This document shows, in pieces, positions 1-64,000 of a DNA stretch of 64,000 nt. Each line of letters opens with the position of its first letter. Position 1 is the stretch's first letter. Source of the DNA: Eutreptiella sp. 'Long Island Sound 2002' (Eukaryota > Protista > Euglenida). Under the pieces are notes generated by a model. The model was not told where the DNA came from, did not search any database, and saw only the letters and a list, made by a program, of their open reading frames with translations. The stretch covers positions 179,552,001 to 179,616,000 of the forward strand of contig OZ038378.1 in the NCBI GenBank assembly GCA_964036045.1, given 5' to 3'. A program made the position numbers and the translations under genes.

Positions 1-1
1 C

Positions 2-660
2 TGCCAGGGCGCTCATTTCCTTGCACCCCTCATGCAGCTCCCGCGATACATTGCCTATGGTGCGCTAGAAGTGGACGTGGTACCTGTTCGGGTAGCGGGG
101 TGGCTACTCTAGGCACTAGACGTGCATGACTTGCCACACAACGAGCAATTCTGGGTGCTGTTCAGCGGCTGCTCCACTCTGGTGGCCGATGTCATGGATA
201 TGTTCTGGCTGCCCGTCAGTGCAGTTGTCTTGGAGCACCACGGCTCATTTGCTGTGTGTGGCACGGCAGATACAATTTCGGCGCGCCTCATGCAGCAAGA
301 CCAGGCGGAGCCGGTGAAGTGGGACCAGGTGTACGAGGCGACCAAGCACGGGCTGCCGTTGGATGCGGCCGAAGACGATACACAGCCTGAGCGCGGTATG
401 CCTTACATGGTGTAGGTGATGCAGGGTACAAGGTGTGAAAGGGAAAAGGGGATACCTTGTCAACGGGACCGGCTGCCGCTACAGGGCCCGAAAAGAAGAA
501 ACCCAAGCCCGACAAGGCCGAGAAGAGGAGTTCGGAGAAGAAGGATGAGGGGAAGTCAGACAAGGCAGGCAGTAGTCCGAAGAAGGGTAAGGCGAAGGGC
601 GTGGCACAGGTGTGGCACAGAACAGCCGTATGCACTTGTGGCCAAGCGCCACATACCTAG
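2..660 (+). pseudogene. Decayed coding remnant, probably transposon-derived, ending in a Lys-rich tail
   Basis: Frame 2..415 is open except one TAG at 107-109 (CQGAHFLAPLMQLPRYIAYGALEVDVV...*ALDVHDLPHNEQFW...). After a frame change it continues as EKKKPKPDKAEKRSSEKK...PKKGKAKGVAQVWHR (457-660). No splice structure was found. Confidence 0.35.
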
Positions 661-1066
661 TGCCGTGTGTGCATGCGTATCGTTGTTGCAATTAGCGGTC
701 CTTCACACGCCGACTGTGGCATGCCCTCTTGCTCTACGGCCGCGGCATGCGTCTTCGTAGCATGTAGCCGCCGCTAATTCGCACTCGATGATGCCCGCAA
801 AGAACACGTCCTCCAAGATCCCCCCCGCGTCATCGCGGACGATGGCCTTCTCCCTCTTCAAGAAGAGGCTGGAGGGGGTCAGCAGTTCCAACAACAAGAA
901 GTAGTAGTAGCGGCTGCTCCGTGCATCGGCGGGATGTACAGCGTGATGCACAGCGTGATGTACAGGGTGATGTGCAGTGGTTTGCTCTTGCTGGGTGCAG
1001 CGTTGTGTGGGTGCAGTGCCCGTGACCACATGCATTGAGAGGGCGCGCTACCTCATGTTCGATGTT

Positions 1067-2564
1067 CACTGGCAAAATTCTACCAGTGGCCTCTTTGACC
1101 GTGGCTTGCACCTTTTGCGGGGTGTTGTCTCTCCGATATATACTTTTGCACCAAGTGGTCGCAACCGTGAGGACCTTTGGGTCCTTCGTGGCCCTGTGTT
1201 TCTCGTGCGCCCTGCACACTGTTGTTTTCCACCTATGCATCCCACCCATGCATTCCACTGTACATTAGCCTGCACCCCACACACTCCCCTTTGCCTCGGC
1301 ACTGGCAGAATTTTGCTAGTGCCCTGCCGTTGCACGTTTGTGTGCGGCATATCTTGCTGTTGAGGCCCCCTTGTGTGCGGTTGACCTGCGCGGGTAGCTC
1401 GCACGTGTGCATTACCCGTGCAGCATATGCCCTCTGCCTCGACTGGCATAATTCTGCCAGCCACTGCCCGGTGTGCGCACACCATGTCACGTCATGCAGC
1501 AATGGTGATGGCTGCCCTTTGCACCTGCACACCCCTTGCCGGTCCCTTAACTCAGCACTACACGCTTTGTGGCATGCACATTGACCATACACATGCACTG
1601 TCCATATCTGACGTCCGCATTCACTACCTCGCACCGTCTTCATGCACGCGTCTGCACCACCCATAGATGGATATAAATGTGTGCATGTGCCCCTGGCGTT
1701 TTGCAGCATTTCCTTCAACCTTGTCTGATAGGGTCAAGGCCCGTTCATAGCGCCGAGCTATGTATTGTACGTACGTGGTGTCGCACAATATGTGGGGTTG
1801 CTGTGCGCCTGCGTGTGCAGCGCAGTAGCCTCCCTGTTGCATCGTACTGGCGTCACCTGCGGTCGGTGCGCTCAGACTGGGCTGCGCATCTCGTCCTCCC
1901 GCGTCGTGCGTGTCGCAGCGCGGTTTTCTTGGGCACCCCAGTGTGCCGGTGCTAGACGTGTGTGTGTGTGTGTGTTTGTGTGCCATGTCCACTGGCAGAA
2001 TTCTGCCAGTGGCACCTGGTGTTGATGTCGCCGGAATTGCTTGCAGTGGTCCGCACTGCCCAACGCACCCTGCAGAACTTGCGCACGATACTTACTGCTG
2101 CAATTGCGTTGTGCTGCATGCTGTGCCTTCCGTGCTTGATGCCACATGCACCTCCTGTATTGTGGCCACTTTGACCCGTGGTGGTTAGATCACCATGCAG
2201 GGGTTTGTAGAAAAACCGCATGCAGAATTTTGAGGTATGACACGGTGTACCCAAGTAGGCCTTGAAAATTGGCTCCACAGCCATGGTTGCGTGACAGCCC
2301 GATGTTCTACCTGCTGCAAACCCTACGACACAAACCACACCGATAGATTGCTCGCTGCAACCCCTTTCAAATCCGCCGATGCATTCATTGTGCCCATCAA
2401 AAACACCCGAAACCCCATTTTTCACATGGTTTTTGAGACCGGAATTTGGGCCCCAAAGTGCCAAAAAGTCACCCAAAGGGGGTGTTGTGTCGCGTCCCAA
2501 AAACGCGCTGCCCACAAACATGGGTTTCCATCACTCACGTTTTGGTGGCAGAATTCTGCCAGTG
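1067..2564. repeat. Cluster of five copies of the 22-bp palindrome CACTGGCAGAATTCTGCCAGTG
   Basis: Copies at 1067-1088, 1300-1321, 1441-1462, 1990-2011 (perfect; 24 bp with flanking C/G) and 2543-2564 (16-bp perfect core). A diverged copy lies at ~37013-37034. Confidence 0.9.
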
Positions 2565-2829
2565 GGGTTTTTGGGGGGACCCCCAAATGGGCCGCCTAAG
2601 ACAAGCCAAACCATTACGGACCATGATGTGGCCATGGTTCCGCTCCCCGAAAGAGGCCGAACTGAGGGCTTGCGGATTCACACAAAAAAATCATCTGGTC
2701 CACCAAACCACATCTTACACGAGAATGTGGTTGCTTACAAAGTGGGCATAATCCAAAGAGGGTCAGAAGCTTCCCTTTGAAGACTTGACAATCCAACAGG
2801 GAGACCAGGGGGACCAGGGTACTTGAACC

Positions 2830-3530
2830 CGAATGGAATGGTGGTTGCTCCCAAGGGGCCATCTTATGTATTTCATAGTGGGAGGTGGCAGATATGGCAA
2901 CACGGGGCGCTCTATAGATACCATTTGCTGCCCATCTAAACACGATGCTACTGTGGCCAAATCATTGCCGATTGGCTATTGCCGATTGGCACACATAGCA
3001 CATGAACTGGCCTGCTTCACAAGGTGGGATTCTACCAAGGATGTGACACTCATGCCTCATGTGAAGCCACTTCGCCATGATGATTTGCTTAAGCACTGCA
3101 TTGGTTTGCTGGAGGGTGTTGCTGAGCATAAAGTGAAGGTCATTGAGAAGTGTGGACACAGCTTCCCTTCTTCTCAGAGTTGAGAGTGTTTGACCCTAGG
3201 CAACGAGACACGATGCCATCAGACATCTCAGCATGCTCCCATGTGTTACCCAGTGATGATCTTGAATCCTTGCACGAGTCTGGACAATGGGCTCTGTATT
3301 TCAAGCAAGAGGGACCGCCACAGGATGACCATTTTGATTTGCTGAAGTGGTGGTTGAATGCCTCCGTGTTTGCAACCGTTGGTAGAGCATGCCATTGACC
3401 CTCCCAACCACAAGTCGTACGGCTGAGGTGTCATTCCGTGCCAGGCTCGTTGACTCCTGAGCAGAGCCTCATGCATGAAGACACATAACAAGGCTATCTT
3501 TTTGCAATGATGAATGGTGATATTAACAAC
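2830..3530 (+). mobile_element. Degraded, internally deleted hAT-like transposase remnant
   Basis: Fragments IGYCRLAH..EL..TRWDS (C-x-x-H and TRW-like), then DLLKWWLNAS, LPTTSRTAEVSF and YLFAMMNGD in shifting frames. This order resembles the hAT C-terminal dimerisation region (WW...P.tS..aErsFS...lf..N). Stops and frameshifts are present; TIRs were not identified. Confidence 0.4.
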
Positions 3531-4270
3531 AAATGCATTCCCCAAAATGGGCACTTTTTTGTAGTCATGGGAAGCACATCAGATGGTATCATCAACGAGT
3601 CCCTGCTGTTGGACTGTGTTCAACTGCTTCAAGGGTACATGTTGTAGGTGAATGGTAGTTTCTGGGTGGTTGGTTGTTATTTAACAATGATTTCCTGTCA
3701 ATTGGGTATAGATTTGGATCAAGAAAAACCACCCCCCAAAATGTGAGTACCAAATGTGCCGCTGCAAGCTGAGCTTCTGGAATTTAAGATGTTTGCATGC
3801 CGTCCCCACACTATGACTATTTGTAATATGATGAGGTGGATGGTGGCATATGGCCTATTTGTTTATTTGAAAGGTGATTACCTACCAATTGGGTGCAGAC
3901 TTGGACAAAAACCCAACCCCCCAAAAGTAGGCCCCTCTTTTTGTGTAGATTCACTGTACATCTGCACATTGCGCGAAAGATCGCCAGAAAAAAAAAAGCA
4001 AAGCTCACCAGAATTTCATTTTGATGGGGGTGTTCTTAGACAGTGCATGGCTTCGACGCTGGTTTTTTGGAGAAATTGGGCATCATGCAACATGTCTTTT
4101 GGCAAGGGTATCTGTCCCATGTGTGTCATGTGCACGTGCCTCCTCCACAGGTCAATATGTAGTACTGCTCTCTGTCCTTCTTGGCTTAGCGGTAGGGGTT
4201 CCGCGGTGCATCTGAAGCTTGATGCAGGTTGTGCTTCAGAGGCTTCGCCCCCGTGACCTCTAGCTCTGGG

Positions 4271-7200
4271 ATGATGCATTTGGGGTCTGTGTTTTACATA
4301 CTGGCTTTTGGGGTTTATCAAGGAGCGAGCACATGCACAGCCACACTGACACCAACACCAACACTGTCGCCAACGCTGACCCTTAGTTCAACCCCAACTG
4401 TGAGCTCCACCCCGACGGTGTCCCCCACACCGTCACCGACAACTTCACCTACACTTTCCTCAACAACATCTCCAACGCCATCCTCCTCTCCAACACCAAC
4501 TGTGAGCCGAAGTCCGTCGCCTTCCGCGACACCGTCCCTCACTGCAACCCTTTCCCCAACGTCTTCAGCAACTCAAACCTGCTCGTGCAGTCTGACACCG
4601 ACCTCCACGTTTACATGCTCCCCAACCCCTTCAGTGACCACTTCGCCGTCCCCAACATGCACCTGCAGCCCAACACGGTCGCCCACAGGAACATGCACAC
4701 CCACACCCTCGCCAACCACCTCACCATCCCCGAGTTGCTCCTGCAGCCCTTCATCAACAGCCACAACATCATCTACGTGGTCAGCCTCCTCTACATGCAC
4801 ACCTACCCAATCGCTAACACAGACGCCCTCACTCACGCTTTCGCCGACGGCATCCATTACACCCACCCCAACATCCTCACCCACACCATCATCCACCCCT
4901 TCACCAACCTCTTCATCTACACCATCAACCACGCACACAGTCACACCAACACAAACCCAAACACCTTCACTGACCCCATCTATCTCGAGATCACCTACTC
5001 CGACCCCAACTCTGTCGCCGACCCCCACGTGTTCCCTCTCTCCAACTGGCACTTCTACTCCAACGTCCACATCAACACCCACATCAACGCTGACATTAAC
5101 AGGCTCACTCTCACCCACTCCGTCATACACGCATTCAGTCACCTCCACAGCAACATCGACGCCGACATTGACATCCACGTTGACCCCGACAATCACTCCA
5201 ACTGCAACTGCAACGCCATCGCCAACGCCAACGCCGACCCCGACTACGACGACCTCTCCCACCACATCCTCCACTCCCTCGTGCACGGCCACATCGACAC
5301 CAACAGGATCGTCCACCCCAACCCCGACTTCTTCACCCACCATCTCTCCGACAGTATCCTTGACCTCGTCTGCAAGCTCTTCGGGAACACCATCTGGGAC
5401 ACCATCTGCAACACCATCTTGTACGCCTACACCCACCACAACATCATCACCAACCCTCACGACCACCCTGACACCATCACCGTCCCCCACACCCACACCC
5501 ACACCCACACCCACACCGACCGCGACCCCCTCCCTCAGCCCCACCAGCTCCCAATCGTCAACACCAACGTCAACCCTGACGCCTACAGCTTCACTCAGCC
5601 CCTCCCCAACCTCAACACAGACGCCAACCCTCAGTGCCACGCCCACCCCCACCTCCTCAGCAACCCCCAGCTCCTCTCCCACCCCTACGCCTACGCCAAC
5701 TCCCACGCCAACCCCTACGCCTACGCCAAGCCCGACGCCATCCTGCTCGATGTCGGTCCTCGTGACGCGGTCTCTGACAGCCACTGCAACCCCAAGCCCG
5801 TCCGACACCCTGTCCCTTTCGAGCATCTTAATCCTCACGGCATCCGGATCTCCTTCGCCGTCGCACACGTGGTCAGCCACCATCACTCGGGCCTTTTTGA
5901 CGTTGTCTCCCACCGTCTCCGGTACGAGCACTGAGTTGCTGCGGCAATCTTCAAGCCGAAGCCGCACCACAACAGCCTCTGCCCTGGCCTCCCCCAGTCC
6001 GTCCCGCACGAGGACATCGTCTTTCAGCATCGCCACGTCCCTCAGCCCAACTGCAAGCCCCACGGCCACAACCAGCCTGCAGCGTACCCTTTCCCCCACG
6101 GCATCCCGCTCCATAACGCAGCCGAACGCGCTCACGCGCTCCCTCAGCCCCACGTCCACCCGCTCCGGGCCGCAGACCTGCACCGTCTCCACAACGCGAC
6201 CCCTCAGCCCCACGCTGTCACGGTCCCTCTCCCCCTCATTCACGCTCACGTGGTCCTCCACGCCCACCCCCACCCTCTCGGGGTCCACCACCCCGACGCC
6301 CACGGCCACGGGCACTTGGACCCCAACGCTGTCCCGCTCCGTCTCCGCTTCCGTCTCCCACTCCCCAACGTGGGCCCGCACGCCAACCCGGAGCTCCGTC
6401 ACCGTCTCCGCCTCTGCGAGCCCCCGCAGCCCTTCGCCGTCCCGGTCCTCCAGCCTCAGTCCTACCGGCTCGTCACTGAGTCGCACCCCGTCCCGCACCC
6501 TTTCCCCAGTGCCCAGCTTCGCCTTCACCCGCTCCCTCTCGCGTGCGTCACTCACTGCGTCGCCCACGGCCAGCACTCACTCGCAGTCCCCCTCCCCAAC
6601 AGCCTCCGGCACGGCATCTTCATCCTCGCGCCCCAGCCCCACGCGGTCCCAAAGCAGATTGGGCTCGCCCTCGTTGTCGTACTCCCCGACTTCCACATGC
6701 ACCCGCAGCCTTTCCACCCCAAGTCTCACCGCCACCCGTACGCCCCCCCGGACCGCATCGCGGTCCCAGTCCTCCACTGCTACCGGCTCCCAGAGCTCGG
6801 CAACCCGTACCCCAACGCAGAGCACCAGCCCATCGCCGTCCTGCGCCCGCTCCAAAACTCTGTCCCTGTCCCCCTCGTTCACAGTGACGCAAACCTGTTC
6901 CCGCCGCGCCACGACCACTGACTCCCGGACCTTGACAGCATCCACGTCGCGGTCCTGCCTGGGCTCCACGTCGCTGTCCCTGACGGCCACCCTGAGCCTC
7001 AGCCCTTCACGCAGCCCCAGGAAGTCTCTTTCGCGCTCGGTATCGCGCACGACGCCGTCCGGCTCACAGTCCGCCTCCGCCACCTCCTCCCAGATCCGTA
7101 CAGGCTCCTCAACCGCGACGGAGTCGTACCAGCCGACCCGCACCGCATCCGCCACTGGCACGTTCAGCCCCAGCGCCAGCCTACGGAGGTCCCCTAGCCG

Positions 7201-10200
7201 GACCTGCAGCGCCACTGCCTCCCCCTCCGTCAGCACTGCCTCCCGGACCCCCTCCCCCACTCCGACCTCGAGTGCCTCGCTGACCGCGCCTGCGTCCCCG
7301 TCTGCTTCACTGTCCTGCACCGTGAGCCCCACGGCCTCCTGCAGCCGACCGCCCACGCGCAGCTTCACTGCCTCGGCATCCGCCACGCTCCTGCCTACGC
7401 GGACGTTTTCCGCATCGCTGCTGAGCGCCTCGCGGTCGGATTCGCCGTCGCCGGATCGTACGCGGAGTGCCTCCGCAACCGTCACGCTGTCGGGGACGCA
7501 AACGCCCACCGGCACCCGCGCCCGCCCCGGCAGCGGCACTGCCACCAACTCTGGCACCGCGTCGCGGTCCGGCACGGGCTCCGCATCGCCGCGGCCGACG
7601 GGCACGACGACCGTCACCGGGTCGCAGACCGCGTCGCCCTCGTCGCATGGCACGGCCTCCGGCACCGCAACGGCCACGTGGTCCCGCCGTCCGAGCGGCA
7701 CCGCATCCGACACCCGAACGCCCACCGCCAGACCCACCTGCACGACCAGCGTCTCCCCCAGTGCCACGGGGTCCCGCAGTGCGAGCGGCAGCGCGACCAC
7801 GGCAACGGCCTCCGCCACGGCCTCCTTGGCCCTCACTCGCACATGGTCGCGGACCGCCACCCTCTCGCGGTCCTGCACCACCGGCACCGCGCCACTCACC
7901 CTCTCCCAGTCCCTCTCGCCGTCCACTTCACGGCCGGCCACCGCCAGTGCGTCGCGGTCGCGCACGTGCAGCGGCAGCGGCAGCGCCGCCGCGACCACCG
8001 CGAACACCGACAGCCGCAGCGGCACTGGCACGCGGACCGGCAGCGCCGCCCCGACCCGCACCGCGACGCCGACCACGTCGGTGTCCCTCACCACCACACG
8101 GGCCCCTACCCGCACGTCCACGGGAAGCGACTCGGCCACGCATTCGCGGTCCGACAGCCGCAGCCAACAGCTCTCGTCGTCCGTGACCCGCACCGCCACC
8201 GACGGCGACAGCGGCAGCAAAACCCGCATTCAGACCCCCACCGCGTCCGACCGGCCGCCGGGCACCGCCAGCGCCACGCGCACGCGCACCCCCCGGCCCA
8301 CCGCGACGCGCACCGGCACCGACTCATGCACCGGCTCCGCAACGGCGTCGGCGCCGGCCACGGGGTCCCTCACCGCCACCGCGACGCCCGTGGGCACTCG
8401 CACCTGGACCGCCTCCGGCTCCTTCTCCTGCACCCACACCCTCCCGCGCTCTCCCACCCGCTCGTGGTCGGGGCCGCCGTCGGCCTCTGCCACCCACACC
8501 GCCACTGCCAGCCCCTCCAAGACGCAGTCCGCCGTCCCCAGCGCCCCCGCGTCCGCCACCGCCACCATCTCCGCGTCTCTCACGCCGGCGGCCACCTGCA
8601 CTGCCACGGGGTCCCGCACCTGGTCGCCCTCGTGCCTCCCCGCGGCCTCCGCCACGCTGTCCCTCAGCCAGGCCCCGACCCACTCCCAGACCCCCACCGC
8701 CTCCCGTCGGGTCCGGAGCACCCGCACCGTGTCGCCCACCCGCGCCAGCACCGCCACCCGCACCCACACCGGCTCTGCTACGTACCCCCTAGCGCTCTCC
8801 CGCACCATCACAGAGACGCCCACTTGCCGACCCACGTCCACTTTCTCGCGGACGGGGACTCGCAGCGCCACCGCACCCCCCACTGCCACCGCCACCGCCA
8901 GCCCCTCCCCCTCTCCCTCCGACCATGGGACCCGATCCCCTTCCTGGTCCCTGCGCTCCACACGCTCCGGCACAACCACGGAGTCCTGGGCCTTTACGCC
9001 CTCCGCATCCCCATCCTCCGTCACCCGCACGCCCTCTCGAGGGCTCACCGCCACCTTCACCGACACCTGGAGCCCCTCCGCCACCGCTACGGCAACCGCC
9101 GCACGGGACCCCAGCGCCACCTGCAGCCCCACAGCGTCTGCCCCAGCGGCCCCCACGCCCACCACCTCCGGCTCACTCACCGCCTCGTGCTCTGCCAGTC
9201 GCCTGCGCACCGCCACACCCTCCTCAACGCCGTCCCGCACCCGACTGCCCACCTCGACATTCACACGAAGCGGCACCGCGACAGTGTCCACAACAGCCGC
9301 GCCAGCCCCCAGCGCCACCGCCAGCCTCGCCGCCCTCCCCACCCTCACCGCCACACGCTCCGACTCCGCGCTGCCCCCACAGACCCGCACCAGCTCTCCC
9401 CCGCCGACCCTTACCCCCACGCCGGCCCTGTCCCTCACGGGGCCCACGGAGTCCCCGTCGCTGTCGTGGTCGCCGACGGGGACCTTCAAGGCCACACGCA
9501 CCTTCACCGTCACGCGCACCGCGTCCGGCCCCGGGCCCCTGTCAGTCTCCGAAACGCCGACCGACACCGCAACACGTCCCGCCGCCCGAACTGCGACGCT
9601 CACCAGAGCCGCCTCGGCATCGGCATCGCGCCCCGTGACCGTCACAGCCTCCGGGCAGCCCACGTGCACTCTGTCATCCACCCCAAGCGGCGCCCGCCCG
9701 CTCTCCCGAACCTTCACCGCTTCCCACAGTGGGACTCGATCTGCCGCCCGCTGGAGCCTGACCTGCAGCGCCACCCGCACCGCATCCTCAGCGCCGGAAG
9801 TCACAGCCTCGCGCACTGCCTCCATCGCTCCCACGCGCACTTACACCCCCACGTCCACATGCAGCGCCTCCTCCACGGACCCCCATGGGCCAACCCCATC
9901 CCGCAGCGCCCCCCCTACCGCCTCCGTCTCCAGCAGCGCAACCGCCACCGGCTCCTTCCGTGGCTCGATTTGCCGTACACCCACCATCAGCCCCTCGCAG
10001 ACGGGCACACGCAGCCACGACCCCCTGCGCACCCTCTCTTTTACGGAGCCCGCCACCCCCTCCGGTACTGCCTCCGCCTCCACACTGCTACGGCCCACTC
10101 CCACGCGGTCGGCGACTGCCACGGGCACCTGCGTGGCTGCTACGCGGACGCACACCCCCACCCCCACAGCCACATATTGGGTGGTGACCGCATCCGACTC

Positions 10201-11320
10201 TGAGCAAGTCGCCCCCACCCTCTCTGCCACACCCGCGCCCACGAACAGCCACAGCGTGTCTGAACTCCCAACTGCCTCGCAGACGCTTGATGTCCGGAGT
10301 GCCACCCTCGACCTCACCTCCACGGACTCCGCCCCCGACCGAACAGAGACATTCAATTTGACGGCGACGTGGAGTCTTGACGTCGCATCGATGTCGATGG
10401 TGGCCACACAGAGCCGGACGTCGCCCATGACGCACACCCCGACTCCGACCCCGACCCCCACCCCAACCCCAACCCCAACGGCCACTGGCACCGTCGTCCC
10501 GACCGCCACCTGCACCCCCACCCCCTCCTCAACCCCCACCCCCACGGCCTCCCCCACACCCACCCCATCTCCGACACCGTCCGTCACGCTGACCCGCTCC
10601 CGCACGCCGCTGCCCACCGTCTCCGAGACCCCAATCCCGACCCGCACAGTCACCTGCACGCTAACCGCCGTGCCCACGCACAGTGGCACCGGCACGAGCA
10701 CCCCTATGCCCACCTGCACTCCCTCCCCCTCCCCGACGCCCTCCGCGTCCCCCATCCAGACCGCCTCCCTGACGTCAACCCAAACACATACCGCAACTGC
10801 GACACGCACTGCGACCGTCACCCGCTCCCGTTCCGGCACCCGCACCGCAACCCGCACGCTCGACCCAACCACGTCGGCGACACGGACGGGGTCCGCCTCT
10901 GATACCCACACCCCGGTCCCTACGGCCACTCTCACAGCGACCCGGTCCCGCACCGCGACCCGCACCGTCACGCTTCATCCCACCTGCACCCCCACGCCCT
11001 CCCGCACCTCCACTGTGGTGCCCACCACAACCTGGAGCCCCACCCCCACGGCCTTCCCGACCGCTACCCCCAGCGCCACCCCAACACCCTCCGCTACCAG
11101 CTCCCCAAGCGCCACTGCCTCCAGCCTCCCCACCCTCACCCCAACCCCCACTCCCACCGACACGGCCTCTGCCACCGTCACGCCCACCGGCACCCCCTCC
11201 GCGACGACCAGCCCAACGCCAACTTGTTCCAACACCAACACACCCTCGGAAACTGGCACACCCCTCCCAACGTTCACCGCAACAGCCGTGGAATGGCCAG
11301 TGAACGCCATCACTCAGCGG
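4271..11320 (+). CDS. Gene 1 exon 1: signal peptide plus ~2,340-aa Thr/Ser/Pro-rich mucin-like stalk of a polycystin-1/REJ-like protein
   Basis: ATG at 4271 ([20 protein letters not shown], hydrophobic leader). 7,050 nt stop-free, TP/SP and alternating S/T residues. Donor CGG|GTCTGC at 11321 (phase 0); the rest of the 4229..11710 ORF runs into MITE sequence. Confidence 0.85.
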
Positions 11321-13029
11321 GTCTGCCCTCCACGCCCCTCGTTGCCCTCTCAATCTCACAACGCATTCCTCATGGCCCCATTTTCAGTCCTATTGGTGGG
11401 ACGGAGAACCATTTTTGGGGGGTTGGTTACGGCGGACGGTTGGACCCCCCGCTGGACCCCGCAACCAACGCCAACGGGACCAGCAGTTAGGTCTTACACC
11501 CTGTGTCTTATGCTGCCCGCCGCATGTCTTTGCTGGTTCAGATCACCCCCGCAGGAAGGGGGCTGTCCCCAAGGGGGGCGGCCTGTTCGAATTAGACCCC
11601 CGCCCCCCCCCCCCCACCCCTCTTCCAGACCCCCAAAGTTTTCGAACCCGTCTTTCTCCAATTTGAGATTTTGGGGGAAAGTGGGGGAAAGTTCGGCGCC
11701 GAAAATTTAATGAAACCGTTTTTTCTCCCTGCTGAGGGGGTAGTTTTTTTTTTTTTTAACCCTATGTGTCTATACTCAAAATACTCAGAATTTTGTGGAG
11801 AATTCAAAAATGGGTTAAAAACACAAGGAAAATTTTGACCCCCGACCTGACCTCCGGGTCGGACCTTGGCTGACGGGAGCCTGAGCTAATGGGCAAATTT
11901 TTTCTGAAAAATTTTCTTACCCCAGTTGTGTATGTTCAAAATGATCAGCGTGTCATGGGGATCATTTTGAGGTATGTATGTTGGGGTACCCACCAACCCC
12001 CCCTGGGGACCCCGGCGGCTGACGGGCCGACCCACCTCCCCCCCCCCCCCCTCCAGACCCCCAAAAGTTTTCGCACCCAGTTGGGGTCTAGAATTTAAAC
12101 AGGCCGCCCCCATTGGCTGTCCTCTTGGGCGACGCGGGAAGGGCCCACGGCGCTGGTGACAGATGGTTCAACCACAGTTTCCAGTTCTGGAAAACGGAAA
12201 AATCTTTTTGGACATGCGCCTCTCAAATGCACCAGCTCGATGAGTCAGTTCAAAAAATCACGTTGGTTGACCTGTTTAGGCCCGTGTTGAAAAGATAGCA
12301 GATAGCAGTGTTCAAGCACTGTTCCTGACAATGTAGGCTGCATTTTGAAAGTTTGCACAGGATACGAGGTTCTCAGTGTGCTCAATTTCGTTACCCCTAA
12401 AATGATCGACTTGGGCCACAATATCAGAAATCAACTCGGTGTCTGTTTTGGTTCGGTTTTGCAGAGACATGGCTAATTGTGACCAATTTTGGGGGCAGTT
12501 ATGGGCTGTTTTTGGCCGCTAATTTGCAAAATTACGAACAAAGCTAACCCACCGCAAGCAAGGGATGTGTTGGAATGCTCCGGATTTGGAATCTATTGGG
12601 ATGCCCCAGATCTAGATTGTATTGAGATGCCGGGTATTTACATTTTATGATATGCTTCACATCTAAATTGTATTTGGATGCTCCAGCTCTAGATTGTATT
12701 GGGAAGCTGCCAGGGAGCTGTGTACAACAAACGGCCTGAGCAGCAAAAAATTTCCACTTCTGTGGAATTACACTGGCTGTTTGCCACATCACACACCCTT
12801 CGTTGCTCAGACAGGTGGGCTTTGGGGTGCACACAGAAGGCCACAACGTCTCACCTGCTCCCCTGGGAGGTGGGGGGCGGATGTTGGTGGCCTACCCCTA
12901 CCCCTACCCTCTCGGTGGACACACATGGCACTGAGTAAAACGTGGACTTCATCATTGCCCCAGCCCGCCCGTCCTGCTGTCGTTGTCCCATCCACGCACG
13001 CCTCCCCTCACATCCTCACCATCCCTTAG

Positions 13030-13293
13030 GCACAGCCGGAGCTGGAGGTGATGGCACGCCCCGCGTGCGGCGACGTGGTGTTGGACGGCCGCGGTACTGT
13101 CGGTGGCGGGGCCTACGACTACTACTGGGACGCAGGGGGTGGCACCGCAGACCTCCGTGCGTTCCTGAGGGCTCAGAACGGGACGGTGGTGGGCGTGCCC
13201 TTGGGGCTGCTGCACGGGGGTGCCCTCCTGTTCCAGGTCTCGGTCTGCCTCCGCAACACAGGGCTCTGCGATTTCGCCACGAGGCCTGCGCAG
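13030..13293 (+). CDS. Gene 1 exon 2: start of PKD/REJ-like region
   Basis: Acceptor ccatcccttAG|GCA (phase 0). Encodes AQPELEVMARPACGDVVLDGRGTVGGGAYDYYW..., the 'C...LD..s..gg...y.W' pattern of REJ-region repeats. Donor CAG|GTGTGT at 13294. Confidence 0.8.
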
Positions 13294-13989
13294 GTGTGTG
13301 ATGTGCACTGGGGCTTGGGTGCGGCGAGAGTCGCCTGTGGTCAACGGGCAACGTGATTGGCAACGTGAGTGGTGGTGAGGGCAGGGGGCTTTCAAGTGAG
13401 GGGCGAACGGGGGCAGAGGCACCGGAAGTTTTCTGGGGGCGCTGCTGGTCAATCAACCGGGACCATTGCACAATCCACCCTTTTCCCGGGAGTGGCCCCA
13501 AGACAGCAGGGGATATGCGTCTATTGCCCCACATCCTTTATTGGGGTGGTGTGTGTTTGTGGAGGGGGGGGGGGGGGCACGCCTGTGGACAGGCAGAAGC
13601 CCTCACACACACACACACGTCCGAAAGTGCATTCATCCACCTGCATATTGCATTTGTGGTCACAGGGAAACCACGACGGGTTAGGGGCGTGCATGCCACA
13701 GTGTTTTAAGGCTGTTGCTGATTTGGATGCAGCGTTTACAGAAATCGTGTGATACTCTTAATTACTGGGCTGCCGACCGGTATGACGTGCGCTGGTGGCC
13801 GCATGCTGAGCAGGCGATGCCGCACAGCCTCCAGGGGCTGGTCGATAGCGCACACCACATACGCTATTGGTGGCGCATATCTCTCGGGGACATTCAGAAC
13901 CTGCCAACTTTCTGGGTTTTGGCACTTTTCGGCACTTTCTACAACTTTAGCTTCCGTGTGCAAACATGTCGTCACCTGGGGGGGGTATG

Positions 13990-14980
13990 TGTATGCTTTT
14001 TGAAATCTGCAAGAAAACGCCGTTTCACAAATGTATGGGTTTCGGGGGGAGGGTTTGACATTTTTCAGCGCAGCACAACACATGGGACGGTGCACACAAA
14101 CACGGCACTGCACCGTTTATCCATTTTTATTCAGAATCACTGTCACTGTCAGCATTGCTTTTTTCAGGCAGGGCGGGGACCCCATTAGGGCAGACATCCC
14201 CCTGTTTGTGGACAGGGACATATTTCTTCAATTTTTGCCAATCCTGCAACCTCCGTGCTTTCACTGGCACCCAACCCTCGTTAAGGGGCATGGCCCACAG
14301 GCCATCGGTTGTGAGGTCCACGTTTCGTTGTTTGATCAACCCCACCTTGCGCCAGGGAATCGCGGCGGTACGAGGCTTCTTGGCCTGCCTGGCAGGCTCC
14401 CGAGTCACCTTCCTCCAGGTTTCACCAGGTTTTCTCCAGGTTTCAAAGGCTTTTGTGGTGCATCTGGGGAAGCAACAGCCCGTGGAGTGAATTTGTATGA
14501 AGACATGGCAGCTGCCTGGTGATAAAAAGAGGCAGCAAACAACGCAAGCATCGTCCAAAACGGACGAAAATCTCAGACATATTGTCAGTACAGCATGCAG
14601 ACCTGGGGTGTTCCAAATAGCCCTTTTCAAGGGCTTTCCGAACATACCCCACATACCCCTACCTCCGGAACACCCAGTTGGCACAAATAAGGCAACAATG
14701 GCACCGACCCCCGAAAACCCAGAAAATTGGCAGGAAACCCGCCGTCCCTGAGAGATATGGTAAAGCGATGCCGGGCTGCACGGTGACTGCCGGTTGCCAA
14801 GACGCCTGCACAGCAACCAGCCCGGGATGGTGCTGGATATGTTGAAGAGCGTGCGGCCATGTGGAGGGCTGTGGCCGCAAATGCGAACAGGTTGGCCCCA
14901 TGGGTGGACAGGGGTCAAGGCACCCATGGCAGCGTGTCGCCTGTGAGCTTCAAGGAGAACGGACTGGGCTGGTGCCACGT
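13990..14980 (-). mobile_element. Decayed interspersed repeat, possibly the 3' part of an L1-like LINE (copy A)
   Basis: Clearly homologous to 28480-29150 (shared tgaggtccac, ccaaatagcccttttcaagggctttccgaa, aaaatctcagacat blocks). Minus-strand fragments WRKVGLIKQRNVDL...DWQKLKKYVPV...VCP and ETAFSCRF are weakly zf-RVT-like. Confidence 0.45.
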
Positions 14981-16569
14981 GCTATGGGTCCCCAGGTGGA
15001 GCTGGCTGGGGCTGAAGTGTGCCGTGAGGGCGCCTGACAGGACCCCAGCACCATGGCGCGCAGGGCAAGGAGGACTTTTGGTGGAGCCTGGCAATGACGG
15101 GTGGCGCTGTGACTAGGTCTAGAAATTCCAGCACCGTCAACCTAAGGACCCCCCCCCCCCTTTCCCAAGGCCCTCTGGGGCTTGGCCGCGTGTGTACTGA
15201 TGCGGATGCCAGAGTGATTGTCGAGGGTAGCGACCATCGCTGAGCTACGGCCAGGCCCTCTGGGCCCAAGATAGCATGAGGACCAACAGGGAGTGAGGGC
15301 CCTCAGCCAGGGGCGGGGGTGGGGGGCGGCCTAGTGGAGGGGAGGGAGGATGGGAGGACCACTTTTGGGGGGCTGGTGGTGATGGATGAGAGGCACCAAA
15401 CTGGCGGTGCGATCCGCCAAGAGAATACTGGATTGCAAGGCGCGGCACAGCCCTGTTTTCCTTCTGCTCCAAAAGATGCCGCTCATGTGGTGTGCACAGT
15501 GATGCGCAAAAGGGAACAACACACCGTTTCGTAGGTGTCACGGTGGAGAAGCGCAGACCAGGAATTAAACCTCGTGCCCTGGGGTTGAGGGCATGACCTG
15601 GGCTTGAAGGCATGTGCGCAGACCCGACTCAACTACCACAAGATCCCATTTGCTTAAGGCTGAAATGTGACATGTGGTTGATACATACGTCCAAAACAAA
15701 CTTGCTTCAGCGCCTGTGGCACCGACGGCCCTCCATGCCCCAAGATAGTGCGGACGAGTCAGGTATTGACCGACTGAGCTGGGAGTCCTGTGGGTACGAC
15801 TGTTGTGTGCAGGAAATGGGGGGCATGCATGAGGCGTAGGTGCAGGCCCATATCGCCCTGTGCATCGGAAAGGGAATCAGGGGCAAACCATGGGTTGTGC
15901 CCGCACTGTGCGACAAGGAGGCTATTTTCCCTGATGGCCCGTTTTCCACGATGGCCAAGGTGACCGCAGTAACTACTGTGCTTCCACACAGCAATGCTCA
16001 GATTCTTACTCAGTCCAAAAACTCAGAAAATGAATTAAAACAAACTATGCTTCACAGTGAAAATGCCAGATCTGCTGTTTTTGCCCTGTGGACGTAGCTT
16101 CCCCCCGTGGTGGGTGGTTTTCAGGGTGGTCACATGAAAGCTAACTTACTATTGGGTGCTGTGCCCGCGCTGTGCAGACCCGCCCCCATAGGCCACCGGC
16201 ATGCCCTTGGATTTGACTGGGGTGAGGACGAGGTTGCCACGGTAGGAGGACAGAGCCCTGCCCTGAAACGTTGGAACTACACTGGGGGAGGGGGTGCGTG
16301 CCTCGTACACACACACAACAACCACCCGACAACAACCGAGCAACACGCCGGCCCTGAATACCTCCGCGGACCTCTTGGATCCCGCCCGTCGCTGTGGGGT
16401 CCGCATGCGCTGTGGCCGACACCAGCCTCCCCCCCCCCCCCCAACGGCGGTGGTGCAGCCCCATGGCGCCATGGCTGTGCCGCCCCTGCCTACACGCTGC
16501 CCCGCGATTGCGCCGTCCTCATTCCCATTTGGACCCGCCGGCCATCGCCTCTCCCTCGCCGCTCTGCAG

Positions 16570-18779
16570 GTGCTCGTTTCCACCGGGACGGCCATCGAGC
16601 TGCAGGGCCCGCCCGCCGTCGCCGCGCCCAGCGAATGGACGTCCCTCGACGCTTCGCCCTACCTCGGCCTCCCCTGCAGCCCACAGGCCCCCGGCACCAC
16701 CTACGCCTGGCGCTCCGACCCTCCTCGCGCTCTCCCCGCCTCCGCCGTGGACCCGCAGCTGCGGCTCCCCCCCGGCACCCTCCCACCGGGCGCCTACACG
16801 CTCTCCCTCACCGCGCGGCACCCCCACACACTCCTCTCCGCCGTCGTGCGCTTCGCGGTCACGGTCCCCGCCCACGGACCTCTGCACGCCCGCATCGTCG
16901 GCGGGGCGGTGCAGCAGCACCCGAGCGGCGGCCCGCTGACGCTGACCGCCACCGCGACGGAGGCCGGGCTCCCGCTGGACCCCGCGCGCCTCCGCGTGGC
17001 CTGGGCCATCTGCGTCAACGTGACCTGCGCCGCCCACAACGCCCCCTGCGCCCGGCCGTTGCCGGGGTCGGCCACCGGCGCCGTCCTCACGGTCCCGGCG
17101 CCGCTCCCGGTCGGCCCCCTCTGTGTCACCGCGACAGTGGCCCCCCGTGACTGCACCGCCGACTGCGCCGCCGCCGCCGCGGCGCACGTCAGTGTCCTCA
17201 TGTCCCCTGTGCCCGTCGCCGTGGGCCTTGTGTGGGCCCCGGCCACCGGCCCCTTGTCCACGTACTGCCCCGACCGCGACCTCCTCCTCCAAAGCCAAGT
17301 CCGGGGCAACGGCACGGCCGTCACAGAGTACGCCTGGGGGGTCCGCGCCGCCGCCGCGCCGTTCGCCCCATACAACCTCACGGCCCTGGACCCCCCCGGC
17401 AGTGCGCTGCGGCTGCCGGCCGGCGTCATCGGCGCCGACGTTGTCGTGCGGCTCAACATCACGAGCCCGCAAGGCAAGGCCGTCGCGGAGGTCCGTGTGC
17501 CGGTCGCGCGCGCGCCGCAGGGCGGGTGGCTGGCAGTGTCGCAAGTAACAGGCCCCAGTGGAGAGATCCGCAGCGGCGAGACGCTGCAGCTGCGGGCGGG
17601 CGGGTGGCAGCACCCGTCCAGAGAGCCCCTCACGTACGTCTTCTCCTACGCCGTGGCGGCGGTGGGGGCCATCCCCCTGTCCCTCAGCCCCACCCACAGC
17701 CCCGTCCTCGTGCTGCGGGTGCCGTACCTGCCCCTGGCCAACGGTGCTCCGCAGAACGTGACGTTTGCGGTGCGCGTCGCCGGGGCCTCCGACTGCGCCG
17801 CGCGGGCGACCGTCACGGTCCCGGTCCTGCCGGTAGCGGGGCCCAGCGCCGCGCTGGAACGCGGGGCGCAGGAGGTGGCTCTCCGCCGCAACGTCTCCGC
17901 CGCTGAGACGTTCGTGTCGGAGGGCGTTGTGGCGGCAGCGCTGCAATTGCTGGTGGACGCCAACAGCCAGGGCCGCTTTCCCACGCCCGCCGCCGCCGCG
18001 GCGCGGCAGCAGGGCCTTGCGGCGCTGGTAGACCAAAGCGGGAAGGCCGCCGCGGCGGAGACCGGGGCGGCGGCCGCGACGCCCGCGCAGGTCCAGGCGC
18101 TGGTCGCGGCGCTGGTCTCCGCTTTCAGCGTGGCCCCGAGCGCGGCAGAGCGCGCAATGGTGTTGGCGGTTGCCGCGGACGTTGCCGGGTTGCAGGCGCT
18201 GGCGGCGGTGCCGGAGCCGCTGCGCGCGGCGGCGGACCTGCTGGAGGCGGCCGGCGTGTCGCTTGCCGGGCTGTACCGCGCGCACGCCCGCGCGCGCAGC
18301 GGCTGGTGGCCCGCTGGGCCGGCGCGGGAGCCGCTGTACCTCAACGTCAGCGCCCAGGCCCCGCAGCCGCCGGAGATCCCCCAAATCCTCGGGATCGTGG
18401 ACGCGGTGCAGGCGCTGGTCGCCGGGACGCTGCTCTCGGGGGAGTCGCGGTGCGTGAACGCGACGGGCGCGCACGTCTGCGTCCGTCGGGACGTGTGCGC
18501 GCGGGGGCGCACCCCGTCCCCCGCGCGGTCGCCGTTCACCGTCGCGCGCCTCGTTAGCGACTGGTTCGAGGCCGAGGGGCTGCGCGACGGCAGCCTTTTC
18601 GACGTCCGCATCGCGGACCTGCACCCGAGCCCGTACTTCTGGACCGCGTCCACGGCGGGCCCGGCTCATCTGGTCTCGGTGCGGGACGGCGTCGGGACGG
18701 AGCTGCTGCGGGCGCGCCCCGGCCCCGACCCTGTGATCTCTCTGACGTTGTCGGGGCTGCAGGCGGTCGATCCCTTCAG
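16570..18779 (+). CDS. Gene 1 exon 3: REJ-like domain and GAIN-like region
   Basis: Acceptor ctctgcAG|GTG (phase 0). GC3-rich frame with REJ-like segments (TTYAWRS, LRLPPGTLPPGAYTLSLT, LHARIVGG, EYAW, PQGGWLAV, GW..P..PLTYVFSY). Donor TTCAG|GTGCCT at 18780 (phase 2). Confidence 0.88.
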
Positions 18780-19954
18780 GTGCCTTCCCCGTCCCGCCCT
18801 GGCTCCTGCGCCCCCTGTCGCGCAGTCTCCCTCCATCGTACCTCACGCGGGGAGGGGGCGGGTCTCGTTCGGGTAGAAATAAACCTGTTGTTCGTGCGAA
18901 ACACTGGAAACCGTTGCAATATTTGATACGTGTGGACGACCATGTCTCTGATATTCATCTTGAGCTTTACGGAAGATTCGTACAGAGATTGACAATCACC
19001 GACAGCGGTTACAATACGATGGCTCCGCCCCACGGAACTGTGAATCACCAATGCCTTCACCAGCGAACTAGGGATGGTTTTCAATGCGTATTTGCTATTC
19101 TTTGTACCGGTCCTTCACCTTCCTTCCTGAAGCCATTGAAACGCGGGGGCGGGTGCAGCCAGGCCACAGCGTATGAGAGGGGGCACTGAGCGCTCCGGGG
19201 GCTGAGCGAATGGTAATGCCATATGGATCCTCATGTCTTGACCACCACAACTCGCCGCCATTCAGAGACAGAAATGGTGGGGTCAAGACAGCGGCTGGGC
19301 GGACCTTCAGGAGAAGATCGGCAGAGCATCATGCGGTGAAGAATAAACGGGTGACTGCGCAGGGCCCCATAAAGAAACCACAGATGGACTATATGTCACA
19401 CAGGGGGGGGGGGGGATGGCTGGACCCCAGTGGCGGTTGGACTGAAGACCAGCATGACCCCTCCGCCCGCCTCCGACCCTCCGCTCTCATGGGCCTGCCA
19501 CGCCGCATTTGGGTGCATGGGCTCCACCCAAAAGGGCTGGAGGTGAATTCCGCCGGTGACAAGAACTGTGGGGAACAGCAGCAGGATTACCCTGAGCCCC
19601 GTCACGACAGATGCTCTTTCTGAAGGATACCACGAGCACGTGCATTTCACGGTGACAATACCGGGGAAGTGGGGCTTTCAATTGCGGAGCCAGTGGTTTG
19701 AAATCAGACTGGTCCTTCAAGTAGACTATCACCCTGCACTGCTTATGGGTACGCTGTACATCTATGGCGTCTCGCAATGCGCAATGTGAGACCCTGCCAC
19801 GTGATGCTTGGCCAGGGAAACTTATGATGTCGGTACAGAAGTGATCCGTGACCAGGCCACCAGGTCCCAGCCCCTGTGTAAAGGAAGGGGTGGATGTTGA
19901 GGAGCACTGATGATGATCTCTGCCCTATGCCTGTAGCGGATCGCCCAGGGCCAC

Positions 19955-20440
19955 TGGAGGGAAAACTAGGAACAGCCAAATTTTGCAACGGCAAAATTTG
20001 GCACAACAAAATTGTGCGAAATTATGCCACGGTATTTTAAGGTCCGAAGCCATTTTTCTAGGCGTCATTGTTAGCGCTTATGGGATGCGCATTCCCCTTG
20101 TGCCCGCGCAGTTTGCTCTAAAGGGACAATGACTGCAACCATCCAGAAGCCTCCAAGAATACAACAAGCCTGCTGGAAACAACAGTAACCAACCAAAGGC
20201 CCCTAGGAAATAACAAGCACCATTCAAGTATGCTTGTTGCGCCACAATCTGAGAATCTTGTACCAAATCTCATTGATTTAATAACTTCTCTTCTTTAATC
20301 TGACTTAAATCTTGCCTACTCTAATCTTATTTATCTTATTTATTTAAGAATTGGTGCCATATTTTCTCCGCATCAGATTTCGCCATTCCAAAATTCGCAC
20401 GTACAAAAAATTTCGCTCCCCCGTTCTCCCTTGCCTGCAC
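19955..20440. mobile_element. AT-rich MITE with ~60-bp imperfect TIRs
   Basis: gccaaattttgcaacggcaaaatttgg... versus the reverse complement of ...tttcgccattccaaaattcgc. AT-rich core. Confidence 0.55.
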
Positions 20441-21588
20441 CCCGTTCCTTCATTTTCCAATGCACTTTACCTCCGTCATACACTGTCCTCTCCTAAGAGG
20501 AGCAAACAACCAGACATCAACCCCTCTCTCCCCTGAGTTGCAACGCCCGGGCCACCAATGCTTCTTCCCCGCAACACAGCCACATACCAGAGGGGCTCAG
20601 AGTTGGATTGTACAAAGCAAGCAACAAGTGATCGCGTGCAGGTGGTGTTCAGCAGCGGGTGCCAGCCACAACCAACGCCCGCAACAAGAGCCAGGGTGGG
20701 AAAGAAGGGGAAGGCAGCTCACAGGCGGGAGACTACGGTGACAAGGGAGTGGCCTTGTCGCTGCTAGGTGCCAGGGCAACCCTTGCTCAACTAGCATCAG
20801 ATGGGGTATCTCTTCAATGCCCCACAGATGTTCGGAAATCAGGGCCTTCCGCACCGCACGTCCCAGCAACCATGACAGAGCATGTGCCCATGTGCACAGA
20901 GCAGCAACGCCGGCATGATCACAGGGGGACAGGGGTCCACCAACAGGCACTGACCACCAGCCCACGTCGAGGCCACCAGCTCCAGAAAACCGGCCGTCCA
21001 ATGAGAAAAGGGCACCGCCCAACACAAAGCCATCATGCCAACACGGCCAGATTGACCACCTTCGCAGCGTTCAACTGCGACACTCCTCCTCCCAGTGTTG
21101 CGCCAGATGCCAAATGGGAGGGGACACTCAGGGAAGAATTAGAATGGCCGTACACCGTAGGAGGAGGCTCCCTGTACCCCCCCCCCCCCGCGCCAGACCA
21201 CAGGCACCATTGTGAGAAAAACGAAATTTATCATTGGGAATATCTTGTTGGGCCATTTTTGGAACACAAACTTTTGGGTTCCAGACCCCCCCCGCTTTCC
21301 TCTCTTCTAATACATCCCTGGGGACGCTGCATGGGAGGGAGCCCAAAGAACCCTGGTGGAAAAAAAGTGCAGTGCGCATGCACACGGCGCGCTTGTGTGA
21401 GTGCGTCTGAGAAGGGTCGGGTTGTTAGCACACAGTTCCCGGGCAAGGCACAAAGTCCAAACAGTAGCCACGGAAACGGTCCCTGGACGGGCGGTTTGCC
21501 CACTGCATCGCCTGTTTTACTCCGGCCCCCACAGCAACCCCAACATCCCCCCCGCCCCCCCCTCCTCCCTCCATCCGTCTTCCAACAG

Positions 21589-22459
21589 GGCCCTTACATG
21601 CCCCTTCTTCGACGCCAACCTCCAGCGATGGAGCCTGGAAGGCGTAGCCCCGACTCAGAGCACCCTCTCGTCTGTGACGTGTGAGGCTGCCCACCTCACG
21701 CCCTTCTTGGCCGCCTATTACGATCCCACCCCCACCCTCACCGCCACCCTGACCCCCACCGCCTCCGTCCCCCCAGAAAGCCCCCCGCCCGCCTGGATTG
21801 TCTTGCCCATTCTCTGGGGCATCTACGCGCTGCTCATGTTGGCCGCCTTCACACTGGACTACCACCGCCTGGACGACGCCAAGTACCATTTGGGGCTGGA
21901 GCGGGTGCTCCCCCCCAGCGCCGTCGAACGGGTGGCCCCGGGCCGCCGGCCGGGGCTGTGGGCGAGCGTCGCCGCGCACCACGCGCTCCTCGCGCTCCCG
22001 TTCGCGCACCCGAACTGGACGGCGCTGCAGCGGGTGACGGTGTGGCAGTCGGCGGTGGTGGGGCTGTTCCTCGTCTGCCTCGTGTGGCTGCCGCCCGAGG
22101 GGCTGGCGCTGCGCTGGGTCTGGGCCCCCCTCGTCAGCGCCCTCGGCGTCTTCGCCGTGGCCCAGGCCCTGGCGTACCCTTTCGCCCAGACCCCGGCGTT
22201 CCCCGGCGTCAGCCGCAGCGCAGTCCGGGTCCAGTTCGTCGACCCCCCGGCGTCGGAGGAGGAGGTGCCTTCGGCGCTCGGCGACGCCGGCAGCAGCGAC
22301 GAGGAGCCGGTTCCGGCCGCGCGTGACGGTGCGGCGTGGGGCGCGGCCCCGCACCCGGTGCCGCATCGCGGCGTGAACCCGCTGTCCAGGGCTGTGGTGG
22401 CGACCCCGGTCTTGTCGCGACCGCAGTTGGACAAGCTGCGCCTGCCGGGCGCTTTGATG
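21589..22459 (+). CDS. Gene 1 exon 4: GPS motif and TM1-TM3
   Basis: Acceptor tccaacAG|G (phase 2, joining to give PFR-ALTC). GPS motif C-PFFD..LQRWSLEGV...VTCEAAHLTPF. Hydrophobic helices WIVLPILWGIYALLMLAAF, VTVWQSAVVGLFLVCLVWL and WVWAPLVSALGVFAVAQALAY. Donor ATG|GTGCGT at 22460. Confidence 0.9.
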
Positions 22460-23640
22460 GTGCGTGTCCTTTGGTGCCCCTTGGGTCTTGCCCTCAACAA
22501 CCACCGGCCCTCGGCCCTCGAAGTGAATAGAGGGTGGCGAAGTGGAATAGGGACTTCGATGCGTGGGGCCGGACACGGTTTTCCCTTCGTTCACCCCCCT
22601 CCCTCCCAGAGACCAGTTGGAGTACTGTGAGCCCTGGTGGCGACGGGGGGAGGGGGCCGTTGGTGCTGCTGTGCCCAGAGGGCCCGCGGAAATATTTTTC
22701 GGAGAGATGCAGCCCCTCTGCCCTCAGAGACGTCGTACCATGCGAGACCCCCCCCCCCCCACCTGGTGGTTGTTCGAAGCCCCTGTGAGGAAAATTATCC
22801 TGCAGATGCACACCCCAGCGCGCACAAGTCAGTGCTGGAGTCGGCAAACCCAGCATGGACTCGGAGTGTGCATCTGGATGCACCTGGTCAACGGCACGGG
22901 CAACAGCCCGTCTCCGGGTCAGCCGACCCTGGAGTAGTCAAACAGGACAAGTCATCCAGCGGCTCCGTTGACACAGCCAAAACACATTCGGGCCCACAGA
23001 GGGTCAGAATGAGCAGTGGCGAGAGGCCAATAGGCGCCGCCAAAGGCAATCAATCAGATACCGAGGCCTTGTGCCAACCGCCCCCCCCCCCCCCCCCCAC
23101 CCCGGCAACATGGGCTCGTAAGTCGGGAGCCCAGTGGGATCTGCTGCATTGCTGCAACCACATGTTGGCACAGGGGCACCTGGAGCGATCCCCGTTGCCA
23201 TCGGCATGGGCAATCCACCCAATAGACGGACTGGTTGTGCTGCCTGTGACCATCCCCCCTCCTGCAGCTCTTCAACATTCAGCTGCAGAACTGCCCCCGC
23301 TCCCCGTCCTCCAATTACCAGCCCCCTAAGAAGGCCGTGGTGGCACTTCGGAATGCCTGTCTCCATTGGGCTCCCTCAGAACAAGACCCAAAGGAAAGCA
23401 CTGTAGCTCGTATCAGATGCACAGCCAGCACATCATGTGCCGCACCGCACCGCATATACCACCAAAGCGACAATTCCATGCACAAAAATCGGACGAGGCA
23501 TAAAACCCGATGTATTGTCATGCCATGCGACACAGCAACATGCTTGAATTACCGCCGTGTCAGCATGCACACTCAGGCCCGCAGTCCTCCGGAGGGAACA
23601 GCCCTGGAGGATAGGGGAGTGGATCAACCCACACCCCGCA

Positions 23641-23681
<41 letters not shown>

Positions 23682-25232
23682 CCAACTGACAGGAATTGAG
23701 CACTCGGGACTTTTGTAAGTGCCTGTTTGTCGCGTCTTACGTGTGTGTGTGTGTGTGTGTCGGAGGGAGCAGGTCCATGGGGAACCCAACATCCTGCACA
23801 ATCCCTGAAGCCCCTCAGAACCCTTGGTAACTTCTTGCAACCCTCAGTAAACTGACCGCAAGGGCAAGCCCGCGAGTCTGTTTAGTAAATCAAGTCGGCC
23901 TGGATGATTGGACAGCAGAAACACCACATAGGCACAGCATCGGCCATCGGCAAGCCGCGGTGTGATGTGCGAACTGTGAGACCTCATGGGTGTCTAAAGC
24001 GGAACTTTCAGTCTATCTGAACATATTTCAATCACTACACTTGCTCAGACGGAGACTGTTTTGGTGAGAGATGACCTACCACCAGCAGCCCTAGGCACGT
24101 GAAGCGGAAGTGGCATTGCTCGCTCTTGGGATGCCCAGAGTTGTGCCCTTCTCCATGGACCAATTCCCCACACACTGCCAAGCATGGACCCGAGGGCTTC
24201 CACGCAATGGCCGCAGAAACATCCGATGGTGAGGCAAACGGTGACGGTGATGATGCACCCCACAGGAGAAGGATAGACAAAAATACAAATGTCAAAGCCG
24301 ATTTTGCTGGCCCTCCTAAGATGCTTCACAAATCACATTGCATGCTTGACCATTAGGCAATTACTATTGAGCTCCGTCCCCCGCCCCCTCATGGGATGTT
24401 CGAAGATGTATGCCTTTGGGTCTTTACTTCTAAGTGCAACAACACGAAGAAGGCATGGGCACATCAGATCTGTGCCATCTCATAATGAGATGAAAACCGG
24501 TGGAGAGAAGCACTTCAAGTGGTCAAGTAGAATGCATCAAATCATGGGCGCTTGAACATGACTGTTCCCTCTCACACATAGGCGGAGGTCACTGTGCGCA
24601 AGAGGGGGCTCTGCCCACAATCTGCATCACACCCCATACCGTGTTCCGAGAATCTTGTTCTCGCAGTGTGCCACACAGGCAACTACCTGATTCCATAGTT
24701 TATTTTCAATTGGTATTTTGGATGTCTGGCTGGTGTGTGTGTTTTCCTATCCAGTTCTGGTTTGCAGCCCCTGTTGTATCTGGGTGTTGTGTGCGTGGCC
24801 AAACTCAATCTGGTTAGTGTGTTGTCATCAGGGGGTCCCAAAGTGGGGCTCTAGGGGGGTCGATTTCCTCCCCTTGGGGCTTCATCGACATCAATGTCGA
24901 CGTCAATGGGGGCTGACGTCTCCCTGTGTTGGTCAAGGAGCCGGCTTGCTCATTTCCTTGAATGCCCACACCGGAGGGGATGTGGATCCGTTGCGTCTTG
25001 GGGCCAAGCGCTCCCAGAATCTTGACCCCCCCCCCCCCCCAGAATCTTGATCCCCCCCCCTGTCTTTTGAGGGCGCTTTTGGCACTAAAAGTAATCAAAT
25101 GCTCCACCCAGTGGGCTCAGAAATCTAGAATGCACCATTTTTAGCCTGAGAAACCCATTAATTTGCACTGGCTGATGCCATTCAGCAGTACTTGATTGCC
25201 CTCCAAACAATATCCACATCATAAAACGTACC

Positions 25233-25272
<40 letters not shown>

Positions 25273-25680
25273 CCGGGCGAAAAACCAAACATTGCTGCAG
25301 TGCGGACAGAGCTGTAGAGTGGTGATGTATGACGGCGAACGCTATGAGCTTGAAGAAAATGTTGGGCGTCACACACACACACACACACACACACATGCAG
25401 GGCCGAACACAGAACTGATGGTTTGCAGTAGTGGTAGGATGTAGGAATATTGAACCTCGCAGTTTGAGCATGATTGGAATTGATACCTTGGCACACACAC
25501 ACACATGCACACACAGAACTGTCCTCCATCAAAAAGCAGGCCATACAACGGACCGTGCACTGGGCGCTGGTTGTACCATGTGGTGGATTACCAACGTTCA
25601 TTTCCACCTTCAACGCCCCCTTTGTACAGGATTCCTGCCCTACTTCCCTCCACTGGCCCTCTGTCACCACCACCGCACAG

Positions 25681-26377
25681 GATATTGTGCCCAAGCACGA
25701 CCGCCTTCAGACGCCGCTCATGCTCTACGCCGAGTCGTGCCCCGTGACCGACGCCACCGACGCCGAGAAGTACGTGGCGGTGCTAAAGCTGCGGCAGCAG
25801 CAGCAGCCCTCACGGGCCACCAAAGCCGAGACGTGGAAGCAGGGGGTGGCCGAGGCCCAGCTCAACCAGAACTACGTCCGCGCGGCACACATTTTCATGA
25901 ATGCCGCAAATGCCGGCCTCGCGCCGGGCCAGTCCGAAAAGACCCTCGAGTTCGGGAAGCGCTGGGCCCGACACTACGCCACCGCCGGCGGCCGCGCGGC
26001 GCCCAACTTCGAGTGGGAGTGGATCCGGCAGTCGCGGAACCCGGCGAACACGCGCGTCGCGGTGCACCCGTCGCCCGCGCGTGCCGCGCCGCGGCAGCCG
26101 CCGCAACTGCAGGTGACGCTGCTGCACGAGCCTGTGCCGATCAGTGAGCCCGAATTTGATGTCCTTGAGGACTGGACGGCGTGCCCGCCCGAGAACGAAA
26201 GCGACGAGATCGGCGACGAGAACAAGGGCAAGGCCCTGCAGAAGAAATCGGTGTCTTTTAGCAGAAAAGTCATGAAGAAGGTGGCGGAAGGGGCACCGGC
26301 AGACTTGGCGGTAGCGTCACCGGCGTACAGCGAAGTGCACATGGACTTGTTTGAGGTCGACGCGCCTGAGGACCCAG
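25681..26377 (+). CDS. Gene 1 exon 5: hydrophilic loop
   Basis: Acceptor caccgcacAG|GAT (phase 0, matches the exon 4 donor). GC3-rich frame DIVPKHDRLQTPLMLYAE...EVDAPEDP. Donor CCAG|GTATGT at 26378 (phase 1). Confidence 0.75.
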
Positions 26378-26531
26378 GTATGTGCGCACCCAGGGGCAGG
26401 TGACTGTGAACTTCTCTAGACGATTTCCTCCCCCTTTCCATGATGCCACATGGTGTGTGGCGGTGCGTGTTGCGTATGGTGTACGGTATGGGGCGGTGTG
26501 TGGCGCGCTGTGGTGCGGTCTGACGCGGCGC

Positions 26532-26875
26532 GGTGTGGTGTGGTGTGGTGTGGTGTGGTGTGGTGTGGTGTGGTGTGGTGTGGTGTGGTGTGGTGTGGTG
26601 TGGTGTGGTGTGGTGTGGTGTGGTGTGGTGTGGTGTGGTGTGGTGTGGTGTGGTGTGGTGTGGTGTGGTGTGGTGTGGTGTGGTGGGGTGTGGTGGGGTG
26701 GGGTGGGGTGGGGTGGGGTGGGGTGGGGTGGGGTGGGGTGGGGTGGGGTGGGGTGGGGTGGCGTGGTGGGGTGTGGTGTGGTGTGGTGTGGTGTGGTGGG
26801 GTGGGGTGTACTGTGGTGTGGTGTGGTGGTGTGGGGTGGTGTGGTGTGGTGGGGTGTGGTGGTGTGGCGTGGTGG
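26532..26875. repeat. Pentanucleotide satellite (GTGTG/GTGGT/GTGGG)n
   Basis: About 345 bp of 5-bp period, with a (GGGGT)n block at ~26694-26760. Confidence 0.95.
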
Positions 26876-27612
26876 GCAGGCACCAACGGTTGAAGCATGC
26901 CGCAGCATGCCGCAGCACACTGAAAATTCGGCTCAGACCAAAATATTGATACCATCTGTGCAGTAGAGAATGATGGTACTCTAGTGGATAGATGAGTGGC
27001 TGTGGTATACAGGTCCCTGATTCAATTCCCAGAGCTGTCAACACGATGTCCTACAGGCAGAGACAGCAAAGGTCCAGGCTGACCTATTTCCCCCCCTGTT
27101 TTTTCTTTCTTGTGGTGTTGTGCTTTGACAGGCCCTTGTTATCTTCACTTTGTCTTCTGATGTCTACTGTTGAACCCACTGCCGAGGGGACAACACAACC
27201 CAAGAGGAACAAGGAGACAACCAGGAGTACCGTTTGCAGTGGGCAATTGGAGAAGGCATTGGGCAGTACCTATGTTGTACAGACACCCAGGGTTTGTGTT
27301 TGATGTGGCGGTTTGCCACCTTTGAAGCTTGTTGGAAAATTAGTTTACCCCCACCAACGGCTTGAAGCATGCCGCAGCATGCCGCAGCACAGCAAATTTT
27401 TCTGGGGGACCGTTGGTGCCTGGTGGTGGGGTGGGGTGGGGTATGGTGTGACCTGGTCTGGGCGATGGCAAGGGCTGTTGTGGGGTAGGGTGCGACCACC
27501 GCCCATCACAGAACACGCAGCCCATGTCACTCACCACACCAACACTCACCAATCTCGCTGGTCCACGTCCCATCCCGCCATGTTGCACCCTCGTCATCCC
27601 CGTTGCACGCAG

Positions 27613-27950
27613 ACGCCAAAGTGGTATACGTGAGTGCCCCAAACCAAAGCAGCCGAGGGGAGCTGAACAGGCGCGGCAGCTACATGCAGCACGGGGGGCC
27701 CGATGACCCATTTCTGACCCTCGACGACGCGATGGAAGCCATCGGCCGGTCCCCGAACGCGACGTTGGTGCTCATGCCGGGGGTGTACCCACAGCTGCTG
27801 ATCGCGAACCCGCCCACGCATTTGACAGTGCAGGCGATGTGGCTGAACGGCACGGATGAGGTAGTGCTGCGGCCACGGCTGGGGCACGTCGGGAGCACGT
27901 TGCGGATCTGCGGTGCCAAGGACTGCCTGGTGAAGGGCCTGCGGATCGAG
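27613..27950 (+). CDS. Gene 1 exon 6: DUF1565/right-handed beta-helix-like cap
   Basis: Acceptor ttgcacgcAG|AC (phase 1). VVYVS...G..DDPFLTLDDAM...TLVLMPGVY matches the 'yVs..G...Pf.Tl..A...ti.v..G.Y' beta-helix N-cap. Donor GAG|GTATGC at 27951 (phase 0). Confidence 0.75.
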
Positions 27951-28479
27951 GTATGCTCCCCGGGGGGCCGACTCTGCAGGTCCTGGGACGCAGATCCCCC
28001 CCCCCTCCCTCCCCAGGGGGCCTCCCGAACCCGGACTCCCCCGGTCACTGCCCCCCCCCCCCCAAAAAAAACCATGGCCTTGTGCCAACCCCCCCCCAGA
28101 GGGGCCCTCGGCCAACCGTTAGTGGGGGCGGGCGGGCCAAACCCGAGGGGTCGGTCCCCCCGTGGTATGCTCTGGATTGAGAGCGACCAGCAGGTGCTTT
28201 ACTCGAAGCCATGGCCCAAGCGTCCGAGGCGTACCCCAAGGCTGCGGCCTTCAACCAACGCTCAACAGCCTGGAGCTGCTTCCCCACGCCCTGGTCTGTT
28301 GGCCAGGCTTGTTTTCCCTTGGTCTACTGGGGCGGGCGGCGAACCACTAGACAGTCACGGGCCAAATCACATCCCCAGCGATGTGGTAGATCAACCCGCC
28401 TATGAGAAAGCAACGGGGGCATTTGGGGGGTATGTTGGTTGTGATATGCCACTAGGTTTTTTGGGGGGGGACTTTTTTT

Positions 28480-29150
28480 GGTGTGAGGTCCACATTCCGT
28501 TGCTTTGTCAGCCTCACCTTGCACCACAGAATGGACTCACTGTACCCTGCTTTCATCCACACAAAACCTGGATGAGGGGAAAGGTTGCCCTCATCAGGGG
28601 TGCTACCAAAGTTTAACCACTTCATTTTGTGGTCCCGAATCAAAAGAGGCTGTTGGTGTTGGTCCAGATGGTTGGACGATGATGCATAGGCCCCTGCCAG
28701 CTGACGGCTGACGTCCCAAAAATAGCAGGTTGCTGCAAACCGGCTGTACGAGGCTTTTTGGCCTTTGTACCAAACTCCTCCCAACTCACCTTCACATAGC
28801 TCACACCCCCAAAGAGCGCTCTTTTGCACACCAAAGGTTTCTGTGGTGCATCGGGGGAAGCAACAGGGCGTTGCATGAATTTGTATGCAGACATGGTAGC
28901 TGCCGGTTGACAAAAAGAGGCAGCAAGCAACAGGGGCACCACCCAAAACGGATGAAAATCTCAGACATGTCGTCAGTACAGCATGCGGACCCAGGGCTTC
29001 CAAATAGCCCTTTTCAAGGGCTTTCCGAAGATACCCCACATACCCCTACCTATCGGACACTCAGTGGACACAAATGAGGCAACAGTGGCACCGATCCCCA
29101 AAAACGCTCCGTGTTGGCATAAATCCTGCCGTCCCCGAGAGATATACCAT
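28480..29150 (-). mobile_element. Decayed interspersed repeat (copy B of 13990-14980)
   Basis: Shared fragments YLSGTAGF, FG.RCHCCLIC, GYLRKALEKGYLE and KQRNVDLT between the two copies. Confidence 0.5.
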
Positions 29151-30203
29151 GGGCACTATGCACATGGTACTGGTGGCGATGGAAAGGGCAAGGGTTAGAT
29201 GCGAATAATAGACACATGAAAGGCATTCGTGCTCTTCCGCCATGTCAATGGCCCAGCCCCTGGCAGCTCATTTGCATCGGCTTATAACGCCTGTTTTGTC
29301 AGGGGCAGCATCAACCATCGGTGAGCTGCAGCACGGACGTTTCCAACTTGGGGGTTCGTGGGTTTGGGGCCGAAAAGTCGCCAGTAGACCTGAGTTCCCA
29401 AATATGGCGAGTAGGGGGAGGGCTGGGGAGGGCTGGGATTGATGGATGGATGACGCAGGCATGGGCTACTCCCTGAGGTACAGGCTGGTGGTTCTCGTTC
29501 CTGCCAGTGTACGCGTCTGACGTTCGGTCTATGGCTTGGCGTTTCGCCTGGGCAATTTCCTAGTTTCCAACTGAAACCCCCTCCACCCCTTCCCCCAGAG
29601 CATCGATCGGTGGGCAATTTAACGCTGGCAGGTCTCCCGACCAGACATACCGCTGTGTGGGGGAGGAGGGGTAGAGGGACGCTGTGGGGCCCTGCGGCAG
29701 ACTGCACGTGTGATACAGTACTAGTAACATGCAATTTTTTTTAGCCACATTCCCATTGTCAAAGAGAATAGGGTGCCGGTATTCTGTAGCACACGGCTAC
29801 CTTAGCCCCATTTCTATTGTGAAAGCAAGTAGGGGTGGCGTGTAACACACAACTACTACATCTACTTGCCTTCACCGGGGGAATGAGGTCCAGGTAGTTG
29901 TGTGCTACATGGTCCCTGAACCTATGCCCAAGGGGGATGGGCTGAAGGTATTTGTGTGTGACCTTCCATTATGGGTATGTCATTAGGGTTTCTATGTGTT
30001 ACGTGTACCCTAACGATATTCCGTTTCTGAATGGAAATGGGATTCAGGTAGTTGTCTGTCACATACCCCCGTCTGAAAGAGATTGTCCCCAGTGCGATTT
30101 GGGATGAACATGCTGAGGGTCTTGAACAATTGAGGACTCTGGGTTTGTGGAGAATGATGGACAGTGTTGAGGGTCGCTTCCCCTTCCCTTTGCACAACTG
30201 CAG

Positions 30204-30387
30204 GGATCCAGCTGCATTGAGGCTTTCCGATGCCCTGGGCTGCGCCTCGAAGCAAACCGGTTCCACGCGGTGGACCAAGTGTACATCAGCGATACGGACC
30301 CGGACGTGTCCATGACAAACAACTCCCTTGAGGAGATAACCCCATCGCTGTGGAACCGGTCGCTGGCATACCGCTGGATCACTGTAG
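30204..30387 (+). CDS. Gene 1 exon 7: beta-helix rungs leading into TM4
   Basis: Acceptor cccttccctttgcacaactgcAG|GGA (phase 0). GSSCIEAFRCPGLRLEANRFHAVDQVYISDTDPDVSMTNNSL...YRWITV. Donor GTAG|GTCATA at 30388 (phase 1). Confidence 0.72.
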
Positions 30388-31670
30388 GTCATATTGCCAT
30401 CTGCCAGACCCAACCCGCAGTGCTGATCCACGATTTGAATGACCCACGTGTGGGTTTTGTGCCTGCAAACGCTAAACTCACAGTCACCAGCGGCACAAGT
30501 GAGCTTTTGAGGATTGTGGCGCAATTTGTCCCCGAGACCAACATGTCATTGCGATGAAAGGAAACAAACCTCCGACCCACACATCGTGCCTGTTGCCACT
30601 GTCGATTGATCGTGCAATGCCTTTCGGTGGAGTGGTCCCTTTCGCAATGTTGCAGTAGAGAGAGGCGATTGTGGCCTTTGGTGACTGGAGGACATGTGAC
30701 ACAAATTGTCCCATGCAGATTGCGTCCCAACACGATGTGTGCTGTTGTATTGGGGGGGTTTGCCGAGCTGGGTTCACCCTGTGGAGGTTTTACAACCCTA
30801 CTTAGGGTCCTGGGTGAGCAACACATTTGAGCAAGCAGCAACAAGCAGGCGCAAGAAAACTCTTTTTGGGGACACTGTGGCTCAAAAATGGCATCCAAGT
30901 AGCTCAAAACAAATGTAGAGCAAGTGCGCATCACTTGCAACAGGTTTTGTGCCATTTCGAGCCGTCTAGCCCGTTCTATGGCCGATTTAGTGTCCAAAAG
31001 TGGCTGTTTTTGGGCTGTTTTCAGGACGACCGTCCTGAAACTTCAGGACGATCGCAGGTGCGTGAAGTAGGCGTCTCCAATGAGGGCCATTTTCCTTCCA
31101 TAGCGGTTGGGCCATCAAACGATTGTAAATGGGTTTTCGATAAGGCATCTTCCACACCGTGGTGCTACACCATGGTCCATTTTGAGGTGAAAACGAGCCC
31201 CTTTTGAGCTGTTTTTCAGGATGATAGTCCTAAACGTGCAGGACCATCTCCAAAGCAAGCCGTTCTTCTTCCACAACAATTTCCTATGCATTGAGCAAGA
31301 CTAGGACCCAGCTCGGTGCTAGTCGTAAGTTTTGATTAGTATTGGATGGTATACGAGTGATGGTGCTGGACCCAGAACGGGTGAAAAATGACTTTTTCCC
31401 AAACCATTCTGGACTGATTAAGGGCAGTAGAAATGGTACCCCGGAGCCCCGATGAAAGTCCCATCTTTCTCCCGCAAAAGTTCAAAAATGTGTTGAATGT
31501 GCATGCGCGCGTGGGTGTGCACAGTCAAGAGTCTACTGCAGTGTGCAGTGTGTGTAGTGTGCAGGTATGGTGGGTCGCACGCTGAGGGCATGCAGTCGTT
31601 CGGTATGGAGTGCAGTAAGTGGGCTGATGTGATGGCTTGTTTGCAGTCACTTTCTCTTCTGCCTGTTCAG

Positions 31671-31822
31671 GATGGATCCTCAATTTGGGATGGCTCCTGC
31701 TGTGCAGCGGATTGATAGTGTGGTTGTCCTTGGGGATCACGACCCGGAAACTGTTTACCTCATGGCTGGTCTACAGCGGCATCGCCATCGCAATCGATTG
31801 GGTGGTGCTGCAAGTTCTCAAG
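31671..31822 (+). CDS. Gene 1 exon 8: TM4-TM5
   Basis: Acceptor ttctcttctgcctgttcAG|GA (phase 1, giving WITV-G-WILNLGWLLLCSGLIVWLSLG...WLVYSGIAIAIDWVVLQVLK). This resembles the polycystin-1-family TM4/TM5 'W..s....d...qplK' segment. Donor AAG|GTACCA at 31823. Confidence 0.75.
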
Positions 31823-31899
31823 GTACCAGTCCTCCAGAGGGCGGGTCAGGGGAAGGGCGAGGTGTCCGCAGGCACTGTAGTAGACACGGGCAGTGTCGA

Positions 31900-32222
31900 G
31901 CGAAGAAAAAGAAACTATGAGCGACACTCTTTTCCAGTCGGTGACTCATCCACAACCCCCACCTCCTCTTCCGCAATGTGCACTGTTGGTGCTGGTTTCG
32001 GGTTGGGTTTGGGTGGTGCTGCAGGTTTTGCTGGGGGTGCAGTGTGTGCATTGCTGCTGCAGTTGGAGCCCAAACTAGAGCTGGAGCAAGCTGAAGTGTG
32101 AAGCCGACCGTCCCCTAATGCTGCTGCGATGTAGACCGTCGCCGTGCCGTGTAAAGGCACGTATGCGCCAAGGGACTGTGGGGGCCAAGAAAAGAATCAT
32201 CAAGTTCGGTGCTTGCGCAAGG
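31900..32222 (-). mobile_element. Partial member of the same TIR family in gene 1 intron 8
   Basis: Minus strand starts ccttgcgcaagcaccg (identical to 58983-58998), followed by a PAKPAAPPKPNPKPAP tract. Confidence 0.5.
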
Positions 32223-32359
32223 CTATGGAATCAAACAAAGGATCTCATCACACAGCTGCACAAAACACCGCGATATGTCCATCTCACCATAATGACAAAT
32301 ATGTGGTATAAAGGACGTAATTGCGTGCAGTCATCTAAAGCACAAGGCGCGCGCGCGCG

Positions 32360-32474
<115 letters not shown>

Positions 32475-33090
32475 GCATAAAGACACGCAAGCACGGACAC
32501 AAACACGCGCATGCACGCGTGCACTCAGAGGCGGGGGAGGGGGCAATCCGGTGGCAGTCACCCCCCACCAATTGCTTTGAGCTCCCTGAATTAGACTTGG
32601 GCAAATGGCAGGACTCAAAGTGAGTGCAAAGCGTCCGAACTGACCTTTTTGATCCCTGTTGGACGGTGAATCAGGGAAAGATTGTATACAACGCCGGTTG
32701 TGGGCGCGGATGGGATACACTGAATGTCAAGAACAACAAAGAAAAGAAACAAAGACAAGACACGAAAAGGCATTTATCTCGCAGCTTGCTTGGGTGTCAG
32801 GCGCTCAATTTCAACCGTGTACATACTGCCGGTTCAAACCCTATCTCTTACTGCACTGCACTCCAGAGTTTCACCATGTGCTCTGTGTGTGTGTGTGTGT
32901 GTGTGTGTGCGCCAGCCCCAGCCCCTCTTTTATCTTCCTCATTGGAAGCAGGTGGCGTCTGAAGGACCTGTGTGAGCGTACCTGAAGGCGCTGGGCACCA
33001 GCTCCCACAAAGCTGTTGTCAACAGTACGTATGCAGCTCCTTTCTGCCGTGGGAGCAACCGGGTAGCCTTTGACGGAAAGGGGGCTGGGG

Positions 33091-33350
33091 AAACCCTCCA
33101 CAACCCTCCACAACCCTCCACAACCCTCCACAACCCTCCACAACCCTCCACAACCCCCCACAACCCTCCGCAACCCTCCACAACCCTCCACAACCCTCCG
33201 CAACCCTCCACAACCCTCCACAACCCTCCACAACCCTCCGCAACCCTCCGCAACCCTCCGCAACCCTCCACAACCCCCACAACCCTCCACAACCCTCCAC
33301 AACCCTCCGCAACCCTCCACAACCCTCCACAACCCTCCACAACCCTGAAC
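33091..33350. repeat. 10-bp minisatellite (CAACCCTCCA/G)n
   Basis: About 26 units. A degenerate reverse-complement relative lies at ~61430-61530. Confidence 0.95.
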
Positions 33351-33513
33351 AAACTTCAACAACCCTCGACATTGCTCAAACCCTCCACACTTCTCCAATG
33401 GAGGAGGAAACCCTCTGCCCGATTGGGGGCTGGCTGGTGGCTGGGACAAATTCACGGCGGCTCGGCGCTCGCGGCGGAGGGGTTTGGCGTTGCGCTGCTG
33501 CGTGCGTTCCAAG

Positions 33514-33576
33514 GGGCTGTTCTTCGCTCTTCAGCGCCCAGTCCGGCAAATGTGGCACAAAGGGCGGAGGTCTTGA
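33514..33576 (+). CDS. Gene 1 putative terminal exon 9 (GLFFALQRPVRQMWHKGRRS*)
   Basis: Phase-0 acceptor gcgttccaAG|GGG gives a plausible hydrophobic-then-basic ending after VLQVLK. Total CDS would be 11,829 nt (3,942 aa). Other endings cannot be excluded. Confidence 0.35.
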   Translation, partial: GLFFALQRPVRQMWHKGRRS

Positions 33577-34124
33577 GGTCGAGGTGCTGAGGCTGGAGGT
33601 GTTCCCCTCCGCGGCCGCCAGTACAGTGCCTCTGCTCCACCGCTTCCCATGCATTCCTCCGTGTGCAGGTTCTTTGGTGCCGCCGGTGGTTCCCGTACCC
33701 TCCCATGACCGTGTTCACCGAGACGCGGCCGCCTGCCTCCGGCTGACCGCCCCCAGGCTCATGTCCCCATCATGCGCACCCACGTCTGTGTGCACGTCCT
33801 CTTCCGGATGATGTGTGCCACAGACCACGGGGATCGATCAAGGGTGGGTCCTGCACCGCCGTGCCCCCGGAAATGACTGAAATGAACCATGACACCATGG
33901 CAGCCCACACGACCTCTATCCCCTGGCAGACACAGTCTGGATGCGCACTGTTTGGAACCAACGTGCGCCTGCCCTGTCATGTGGTTGTCGAGAGAGGTCG
34001 CGCGTGCCTCTGCCGCTGTCGCGTGTCTTTGTTGACCTGCGGCCACCCAGTGCCCCCGGGCAACCAGTGGCACGTGTGTTTCGGTCGCGTGTGCCTGCCG
34101 CGGGTGTGCCTGGTGGGGCTGGGC

Positions 34125-34338
34125 AGGGATGCATTGGAAGAGGGGAAGACTCCCCCCCTCCAGGGCGCCCAGCCTATACCCAGCCACTGTCTCCCTGACG
34201 GCAACTGCCAGTCTCTAAGGCATTTGCAACCGACAGTAACCGCCCCCAATCGCTTTCGCAACATCCTCCAACCGCCTGCCTAACCGCTTCTGGGGCCGCC
34301 TCCGAGGTCCCTTCCATCCCTTCCATTAATGCATCCCT
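34125..34338. mobile_element. ~215-bp MITE with AGGGATGCATT terminal inverted repeats
   Basis: agggatgcatt at 34125 and aatgcatccct at 34328-34338. No clear TSD. Confidence 0.75.
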
Positions 34339-37300
34339 AGAGGCTACGCAATTCTCTGACCTTTTACTGACGCAGCAGGACTCCCTCACATCTGATGCAG
34401 CACTCAGCCCGAACCCGCCAGATCTGAGTGTCTAGGCCAATGCTGCTCATCTCAAACGCAATTGCGCACCTCCCCCGAAGGGCGCCCATCTCGTCATATC
34501 TTGCTTCCTGCTCCAGCCCCTGGGCTACAGTTGGTTGTGTCGTACCCGCCTTTTGTCAATAATATCCTGCGGTGCTCCTGTTCACAAACATGTGCATCTT
34601 CCCTAGCCCTCTTACGGACTGCATGGCCTCCAGTTTTTTGGCCATGCAGAGGGTTTGTGGCGCTGAGCTCGAGCTCAGCCAAGCCCATCCTCCGGGTCTG
34701 CCACGCTACTCTCGGATGGCCTCTGCACACAGGCTACCGGGGCCATCAGCGTCTGGTGAACGGGCCCGTCCTTGAGCGTCGGCCCAGTCTGGGGGACGAC
34801 TTGTGGCGAGCTGCAGTCGCGTTGGTTCTGGTTTGCCCCTGCGCCCTGTTGAGTGCGGATGGTGGCCTGGCGAACAAAGGGGCTGCTGTCGCGCGATTCG
34901 GGAGAGGGAGGGGGCTCGCGGCCGGTTTTCTGGACGCAAATGGCGCATCTGGTATGTACCGTGGGACTATAGCCCTGCCGACAGGGTTCATGAAGTGCTG
35001 GTGGTGGGGTGGGCAATGGAGTCGGTTTTTGGCTTTTGGTTGAAGGCATGGACCTCCCGGGGGGGGGGTGTGCTTTCTGTGTACCTTCCAAACCGGAAGT
35101 CGCTTGTTCCCCTATGGACAACAGTGTGGCATCCACAGCACAAACATTGAGGAACGTGCCACAACTTTTGAGGCATGTCGGGGCTTTTCCCAACAATGAC
35201 ACCATCCCAATCCTCTACTGAATGTGTCTTTGAAGGCGTTCAGCCAGCGCGTTGAGCGATCTCTACACGGAATTCGTTTCATGGTCTTGCATTGTGTAGC
35301 ACCCATTTTTCACCAGTGATGTGGAGTTACGCCGAAACTCGGAAGCAGTGCAATCGAGCCCATGACAATGCCCTGCAGCATGACATTGCGGCGCCCGGTA
35401 CCGCATCCCCTGTCTTACCCCCTTGAGCAGAGTTCTTCCGCTCACAAGCAATTGGCAAAGAATCGCGCTTGCAGTAACAAGACCACAAGGAGGCCAACCG
35501 CAAACAGTCTACAAGGCACGAGGCACAAAGGCTGCAACGGCAGAAGTTGTGCATTTGTGGTTGTGTGCGGGTCAACAGGGTAGTCTGATGTTCTGTTCCA
35601 TGGGGCGGGTCCGGTCAGGGGGCTCCCTGGGCCAGACTTTGGATCAGGTTCTGTAAGTTCCTGCGCTGAAGGCGCTAAGAAATGGTTTTTCGGGCCAAGA
35701 ATTGTTGAAAAATTGGAATCAAGACCCACGACGACGGGACCCCCTCGCAAGACCCAACCTCCTCGTCATGCCTTCCAAATTTCCCTCAATTTTGGGGCCT
35801 GGGTGACGCCCCGGGCCGTTTTGGTTGGGTTTGGGGTCCCGCCCACTGAGCCCTTTTTTTTTGGTTGGGCACCTGTGTTTTTTGTGTGGTGCTTGATCCA
35901 CACTGTGTAGTGTACTGCCGGAGGTGTCTGCGGGCATTGAATCACTAGCACGCCCAGACGTTCCTGAGAGGACAGGATGATTTTTCTTGGTTACGGAAAG
36001 TCTGGGACCGTCGCCGCCGATGAACCGCCAACCGCTGGCGCTGAACGGCCAACTGCCGACGAGTAACTGAGTGGTAATCGCATAGCCTAGTGGCCATGGG
36101 CCCACTCCCTGGACGTACTGTCCTGCCAGTCCCACCCAATGATATGACAAGGAGGTCCTGAGATGGGTCGCGTTCGCACCTGGAGGGGCTGCCCCAGACC
36201 GCCTCGTTGAGCTTCTAGGTACAACCAACCCACTGGTCACTCCCGTCTCCCCACCACGTGGATGTGAGGACGCCCTTTGGTACCCTCTTCGGCTCTGAGT
36301 TGGGGCGTCCCGGGTAAGGGTGTGTGGGACGCAGCCAGCCGGAACGTCTTCAGGGGCGGTGTCATTTGTACCCACAACACTCTCAGTGTATGCGTGAGGT
36401 GGAGCGCAGAGGGTTCGTCAAAGGTCAGTCACGAGACCAGCCTTTGCTGTAGTGGGCGGCCGATCACCGTGCACTAGTCTTCCTCCTCCTCGTCCTCCTC
36501 GTCCTCGTCCTCGTCCTCCTCCTCCTCTTCCTCCCAGGCGGCAAAACTGTCCTAAAAAACTGTCCTCCAGATTCGGAGTTCTTACAGCTACCCTCTGCTT
36601 GCAAGCGTGCTGCAGGGGAGGTACATGCTCCGAAACCCCAAACTGCTGATGGGTGACTGCCAACTGCTGACGGTTGATTGGTCAACCGATGACCAGTTGA
36701 CGGTTGTTTGTATTTGTCTCAGGGCGTTCTCTCTGTTCGCTTGGTCAGGGGTAGGACTAGTGTGAGGGTTAGGGTTGGTGTTACGGTCAGCGCGAGGTTT
36801 AGCGCCAGTAATTCTATGACCACCCCTGGAAATTGGTGCACCAAAACCATCATCAGCAAACCAGACCAGGGCCCTCCCCTAAGTCCGAGGTCCTGAGTCG
36901 GATGGGCACAGCTCAGAAGTACTATAAAGGCGAGAAGGTGCCATCCGGATGCAGCGGCAGTACCATTCCAGGCCCACTGCTGCACATTTGGGGCTGGGGG
37001 GAGTGGGATGTCCACTGGCAGACTTCCCCAGTCTCAAGAGCCACGTAGCAGGTCAGCACTGTGTTCCCTGTGGTCTGGTGGCCTGGATCCGAGCTGTGCA
37101 GCATGTCTTTGGCTGTGCACCGGCGCCAATGTGTCTCTGACAAATGGACTTCAATAGCTGTGGAAGTTATCTGAGCGCAGACACTCCACTGACCTTTACA
37201 TAGAGCCCTCCATGCCACTGGTCAGGACCATGATTTGACACGTGTGTGTATTTGTGTGTGTCTGTGTGCCATCTGACCCAGATCCACCCGAATATGCCTT

Positions 37301-37727
37301 GCCCGGGCCCCCGCTCTCAACAGAAAGGCACCTAGTCACATGATTTTCATTGTTCGTATGGCCTGATGAGGTGTTTGGAGACCAGTGTGCTGCGATCGTC
37401 TGCCCTGCTGTGCATTGTCCACACTGGGTTTCTTGGTCGTTGGTTCAGTGGTTTCCCTCACGTCGTGTGTCTGTGTGTGACAGGTTTCACTGCATCTGGC
37501 TCGGGCCGAGTCACTGCTGGCCTCCAGCCCCAAGTCTTCCTACCGCCTGGCAGCCTGTGACCCTCTGATAGGTCCGCTTCTCAAATAGCAGGTGTCATCA
37601 ATATAGCGATTGGACGCATCTGCAACCCAGCCCAACCCCTGCGGCCGTCCATACTGCATTTCTGCAGTGAGCCAGGTTCTGACCTCAATACAACTCTGGC
37701 GGAGGATCACAAGGGGAAAGCCCTATC

Positions 37728-38030
37728 CAGGGCTCCTTTTAACATGGTGTGTGTGTGGGGTGGGGGGTGGGGGGGGGGTTGCTTCTGTCTCCTTGGGGGA
37801 CAGAAGGCGATGACAGTCGCGGGGCAGGCGTGGCCAGAGCCTAATGCGGACACTGCAACCTGACCATATTGAGGCCCCCTTGGAGGCCAAATTTTCTTCC
37901 GGCCTTTGGCCAATCAAAAATTTTCTTTGGAGCCTTTGGCGCCAATTAGTTTAGACCGAAAATTTTTTTCGGCGCCTTTAAAAACTCAGCACGACTGGGG
38001 GTTGGACCCCCCCCCCCCCCCCAAAGGCCT
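37728..38030. mobile_element. CAGGG-type MITE, copy 1
   Basis: Begins cagggctccttttaa. Shares ggcgccaattagtttagacc..aaaactcagcac..ggacccccc with 49645-49816, which ends ttaaaaggagccctg (the reverse complement of that start). Confidence 0.6.
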
Positions 38031-40203
38031 GGCCCTGTCGCCGTCGGGGCTGATACTAAGCAGACCCTGCTGCCAGACCCAGTGTGGCCGAGCTGACCCT
38101 TCGGATCCCCCCCTCCCCTGCGCACACGCCTGAACACCAAGCAGCCCCCTTAACCGTGGTCAGTGCGCGTCCATGGGGGCCCCTAGCTCCCTGAATCATG
38201 CCACCCTCTTCACTTATGGAGGGGCTTCTGAACTGTCCAAGCCTTGACCTTTGGATGCCATAAGTGGGGGTTATGGCTGCTTGAGCCCGAGCTCTTGCCC
38301 TAGGCCCATTGAGCCTCAGCCCTAGCCCCAGCACTGGACCCAGCCCCTTGAAACAATGCCAGTCCAAGCCGTGCCATGTGCCCCTGCAGTGGCTGCAAGC
38401 TGACCGCAACCTGATCTCACCGTCATTTCCTGTGCATGTTGTATGAAGAAGTGCATGTCTGACTGGGTCCACACAAGCAATGGTTTGTTTGATCGCCCGC
38501 CATTCAATAATTGGTATCCATCTTTCACTGCTCACAGCAGTTCACTGTTCCCCAATGCGCGTCGTTCCCTGTTCCCGTGCATTGTCAGCCTGTCAGCGTC
38601 TTTGCATTGTTGTCATTCACCCACACCAGTTTTCTATGGCGATTTTTATTGGCGCCTCATCCTTCCATAAAATGCACTCCATATTTCAACCTCATCCCAC
38701 TCTGCATGATTAACCCCCTTGTCTACCCTCGTTCATTGCAGGTCACAACTCCTCCTAAATCCAGTACTGTCGCACTCCTTATTGAATGTGACCTAACAGC
38801 CAGAGCAGGTTCAGTCCCACCCTTCTCATCCCGCCTCTGGAACCCCTGCCCCCCCACCCCCCATCTTCATGACAAGACACGGTGCTCTTGTGCTCCTTTT
38901 GCCACGAGAATCAGCACTGACTCCATTCGTTTTCGACTGCAGAGTTCGTGTCCATATTATCGTCTCAATCATTTTGATTTTAATATTTAGCCTCGGACGA
39001 TTTCAGATATCTGTCAGACCCCGATTTCTGGCTTACACTGTGTTTGTAGGGCGGTCAGGATGGATGTGTTCAGACCCCCCCCCCCCCCCCTGGGCCCCAG
39101 TAGTCGGCAGCTCACCCTGTGGTCCGCGTCAAATGCGGGTTGACGACTGTCGGTCCATCAGCAACGATAGTGTACAAGAGGCATTTCTGTGGTGGATGTC
39201 ATGTCAGTTGACGTGACCCCCCAACAACAGCAACAATGGTTGCACTATGCGGTAACCTACCAGGCTTTCTAGTCCTTTGGGGCCTTTGGGACTGCTTGCG
39301 GCATTGCAGCACCCTGAAGAGCAACTAGTTGTGGTAGGGGCTGTGGGAGCGCAAGCGGGCGGGCGACAAGGTCCAAGTGTGGCAGGTTCCCTCACGCCTG
39401 CGATTCCAGGGTGGCCATGAAGCAATGTCCCAGCAAAGGATGCTTGCACACAATGTGGAGCCACCGCTCCACATCCGCTGCAGAAGCCTTAAAAGTGGCC
39501 GGAGCCTGCAGCGGAGGGGGACCAGTCAGCTTCTACAGGAAAGCGACAACGCGATGGTTTTCACAGACGACTCCCCTTTTTTCCCCATTGCGCCCCCCCC
39601 CCCCCCGCAAAAAAAAGGTGTGTTTGCAAAGGGGAATGTGTGTGCCATAAAGGCAAAATAGGGGGGGGGGGGGCGTGTCGACCATACCCACAACAGGGCC
39701 CATAAGCGAGGCGCTGCAGGCTTCAGAGGACCTTTTTCAAAGTTTCCTTTTTGCCCCGCTGTATGCGGTTGCGGTCATCATTTCGAGCCATAGGATACGC
39801 TCCCCACCCCCCTGGTTACTGCCCAGGCTCGACACTCAAAAGGCGAACATGTACACCCGGAAGCACCAACCGGCATACTTATTTAGCGTTTCACACCCCT
39901 TACGGAGCCCCGTTGGGTACCTCACCATGGCCCCAACCCTTGGGCCAATCCCCAAAAAACTCCCCAAACTACTCCCAACGTTTTCAGACAACTATATTTG
40001 GTGGTGGCGTCACATGGAGCCCTGTGACCTGAACAGTGATCCTTGGATTTGAACGAAAAGCCAAGTTTGAGACATATATGGCAGAGGATCGTGAGACCAG
40101 TTGCTGTTGATCAGGATTGTCTCAGGAGGGAGATGACCTCTGGATGGTATGGCAATCCAATTCAGGGAGTGATTTGACGTTTACTTCCGACGCCACAGAC
40201 ACT

Positions 40204-40385
40204 ACTGAGTCAGACAAGGCGAGTGTGAGTGATAGCTGGCATGGGAGGGAGCAACAATTTTAGGGGTTGGCAAGGAGCTAAGGACACCGTCACCATGGAG
40301 ATGTTGCACCAATCCACAAAGGCACTGGCACCGCCTTCTTCGCACTGCTGCAGATGCTGCAGTGTCGTGGCCAATGTACCCAATG
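40204..40385 (-). repeat. Interspersed repeat, inverted relative to its copy at 63458-63634
   Basis: Shared gcagcagtgcgaagaaggcggtgccagtg and atcactcacactcgccttgtctgactcag. Confidence 0.85.
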
Positions 40386-40729
40386 TATTGCAATGGATGA
40401 CAAACGCGTTCCGTAGGGTGATGGCCATCGTCTTTTGATGTCCAGGGTACGGCTCGTTCAAGGTACAGTAGGTGTATGGGCCGCACAAACCACAGGCCTG
40501 TGGAACCTGCATATGTGACTTCTGCATGCAGGAGGTCAGGACATGGTAGGGCTCGATCAATAGAGGGCCCGCACCGCTCGCCCACCCAAACCGTATCATT
40601 TTAAGACTTGATTGTAATTTGGTACCAAATGCTCTCATGCATTAAGACTCCAGGGTTTACTTAGTTTGTGAGATGATTGCAATTTGATCATTTGCCATAT
40701 GAGCTTTGGAGTGTCTCAGGGATTTTGTA

Positions 40730-41632
40730 CCACCCACCCCCCTTGCATAGTAAGCGCCCCTGCATAGTAAGCGGGGGGGGGGGGGGGGCGAGGGAACCGC
40801 CACTTTCCGTTTTGCAAATTTTTACTCAGAGGGTCGGGTAATGAGCTTCTCCTGTGTGTTTGCTGGCTGGACAAGGTGGTATTGTTGGTGCATTGCTGTG
40901 TACTTCAGATTTCTGGCATCCAAGGCACTCCACTGTACCCTGTATCATGTAGAACACTTCAGCTTTTCGCAATTTCAGCCATGGATGTTGAAGATATTGA
41001 CACATACCCATCTGGTGCTGTTGTCAACTTCCAACGTTCTGGGGGCAGTATTGTGGCTGCCAAGATTCTGGGCCTCTCAGAGCGCGGTGCTGATTACTGG
41101 ACCATCACCTATGAGCGCTCTGGCACTGTGGTGACGCATGTCTGTGCCCCTATAGCACGCACGTCCGTTGTGCCAAGGCCCACACGACCCACTGCAGCTC
41201 CCTTGGCCCCCAACCGAGCACAGAGAAGGCTGGCTGGGCAGAAGCTGCCAAACCTCGTGCCAAACTCTCAACCAAGAGTGCAGCCAAACCTGCTGCCAAG
41301 GTGGCAGCCAAGCCTGCAGCCCAGCCTGCAGCTGGAGAGCCCATTCCTGTGGCCCCTGTTGAGTATGTGCAGCTCTTCAGAGTCAAATACTCCCGCCAGA
41401 AAAAGTGGCACACAGAGCCAGTTTCTGAGTACAGCTGAACATGCATCCCAACAGGCAGTTCCCGGCTCATTTTGTGGTTCCTATGCCTTCGTGTCTGCAT
41501 GTCTTGTTTCATGTCGTGCGTCCTTTGCATAGTAATCGGGGGTGTGAGGAAACCGTCACTTGGAGTAGGTTCCCTCGGGGGTGCGAGGATACTGTCGCAC
41601 CCAGGCGCTTACTATGCAAGGGGGGTGTGGGG
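40730..41632 (+). mobile_element. TA-flanked non-autonomous TIR element with SH3/Tudor-like and AKPAAK coding remnant
   Basis: TA|ccacccaccccccttgcatagtaagcgcc ... ggcgcttactatgcaaggggggtgtgggg|TA. Near-perfect ~29-bp TIR with TA on both sides. Confidence 0.85.
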
Positions 41633-42231
41633 TAGCCGTTCTGAGCTCCTGTTTCAGCTGGGTTCCCATGTATGATCGAATATATACACGCAGCAGTTCC
41701 CACGCAATGCAACAAAACGCAAGGCGGTTTCCAAACCAATGTTCAATCAGAGGCTTTCCTGCAAGCTCTAGATCGCTTGGCAGGCCTTGTAGCAACATCA
41801 AGCTGTTTCTGTGCCATGCCATGCAGTGCTTGTAGCTGCCTTCTTGGGTGGAAAGGTGGGGTTTGTTGTCATCCCCAACCTGGCCAAGCTGGCAACAGCG
41901 GAAGCCCAAGCCACCACAGTGAGCGTGTCGGTGAGCCCAGCCGAAAGACATGGGGTGCAGCTTCATCTGCATACCCTGCCCCAACGGACCATTGCTTGTG
42001 GCAACAACCGCTTGAGGAACTCTTATCTGCAGTTGGACCAGCTTTGCAGTAATTTGCATTGCTCAGCAGTGCTGTTGGAGGTCAGCACTGTAGAATGCAA
42101 GGGCTTCAATGATGTTCACTAATTTGATGCACTCAGCCGGTGCCAATGGGGTGGATGTCCAGTGCCACAGCCCTATCCTCTGCTTTCTTCACCTCCATCT
42201 CCGCAGGTGGATGCACCATGTGTAAACACAG

Positions 42232-42474
42232 ATGCACACTTTTGTCCTTCTCTCGTTGCTGCTCTGGTCCACTGCCACGGATGGCGGCCTGGCCCAGGAC
42301 AGCACCCATGCCCTTGGGCAGCAAACTGATTTCCTCATCGTAATCGACGGGAGCTGGGGTTACATGGAACTCTTGCTGAACGCCCTGTTATCCCTTTACC
42401 GAATGGATCCAGCGTACCTCAACAACGTGCTGGTCCATGCCCACGACGAAGCAGTGGCCCGTTTCATGACACAG
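42232..42474 (+). CDS. Gene 2 exon 1: nucleotide-diphospho-sugar transferase (PF03407/GT77-like), signal peptide/anchor
   Basis: MHTFVLLSLLLWSTA leader, then YMELLLNALLSL...VLVHAHDEAVARFM, resembling the 'N.l.sl...v.v.a.D' start of this family. Donor CAG|GTGTGT at 42475. Strong upstream acceptor ctccatctccgcAG at 42206. Confidence 0.75.
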
Positions 42475-45149
42475 GTGTGTACAGCAGTCTGCGCCGCCCT
42501 TCAACTCTCAACGGCACTTCCTTAGGATGTTGAGAATGCTGCTCATGCAGACACGCACATTCAATGGTGGCAGCCCCCTCTCTGTGATCTCTGGGAGGAT
42601 ATGGATCTGCCCCCAGGACCCACCACTTAGTCTTCAAACGGGAAACCAACCGGGAAAACTGTGAACTAGGTCCTGTAGGATCTCAGGAGATGCACACTGT
42701 TGGCTGTTGCTGAGGAGGAACAGAGGGGTGATTTCCACCTAGTGCGAGCCATGGGTGGTTCAGTGGAAGCTAGGAACTCCCCTCCCCCCCTCCTAGGGGG
42801 TAGGGGGGGGGGGGATTAGCGCGCCGGGCATGCGCTTAGCGCGCCGGTCATCTTTTTTTGACCATTCCCCACCCGTGCCTGTTCCCCCCCCCCCCTCACC
42901 AAACAATCTGGAGTACCTGCTCGCAGTGTCTAAGAATCTGGCCCATCCTTTGCACCCAGTTTATGATGATGGCAAGGATGGTGGTTGGGAAGTGGTGGGA
43001 GTGACATTTTGTGTTGTTGAATTCTTATATTTCGGCTTATGCCATGTGCTTGGCACAGAAGGTTTGCGGTCTAGTGCGGTCTACTTGAATTCCCTAGGTG
43101 GGGATAAACTTGGGGCTAGAGATAGGATACTTAATACAAAGGTAGCGCGCCAGGCATACGCCGGGCACGCGCCGGGTGCGCACTGGGCAAACATTCCCCC
43201 AGGGGGTCTCATTTGGAGACAAAGACACAGCAAAATGCATCGCGGTACATGAAGAACCAATGTATGGGGTGATCTGTAAGCATCACTGTGAATTGCGTGG
43301 CGGTGGTCAACAGGGCCCTGGGTTCGGCTAAGCGGTGGAGGTGGCATGGATGGTGCAACACCAGGGCAAAGTAGCGCAGGCGCACCTGTGAGAACGACAT
43401 ACTGCGTCACATCAACTGCTTGCTGACGCCACTCAATGAATGCACGTCCCATCTCATATTGATATCAAAAGTAATGCTGGAGCAGGCCACTTGTGGGCCG
43501 TAGGCGTAGGCGCTCCACCCTCCTCCTTTGGCACATATCTATGCATGGAAGGACCCCCCAGCAAGACAACGATGAAGACCACCTACTGCGAACAGTCCAT
43601 ATGGAGGTGGGAAGAAAGCATGCCATTCCCGGAACCAGAGGACACAGCTTCCCCCAGCAGTGATGCCCCCTTGACGCCTCTAAGCCCCCAGAGGGTGGGT
43701 TGGGAAGTCCACAAGCAAGCTAGCCCTCAGTGAACCAAGATCCCCCTTGTGGGACATTGAGGTGTGCACACTGGTTTGAGTGGCCAAACGCCACAGGATA
43801 CCCACACCCTCGCCGCACCGATTGTTCTTGTCTGCACAACATTTCCCCCGCCCGCAACTTCAAAGGAGGCCCGATCGGAAATCTCCATTCTGGGCTCTCC
43901 CTCTCCAGCTTTGACAATCTCATGCAAGCGGCAAACAGCCCCCCCCCCCCCCCCAGCAGGCAGAAAGAGGAACAGCTCAGCAGTGCAGAAGTGGGGATCA
44001 GGGAAAGCCAACAGAAAGGTCAAACAATGGAACAGACAACTGTACATAAGGGAGGAGGGCAGCAGCGAACACAGGCGGACGCACTGGGAAAGTCGCCTAG
44101 CAAAAACCCGGATGTGAAGCAGTGAACTTGCTGATGAACAATGACTGGAAGTGTCTATGGAGGGGACATCCAGTTCAGCCCTACCGACCATTTGATGCCC
44201 CCCAGCACGCACGGACGACACACAAAGGCACGGCGATATCTCCGCCCCACCAGTACCTTGGTGGTTTGTGGGTTTTTGGGGGTTGTCAGTAGTCTGGTAT
44301 GTCCACGCACGCCGTGGAACCCCGCCTTTGGCACAAGCTGAGACCCAACCCCCAACCCAGCAAACCCCCCCCCTTGGGCAAAAATCGCCTCAATTTAATT
44401 CGAGCTGCAATTTGCGCACAGTGCCCGAAAGAAAAAGTTTTATTTTGAATCCTTGGGGGGGGGTTATCAGGTTTGTGGAGGGGCAGAGTTATGCAGCCAC
44501 TTTGATTCCTCTCCGCTTAAGGGAAATCAAGACAGCATGCTACTTTTCACGAGTTGGGTAAACACACCCCGTCTGACCGGTATGCACACCTAAACCTGTA
44601 GAGTGTGAAACAGGACACCAAAGCTCATTGGTGGTGAGGGATGAGACGAAGCTGAAGCTCACTCAGACAACAGGTGACGAACACCATGGGGAGCAGTTGT
44701 GAGTGGAGCCTATTGCAGATACTTCAACATGACCCTTCGAGGCCTTCTAGAGCCCCAAAACTACGCCCACAGCTTGCCATCTTGTGCATCAGTTACACAT
44801 ACTACAAAATAGGTTTTGTGAAGTTCCAAACTGCAGTTCTCGTTCAACAAACAGTAATGGAATGCGGTTGGAGAGCAATAGTCAGCGGCTAGACAATGAC
44901 CAGTGCAGTTGCAAAGGACGGTTTTCAATGGAAAAAACAAATTATGTGTGTCTTGAGAGAGCGGCTCAGGCAGGGCCCAGCAAGAGTGTCCAAGACAGAA
45001 GGACGATGGTGGTGCCGGCCCAGGGGTTTCATTGGCATGAGGTCACCCCATGGACTCTGCAATGCCCAAAGCTCAACAATGTGCTGTTGCCCCCCCCCCC
45101 CCCCCCATTGTGGCAATAACGCCCTTGGCCGAAACACACGAGGTGTTGT

Positions 45150-47790
45150 TTCTGCAACTTTTGGACCGACGGCGTGTCCTGGTCCCCCGGCTCACTCGGC
45201 CGCCGCAGCCAGCCATGCATGCCTCTGGCAGCGGAGACCCGCTCCGCCTGTGGCAGCCTCCGCATGCCCGGTCGCGTGACGTACGATCCCCGGCCTGTTG
45301 GCGCTCCTGTTGCCCTGGGGTGGCCTGTTTGTCCGTACCGGCAGCAGTTGGCAACTCCCCGGCCCGTTGCCCGGCAGCGCTAGCATGACGGTGCCCCATG
45401 CATGGGGCAGAGCCCTCCTGTGGAGCCTCGTCCCTTGCCTAGTCCACGCCGAGAGGAAGGGACCCCCTGAGCGGCTGCTAGCTGCGCCGCTCCCGAGCTG
45501 GCGGACTGTTCTGCCGGCCGTGCCGGCGGGCAGCGCGGCCGCCGCTGCGCCTGCTCATACAGCCGCAGGGGCCCCTTGCCCGCTGGTGCTTGGGGAAGAA
45601 TCCTCCTAAGAAATCAGCCATTGGTGCCGCATGTAGGGGTCTGCTCAGCCGTCGCTGCCACTGCGTGACATAGTGCGCCACTAAGCCCTCAAGCATCCTC
45701 ACCATCTCGCCGCGGGCGGCAAAGTAGGGGCGTCCTTTTAGCCCAAGGCACGTGCGACCCCCTAATGCAATTAGGGAGTGGCACATGGGGGACTCCTCCG
45801 CAGGCAGGAGGTGGCCCACCAGCAGGTGCGGCTGGAGTGCCCGGGCCGCCTGCCGTAGGACCGCTGCTCGCTCCTGCAGTGGAAGCACCGTCATCCGCAG
45901 GGAGTGCTCCGGGCGCGTGGGCAGTGCCCGACCCGAGGTGGCCTCAAAATCCATTTCGAGCTCCGCATACGACACCTCCCCTTTGCAGCAGCCAACGCAG
46001 CATGGAAGCCCATGAGACGAGGTCTGCGGCCAGCTGCTGGTCCCACTTCCATCCGCGGGGTAAACCTGGTGCCAGCCGCAGTTGTGGCCCGTGGCCCGGC
46101 CGCTGCAATGGACCGACAAGTTCCTGCCACGGGTACGTGCGCCCCCGCCCCGGTCGTGGCATGTCCGGAAAAAGGAGCCCAACGCGGCCCCTGTCTGACG
46201 CAGCTGACTCTGCCCTCATGCGCGCCATGAGTACCAACAACGCCAACCCAAACAACGTGTAGACAAACTCGTCCACCTGCTCCGGGTCAACACCTTCTGC
46301 GGCCTAGGAAGGAATCAGACAAGCATGCTGCAGGCAAGCTGGCCAATTATCAACTACCGTGCTCAGAGCAGGTAGGTTGCCCGTGGCCTCGTGCAGCCAT
46401 GGGAGCCATGCGCCCCTTTCGGCTGTCCAGCATGCGCAGTGCCAGAGGATGTGCCGCTCGTCCTCCGTCACCTGAGCCGTGCAGTACAGGCAGGTCAGGG
46501 TAGGCCTCATGCGCTGCTTGCCCGCCCGAGAAGCAGTCCATGTGGCCCTGTGAGCAGGCCCCGCAAGATGGAGAGCTCAGTCTCCCCGTGGAAGCGTGCG
46601 AGGCCCGTCCGGCATGCCCGCAGGTCAATGGTCCCCGCCAGCCCGCCAAACGTCTGCGGCCGCCGCACCTCTAAACACAGTAGGGCTGCCTGTCGCAGCG
46701 ACTCCCGTATGCGGTGCCGCAACGGGGCCCAATCCTCTGCCACTAGGTCCAGCGGCTCACCCTGCCCCGGGACGCGCCAACGCCACCATACCCCCAGGGG
46801 GGCCCATCCCAGGGCCCTAGCCGTGCGGACCGCGCGTCCTGTAGGCCCGTGTAGCGGGGGTGCATCCCTGCATTCCCAGATGGCCGGCATGAGGACCTGG
46901 GCGGCCCTTGTCACCCGGGCCAGTTGGGCCATCCAGACCAACCTCTCGTACTTGGTACGCATGATAGGGGACGTACGATGGCCGGCCGGGTGTGAGGAGG
47001 CTAAACACCACCTCCTTGGCCCTGCCGGGCTTGGTGGGACCCCAAATGGTGCGGACTGTTTGGGTCTCCAGCCGCGCCAGGTCGGCGTCCGCAATGTCAG
47101 CCAGCTGCACACCATGCAGTGCCACCGCCATGGCTAGCAAACCTGCCACCGTGGAGCGCCGCTTGAGGGAGGTGATCTGCGGCATGCGCCGCAGCACACT
47201 GGCTCCTCGCTGGATGCGGTCTTGAAGCAAAGGACCCATCCCCCTTGCCGGGGGGACCCGGATGCCGATGCCCAGACGCCGGAATTCCATCTCCTCCGGG
47301 ATGGGCACCCCCAGTAGCTGGATTGGCTGACCAGCATCACTATCCAGGGTCCACACCGTGGACTTGCCCGCATTGACGTCCTGCCTAGTCAGCTGGAGCC
47401 ACTTCTCGGTGGCTGGCACTGTGCGCCGCAGTGCCGCCGCACTGGGTGTGACCACCTCCGTGTCCTCCGCATAGCCCCCGACCCCAATGTCCGCCCTTCC
47501 TGGTCCTTGCCGCTCAAGCACCACCGCAGTTGAGTCATCTGCAGCCAGGGTCCTGCAGGGGGGGAGATCCCTAGTGACGACCACCACCTGCTCGCGAAGG
47601 CGCGTTGACGAGGATAACCGACAGAGGGCACCCCTGCAGAATCCTGTTGGTGGCCCGCCACCAGTCGCCAAGGCTACCGGCGAGCTTGAAGGCTCGGACT
47701 AGCTGGCTGTACATCGCCTGCAGGGCCGCCAGTACCTCGGCATCCCAACCCAGTCGCGTGCAGACCTCGAACACGATGGCGTCCTGGTGC
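45150..47790 (-). mobile_element. Degraded non-LTR retrotransposon (RT + zf-RVT-like + C-terminal region), antisense in gene 2 intron 1
   Basis: RT motifs ILQGCPLSVILVN (~47600-47640), GGYAEDT (~47465; YADD-like), VNAGKS and FRRLGIGI. Then SILRGLLTG and CLYC...EDERHILWHC (~46430-46490). Several frameshifts. Confidence 0.88.
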
Positions 47791-48369
47791 TGGTGCTGGT
47801 GCCCTGCTTGCTGTGCCGGCCCCCGCAGCCCCCCGAGCCCTCTTGGGCTTCCTTGGGGTGGAGAGCCCAGGCGACCCGGCTTGCACCGGACGCTTGCCCG
47901 CGGCCGTGGGACCGCGGTGTGCCGAGGGCTGGCTGAAGTGCCCCTGCCCCCCCCCCCCCCTTCCTTGCGGGGCTACCGACTGTCTGCTCTGGGGTGGATG
48001 CTCTGATTCTGGTGGTGGCAGCGATGCCGTTGTGGCCGCCCCTCCCTCTGCCGGTGCCCGGCCGGCGGCGGCGGGGGGGGGGGGGGTTGGGGGTGGGGTC
48101 CGCTGCCGCGCCCTCTTGGAACGGGGGGATAAAGTTGGGTGAGGGAGCAGGGAGGCCGCTCCTTGGCTCCCGCTTAGGGAGCAGGGTGGCCGGTAGGGGG
48201 GGGGGGGGGGGGGCGAGATCCTTTGGCTGTGACCCCCCCTCTGTGTCCTTGGCTGCCTTGTGGCGCTTCTGCTGGCGTTGGGCCCCGTCCGCGGGGCCCC
48301 CCTCCGACGCTCGCTTCCCGCCCCTGCACGGCTCTGTCCGGTTGTCTCGCTCCTGGGCCACTGGCGAAG

Positions 48370-48423
48370 GGGCTGTCGGGGATGGGGCTGGACTACCGGA
48401 ATTGCTTTGACCTAATGCCGCAG
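48370..48423 (+). mobile_element. Inverted RT motif-3 fragment (GLSGMGLDYRNCFDLMPQ) of the adjacent retrotransposon
   Basis: The 'lD..kcFD' RT motif lies on the opposite strand to the rest of the RT, which resumes at (Q)DAIVFEV at ~47786 going downward. Confidence 0.65.
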
Positions 48424-49170
48424 CCCAGCCGCAGCACGCGGCCTTTTCGCTCTGGGCTTCACCAGGTCGACTGCTGTGATGCCGCCAGGGGATGAGGGGA
48501 AGGGGAGAGCGTCTGCGCCCCCGAGAGGATCGGAGACCCCGGGCAAGGGGCATGGAAGGGCCCACAGCGAAGACACCTGAGCCCTTGGCGCGGGTCCTTC
48601 TCTCGCGCCGTGTACACTAAGGGTGAGGCTTGGGGGGCGGCACAGTGGCTCTGCCACGTCCTGCTTCTGCGCTGACCCCTGTACGCACAGCGTGCAGGAC
48701 CTAAATAGGCTGACCTGTTTCTGCAACTTTTGGAAACATGGATTTTTGTGGTTCTTTTTTCTGGATGTCCATGAAGATCAAGTTTTTCCTTGGGTTTGGG
48801 GCTGGGGATGGTATTTCAAGATGCTGATTGCTGTCCTGCCACGTTTTGGCCCCCCTTGAGTGCATGACTTTGATGCACCTCCATAAGCACGGCTGTCTAT
48901 GCCTCGATGCTGCATTGCTTGGCTAGTGTCTTCTCATGTTGCACACAACCAAGCCCGTTTTGTAGAGCAACAGGACGTGTTTTCCCGTCATTTCAGTGCT
49001 GTTAACGTTGTTCTCGAAGGGGGGGGGGTCATCACTTCCTCATTTTATTGCCAAGATCTCGGAGCATCGATTAGATATGACACTTACCCTCCAACTGCTG
49101 GATTGGGTGCATTGGATAGCAGCTGTAGGCACTGCACTGCCCCTGCCCAGTGCTGCCATGTGTCATGTAG

Positions 49171-49394
49171 GTGGGCCTCCGTGTATGGCACAGTGTTGAG
49201 GTCCACCACATTGGCCAGACCTTCGCTAAACTCTTCAACTGCAGTGCCCGTATGGGCAAGCCCTACATGGACACGCTGATGTTCACTCGTCAGAGCTTGC
49301 GCTGGCGGCTGCTGGCCCAAAACACGTCTTTCCTTGCACTTGACGCAGATGTTTGCTTCACAGAGGACCCGCGGCACTTCTGGGCACGCCCTGG
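49171..49394 (+). CDS. Gene 2 exon 2: DxD motif
   Basis: Acceptor gtcatgtAG|GTG (phase 0). LL..NTSFLALDADVCFTEDP carries the family DxD signature. Donor GG|GTATGC at 49395 (phase 2). Confidence 0.85.
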
Positions 49395-49644
49395 GTATGC
49401 TCCACAGCCCCCGATGACTCTCTTCGACAGTCCATTTTTCACCCTTTTTCACGGCAGATTCCCCCTCCCCTCCTTTGCCGGGTCGCCTGAATACGGGGCC
49501 CCTCTGACTGTCATCTGTCTTATGTGGTCAAGAATGTAAGATGGCATCTTTCTGCGCTGCCTATGGGAAAGAGGGCTTCTTGATCTGCCCGTGAGACTTG
49601 TTTCTGATAACAGCATTCAGCTGCACACAGGTCGCTTTTTTTGA

Positions 49645-49816
49645 CTGGGCCAAATTTTCCTTCTGGGCCTTCGGCCGATCAAAACTTTTCTCTGGCGCCA
49701 ATTAGTTTAGACCAAAAATTTTCTTCGGCGCCTTTGGCGCCTATAAAAACTCAGCACCACTTGGGAGGGGGGGCTGGACCCCCCCCCCCCCCCCCCGCCC
49801 CTTAAAAGGAGCCCTG
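49645..49816. mobile_element. CAGGG-type MITE, copy 2 (3' part)
   Basis: Homologous to 37885-38030; ends with ttaaaaggagccctg. Confidence 0.6.
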
Positions 49817-50784
49817 GTCATGCGTAAGCAACACCTTGTCCATGCTTGTGCAAGGGGGGAGGTTCAGGGCCTAGGGGGGAGGTTCAGGGCCTCCGCAGTT
49901 GCTTGAAGTCCGACAGAAAAGTTTCCCCATGATAAATGCCAATAGTGCCCGAGAGGGAAATGCTCATTTCCGGTTTGGTGTGTCGAAATATGTGCCAATC
50001 CTGAAAATCGGGCTGCCAATTGCGTCCCAGTCTCCAAACAGAATTGATGATGGCGGAATCTACAGGATGCACCCGCCCTCCCCCCTTAGTCCTCAGGTCA
50101 CGCCCCGTAAACGCTTGGATGCATGGCTACATATCCGACCACCAAATCACATCATGGGTGCTTGACCACATAGCCCCTGCTGTATGCAGGCACCACACCC
50201 AATAAGAGTGGGTGCATACCTCGTGTCGCATCTTAATCTCCGTTTGTAAGTCAGTCGACGGTGTAGTGTTCCCAGAAACAGCCATGTAAGCATCGTCTTG
50301 TCTCTGCTGGGAAGAAAATTGAACACAGAACCTGGCCAACTCCTCCTCTTTGGCACATAGAACCTGCCCAAATGCGCCTCCATGGCACACATAAGTGGGG
50401 TCCCTCCCCACTTATGGCAACACAGCACCCGGAAATAATTGGGGGGCATGTGGCTTGCTTGAAGCATAATGGCCACCGCAGATGCAGACTGCAACTCAAT
50501 CCAGGACTCCGACTCTGCCTATCCATGACTCAACCTCTCGCCCCAATAAACACTCTTTTTCGGAGGATGGGCTCTGCCACTGACTGTAACTTGGACTTGA
50601 ACCCCCCGCCCCTCGGCTCCCCAGAACGGATGTGGCCCAAAACGGTCACACAAGAGACATGGCGCCAGACACCCGTTGCGCTACACAGTAGCCTACCAGC
50701 CTTGTACCCCCCCCCCCCCCCATCCAAGACCCTTGCATTGCCGCAAACCCTTGGCAACCTCTCAGGCCACTGCACGACGCTTAG

Positions 50785-51264
50785 GTATGACCTCGTTGGA
50801 CACCTGGGGTCGAAGATGGCGCAGCGCCGCCTGTTCGCCGATGGTAGCTCCGCAGCCCTGAACGCAGGGGTCCTGTTTGCGCGCTCCTCGCTACAGATGG
50901 CAGAGTTCTGGCACCGGACGTGGGAGGTCATGATGCAGATGTTCCGGGACTGTCGGTTTTGGGGTTGGGAACAGTGGGCCCTCAGCACGGTCCTGTTCAA
51001 AGAAGGGCTGCGGATGGTGCCGTCCCGGGACCGTGAGGGGGAGTACACTGGGACGGTGGGCGGGCTGAGGGTGCTGGCGCTCGTGCGGGCGCGGTCCGTC
51101 ACAGGGCTGCGGCACTTCGATGGTCCGGGGGATGCGGTGGATAAGAGGGTGCGGATCCGCAGCCAGTTCTGCTGGCACTTGGATTCGCGACTGTGGAAGA
51201 AGGTCAAGCGAACGGGCAATGCAACAGAATTCTTTCAGAAGATCATGCGGCAGCCACGCAGAAG
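50785..51264 (+). CDS. Gene 2 exon 3
   Basis: Acceptor cgcttAG|G (phase 2, giving ARPG-YDLVGH). Contains LNAGVLFARSS and WEQWALSTVL (N-x-G and DQ-like motifs). Strong donor AAG|GTAACG at 51265; the ORF's TAA lies inside this donor. Confidence 0.85.
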
Positions 51265-51378
51265 GTAACGCAACGTGGAGGCCCAACCTCTGATGCTGAT
51301 GCCACTCGTTTCCACCGAAACTCTCATCGCTTCCTGATTCACTGAAATGCTGTTGCTTTTGGCTCGGAAACCACCTAG

Positions 51379-51586
51379 CTGGTTTGCAGGCTGCACCTGG
51401 AAGAGGAACATGGGGTACGGCTTCAGCTTCTGCAACGCTTTTGTCAAGGAAGAACACAACAGGTCGCCAGGAGTACAACGGCGAAGCTTTCGACTCGTCT
51501 CCTTTGGCTGTCCCCCCTTGGGCTTGTTTCTGCTGTTGGGCTTGGTCTCTGTCTGCTTGCGCCTTGTCATCGCTGGCCACGTGTGA
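51379..51586 (+). CDS. Gene 2 exon 4: C-terminus with hydrophobic anchor
   Basis: Phase-2 acceptor ccacctAG|C gives MRQPRR-S-WFAGC...LGLFLLLGLVSVCLRLVIAGHV*. Total CDS 1,155 nt (384 aa). Confidence 0.6.
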
Positions 51587-53660
51587 CGAGGGCGAGGAAG
51601 CCAGTGCACGTTTTTCACTGCACACGCCTCTTCAAATCTTCGTCTCAAATGGACGCATGGCAATGGCGTAGCAATCGGCAACGCAGTGCAGGTCCAAAAA
51701 GAGGGGCGCCCCGTCCCCATGGCACCACTTCTTCTTTCCAGTGGCTCTTGCCATCCACACAAACGTGACCTTGGACGCTCTGGCACCCTTTTATTTTGAA
51801 GGCTTCCTGAAGGGGCACGCCGGCCACGGCCGCAGGATGAAGGGCGTGGCCGTCAGGACCCCTGGAGGGAGTACCGTACGCGGTGCAGGCACGGCATGTG
51901 CAATGGGGTGGCCCCGCAGAGCCGGCCAAGGGTAAAATGAGGAAGGCTCGTGCAAGACCCGCGACTCTTCCGGAGGCCCAGCCTGCAGCATCTGAAGAGG
52001 CCTGCCAAAAGCAAGTGGTGCAGATTCACACCCTCTCTTTTGCACGTGTCAACTCACGTGTCCCTTCCCCCCCCGTGTGGACCCACACAGAGCAGTGAAA
52101 CAGGGAAGTTCGGGCGCTCTGTTGGCACAACCTACCAAGGGAAAGGAAAGGGAAGTAGAGAGGGAAAGATAGGCCAAGGAGGGAGAGGAAGGACACAGGG
52201 TGGTGAGAGGGTGATGAGCACTACTGCCTCTGGAGGGAAAGGGTCCAAGGGAAGGGCAGTAAGTAGCGATCGGCCAATTGGCGCCGCCAGCTGCAGACCG
52301 AAACACACCATGGCGTCATGCCAACCCCCCCGCGCCCCGCAAGGACCAAATGGCCTCATGACCAGGAGTGCGCGGAAATGCGGTACTGCACAGCTCAAAA
52401 ACCAAGTCGGCGATATCACGGCGTACAGGCCTATATCATGTCAGAACAGATGAGTGTAAAGCGCATGAGTTGACATAGGTGTGGGCGCATTGAGGAGGAT
52501 GGGGCAGTCTTCTGAAGCAGAGAGTGTGGTTGGAGGGTGCGGGGTCCATAAGGGCCGGCCATGTCGGGTGTGCACGCACTGGAATAGAGCAGAAACCCCT
52601 CGTTAGGTCTTTTTTTCCCCTCTTTTGCGACGGTGCACGTCATGGCACGTGGCATCTCTGGAGCCAGCGTAGCCACCGCAATGCACCGGTGTGCAGGCCG
52701 GGCTCCGTGACCCCGTACACATCTCAGAAGGAATTAAAATGGTATTTTTGGAATCAGCACGACAACCGGGTATGGAAAAGTCATTGTTTGTGTGGGATGA
52801 AGTAAAAAGACAAGAAATTGCGACCAATTTTGGCCTCAAAAACGTTTTCACGGATTTCATCATGAATGATCAATGGTCCAGGTCACTTTTGGGCCACCCC
52901 AGGGGGCTTTCAGGGGTCGGTCCACAGAGCCTCCGATTTTTTTTGGGGGAGGGGGGGTCCGACCTGCAGGGTCTATTGCCCCCCGGGAGCCCCTAGTGTT
53001 ACCAACAATATTAACCACACAACCCACCCACACCTGCCCCTGAATGCATCTCCGAGCGATTGAGGGTCAGTGGTTCGTAACCCCCCACCACCATCACCTA
53101 TACTCCCCCTCCCCTCAAGGTTCTCAGAACTTCGGGGACCTACAGCTCCCCAATCTGAAACCAGAAGAACTGATGAGGCAAAGATGTGCAACAACACGTA
53201 AGGTACAAAGCAGGCTCATCTCTGCACTCGGAATCCCCCTCATCACTCTTGCCAAGAAGACAACTGAAAGCACAACACACAACATATGGCTCGAAGTGCG
53301 TGAGGGTAAAGTGAGACCCTAACCTATAACCTCCCCACCCCCGAGCCCCACACCCCCCACGCACCTATCCCCGCTTGACACTGCCTTCTACAATCCTATA
53401 TCAGGGGTGGGGTGAGAGGTGGGGCTTGTGGTTTATGACATTCACAGTGCTTGTAGCACCGAATTCCGAGGCTGCGGAGGAAGTTCAAGTGGATAGGCAG
53501 TTTACGTGGGTCTCACCGTGGATGACGTTGAAGCTGATGGCTGTGAACATTTCAAGAGCGGTTGGTTCTGGCTTGCAAGCGGTGGGCCCTCAACACGGTG
53601 CCGTCCTTGGCGATCTGTCCAGCATATGAGTTGGAACTGTGGAACAGCGGGGATGTGGTA

Positions 53661-54279
53661 CCCTCCCCCCCCCCCCCTTGCGCTAACACGGGCTTGTCCA
53701 AACATGGAGACCCCGTGTTTCCGCACTTTTGGTCCTTTTTTTGAACCGTCGTTTTTTCGGTTCTGATCCAATAGAGAACGGGGTTTACAGCTTTGTGCAG
53801 GATGCAGGAAGGGTCAATATGGGTGACAAAGTGTTGCTACAGCTATAATTCCATGCGCTCTTGTACTTTGGGGTGTATGCCGGTGTGTTGGACACTCTTT
53901 CATAGTCATGAACGAGATTAACAAGAAATTGAACCGTGAAATTGAGGAATTGCCTGCTCCCAAGGCAGCCCCGAAGCCAGCCCCAAAAGGCAAGCATGTC
54001 CAGCTCTTCAAGATGAAGCGGAAGGTTGGCAAAGGGTTCTATTCAGTGCCTGTCAATCAGAATGAGAGTGACTGAGTGACACCTGAGTTGTGTGGCTAAA
54101 GAAAAATGACTTGTGCTGTCATGTTGGGGTGGTTAAGGTTGCGCTATGCCTGCAACTTGTGTTCCGCAGTACGTGCCGCGCGCTAACACGGGCTTGTCCA
54201 AACACGGGGACCCCGTGTTTCCGCACTTTTGGTCCTGGAACCAGAACCTGGCCCGTGTTTGCGCAAGGGGGGGGGAGGG
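53661..54279 (+). mobile_element. TA-flanked non-autonomous TIR element with PKAAPKPAPKGKHVQLF remnant
   Basis: TA|ccctccc...cttgcgctaacacggg ... cccgtgtttgcgcaaggg...gaggg|TA. Internal duplicated subterminal block at ~53680-53735 and ~54180-54235. Confidence 0.85.
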
Positions 54280-54585
54280 TACTGTGCAACCGTGCGGCTG
54301 CCGAACTGGATTGTTGGGCTGTGGGCCTGTAGGATTGTGGTAATGTGTAACTGTGGCGCTGTGGGGCTGTGTCACTGTCGGGTTCTGGCATTGTGGAACT
54401 GTGGGGTTGTGAGGCTGTGGAACGAGGACTGTGGGACTGTGGGGCTATGAGACTGTGTGACTGTGGGACTGTGTGGCCATGGGACTGTGCGACTGTTGGA
54501 CTATGGGACTGTGGAGCTATGAGACTGCTGGACTTTGGGGCTGGCCATGGGTCTGTGGAACTGTAGGACAGGTGCAGGACTGTAG

Positions 54586-55251
54586 CCCCCCCCCCCCCCC
54601 ACTTTGCCAGAGCAACGCTAGTGTCAGAGCAACAGTACCAGGAGGGGAAAAATTTGGGCGCGGGGAAAAGTTGTTTGGACAAATTTCGAAGCCCTCCCTC
54701 GTACCAAATATTTCCTTCAATTTTAAGGATTCTTTGTGCCATATTGAGCCAGAAGGTGCCATAACGACACCTTTTTTTTTTCCACTATGACATGCACACT
54801 CTGATGTTACAGTCTGCTAGATCGTGATGTAGCTTAGTTGGTAGTTGTTCTGGGTATAAGGGTCCTGGGTTCAAACCCAGCTTAGGGTTTTTTTTTTGCT
54901 TCGCTTTTTTTGGCCTTCTTTATGTCTGCACATCTGCATGTCATCTGAACGTCACCTGAACGTTGTATTTATGCCCTCCTCATCCACTAGGAAGTAGCAG
55001 CAAGGGGCCGCATACCAAATTTTTCCTTCATTTCTAAGGAGCAATACCAATTTTTTACCCCTTTAATTTTGGTCATCCGAAAAAAAAACCTCTTAAAATT
55101 TGTCCCCTCCTGGTAGGTGTTCCGCAACATTTGGAACCATGTCCCATTTTGTCTCTTATAAATGCCCCCCCTTTGTCAGAGTAACCGTCGGTGTTGTTTC
55201 CGTCAAATTTTGGGAGTTTAGTGTTGCTCTCGCAAGTTGGGGCCGGGGGGG
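54586..55251. mobile_element. MITE with poly-C/poly-G ends inserted in an 8-bp-period minisatellite
   Basis: cccc..actttgccagagcaacgcta versus tagtgttgctctcgcaagttgggg. ctgtggga-type repeats flank both sides. Confidence 0.65.
54823..54897 (+). ncRNA. tRNA-derived Pol III-like cassette (pseudo-tRNA or SINE head)
   Basis: A-box-like TAGCTTAGTTGGTAG (54830-54844), B-box-like GGTTCAAACCC within a CTGGG/CCCAG stem, then a T10 run. The anticodon arm is shortened and the acceptor stem does not pair, so it is not an intact tRNA. Confidence 0.5.
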
Positions 55252-56869
55252 AAGGAGTGTTAGGCTATGATTCTGGTGCTCTGGTGCTGTGGGGCTGTAG
55301 GACTGTGGGTTTGTGAGAGTATGGGGGATTGTGGGACTCTGGGATTGTAGGGCAATGTGATTGGAGGACTGTGGGGCTATCGGACTACGGAACGGCTATG
55401 GGAATGTGGAGCCTTGGGGCTGTGGGACTTGAGCGCTGTGTGATAGTGGGGCTGTGGGATTGTGGGACTGTGTGCCTATTTAATGGGCACTGCGGGACTT
55501 GGAGTGGGGGACTGTTGGGATGCAAGTAAATGCAAATCACCTGAAGGAACATCACTGGAATTCCGGTTTCCACAGTCCCGGCATCGGATTCACCAGGAGC
55601 CTCATACCATACCATACAGACCACCATAAATTTGCACTCATGAGGCTGACTTTTGCGGTTTGTTGGGGATTTATGTTTCTGTGCATGGCGTGAAGGGCTG
55701 ACATGGTACTATGTCCTTTCCTACCAAACTGTCGAACCCTGCAGCAATCAAACACTGCCGAATGTGTTTCTCAGAAAAGGTCACACATTGTTTCTGTTTC
55801 TGTCTGCTTTCCTGTGATATTTATTTTGGGGGTGGCAGGCACTTCTCGTGGGACTCCGGGATATGTCAGATTCTGGGGAATAGGCAACCTTCCTGGCAGG
55901 GCGCCGGAGTCCCCCGGGTCGTTTCAATTGGGAAGATGGGTTTTCAACCTCAGGGGGGCAGAGGGTCAATGAGCCCCCAAAAACTGGGGGTAGGGGAGTA
56001 GGGAAAAGGGCTCAATTGACAGGGCGACCCGAAAATTGCTTCGCAGGGGGGGGGGATGGCATGGGCTCCCGGCGAAGGAGGGGGGGCGGGTTCCAGAAAT
56101 GGGCTTCTGTGCCGGGCCCTTTGTTTTGCGTAAGGACGGATGTTGCCGCCAAAGGCGCCGGAACACAAATTTTGGCCCGGAAAAGTTGTTTCCACGAAAA
56201 ACTTTTCCCCCACATATGTGTAGTCAAAATGATCAGCGCAACGTGGGGATCATTTTGAGCCATATTTGTTGGGATCGACACCCCCCCCCCCCCCAGGTAG
56301 GGCAGCCCTGGCCCAAACCAAAGCAATTTTCTTCCCACCCAGGGGGCATTGTTTCCCTTGGCGCCAAAGGCACCGAAGCAACTGCTAGTCAATGGTGGCC
56401 TACTGCAGAAAATTCCATGATGCAAGCATGTCCATCACATGGGTTGCTTTCCCCTGGGGTATGTCCTTACAAGCCTGCACTGACCCCCCTAGTCCAGACT
56501 GATTACCGGGGCCAAGCTTGTGAGGAAAGGAACATTGTACACTGTACACCACTGCAAACCGCTCACTTTCTCCTTGGGGGCGCGGTGTGTGGGAAAGTAG
56601 GCTATTCTGGACCCATTTTCCTCGATGGCCAAGATGACTGCGGTGACCACTGTGTTCCCATGCACAGGACTGCCCCAGATTCCTACTACAACGGGTCAAA
56701 AAGCAAACTATTTTCCACACTGAAATTGCCAGAATGCTGTCGGTTTTCGATCTAAAATCTGCTGTTTTTGCCCTGTGAACGAATGCTTCCCTGGTGGTGG
56801 CTGGTTTTCAGAGTGGTAATGGGAAAGCTATTTTACTATTGGGCGCTGTGCAGAAACGCCCTTGTCCCC

Positions 56870-57060
56870 ATCCTGGTCCCTGTCAGTGCCTTGTCCATGT
56901 GCCAGTCCGTGTTACTGCCCCTGTCCTTATTCGTGTTGCGATCCCTGACCCTGTCCCTGTCCATGTCGGTGTCCGTGCTCCTATCCCTCTTCCTGTTTGC
57001 GTCCATACTCCCTACCCCTGTCCGTGTCTTTGTCGTTGTCTCTGTCCATGTCCCTGTGGG
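56870..57060. repeat. Decayed hexamer repeat (CCTGTC/CCGTGT-like)
   Basis: 6-bp periodicity producing alternating-residue pseudo-ORFs. Confidence 0.7.
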
Positions 57061-58970
57061 GGCACTGACAAACAGATTTTCATGGACCAAGATGGTGTCC
57101 TTGATTGTCCTTAAGCGCACTTGGAGAAAGTCATTTTCTACCTGTTGTTGAGCCGTCTTCGGTCCATTTTCAAGGTATTTCAGGAATTTGCTGGATGCAC
57201 ATGGGCCCAAAAAATGGGTGTCCATAATTCAAGAGCATGATTTTGCTCATCCCAGGTCCTCAATCAGTTTGGAATAAATTTCTTTTGACCCCCACTCGCA
57301 CATCCCTGCCCCCCCCCCCCCCCCCTCGCATGGCCCACTTGCAAAGACCCCGAGTTTAGTTGGTGTGTAAGCATGGGGTGGTGTGTGTCCCACTGCTTGT
57401 TGCCCCTTCCCTGTCTCATGCCCCATTCTGCACTTTGCTTTGCTTTCAGAGAATGATCACAATGTTATTGTGCCCCAAAGCAGATAAAGGGGCTAGTTAT
57501 GGACTAGTTTGGTACTGAAAAACTGGTCGACCTGAATCATGCTCGTTGTTGCTTATTTGTGCTATGGACTGCAATCCCAGAGTCAAACATGCCCTAACAG
57601 GAAGATGTAAGTGATGCTGCAATGTATGTTGCTGGTGTAGTGCCCAGGCTTCAGAAATACCTTTCGGATTTACCAACTTCTTGTGGGCAAACGCCGTGGA
57701 TCGGATAGCTTTGAGTGCACCAACCCACCACTCTTCCCCTTGCCCAAGCAGGGCCTCCAGTTGTTGTGTGATCCTGGACTTGGTGTCCTCACATTTGAGG
57801 AAAGAGTTTGGGGTGCGTTGGCGTCGTTTGGCTCCTGTGTACCTGTGGGGGTGGGTGGCAATAGGGTGGCGACCAATGCCCGGTGGTCGCCTTTGCCCAT
57901 TTTACGCACGAAACATCGGACTAGTGAGGAGCACATGTGTTTGGAGACGTTCCCTGAACGCTGGCAGTTTCGTGGAAAAAACATTGTCACCCAATGTACC
58001 GACCAAACTGTAATATTTGAAAAAATATTTAATTCCCGGCACAGGGTGTTGTTGTCCGCAAAAAAAAACAGAAAAAAATATCAATTTTTGGCGTCATGCC
58101 TTATGCAAAAATGGGTTCCGCCAAAAAAATCGCAAAAATACAATAATTTTTGCCCCCGATCGACATTTCTATGCCTGTGTAGGAATGGACTGCAATCCCA
58201 GAGTCCAAGGTATGCACGGTTTCTTGCAGTAGCAACAAAATGAATCAACCCCAATCTCCAAAACGCAAAAAAAAACGCAAAAAAGTAGTAATTTTTGGCG
58301 TCATGTTTTATGGAAAAATGGGTTCCGCAAAAAAATTGCAAAAATAAAACAATTTTTGCCCATTTTTGCCCATTTTGTATGCCGTCGCAAAAATTTTGCC
58401 TATTATTAATTCCACCCAACGCAAAAGTTAAGATCCCGAAAATCTTTAGAATTCGGGCGGTAACATGGGGGGCTACCTACCAGCCCAATTGGATGCCGGT
58501 CTCACCGATGAGACAGTCCTTTTGGGGTGTGCTATACAGAAAGGCCAATCCAGTATTCATGGGCCCACGGTAGACAACTCGAATACTGCCATGTTAGGCA
58601 TCTTGAACATGGACTCAATGAACCATAGGTGACATTACTCTGACGACGACGGACGGCTGCGAGTCATCATCAGGAAATGGAATTGGCTGCTGCAGAAAGT
58701 CCTTGGGCCCACTCAAATGTTTGCTAAGGCATCGCCATGACATTTCGAAAGTCACTCAAGATTCTTTGCCATTGTTCATTTGCATTTTGTGTGGTACCTT
58801 CTGCTACCAGCTTGTTGACCATGGCACAATGAGGAGGTGCCTAATATATGGGTGGTGTGATACACAGACTCCATTTTCTTCACTCTGAAAGGTAACAAAC
58901 TCGCTCATATTTGTTGCCTACCTTTGCCACACTGAAGACACAGCCTAGTGATTTGTGTCTCTTAATCCTA

Positions 58971-59350
58971 CCCCCCCTTCCCCCTTGCGCAAGCACCGCC
59001 TTGTCTAAGCACTGGGACCCGGTCTGACCGTCACTTTTACCAAATTTTCTGACCACGGTCTTTATGGTCAGAAACTAGGCAAAGCGTGATTGTGTGCCGA
59101 TTGTAGAGGGAAAGAGGGGCTGTGTCATGCTTGTGATGAGTCCTCCTGCTCACAACAACATTCTGCTTGGTACTGCACCCCGCTGCTCTTTGTTTTGGTG
59201 TGATTTTCCAAACAAACCCATTCCAAAGCCTGCTGCCAAGCCTGCCCCAAAGCCTGCCCCAAAGGGCAAGCATTTGCAATTGTTCAAGATGAGGCGCAAG
59301 GTTGGAAAGGGCTTCTATTCCACAGCTCCTGATGCCCCTGACCCGCAGTG
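58971..59350 (+). mobile_element. Partial member of the TA/CCCCCTTGC TIR family
   Basis: TA|cccccccttcccccttgcgcaagcaccg left end. KPAAKPAPKPAPKGKHLQLFKMRRKVGKGFYS is near-identical in protein to the 53.9 kb tract. Right end not found. Confidence 0.65.
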
Positions 59351-61313
59351 AGGACCTCCAGAACTTGCTGAACTTTGCCTACACATTGTGTTCTAGTGCC
59401 CACAGTACCGCACAGTGACCATGTCCTCTGAAGACACTAGGTCTTGTTCAAAGGACACACAAAGTCACCAACATGGCCTGCATTCAAACAGGAGGGCCTC
59501 CACGCCTGACAGAGATGTATTGCACACGTACATTGTTTTCTGTGGACCATGGCTGACGATGGCCGTCACCCTCTGGCATCCGCTGGGCTGTGGACTCAGT
59601 TTAAAGCGTGTGCAATTTTATGCACACTCACAGTTCAATATATGCAAGATATGGGTCTCTGTTACAGCATAGTATGAAAAGTGGGCACAGCGCACGCACA
59701 ACTCGCACACCGTGTGCGACACGCCCCCCTGCATGGTTTTCCCCCGTGATCATTTCAGTGCTTCATTTTTCGTTTCACTTCGATAGCCAAGGTATTATAC
59801 TTTTGGTTCCAACTACCACCGCCTGTGTGTCTCAGCAAAGCTACACAACACAATGCGACAATGCACCCTTCTCCATCATCTTGGGGGCCATCATTGTAGT
59901 TTGACACTAGGTGGTTTGGAGGTTCTTCCAAATTGGGGATATGGCACAGCGTATTTTTCACCCCTTCTCTCCCGCTTCCTTTCCACCCCCTTTCACCCGT
60001 GTTAAGCGGTGTTCGGTGCATGCCGTCCTGCTGCGGTAAGCACTCTCTATGTACAAATATAGATGACTCCGCATAGGGCAGACATCTATGCACTAGGATA
60101 GCCAGTTTGCTGCCCCTTCAAGTGGTGTAATGTGGTCGGTTTGTGAGCAGGGGGGTTTGCACCCACCATGGCGGAAGTTGTGGGTTGTGCAACATGGACC
60201 CAAGGACCAGCAGCGCCCGACCATGTTGGTGCTGTTGACATGGAGAATAGTTTCATTTGCAGCAAAAGACTGTGCATGCTGACAATTATAAGTCCAATGT
60301 GAGGTTCTTGACCATGCTTTGGGGTGCACTCGTTCATAGATGCACCAGAATCATCACGAAATCTCTGGATTTTCTTAAATTTCTCTGATTTAATGCTGGA
60401 AATTTTGCACGCCCTGTGTGTTGCTGTGTCCCCGCTGTGCAGACGCTACTCCCCCTGGGCATTGGTTCCGTATGCACAGGCAGATGCATGAGTAGTCTCA
60501 CCGCAGTTCCATTTGGAGATTGAGGAGACGGATTGCGTTGTGTGTGATACACGTCCTCTTGGCAAGTGTGATGTGTTTTCCTAATACTATGCAAACCGCA
60601 CGCTTTCAGGTGCTGGCAAACGACAAATCTTGGGTGCAGAGCAACGCAATGCAATCTCAAGCAATGATAAGTAGAGCGGCTGAGATATTTGTGAAATTGA
60701 TACTGTTTTAAAATTCAGCAGTCTTCTTGGCCATGTGAGTGGTTGTTAGGGCGCTGAACGGCCGGCTACATTCCTTGCTTGTTTGTACAGAAGATCAACA
60801 TATGCCTTTGCTGCCGCCATTCAAGACGTCTGTTCATGCCCGGGCTCAAGCCAAGGCAGCTGTGTTCATGATCAGGTCGGCAGACAGGGCCACAGCCTGT
60901 GGTGTGGGGCTGTCACACACGGCTTGGGAAGTGGTTGGATAAGGGTTGAATCGGGAGGCTCGTTGGGTTGATCGGCGTTAGAGGTGCATACTGGGATGAC
61001 TTTCTTCTGTTTCCGGGTTCTGGTCCCAAGCTGGAACCGCAACAACAGGCCTGCGAGCCCAGTACAACGATGCTTACGATCTACAGTGACTATTGGGTGA
61101 AACTGTGGTGATGTTTGTTCTTACGGTGGCAGTACTTTTATGTGACTGGTGTTGCATAATTGAGTCATACGGACTTACACAAGAGCCACCTGCATCTCTT
61201 TGGCCCCCTCCTCTTGTGCACGTTCGTACTCCCACGGCATTCACAAATGTGGGAGGCTGGGTGCCTCTCGAGAATCGATCCCTGAGCCACACCAATGACT
61301 ACTATCACGGGCT

Positions 61314-61364
<51 letters not shown>

Positions 61365-61656
61365 GGTGTGTTACATTCTTGCCCTGCCTTCCTCCGCGCC
61401 CTGATAGCTGGCCCTGCAGTAGGGAGGTATTGGAGGGTTGTGCAGTGCTGTGCAGTGTTGTGGAGTGTGGTGGAGTGTGTGGAGAGCTGTCGAGGGTTGT
61501 TTGGATGGTTGAGGATTGGTGAGGGTTGTTGACACTGGGCGCTGACTCATATTGGGGTTGTGCTCTGCTCGTGTGACTGCAGTAGTTGCACCCCTCCCGC
61601 CCCCTGGTACTACCCTTTGTTCGGACTGCACGAGGACGTGAAAGGGAGTTGTACAG

Positions 61657-62253
61657 GGCTTGTATGAGACTTTCAAAAGACTTGTGGAACACTTGTGTAG
61701 GTTCGCCCCGTACTGCTGTGCCGACGAACTGCGGGCCCAGCAAGAGGAACTGTTCCAGGGCATCTGCGACGCAATCAACTTCGATCTGGTGATTGTGACC
61801 CTTCCCAAGTGCGCCGGAGTCGAGACCAAATTTGTGTGCTCGCAGCAGAAGCTGCTTGTCGGGACGTTATGCCTCAAGGAATACGGCGCGATGAAGGAGT
61901 GGGAGCGGGTGTGCATCGTGGACGAGCGCTTCCAATGGGACGGAAGCCTCAATGACCTCCTCGCCCTAGTCCCGGGGGACACGATCGGCGTGGCGTACGA
62001 TGACACCGAAGCCGCCGTCGCCCCCACCGACGGCCGCCGGCCGACGATGGTGGTAATGTCGGCGGCGCACTACGGCCTGTTCCATCGCGTGGTGGACTAC
62101 TTCACGCAGGGCAAGCTGTTCCCGCTCATGCGGGCGATGGAGCAGAGCGCCGACCCGTTCATGTCCTTCCTCATGAACGAGGCGAAGGAGTCCAAGATCC
62201 GCGTCTGCCCCATTGCAGTGGGCCCGACGGGCCTTGCCACCGTTTCATCGTAA
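61657..62253 (+). CDS. Orphan terminal coding exon of unknown protein
   Basis: GC3-rich frame of ~198 codons with globular-looking composition, ending in TAA. Candidate acceptors at 61656 and ~61699. No upstream exon or suitable ATG was identified. Confidence 0.55.
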   Translation, partial: GLYETFKRLVEHLCRFAPYCCADELRAQQEELFQGICDAINFDLVIVTLPKCAGVETKFVCSQQKLLVGTLCLKEYGAMKEWERVCIVDERFQWDGSLNDLLALVPGDTIGVAYDDTEAAVAPTDGRRPTMVVMSAAHYGLFHRVVDYFTQGKLFPLMRAMEQSADPFMSFLMNEAKESKIRVCPIAVGPTGLATVSS

Positions 62254-62566
62254 CCCTTTCGCCTCGTGCAACGCGGTGCAGCGCGGCTTCACAATGGTTG
62301 TGGCTGGCACCGGGGGCGCCGACTCCGCAGGTCTTGGGACGCAGACTGCCCCCCCCCCCCCCCCAAAGAGGGCTCCAACCTCCAGCCGCCAACGGTACTT
62401 GCCTTCGGAGTCCAACAGTCCACGGGCCCCAGAGGCGCTCACTTTGCTTTACCCCATACGGAGGAAACCGAGAAGGCAGGGGTGATGCCGCCACTTCTGG
62501 TTTCTCCCCACACTGGGGGCCCGACATCCCCCCCCCCCCCCCCCCCCAAACCCGGCAAAACCCCCG

Positions 62567-63753
62567 TGCATCAGATTCCAGAATTGGCTGCAGCTCCTCT
62601 GTAGCAATGGATCTTCCATCTACAGTGAGTGTTGAGGGCAAGACTGCTGATGCAGAGTCCGGGACTCCTCCTGTCGGTGCCTTCCTGCACGGGCCTCGGA
62701 GGCCCTGCGTCCCGGACCCGGACCCTCCCGGACCCCGCCCCCCATCCCCAATGGGGCCTCCGGCCAGCAGTTAGTTGGCGGCGGCGGGGGGGGAGTCTGC
62801 GTCCAAACCCGAGGGGTCGCCCCCCCCCCCCCCATCCCCATGGTGGCTGCGCTTTGTTTTAAGCCGGGCAGTGTCTGTTGCATCAGCTGCCACCCACAGG
62901 GCTGCTGTCGTCCGAGGGGCCTCACAGACCACACAGCCGCAGAGATGACATTGCCCACCCCAAACCCTCCCGAAGCTACCTCTGCCCACCCCTGATCAAT
63001 TGCTCCACCGCTTCCACGTCATGGCCGACGCTCGTAAGTCTGCTTTGCCACCGCGAAAACGTTTCCTGCTCTCACACTCATTTTATGATGGCGATCAACA
63101 GACTGGGGTCGGCTTTTCTTGATCAGCATTGCTTGGGTTTACATCCGAATTTCAACCCTCGGTCCGCGTTGGTGCCTTGTTAGCCCTTTACAGGGCATTG
63201 CAGTCCACCAAAGATTTCTCTGCCCCGTGCTTCCACCCACTGATGTGGCCTGATGTTTCATACATGCTGACATGCACAAGCGCATCAAACAGGAGATCAG
63301 CTCTCCTCAAGCCTCTCCTCAAGAAAAACATCAGATCGAAGAGTGCCTATCAACTCGACCCAAACACTACCTGTCGACAATTCCTTTTTTTTTTTCACCC
63401 TGACCTGATTTTTCTTCTCGTGAGACTTTTAGTTATCAAATATTCCTCTTGGGCGTGGCATACATTGGCCGCAATGCTGCAGCATATGCAGCAGTGCGAA
63501 GAAGGCGGTGCCAGTGATTTTGTGGGTTGGCGCAACATCTCCATGGTGCCGTTGTTCTTAGCTCCTTGCGAACCCCTAAAATTTTTGCTGGCTCCCATGT
63601 TAGTTATCACTCACACTCGCCTTGTCTGACTCAGTTCTGCAATTGCATGCATCAGATTCCAGAACTGCCCACAACCTTTATGCCCCAGCTCCTCTGTAGC
63701 AATGGATCTTCTATACAGGGAGTGTTGAGGGCAAGACTGCTGATGTGGAGTCC
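62567..63753. repeat. Pair of ~95-105 bp direct repeats (62567-62660 and 63648-63753)
   Basis: Shared tgcatcagattccagaa...cagctcctctgtagcaatggatctt...gagtgttgagggcaagactgctgatg..gagtcc. Confidence 0.85.
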
Positions 63754-64000
63754 GGTGATATTCACCCAAGTGCCCCGCTACAGCGCACCGATGGTTTGTA
63801 TATATGCCTTGAAAAAAATGACCCCCCCCCCCCATGTTTCCTGCTTCAATGCTTCAACCCCCCGGCACCTGCTGTTACCACACAACCGCTTCGGTCTCTC
63901 ACTGCACACGCGCGCACGCTCACTCGCCTCGCCAAGCCAAGGCATGGCTAGTATGGCATGGCATGGTTTAGTATGGCGTTCGTTCTGGTTGTCACCGCTG

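Follow-up and report, generated by a model that had tools for sequence, protein, structure and literature searches.

The stretch between positions 4271 and 33576 of the 64,000-nucleotide Eutreptiella window (the whole stretch of DNA analyzed here) raises the question of whether its widely spaced coding segments belong to a single gene and, if so, what kind of protein that gene encodes. We put at roughly three in four the probability that 4271-33576 (+) is one gene, that its product (about 3,942 residues) is a surface glycoprotein of the REJ-GAIN/GPS (polycystin-1-like) class within a Euglenozoa-wide family, and that it has the role proposed below. A reading made from the letters alone (the sequence-only reading) had assembled nine phase-consistent exons into about 3,940 residues. 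All eight proposed introns have GT..AG borders, with pyrimidine-rich tracts ahead of most acceptors, and the reading phases close over the nine exons to give 3,942 residues by arithmetic on the exon lengths, in agreement with that model. No transcript of the locus was found, the public protein collection holding unspliced ORF calls only. These entries (P0188 and P0048) break the gene into unrelated pieces, as the sequence-only reading had predicted an ORF finder would, and a word-based protein search with exon 3 returned solely the unspliced call from the locus itself. Pfam gave no match on eight other ORFs of the window. All searches were run per exon or on natural contiguous relatives, all features given below lie on the + strand, and the coordinates of sub-features in exons 4, 5 and 8 are approximate and were computed by hand. 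The Euglena spliced-leader 24-mer occurs 3,309 times in the genome.

Exon 1 (4271..11320) contains the start codon, a signal-peptide-like hydrophobic N-terminus (~4271-4330) and a mucin-like region of about 2,330 residues rich in Thr, Ser, Pro, Ala and Arg. The exon is an unbroken frame of 2,350 codons without in-frame stops, compared to 40 and 9 stops in the other two frames. The frequency of C at codon position 2 stays between 0.59 and 0.84 in every 600-base segment, and this constancy indicates that a single phase has been kept across 7 kb. Its composition (T 26, S 22, P 14, A 10 and R 6 %) places T+S+P at 62 % of the 2,350 residues behind the signal-peptide-like start, a mucin-type composition, and the exon does not consist of simple tandem repeats. 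When its end was used as query, a word-based protein search recovered bacterial Thr/Pro linkers only, and the paralog on contig C3 has a similar mucin-type region in frame with its REJ. The region had been described as a stalk; since it forms the distal N-terminal end of the protein and no head domain lies beyond it, we describe it instead as a tail or brush.

The next two exons carry the REJ region. Exon 2 (13030..13293, with GT..AG borders) encodes the first REJ-type repeat unit, 88 residues long, which aligns by eye with the start of the REJ region in the C3 frame and matches the C22 paralog (E 4e-7) in the same order, the C22 locus being colinear with exons 1-7. Pfam was silent on exons 2 and 5-8, each searched alone. 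Exon 3 (16570..18779) encodes the REJ module and, after it, an Ala-rich helical region, which is likely the helical half of a GAIN domain. The REJ assignment of the sequence-only reading is borne out by a Pfam match above threshold (PF02010, 32.1 bits against a cut-off of 25, E 6.4e-8), and over 413 columns the exon shares 33 % identity (E 6e-18) with the C3 paralog, whose own REJ scores 103 bits in Pfam. Exon 3 contains 8 N-x-S/T sequons against 1.16 expected, a number reached in none of 500 shuffles; phmmer with this exon against PDB chains gave nothing meaningful. The joint between exons 3 and 4 is gapless, by eye, against the continuous C3 frame.

Exon 4 (21589..22459) comprises a probable GPS (~21596-21706), a short Thr/Pro stalk, TM1 (~21785-21853), a conserved motif ahead of TM2, the TM2-TM3 hairpin (~22037-22186) and the start of a long loop. 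The GPS keeps its H-L-T intact (~21692-21700) but scores 16.4 bits (E 0.013), under the Pfam cut-off of 22.5. The homologous GPS of a transcript-derived Peranema protein (P0043) passes at 30.8 bits, and the alignment of exon 4 to P0043 (E 1.5e-12) covers residues 61-306. In the C3 paralog the GPS bears a weak similarity to its counterpart in ADGRF1 (E 0.003). In the Atlas, exon 4 falls next to GPS clusters, which we record as a lead only. Hydropathy placed three membrane helices in exon 4 and a further two in exon 8 (31671..31822, the TM4-TM5 hairpin), five in total, as the sequence-only reading had it. TM4-5 of the C10, C3 and C19 paralogs align to exon 8, as do P0043 residues 909-928. In exon 9 (33514..33576) a basic C-terminal tail of 20 residues precedes the stop codon; the acceptor of this exon is AAG, behind a weak run of pyrimidines. 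C10, C3 and P0043 end in tails of similar length and character, while read-through of the exon 8 donor would yield 93 unrelated residues. The joints 4/5 and 8/9, where the surrounding sequence is poorly conserved, are the least certain of the model.

We found no sign of the remaining polycystin-1 modules. PLAT (PF01477) was matched neither in exon 4 nor genome-wide, the genome search having been run without a positive control, and no exon matched a 7tm family in Pfam, 7tm_2 included. Of the 51 genome matches to PKD_channel (PF08016), none falls in the window, and every relative stops no more than about 60 residues past TM5, in keeping with the earlier statement that a channel domain is missing. 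The protein cannot supply a pore-forming subunit of its own; ion flux would need one of the many PKD2-like channels that the genome encodes at other loci.

Within the TM3-TM4 loop of about 560 residues lie a conserved helical motif and, over about 150 residues, a truncated right-handed beta-helix. The motif (~25792-26055, about 75 residues, of no known family) lies in exon 5 (25681..26377), a loop segment that is 51 % identical to P0043 residues 552-640 (E 2e-24) and has paralogs on C11, C8, C13, C26, C17 and C22; a profile of the motif found no PDB match and the Atlas returned nothing usable. The beta-helix starts in exon 6 (27613..27950) with its N-terminal cap and initial coils and finishes with the last coils in exon 7 (30204..30387), which also encodes the linker to TM4. 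The two exons align with P0043 residues 728-809 and 810-868 (E 5e-6 for the latter), exactly abutting, and exon 6 also matches paralogs. A profile that includes exon 6 (A2) matched the PL6 alginate lyase 5gkd at E 2e-6, along with other beta-helix chains, and a second profile (A3) matched, at E 1e-45, proteins that carry Pfam Beta_helix (E 8e-81), NosD and DUF1565. The fold was modeled on the C10 paralog and on P0043 rather than on the split exons of the window. In the AlphaFold model of C10 the module has a pLDDT of 79-96 and a Foldseek E of 7e-4 to 8tne, and in that of P0043 a pLDDT of 84-97 except for one 10-residue block at 77. Structure comparison (VIA) of the P0043 module gave Z scores of 13.9, 13.6 and 12.7, the first to alginate lyase 6kfn with an rmsd of 2.3 A over 126 residues. 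The profiles and models confirm the module as a predicted short right-handed parallel beta-helix of about five coils. The DUF1565/beta-helix module of the sequence-only reading thus holds at the profile and fold level through the relatives, but not as a Pfam match to exons 5-8 singly; DUF1565 itself appears weakly in three of six family members.

The evidence that exons 5-9 are linked to exons 1-4 comes from outside the window, namely the continuous C3 frame and the Peranema transcript protein. The C3 paralog carries REJ, GPS, TM1-3, the loop module and TM4-5 in a single open frame of 3,446 codons, and exons 4-8 are colinear on P0043 with the 6/7 joint exact. Relatives sharing the C-terminal half occur in Euglena gracilis, Peranema, Jenningsia, Keelungia, Neometanema, Entosiphon, a symbiontid, Diplonema and Namystynia, and those of Diplonema and Namystynia also have REJ. 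Both halves stand on single transcripts or gene models in Peranema, Entosiphon, Diplonema and Namystynia. The order of parts proposed by the sequence-only reading, from signal peptide to short tail, is borne out by the C3 frame and by single transcripts of other Euglenozoa. The window protein fits this family in its colinear GPS, TM1-3, helical motif, beta-helix and TM4-5 and in ending soon after TM5. The design is common to euglenids and diplonemids and conserved across the whole protist phylum, which corrects the view of a lineage-specific receptor: the family extends beyond Euglena, with members in euglenids, a symbiontid and diplonemids. The C-terminal 787 residues of the C3 paralog gave no match in a word-based protein search, and the literature searched (REJ/polycystin in Euglena, Euglenozoa and Diplonema; evolution of polycystin-1/GAIN in protists) yielded no description of the design.

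These relatives bear on two other accounts of the locus. The segments could represent two adjacent genes, one for a mucin-REJ-GPS protein with three helices (exons 1-4) and one for a small beta-helix membrane protein (exons 5-9). The missing locus transcript would allow such a split, as would the poor conservation around the 4/5 joint and the absence between the halves of a helical region that relatives have, about 150 residues long and ahead of the conserved motif; a search for this region in intron 4 produced noise only. The presence of both halves in the single C3 frame, and together in Peranema, Entosiphon, Diplonema and Namystynia, makes this highly improbable, as do the phases, which close over the 4/5 joint as well, and exon 5, which has neither a start codon of its own nor a signal context. 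The same missing helical region, together with the failure to find a transcript-derived protein, could instead mark the copy as an unexpressed or decaying paralog. Decay is very unlikely in view of nine open exons, intact splice borders and a 7-kb frame free of stops.

Granting one intact gene, the side of the membrane on which the beta-helix lies and the function of the protein have to be considered. With an extracellular N-terminus and three helices ahead of the loop, the loop and its beta-helix would face the cytoplasm. An additional membrane pass between TM1 and TM2 would put the module outside the cell, where it could bind or cut surface carbohydrate. Exon 6 is enriched in N-glycosylation sequons (3 against 0.49 expected, reached in 4 of 500 shuffles), an excess more easily reconciled with a module outside the cell than with one in the cytoplasm, the TM1-TM2 loop of about 60 residues includes a semi-hydrophobic stretch, and the closest structures are extracellular carbohydrate enzymes (bacterial lyases and esterases). 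Sequons are absent from the C3 and C19 modules, however, and the Peranema model has, besides five long helices, a helix of just 14 residues between TM1 and TM2. The C-terminal tail is strongly basic and the TM1-TM2 loop is basic too, one paralog carries a WW domain (32.1 bits) in the same loop, and about five coils are far fewer than the resembling enzymes possess. We consider an external module quite unlikely. The same gene model would also accommodate a mainly structural protein that anchors a glycan-rich filament or coat (flagellar hairs or a layer of mucilage, for example) instead of a signaling receptor. Mstax, the axial protein of Chlamydomonas mastigonemes, offers a precedent, being a giant Ser/Hyp-rich glycosylated chain on a PKD2-like membrane region (bioRxiv 10.1101/2024.12.24.630281). 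The protein described here is similar in placing a giant Ser/Pro-rich, presumably heavily glycosylated extracellular chain on a putative polycystin-type membrane region, but Mstax has a channel-type PKD2-like region and lectin domains in place of REJ/GPS and five helices with no channel. Beyond REJ, the ectodomain is a mucin-like chain only, with no ligand-binding head, and a cytoplasmic beta-helix and helical motif could link an anchor to the pellicle or axoneme. The probable GPS with its intact H-L-T and the conserved five-helix core, on the other hand, suggest more than passive anchoring, and in paralogs a lectin, TIG or Cys-rich head takes the place of the mucin, in a receptor-like manner; a chiefly structural function is on balance unlikely.

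The polycystin-1 family (PKD1, PKD1L1-3, PKDREJ and sea-urchin REJ) has in common with the protein of the window REJ, a likely GAIN-type region, a probable H-L-T GPS before TM1 and a very large, presumably glycosylated ectodomain. Polycystin-1 family proteins have eleven membrane helices, the last six channel-like, whereas the protein here has five and a TM3-TM4 loop with a helical motif and a beta-helix; PLAT after TM1, helices 6-11 and the PKD_channel region are all missing, as are the LRR, C-type lectin and PKD repeats of polycystin-1. A partial precedent exists in those sea-urchin REJ proteins that have few membrane helices. Adhesion GPCRs, some of which have a mucin-like N-terminal region, share the membrane-adjacent GPS autoproteolysis motif but have a seven-helix secretin-like core instead of five helices. 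Parallel beta-helix proteins (Beta_helix, NosD, DUF1565, PL6 lyases, pectin methylesterases and phage tailspikes) share the N-cap, coil pattern and fold with the loop module, which differs in its roughly five coils and its setting between membrane helices of a eukaryotic receptor, probably in the cytoplasm. Fibrocystin (PKHD1), a giant membrane protein of the ciliary-disease type, combines TIG domains with parallel beta-helix repeats; these repeats lie in its ectodomain, and it is single-pass and lacks REJ and GPS. A member of the present family (P0011) pairs TIG with REJ.

We propose that the glycosylated mucin-like chain would act as a long tether or brush, and that a pull or binding on it would be relayed to the GPS-cleaved GAIN module and the five-helix core in the manner of polycystin-1 and adhesion GPCRs, with the cytoplasmic helical motif and beta-helix providing a docking platform for partners. 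Such a protein may serve in adhesion or force sensing. Members of the family are candidate surface sensors for gravitaxis and mechanosensing in Euglena, whose genome has more than 50 matches to PKD2-like channels. Discussion of polycystin-1-type proteins commonly treats them as partners or relatives of TRP-like channels, and a REJ/GPS sensor on a five-helix core, present phylum-wide without PLAT or channel, bears on how the polycystin-1 architecture was assembled. A tentative and rather doubtful extension is that the family represents a free-standing N-terminal half of polycystin-1, kept since before the euglenid/diplonemid split. If true, this would favor the view that animal polycystin-1 arose when such a receptor was fused to a PKD2-like channel; GPS-dependent signaling could then be studied apart from the pore, and the cytoplasmic beta-helix would be a previously unseen output domain.

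The sequence-only reading proposed nine exons at window positions 4271-33576 on the forward strand. All introns of this model (1.2-3.3 kb) carry GT donors and AG acceptors, pyrimidine tracts precede most of the acceptors, and the exon phases close to give a summed product of 3,942 residues. The 2,350 codons of exon 1 are free of stops, with 40 and 9 stops in its other two frames and 12-33 stops per frame in its 2-kb flanks. The frequency of C at codon position 2 was 0.59-0.84 in each 600-base window of exon 1, indicating that a single reading phase is kept over 7 kb. The nine-exon proposal was upheld by these borders, phases and the open first exon. No transcripts of the locus were found, and the public protein collections hold only unspliced ORF calls for it. 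Two of these calls, P0048 (window 27684-28613) and P0188 (window 16294-18876), extend from exon 6 and exon 3, respectively, into the adjoining introns, showing that the locus is mis-annotated in those collections. Intron 8 contains an open frame (32871-33512, reverse strand) that is a G/C-rich minisatellite; it encodes a unit of about ten residues, repeated, and most likely does not code for protein. Across the genome, a 24-base stretch of the Euglena spliced leader occurred in 3,309 exact copies (reversed control, 0); on chromosome 1 the copies are dispersed over both strands and are not confined to arrays.

The exon 1 product begins with a hydrophobic signal-like segment and is rich in Thr (26 %), Ser (22 %), Pro (14 %), Ala (10 %) and Arg (6 %), with only short and imperfect tandem repeats. 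The proposed REJ-like region was recovered in exon 3, which passed the Pfam REJ cut-off (32.1 bits, E 6e-8). The proposed GPS was supported in part: its H-L-T site is intact, but exon 4 scored below the Pfam threshold (16.4 bits). As predicted, three hydrophobic helices follow the GPS in exon 4 (TM1-3) and two more lie in exon 8 (TM4-5). REJ matches number at least 55 in the genome, about 30 of them on small unplaced contigs (e.g. C1202, C701, C1511, C809, C1632 and C1191) in uninterrupted open frames of 1,100-7,100 codons; these could represent giant REJ genes without introns or DNA from a different source.

The best-conserved part of the loop between TM3 and TM4 is a helical motif of about 75 residues in exon 5 (window 25792-26055), with 51 % identity between Euglena and Peranema and nine invariant residues across six paralogs; paralogs lie on contigs C8, C11, C13, C17 and C26. 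The motif had no match in Pfam, PDB or Atlas. The module encoded by exons 6 and 7, read earlier as DUF1565/beta-helix-like, proved to be a short beta-helix consisting of a cap and about five coils. A six-member profile that includes exon 6 matched right-handed beta-helix proteins, namely the PL6 alginate lyase AlyGC (E 2e-6), another alginate lyase, a GH120 xylosidase, a pectinesterase and phage tail fibres. The AlphaFold model of the C10 paralog (pLDDT 79-96 across the first 130 residues) gave Foldseek matches to pectin methylesterases and PL6 lyases. In the Peranema model, the module (pLDDT 84-97 except for one 10-residue block at 77) aligned with alginate lyase 6kfn (Z 13.9, rmsd 2.3 A, 126 residues) and pectate lyase Pel9A (Z 12.7). 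A profile of the module plus TM4-5 tied it at E 1e-45 to giant proteins with Pfam Beta_helix, NosD and DUF1565 domains. These closest non-family relatives (P0002-P0009 and similar matches) have 2,000-7,500 residues and 5-12 tandem beta-helix units, and are probably prokaryotic in origin.

The linkage of the exons into one gene was the least secure part of the finding; its support comes from relatives. The searches used single exons or naturally contiguous relatives. A locus on contig C22 matched exons 2 through 7, together with the end of exon 1, with order and strand conserved. On contig C3, one uninterrupted frame of 3,446 codons encodes, in order, a signal peptide, Cys-rich repeats, two mucin-like regions, REJ (103 bits), GPS (21.3 bits), TM1-3, a Pro-rich loop, exon 5-like helices, an exon 6/7-like module, TM4-5 and a stop; additional family copies lie on C10, C11 and C19. 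Set against this continuous C3 frame, exons 3 and 4 join with no gap. Exons 4-8 aligned in order to one Peranema transcript product (exon 4, residues 61-306; exon 5, 552-640; exon 6, 728-809; exon 7, 810-868; exon 8, 909-928), and the exon 6/7 joint is exact since the first match ends at 809 and the second begins at 810. A further helical region seen in relatives was searched for in intron 4 and not found. The presence of both halves in the C3 frame and the colinearity on the Peranema product support the linkage of exons 1-4 to exons 5-9, with joints 4/5 and 8/9 putative.

We estimate at roughly three in four the probability that the loop and beta-helix face the cytoplasm. The Peranema model shows five long helices, plus a helix of 14 residues that lies between TM1 and TM2. 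With the mucin-like region, REJ and GPS outside and three helices before the loop, the loop and its beta-helix would be cytoplasmic, and the basic tail would also lie inside. In two almost identical paralogous exons, on C18 (L025, C18:13553851-13557159) and C22 (L026, C22:15606244-15609552), a WW domain (32.1 bits) follows the helical motif and precedes the first beta-helix coils within this loop; WW is an intracellular module. Short tandem peptide repeats lie upstream in the same open frame. The three N-x-S/T sequons of exon 6, against 0.49 expected (4/500 shuffles reach three), count against a cytoplasmic beta-helix; relatives have 0-2 sequons in the equivalent modules.

The absence of PLAT and channel domains noted earlier was confirmed, as no exon matched PLAT or PKD_channel in Pfam and all relatives terminate within about 60 residues after TM5. 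Two defining features of polycystin-1 proteins are thus missing, and the protein is a member of neither the polycystin-1 family nor the adhesion GPCRs. PLAT had no match anywhere in the genome in a search without a positive control, and PKD_channel had none in the window versus 51 genome-wide. Those 51 matches (PF08016), none of them near the gene, amount to a large PKD2-like channel repertoire. The module plus TM4-5 profile, searched against 1.84 billion representative proteins, gave 4,148 matches at E <= 0.001. Whole-profile matches at the C-terminal end of proteins were all euglenozoan among those with a source name: Euglena gracilis, Peranema, Jenningsia, Keelungia, Neometanema, Entosiphon, a symbiontid, Diplonema papillatum (KAJ9456443.1) and Namystynia. 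Both diplonemid proteins have, further upstream, a C-type lectin domain together with REJ, a 3,762-residue relative carries TIG and REJ, and the Peranema fragment has a GPS above the Pfam threshold. The family spans diplonemids and several euglenids; a literature search for REJ or polycystin-like proteins in Euglena, Euglenozoa or Diplonema found nothing.

The mucin-like region proposed earlier is real, but the label of stalk was not retained: the chain itself makes up the distal end, without any further head domain, so tether or brush is the better description. We infer a mechanism in which the long glycosylated chain would act as this tether or brush, pulling or touch would bear on the five-helix core and on the GAIN module, predicted to be cleaved at its GPS, and partners would be bound on the inner face by the beta-helix and the conserved helical motif. 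The main functional rival is a purely structural role, in which the protein would anchor a surface filament, along the lines of Chlamydomonas Mstax. The protein may be likened, in its predicted function, to the sensor half of polycystin-1 and adhesion GPCR proteins.
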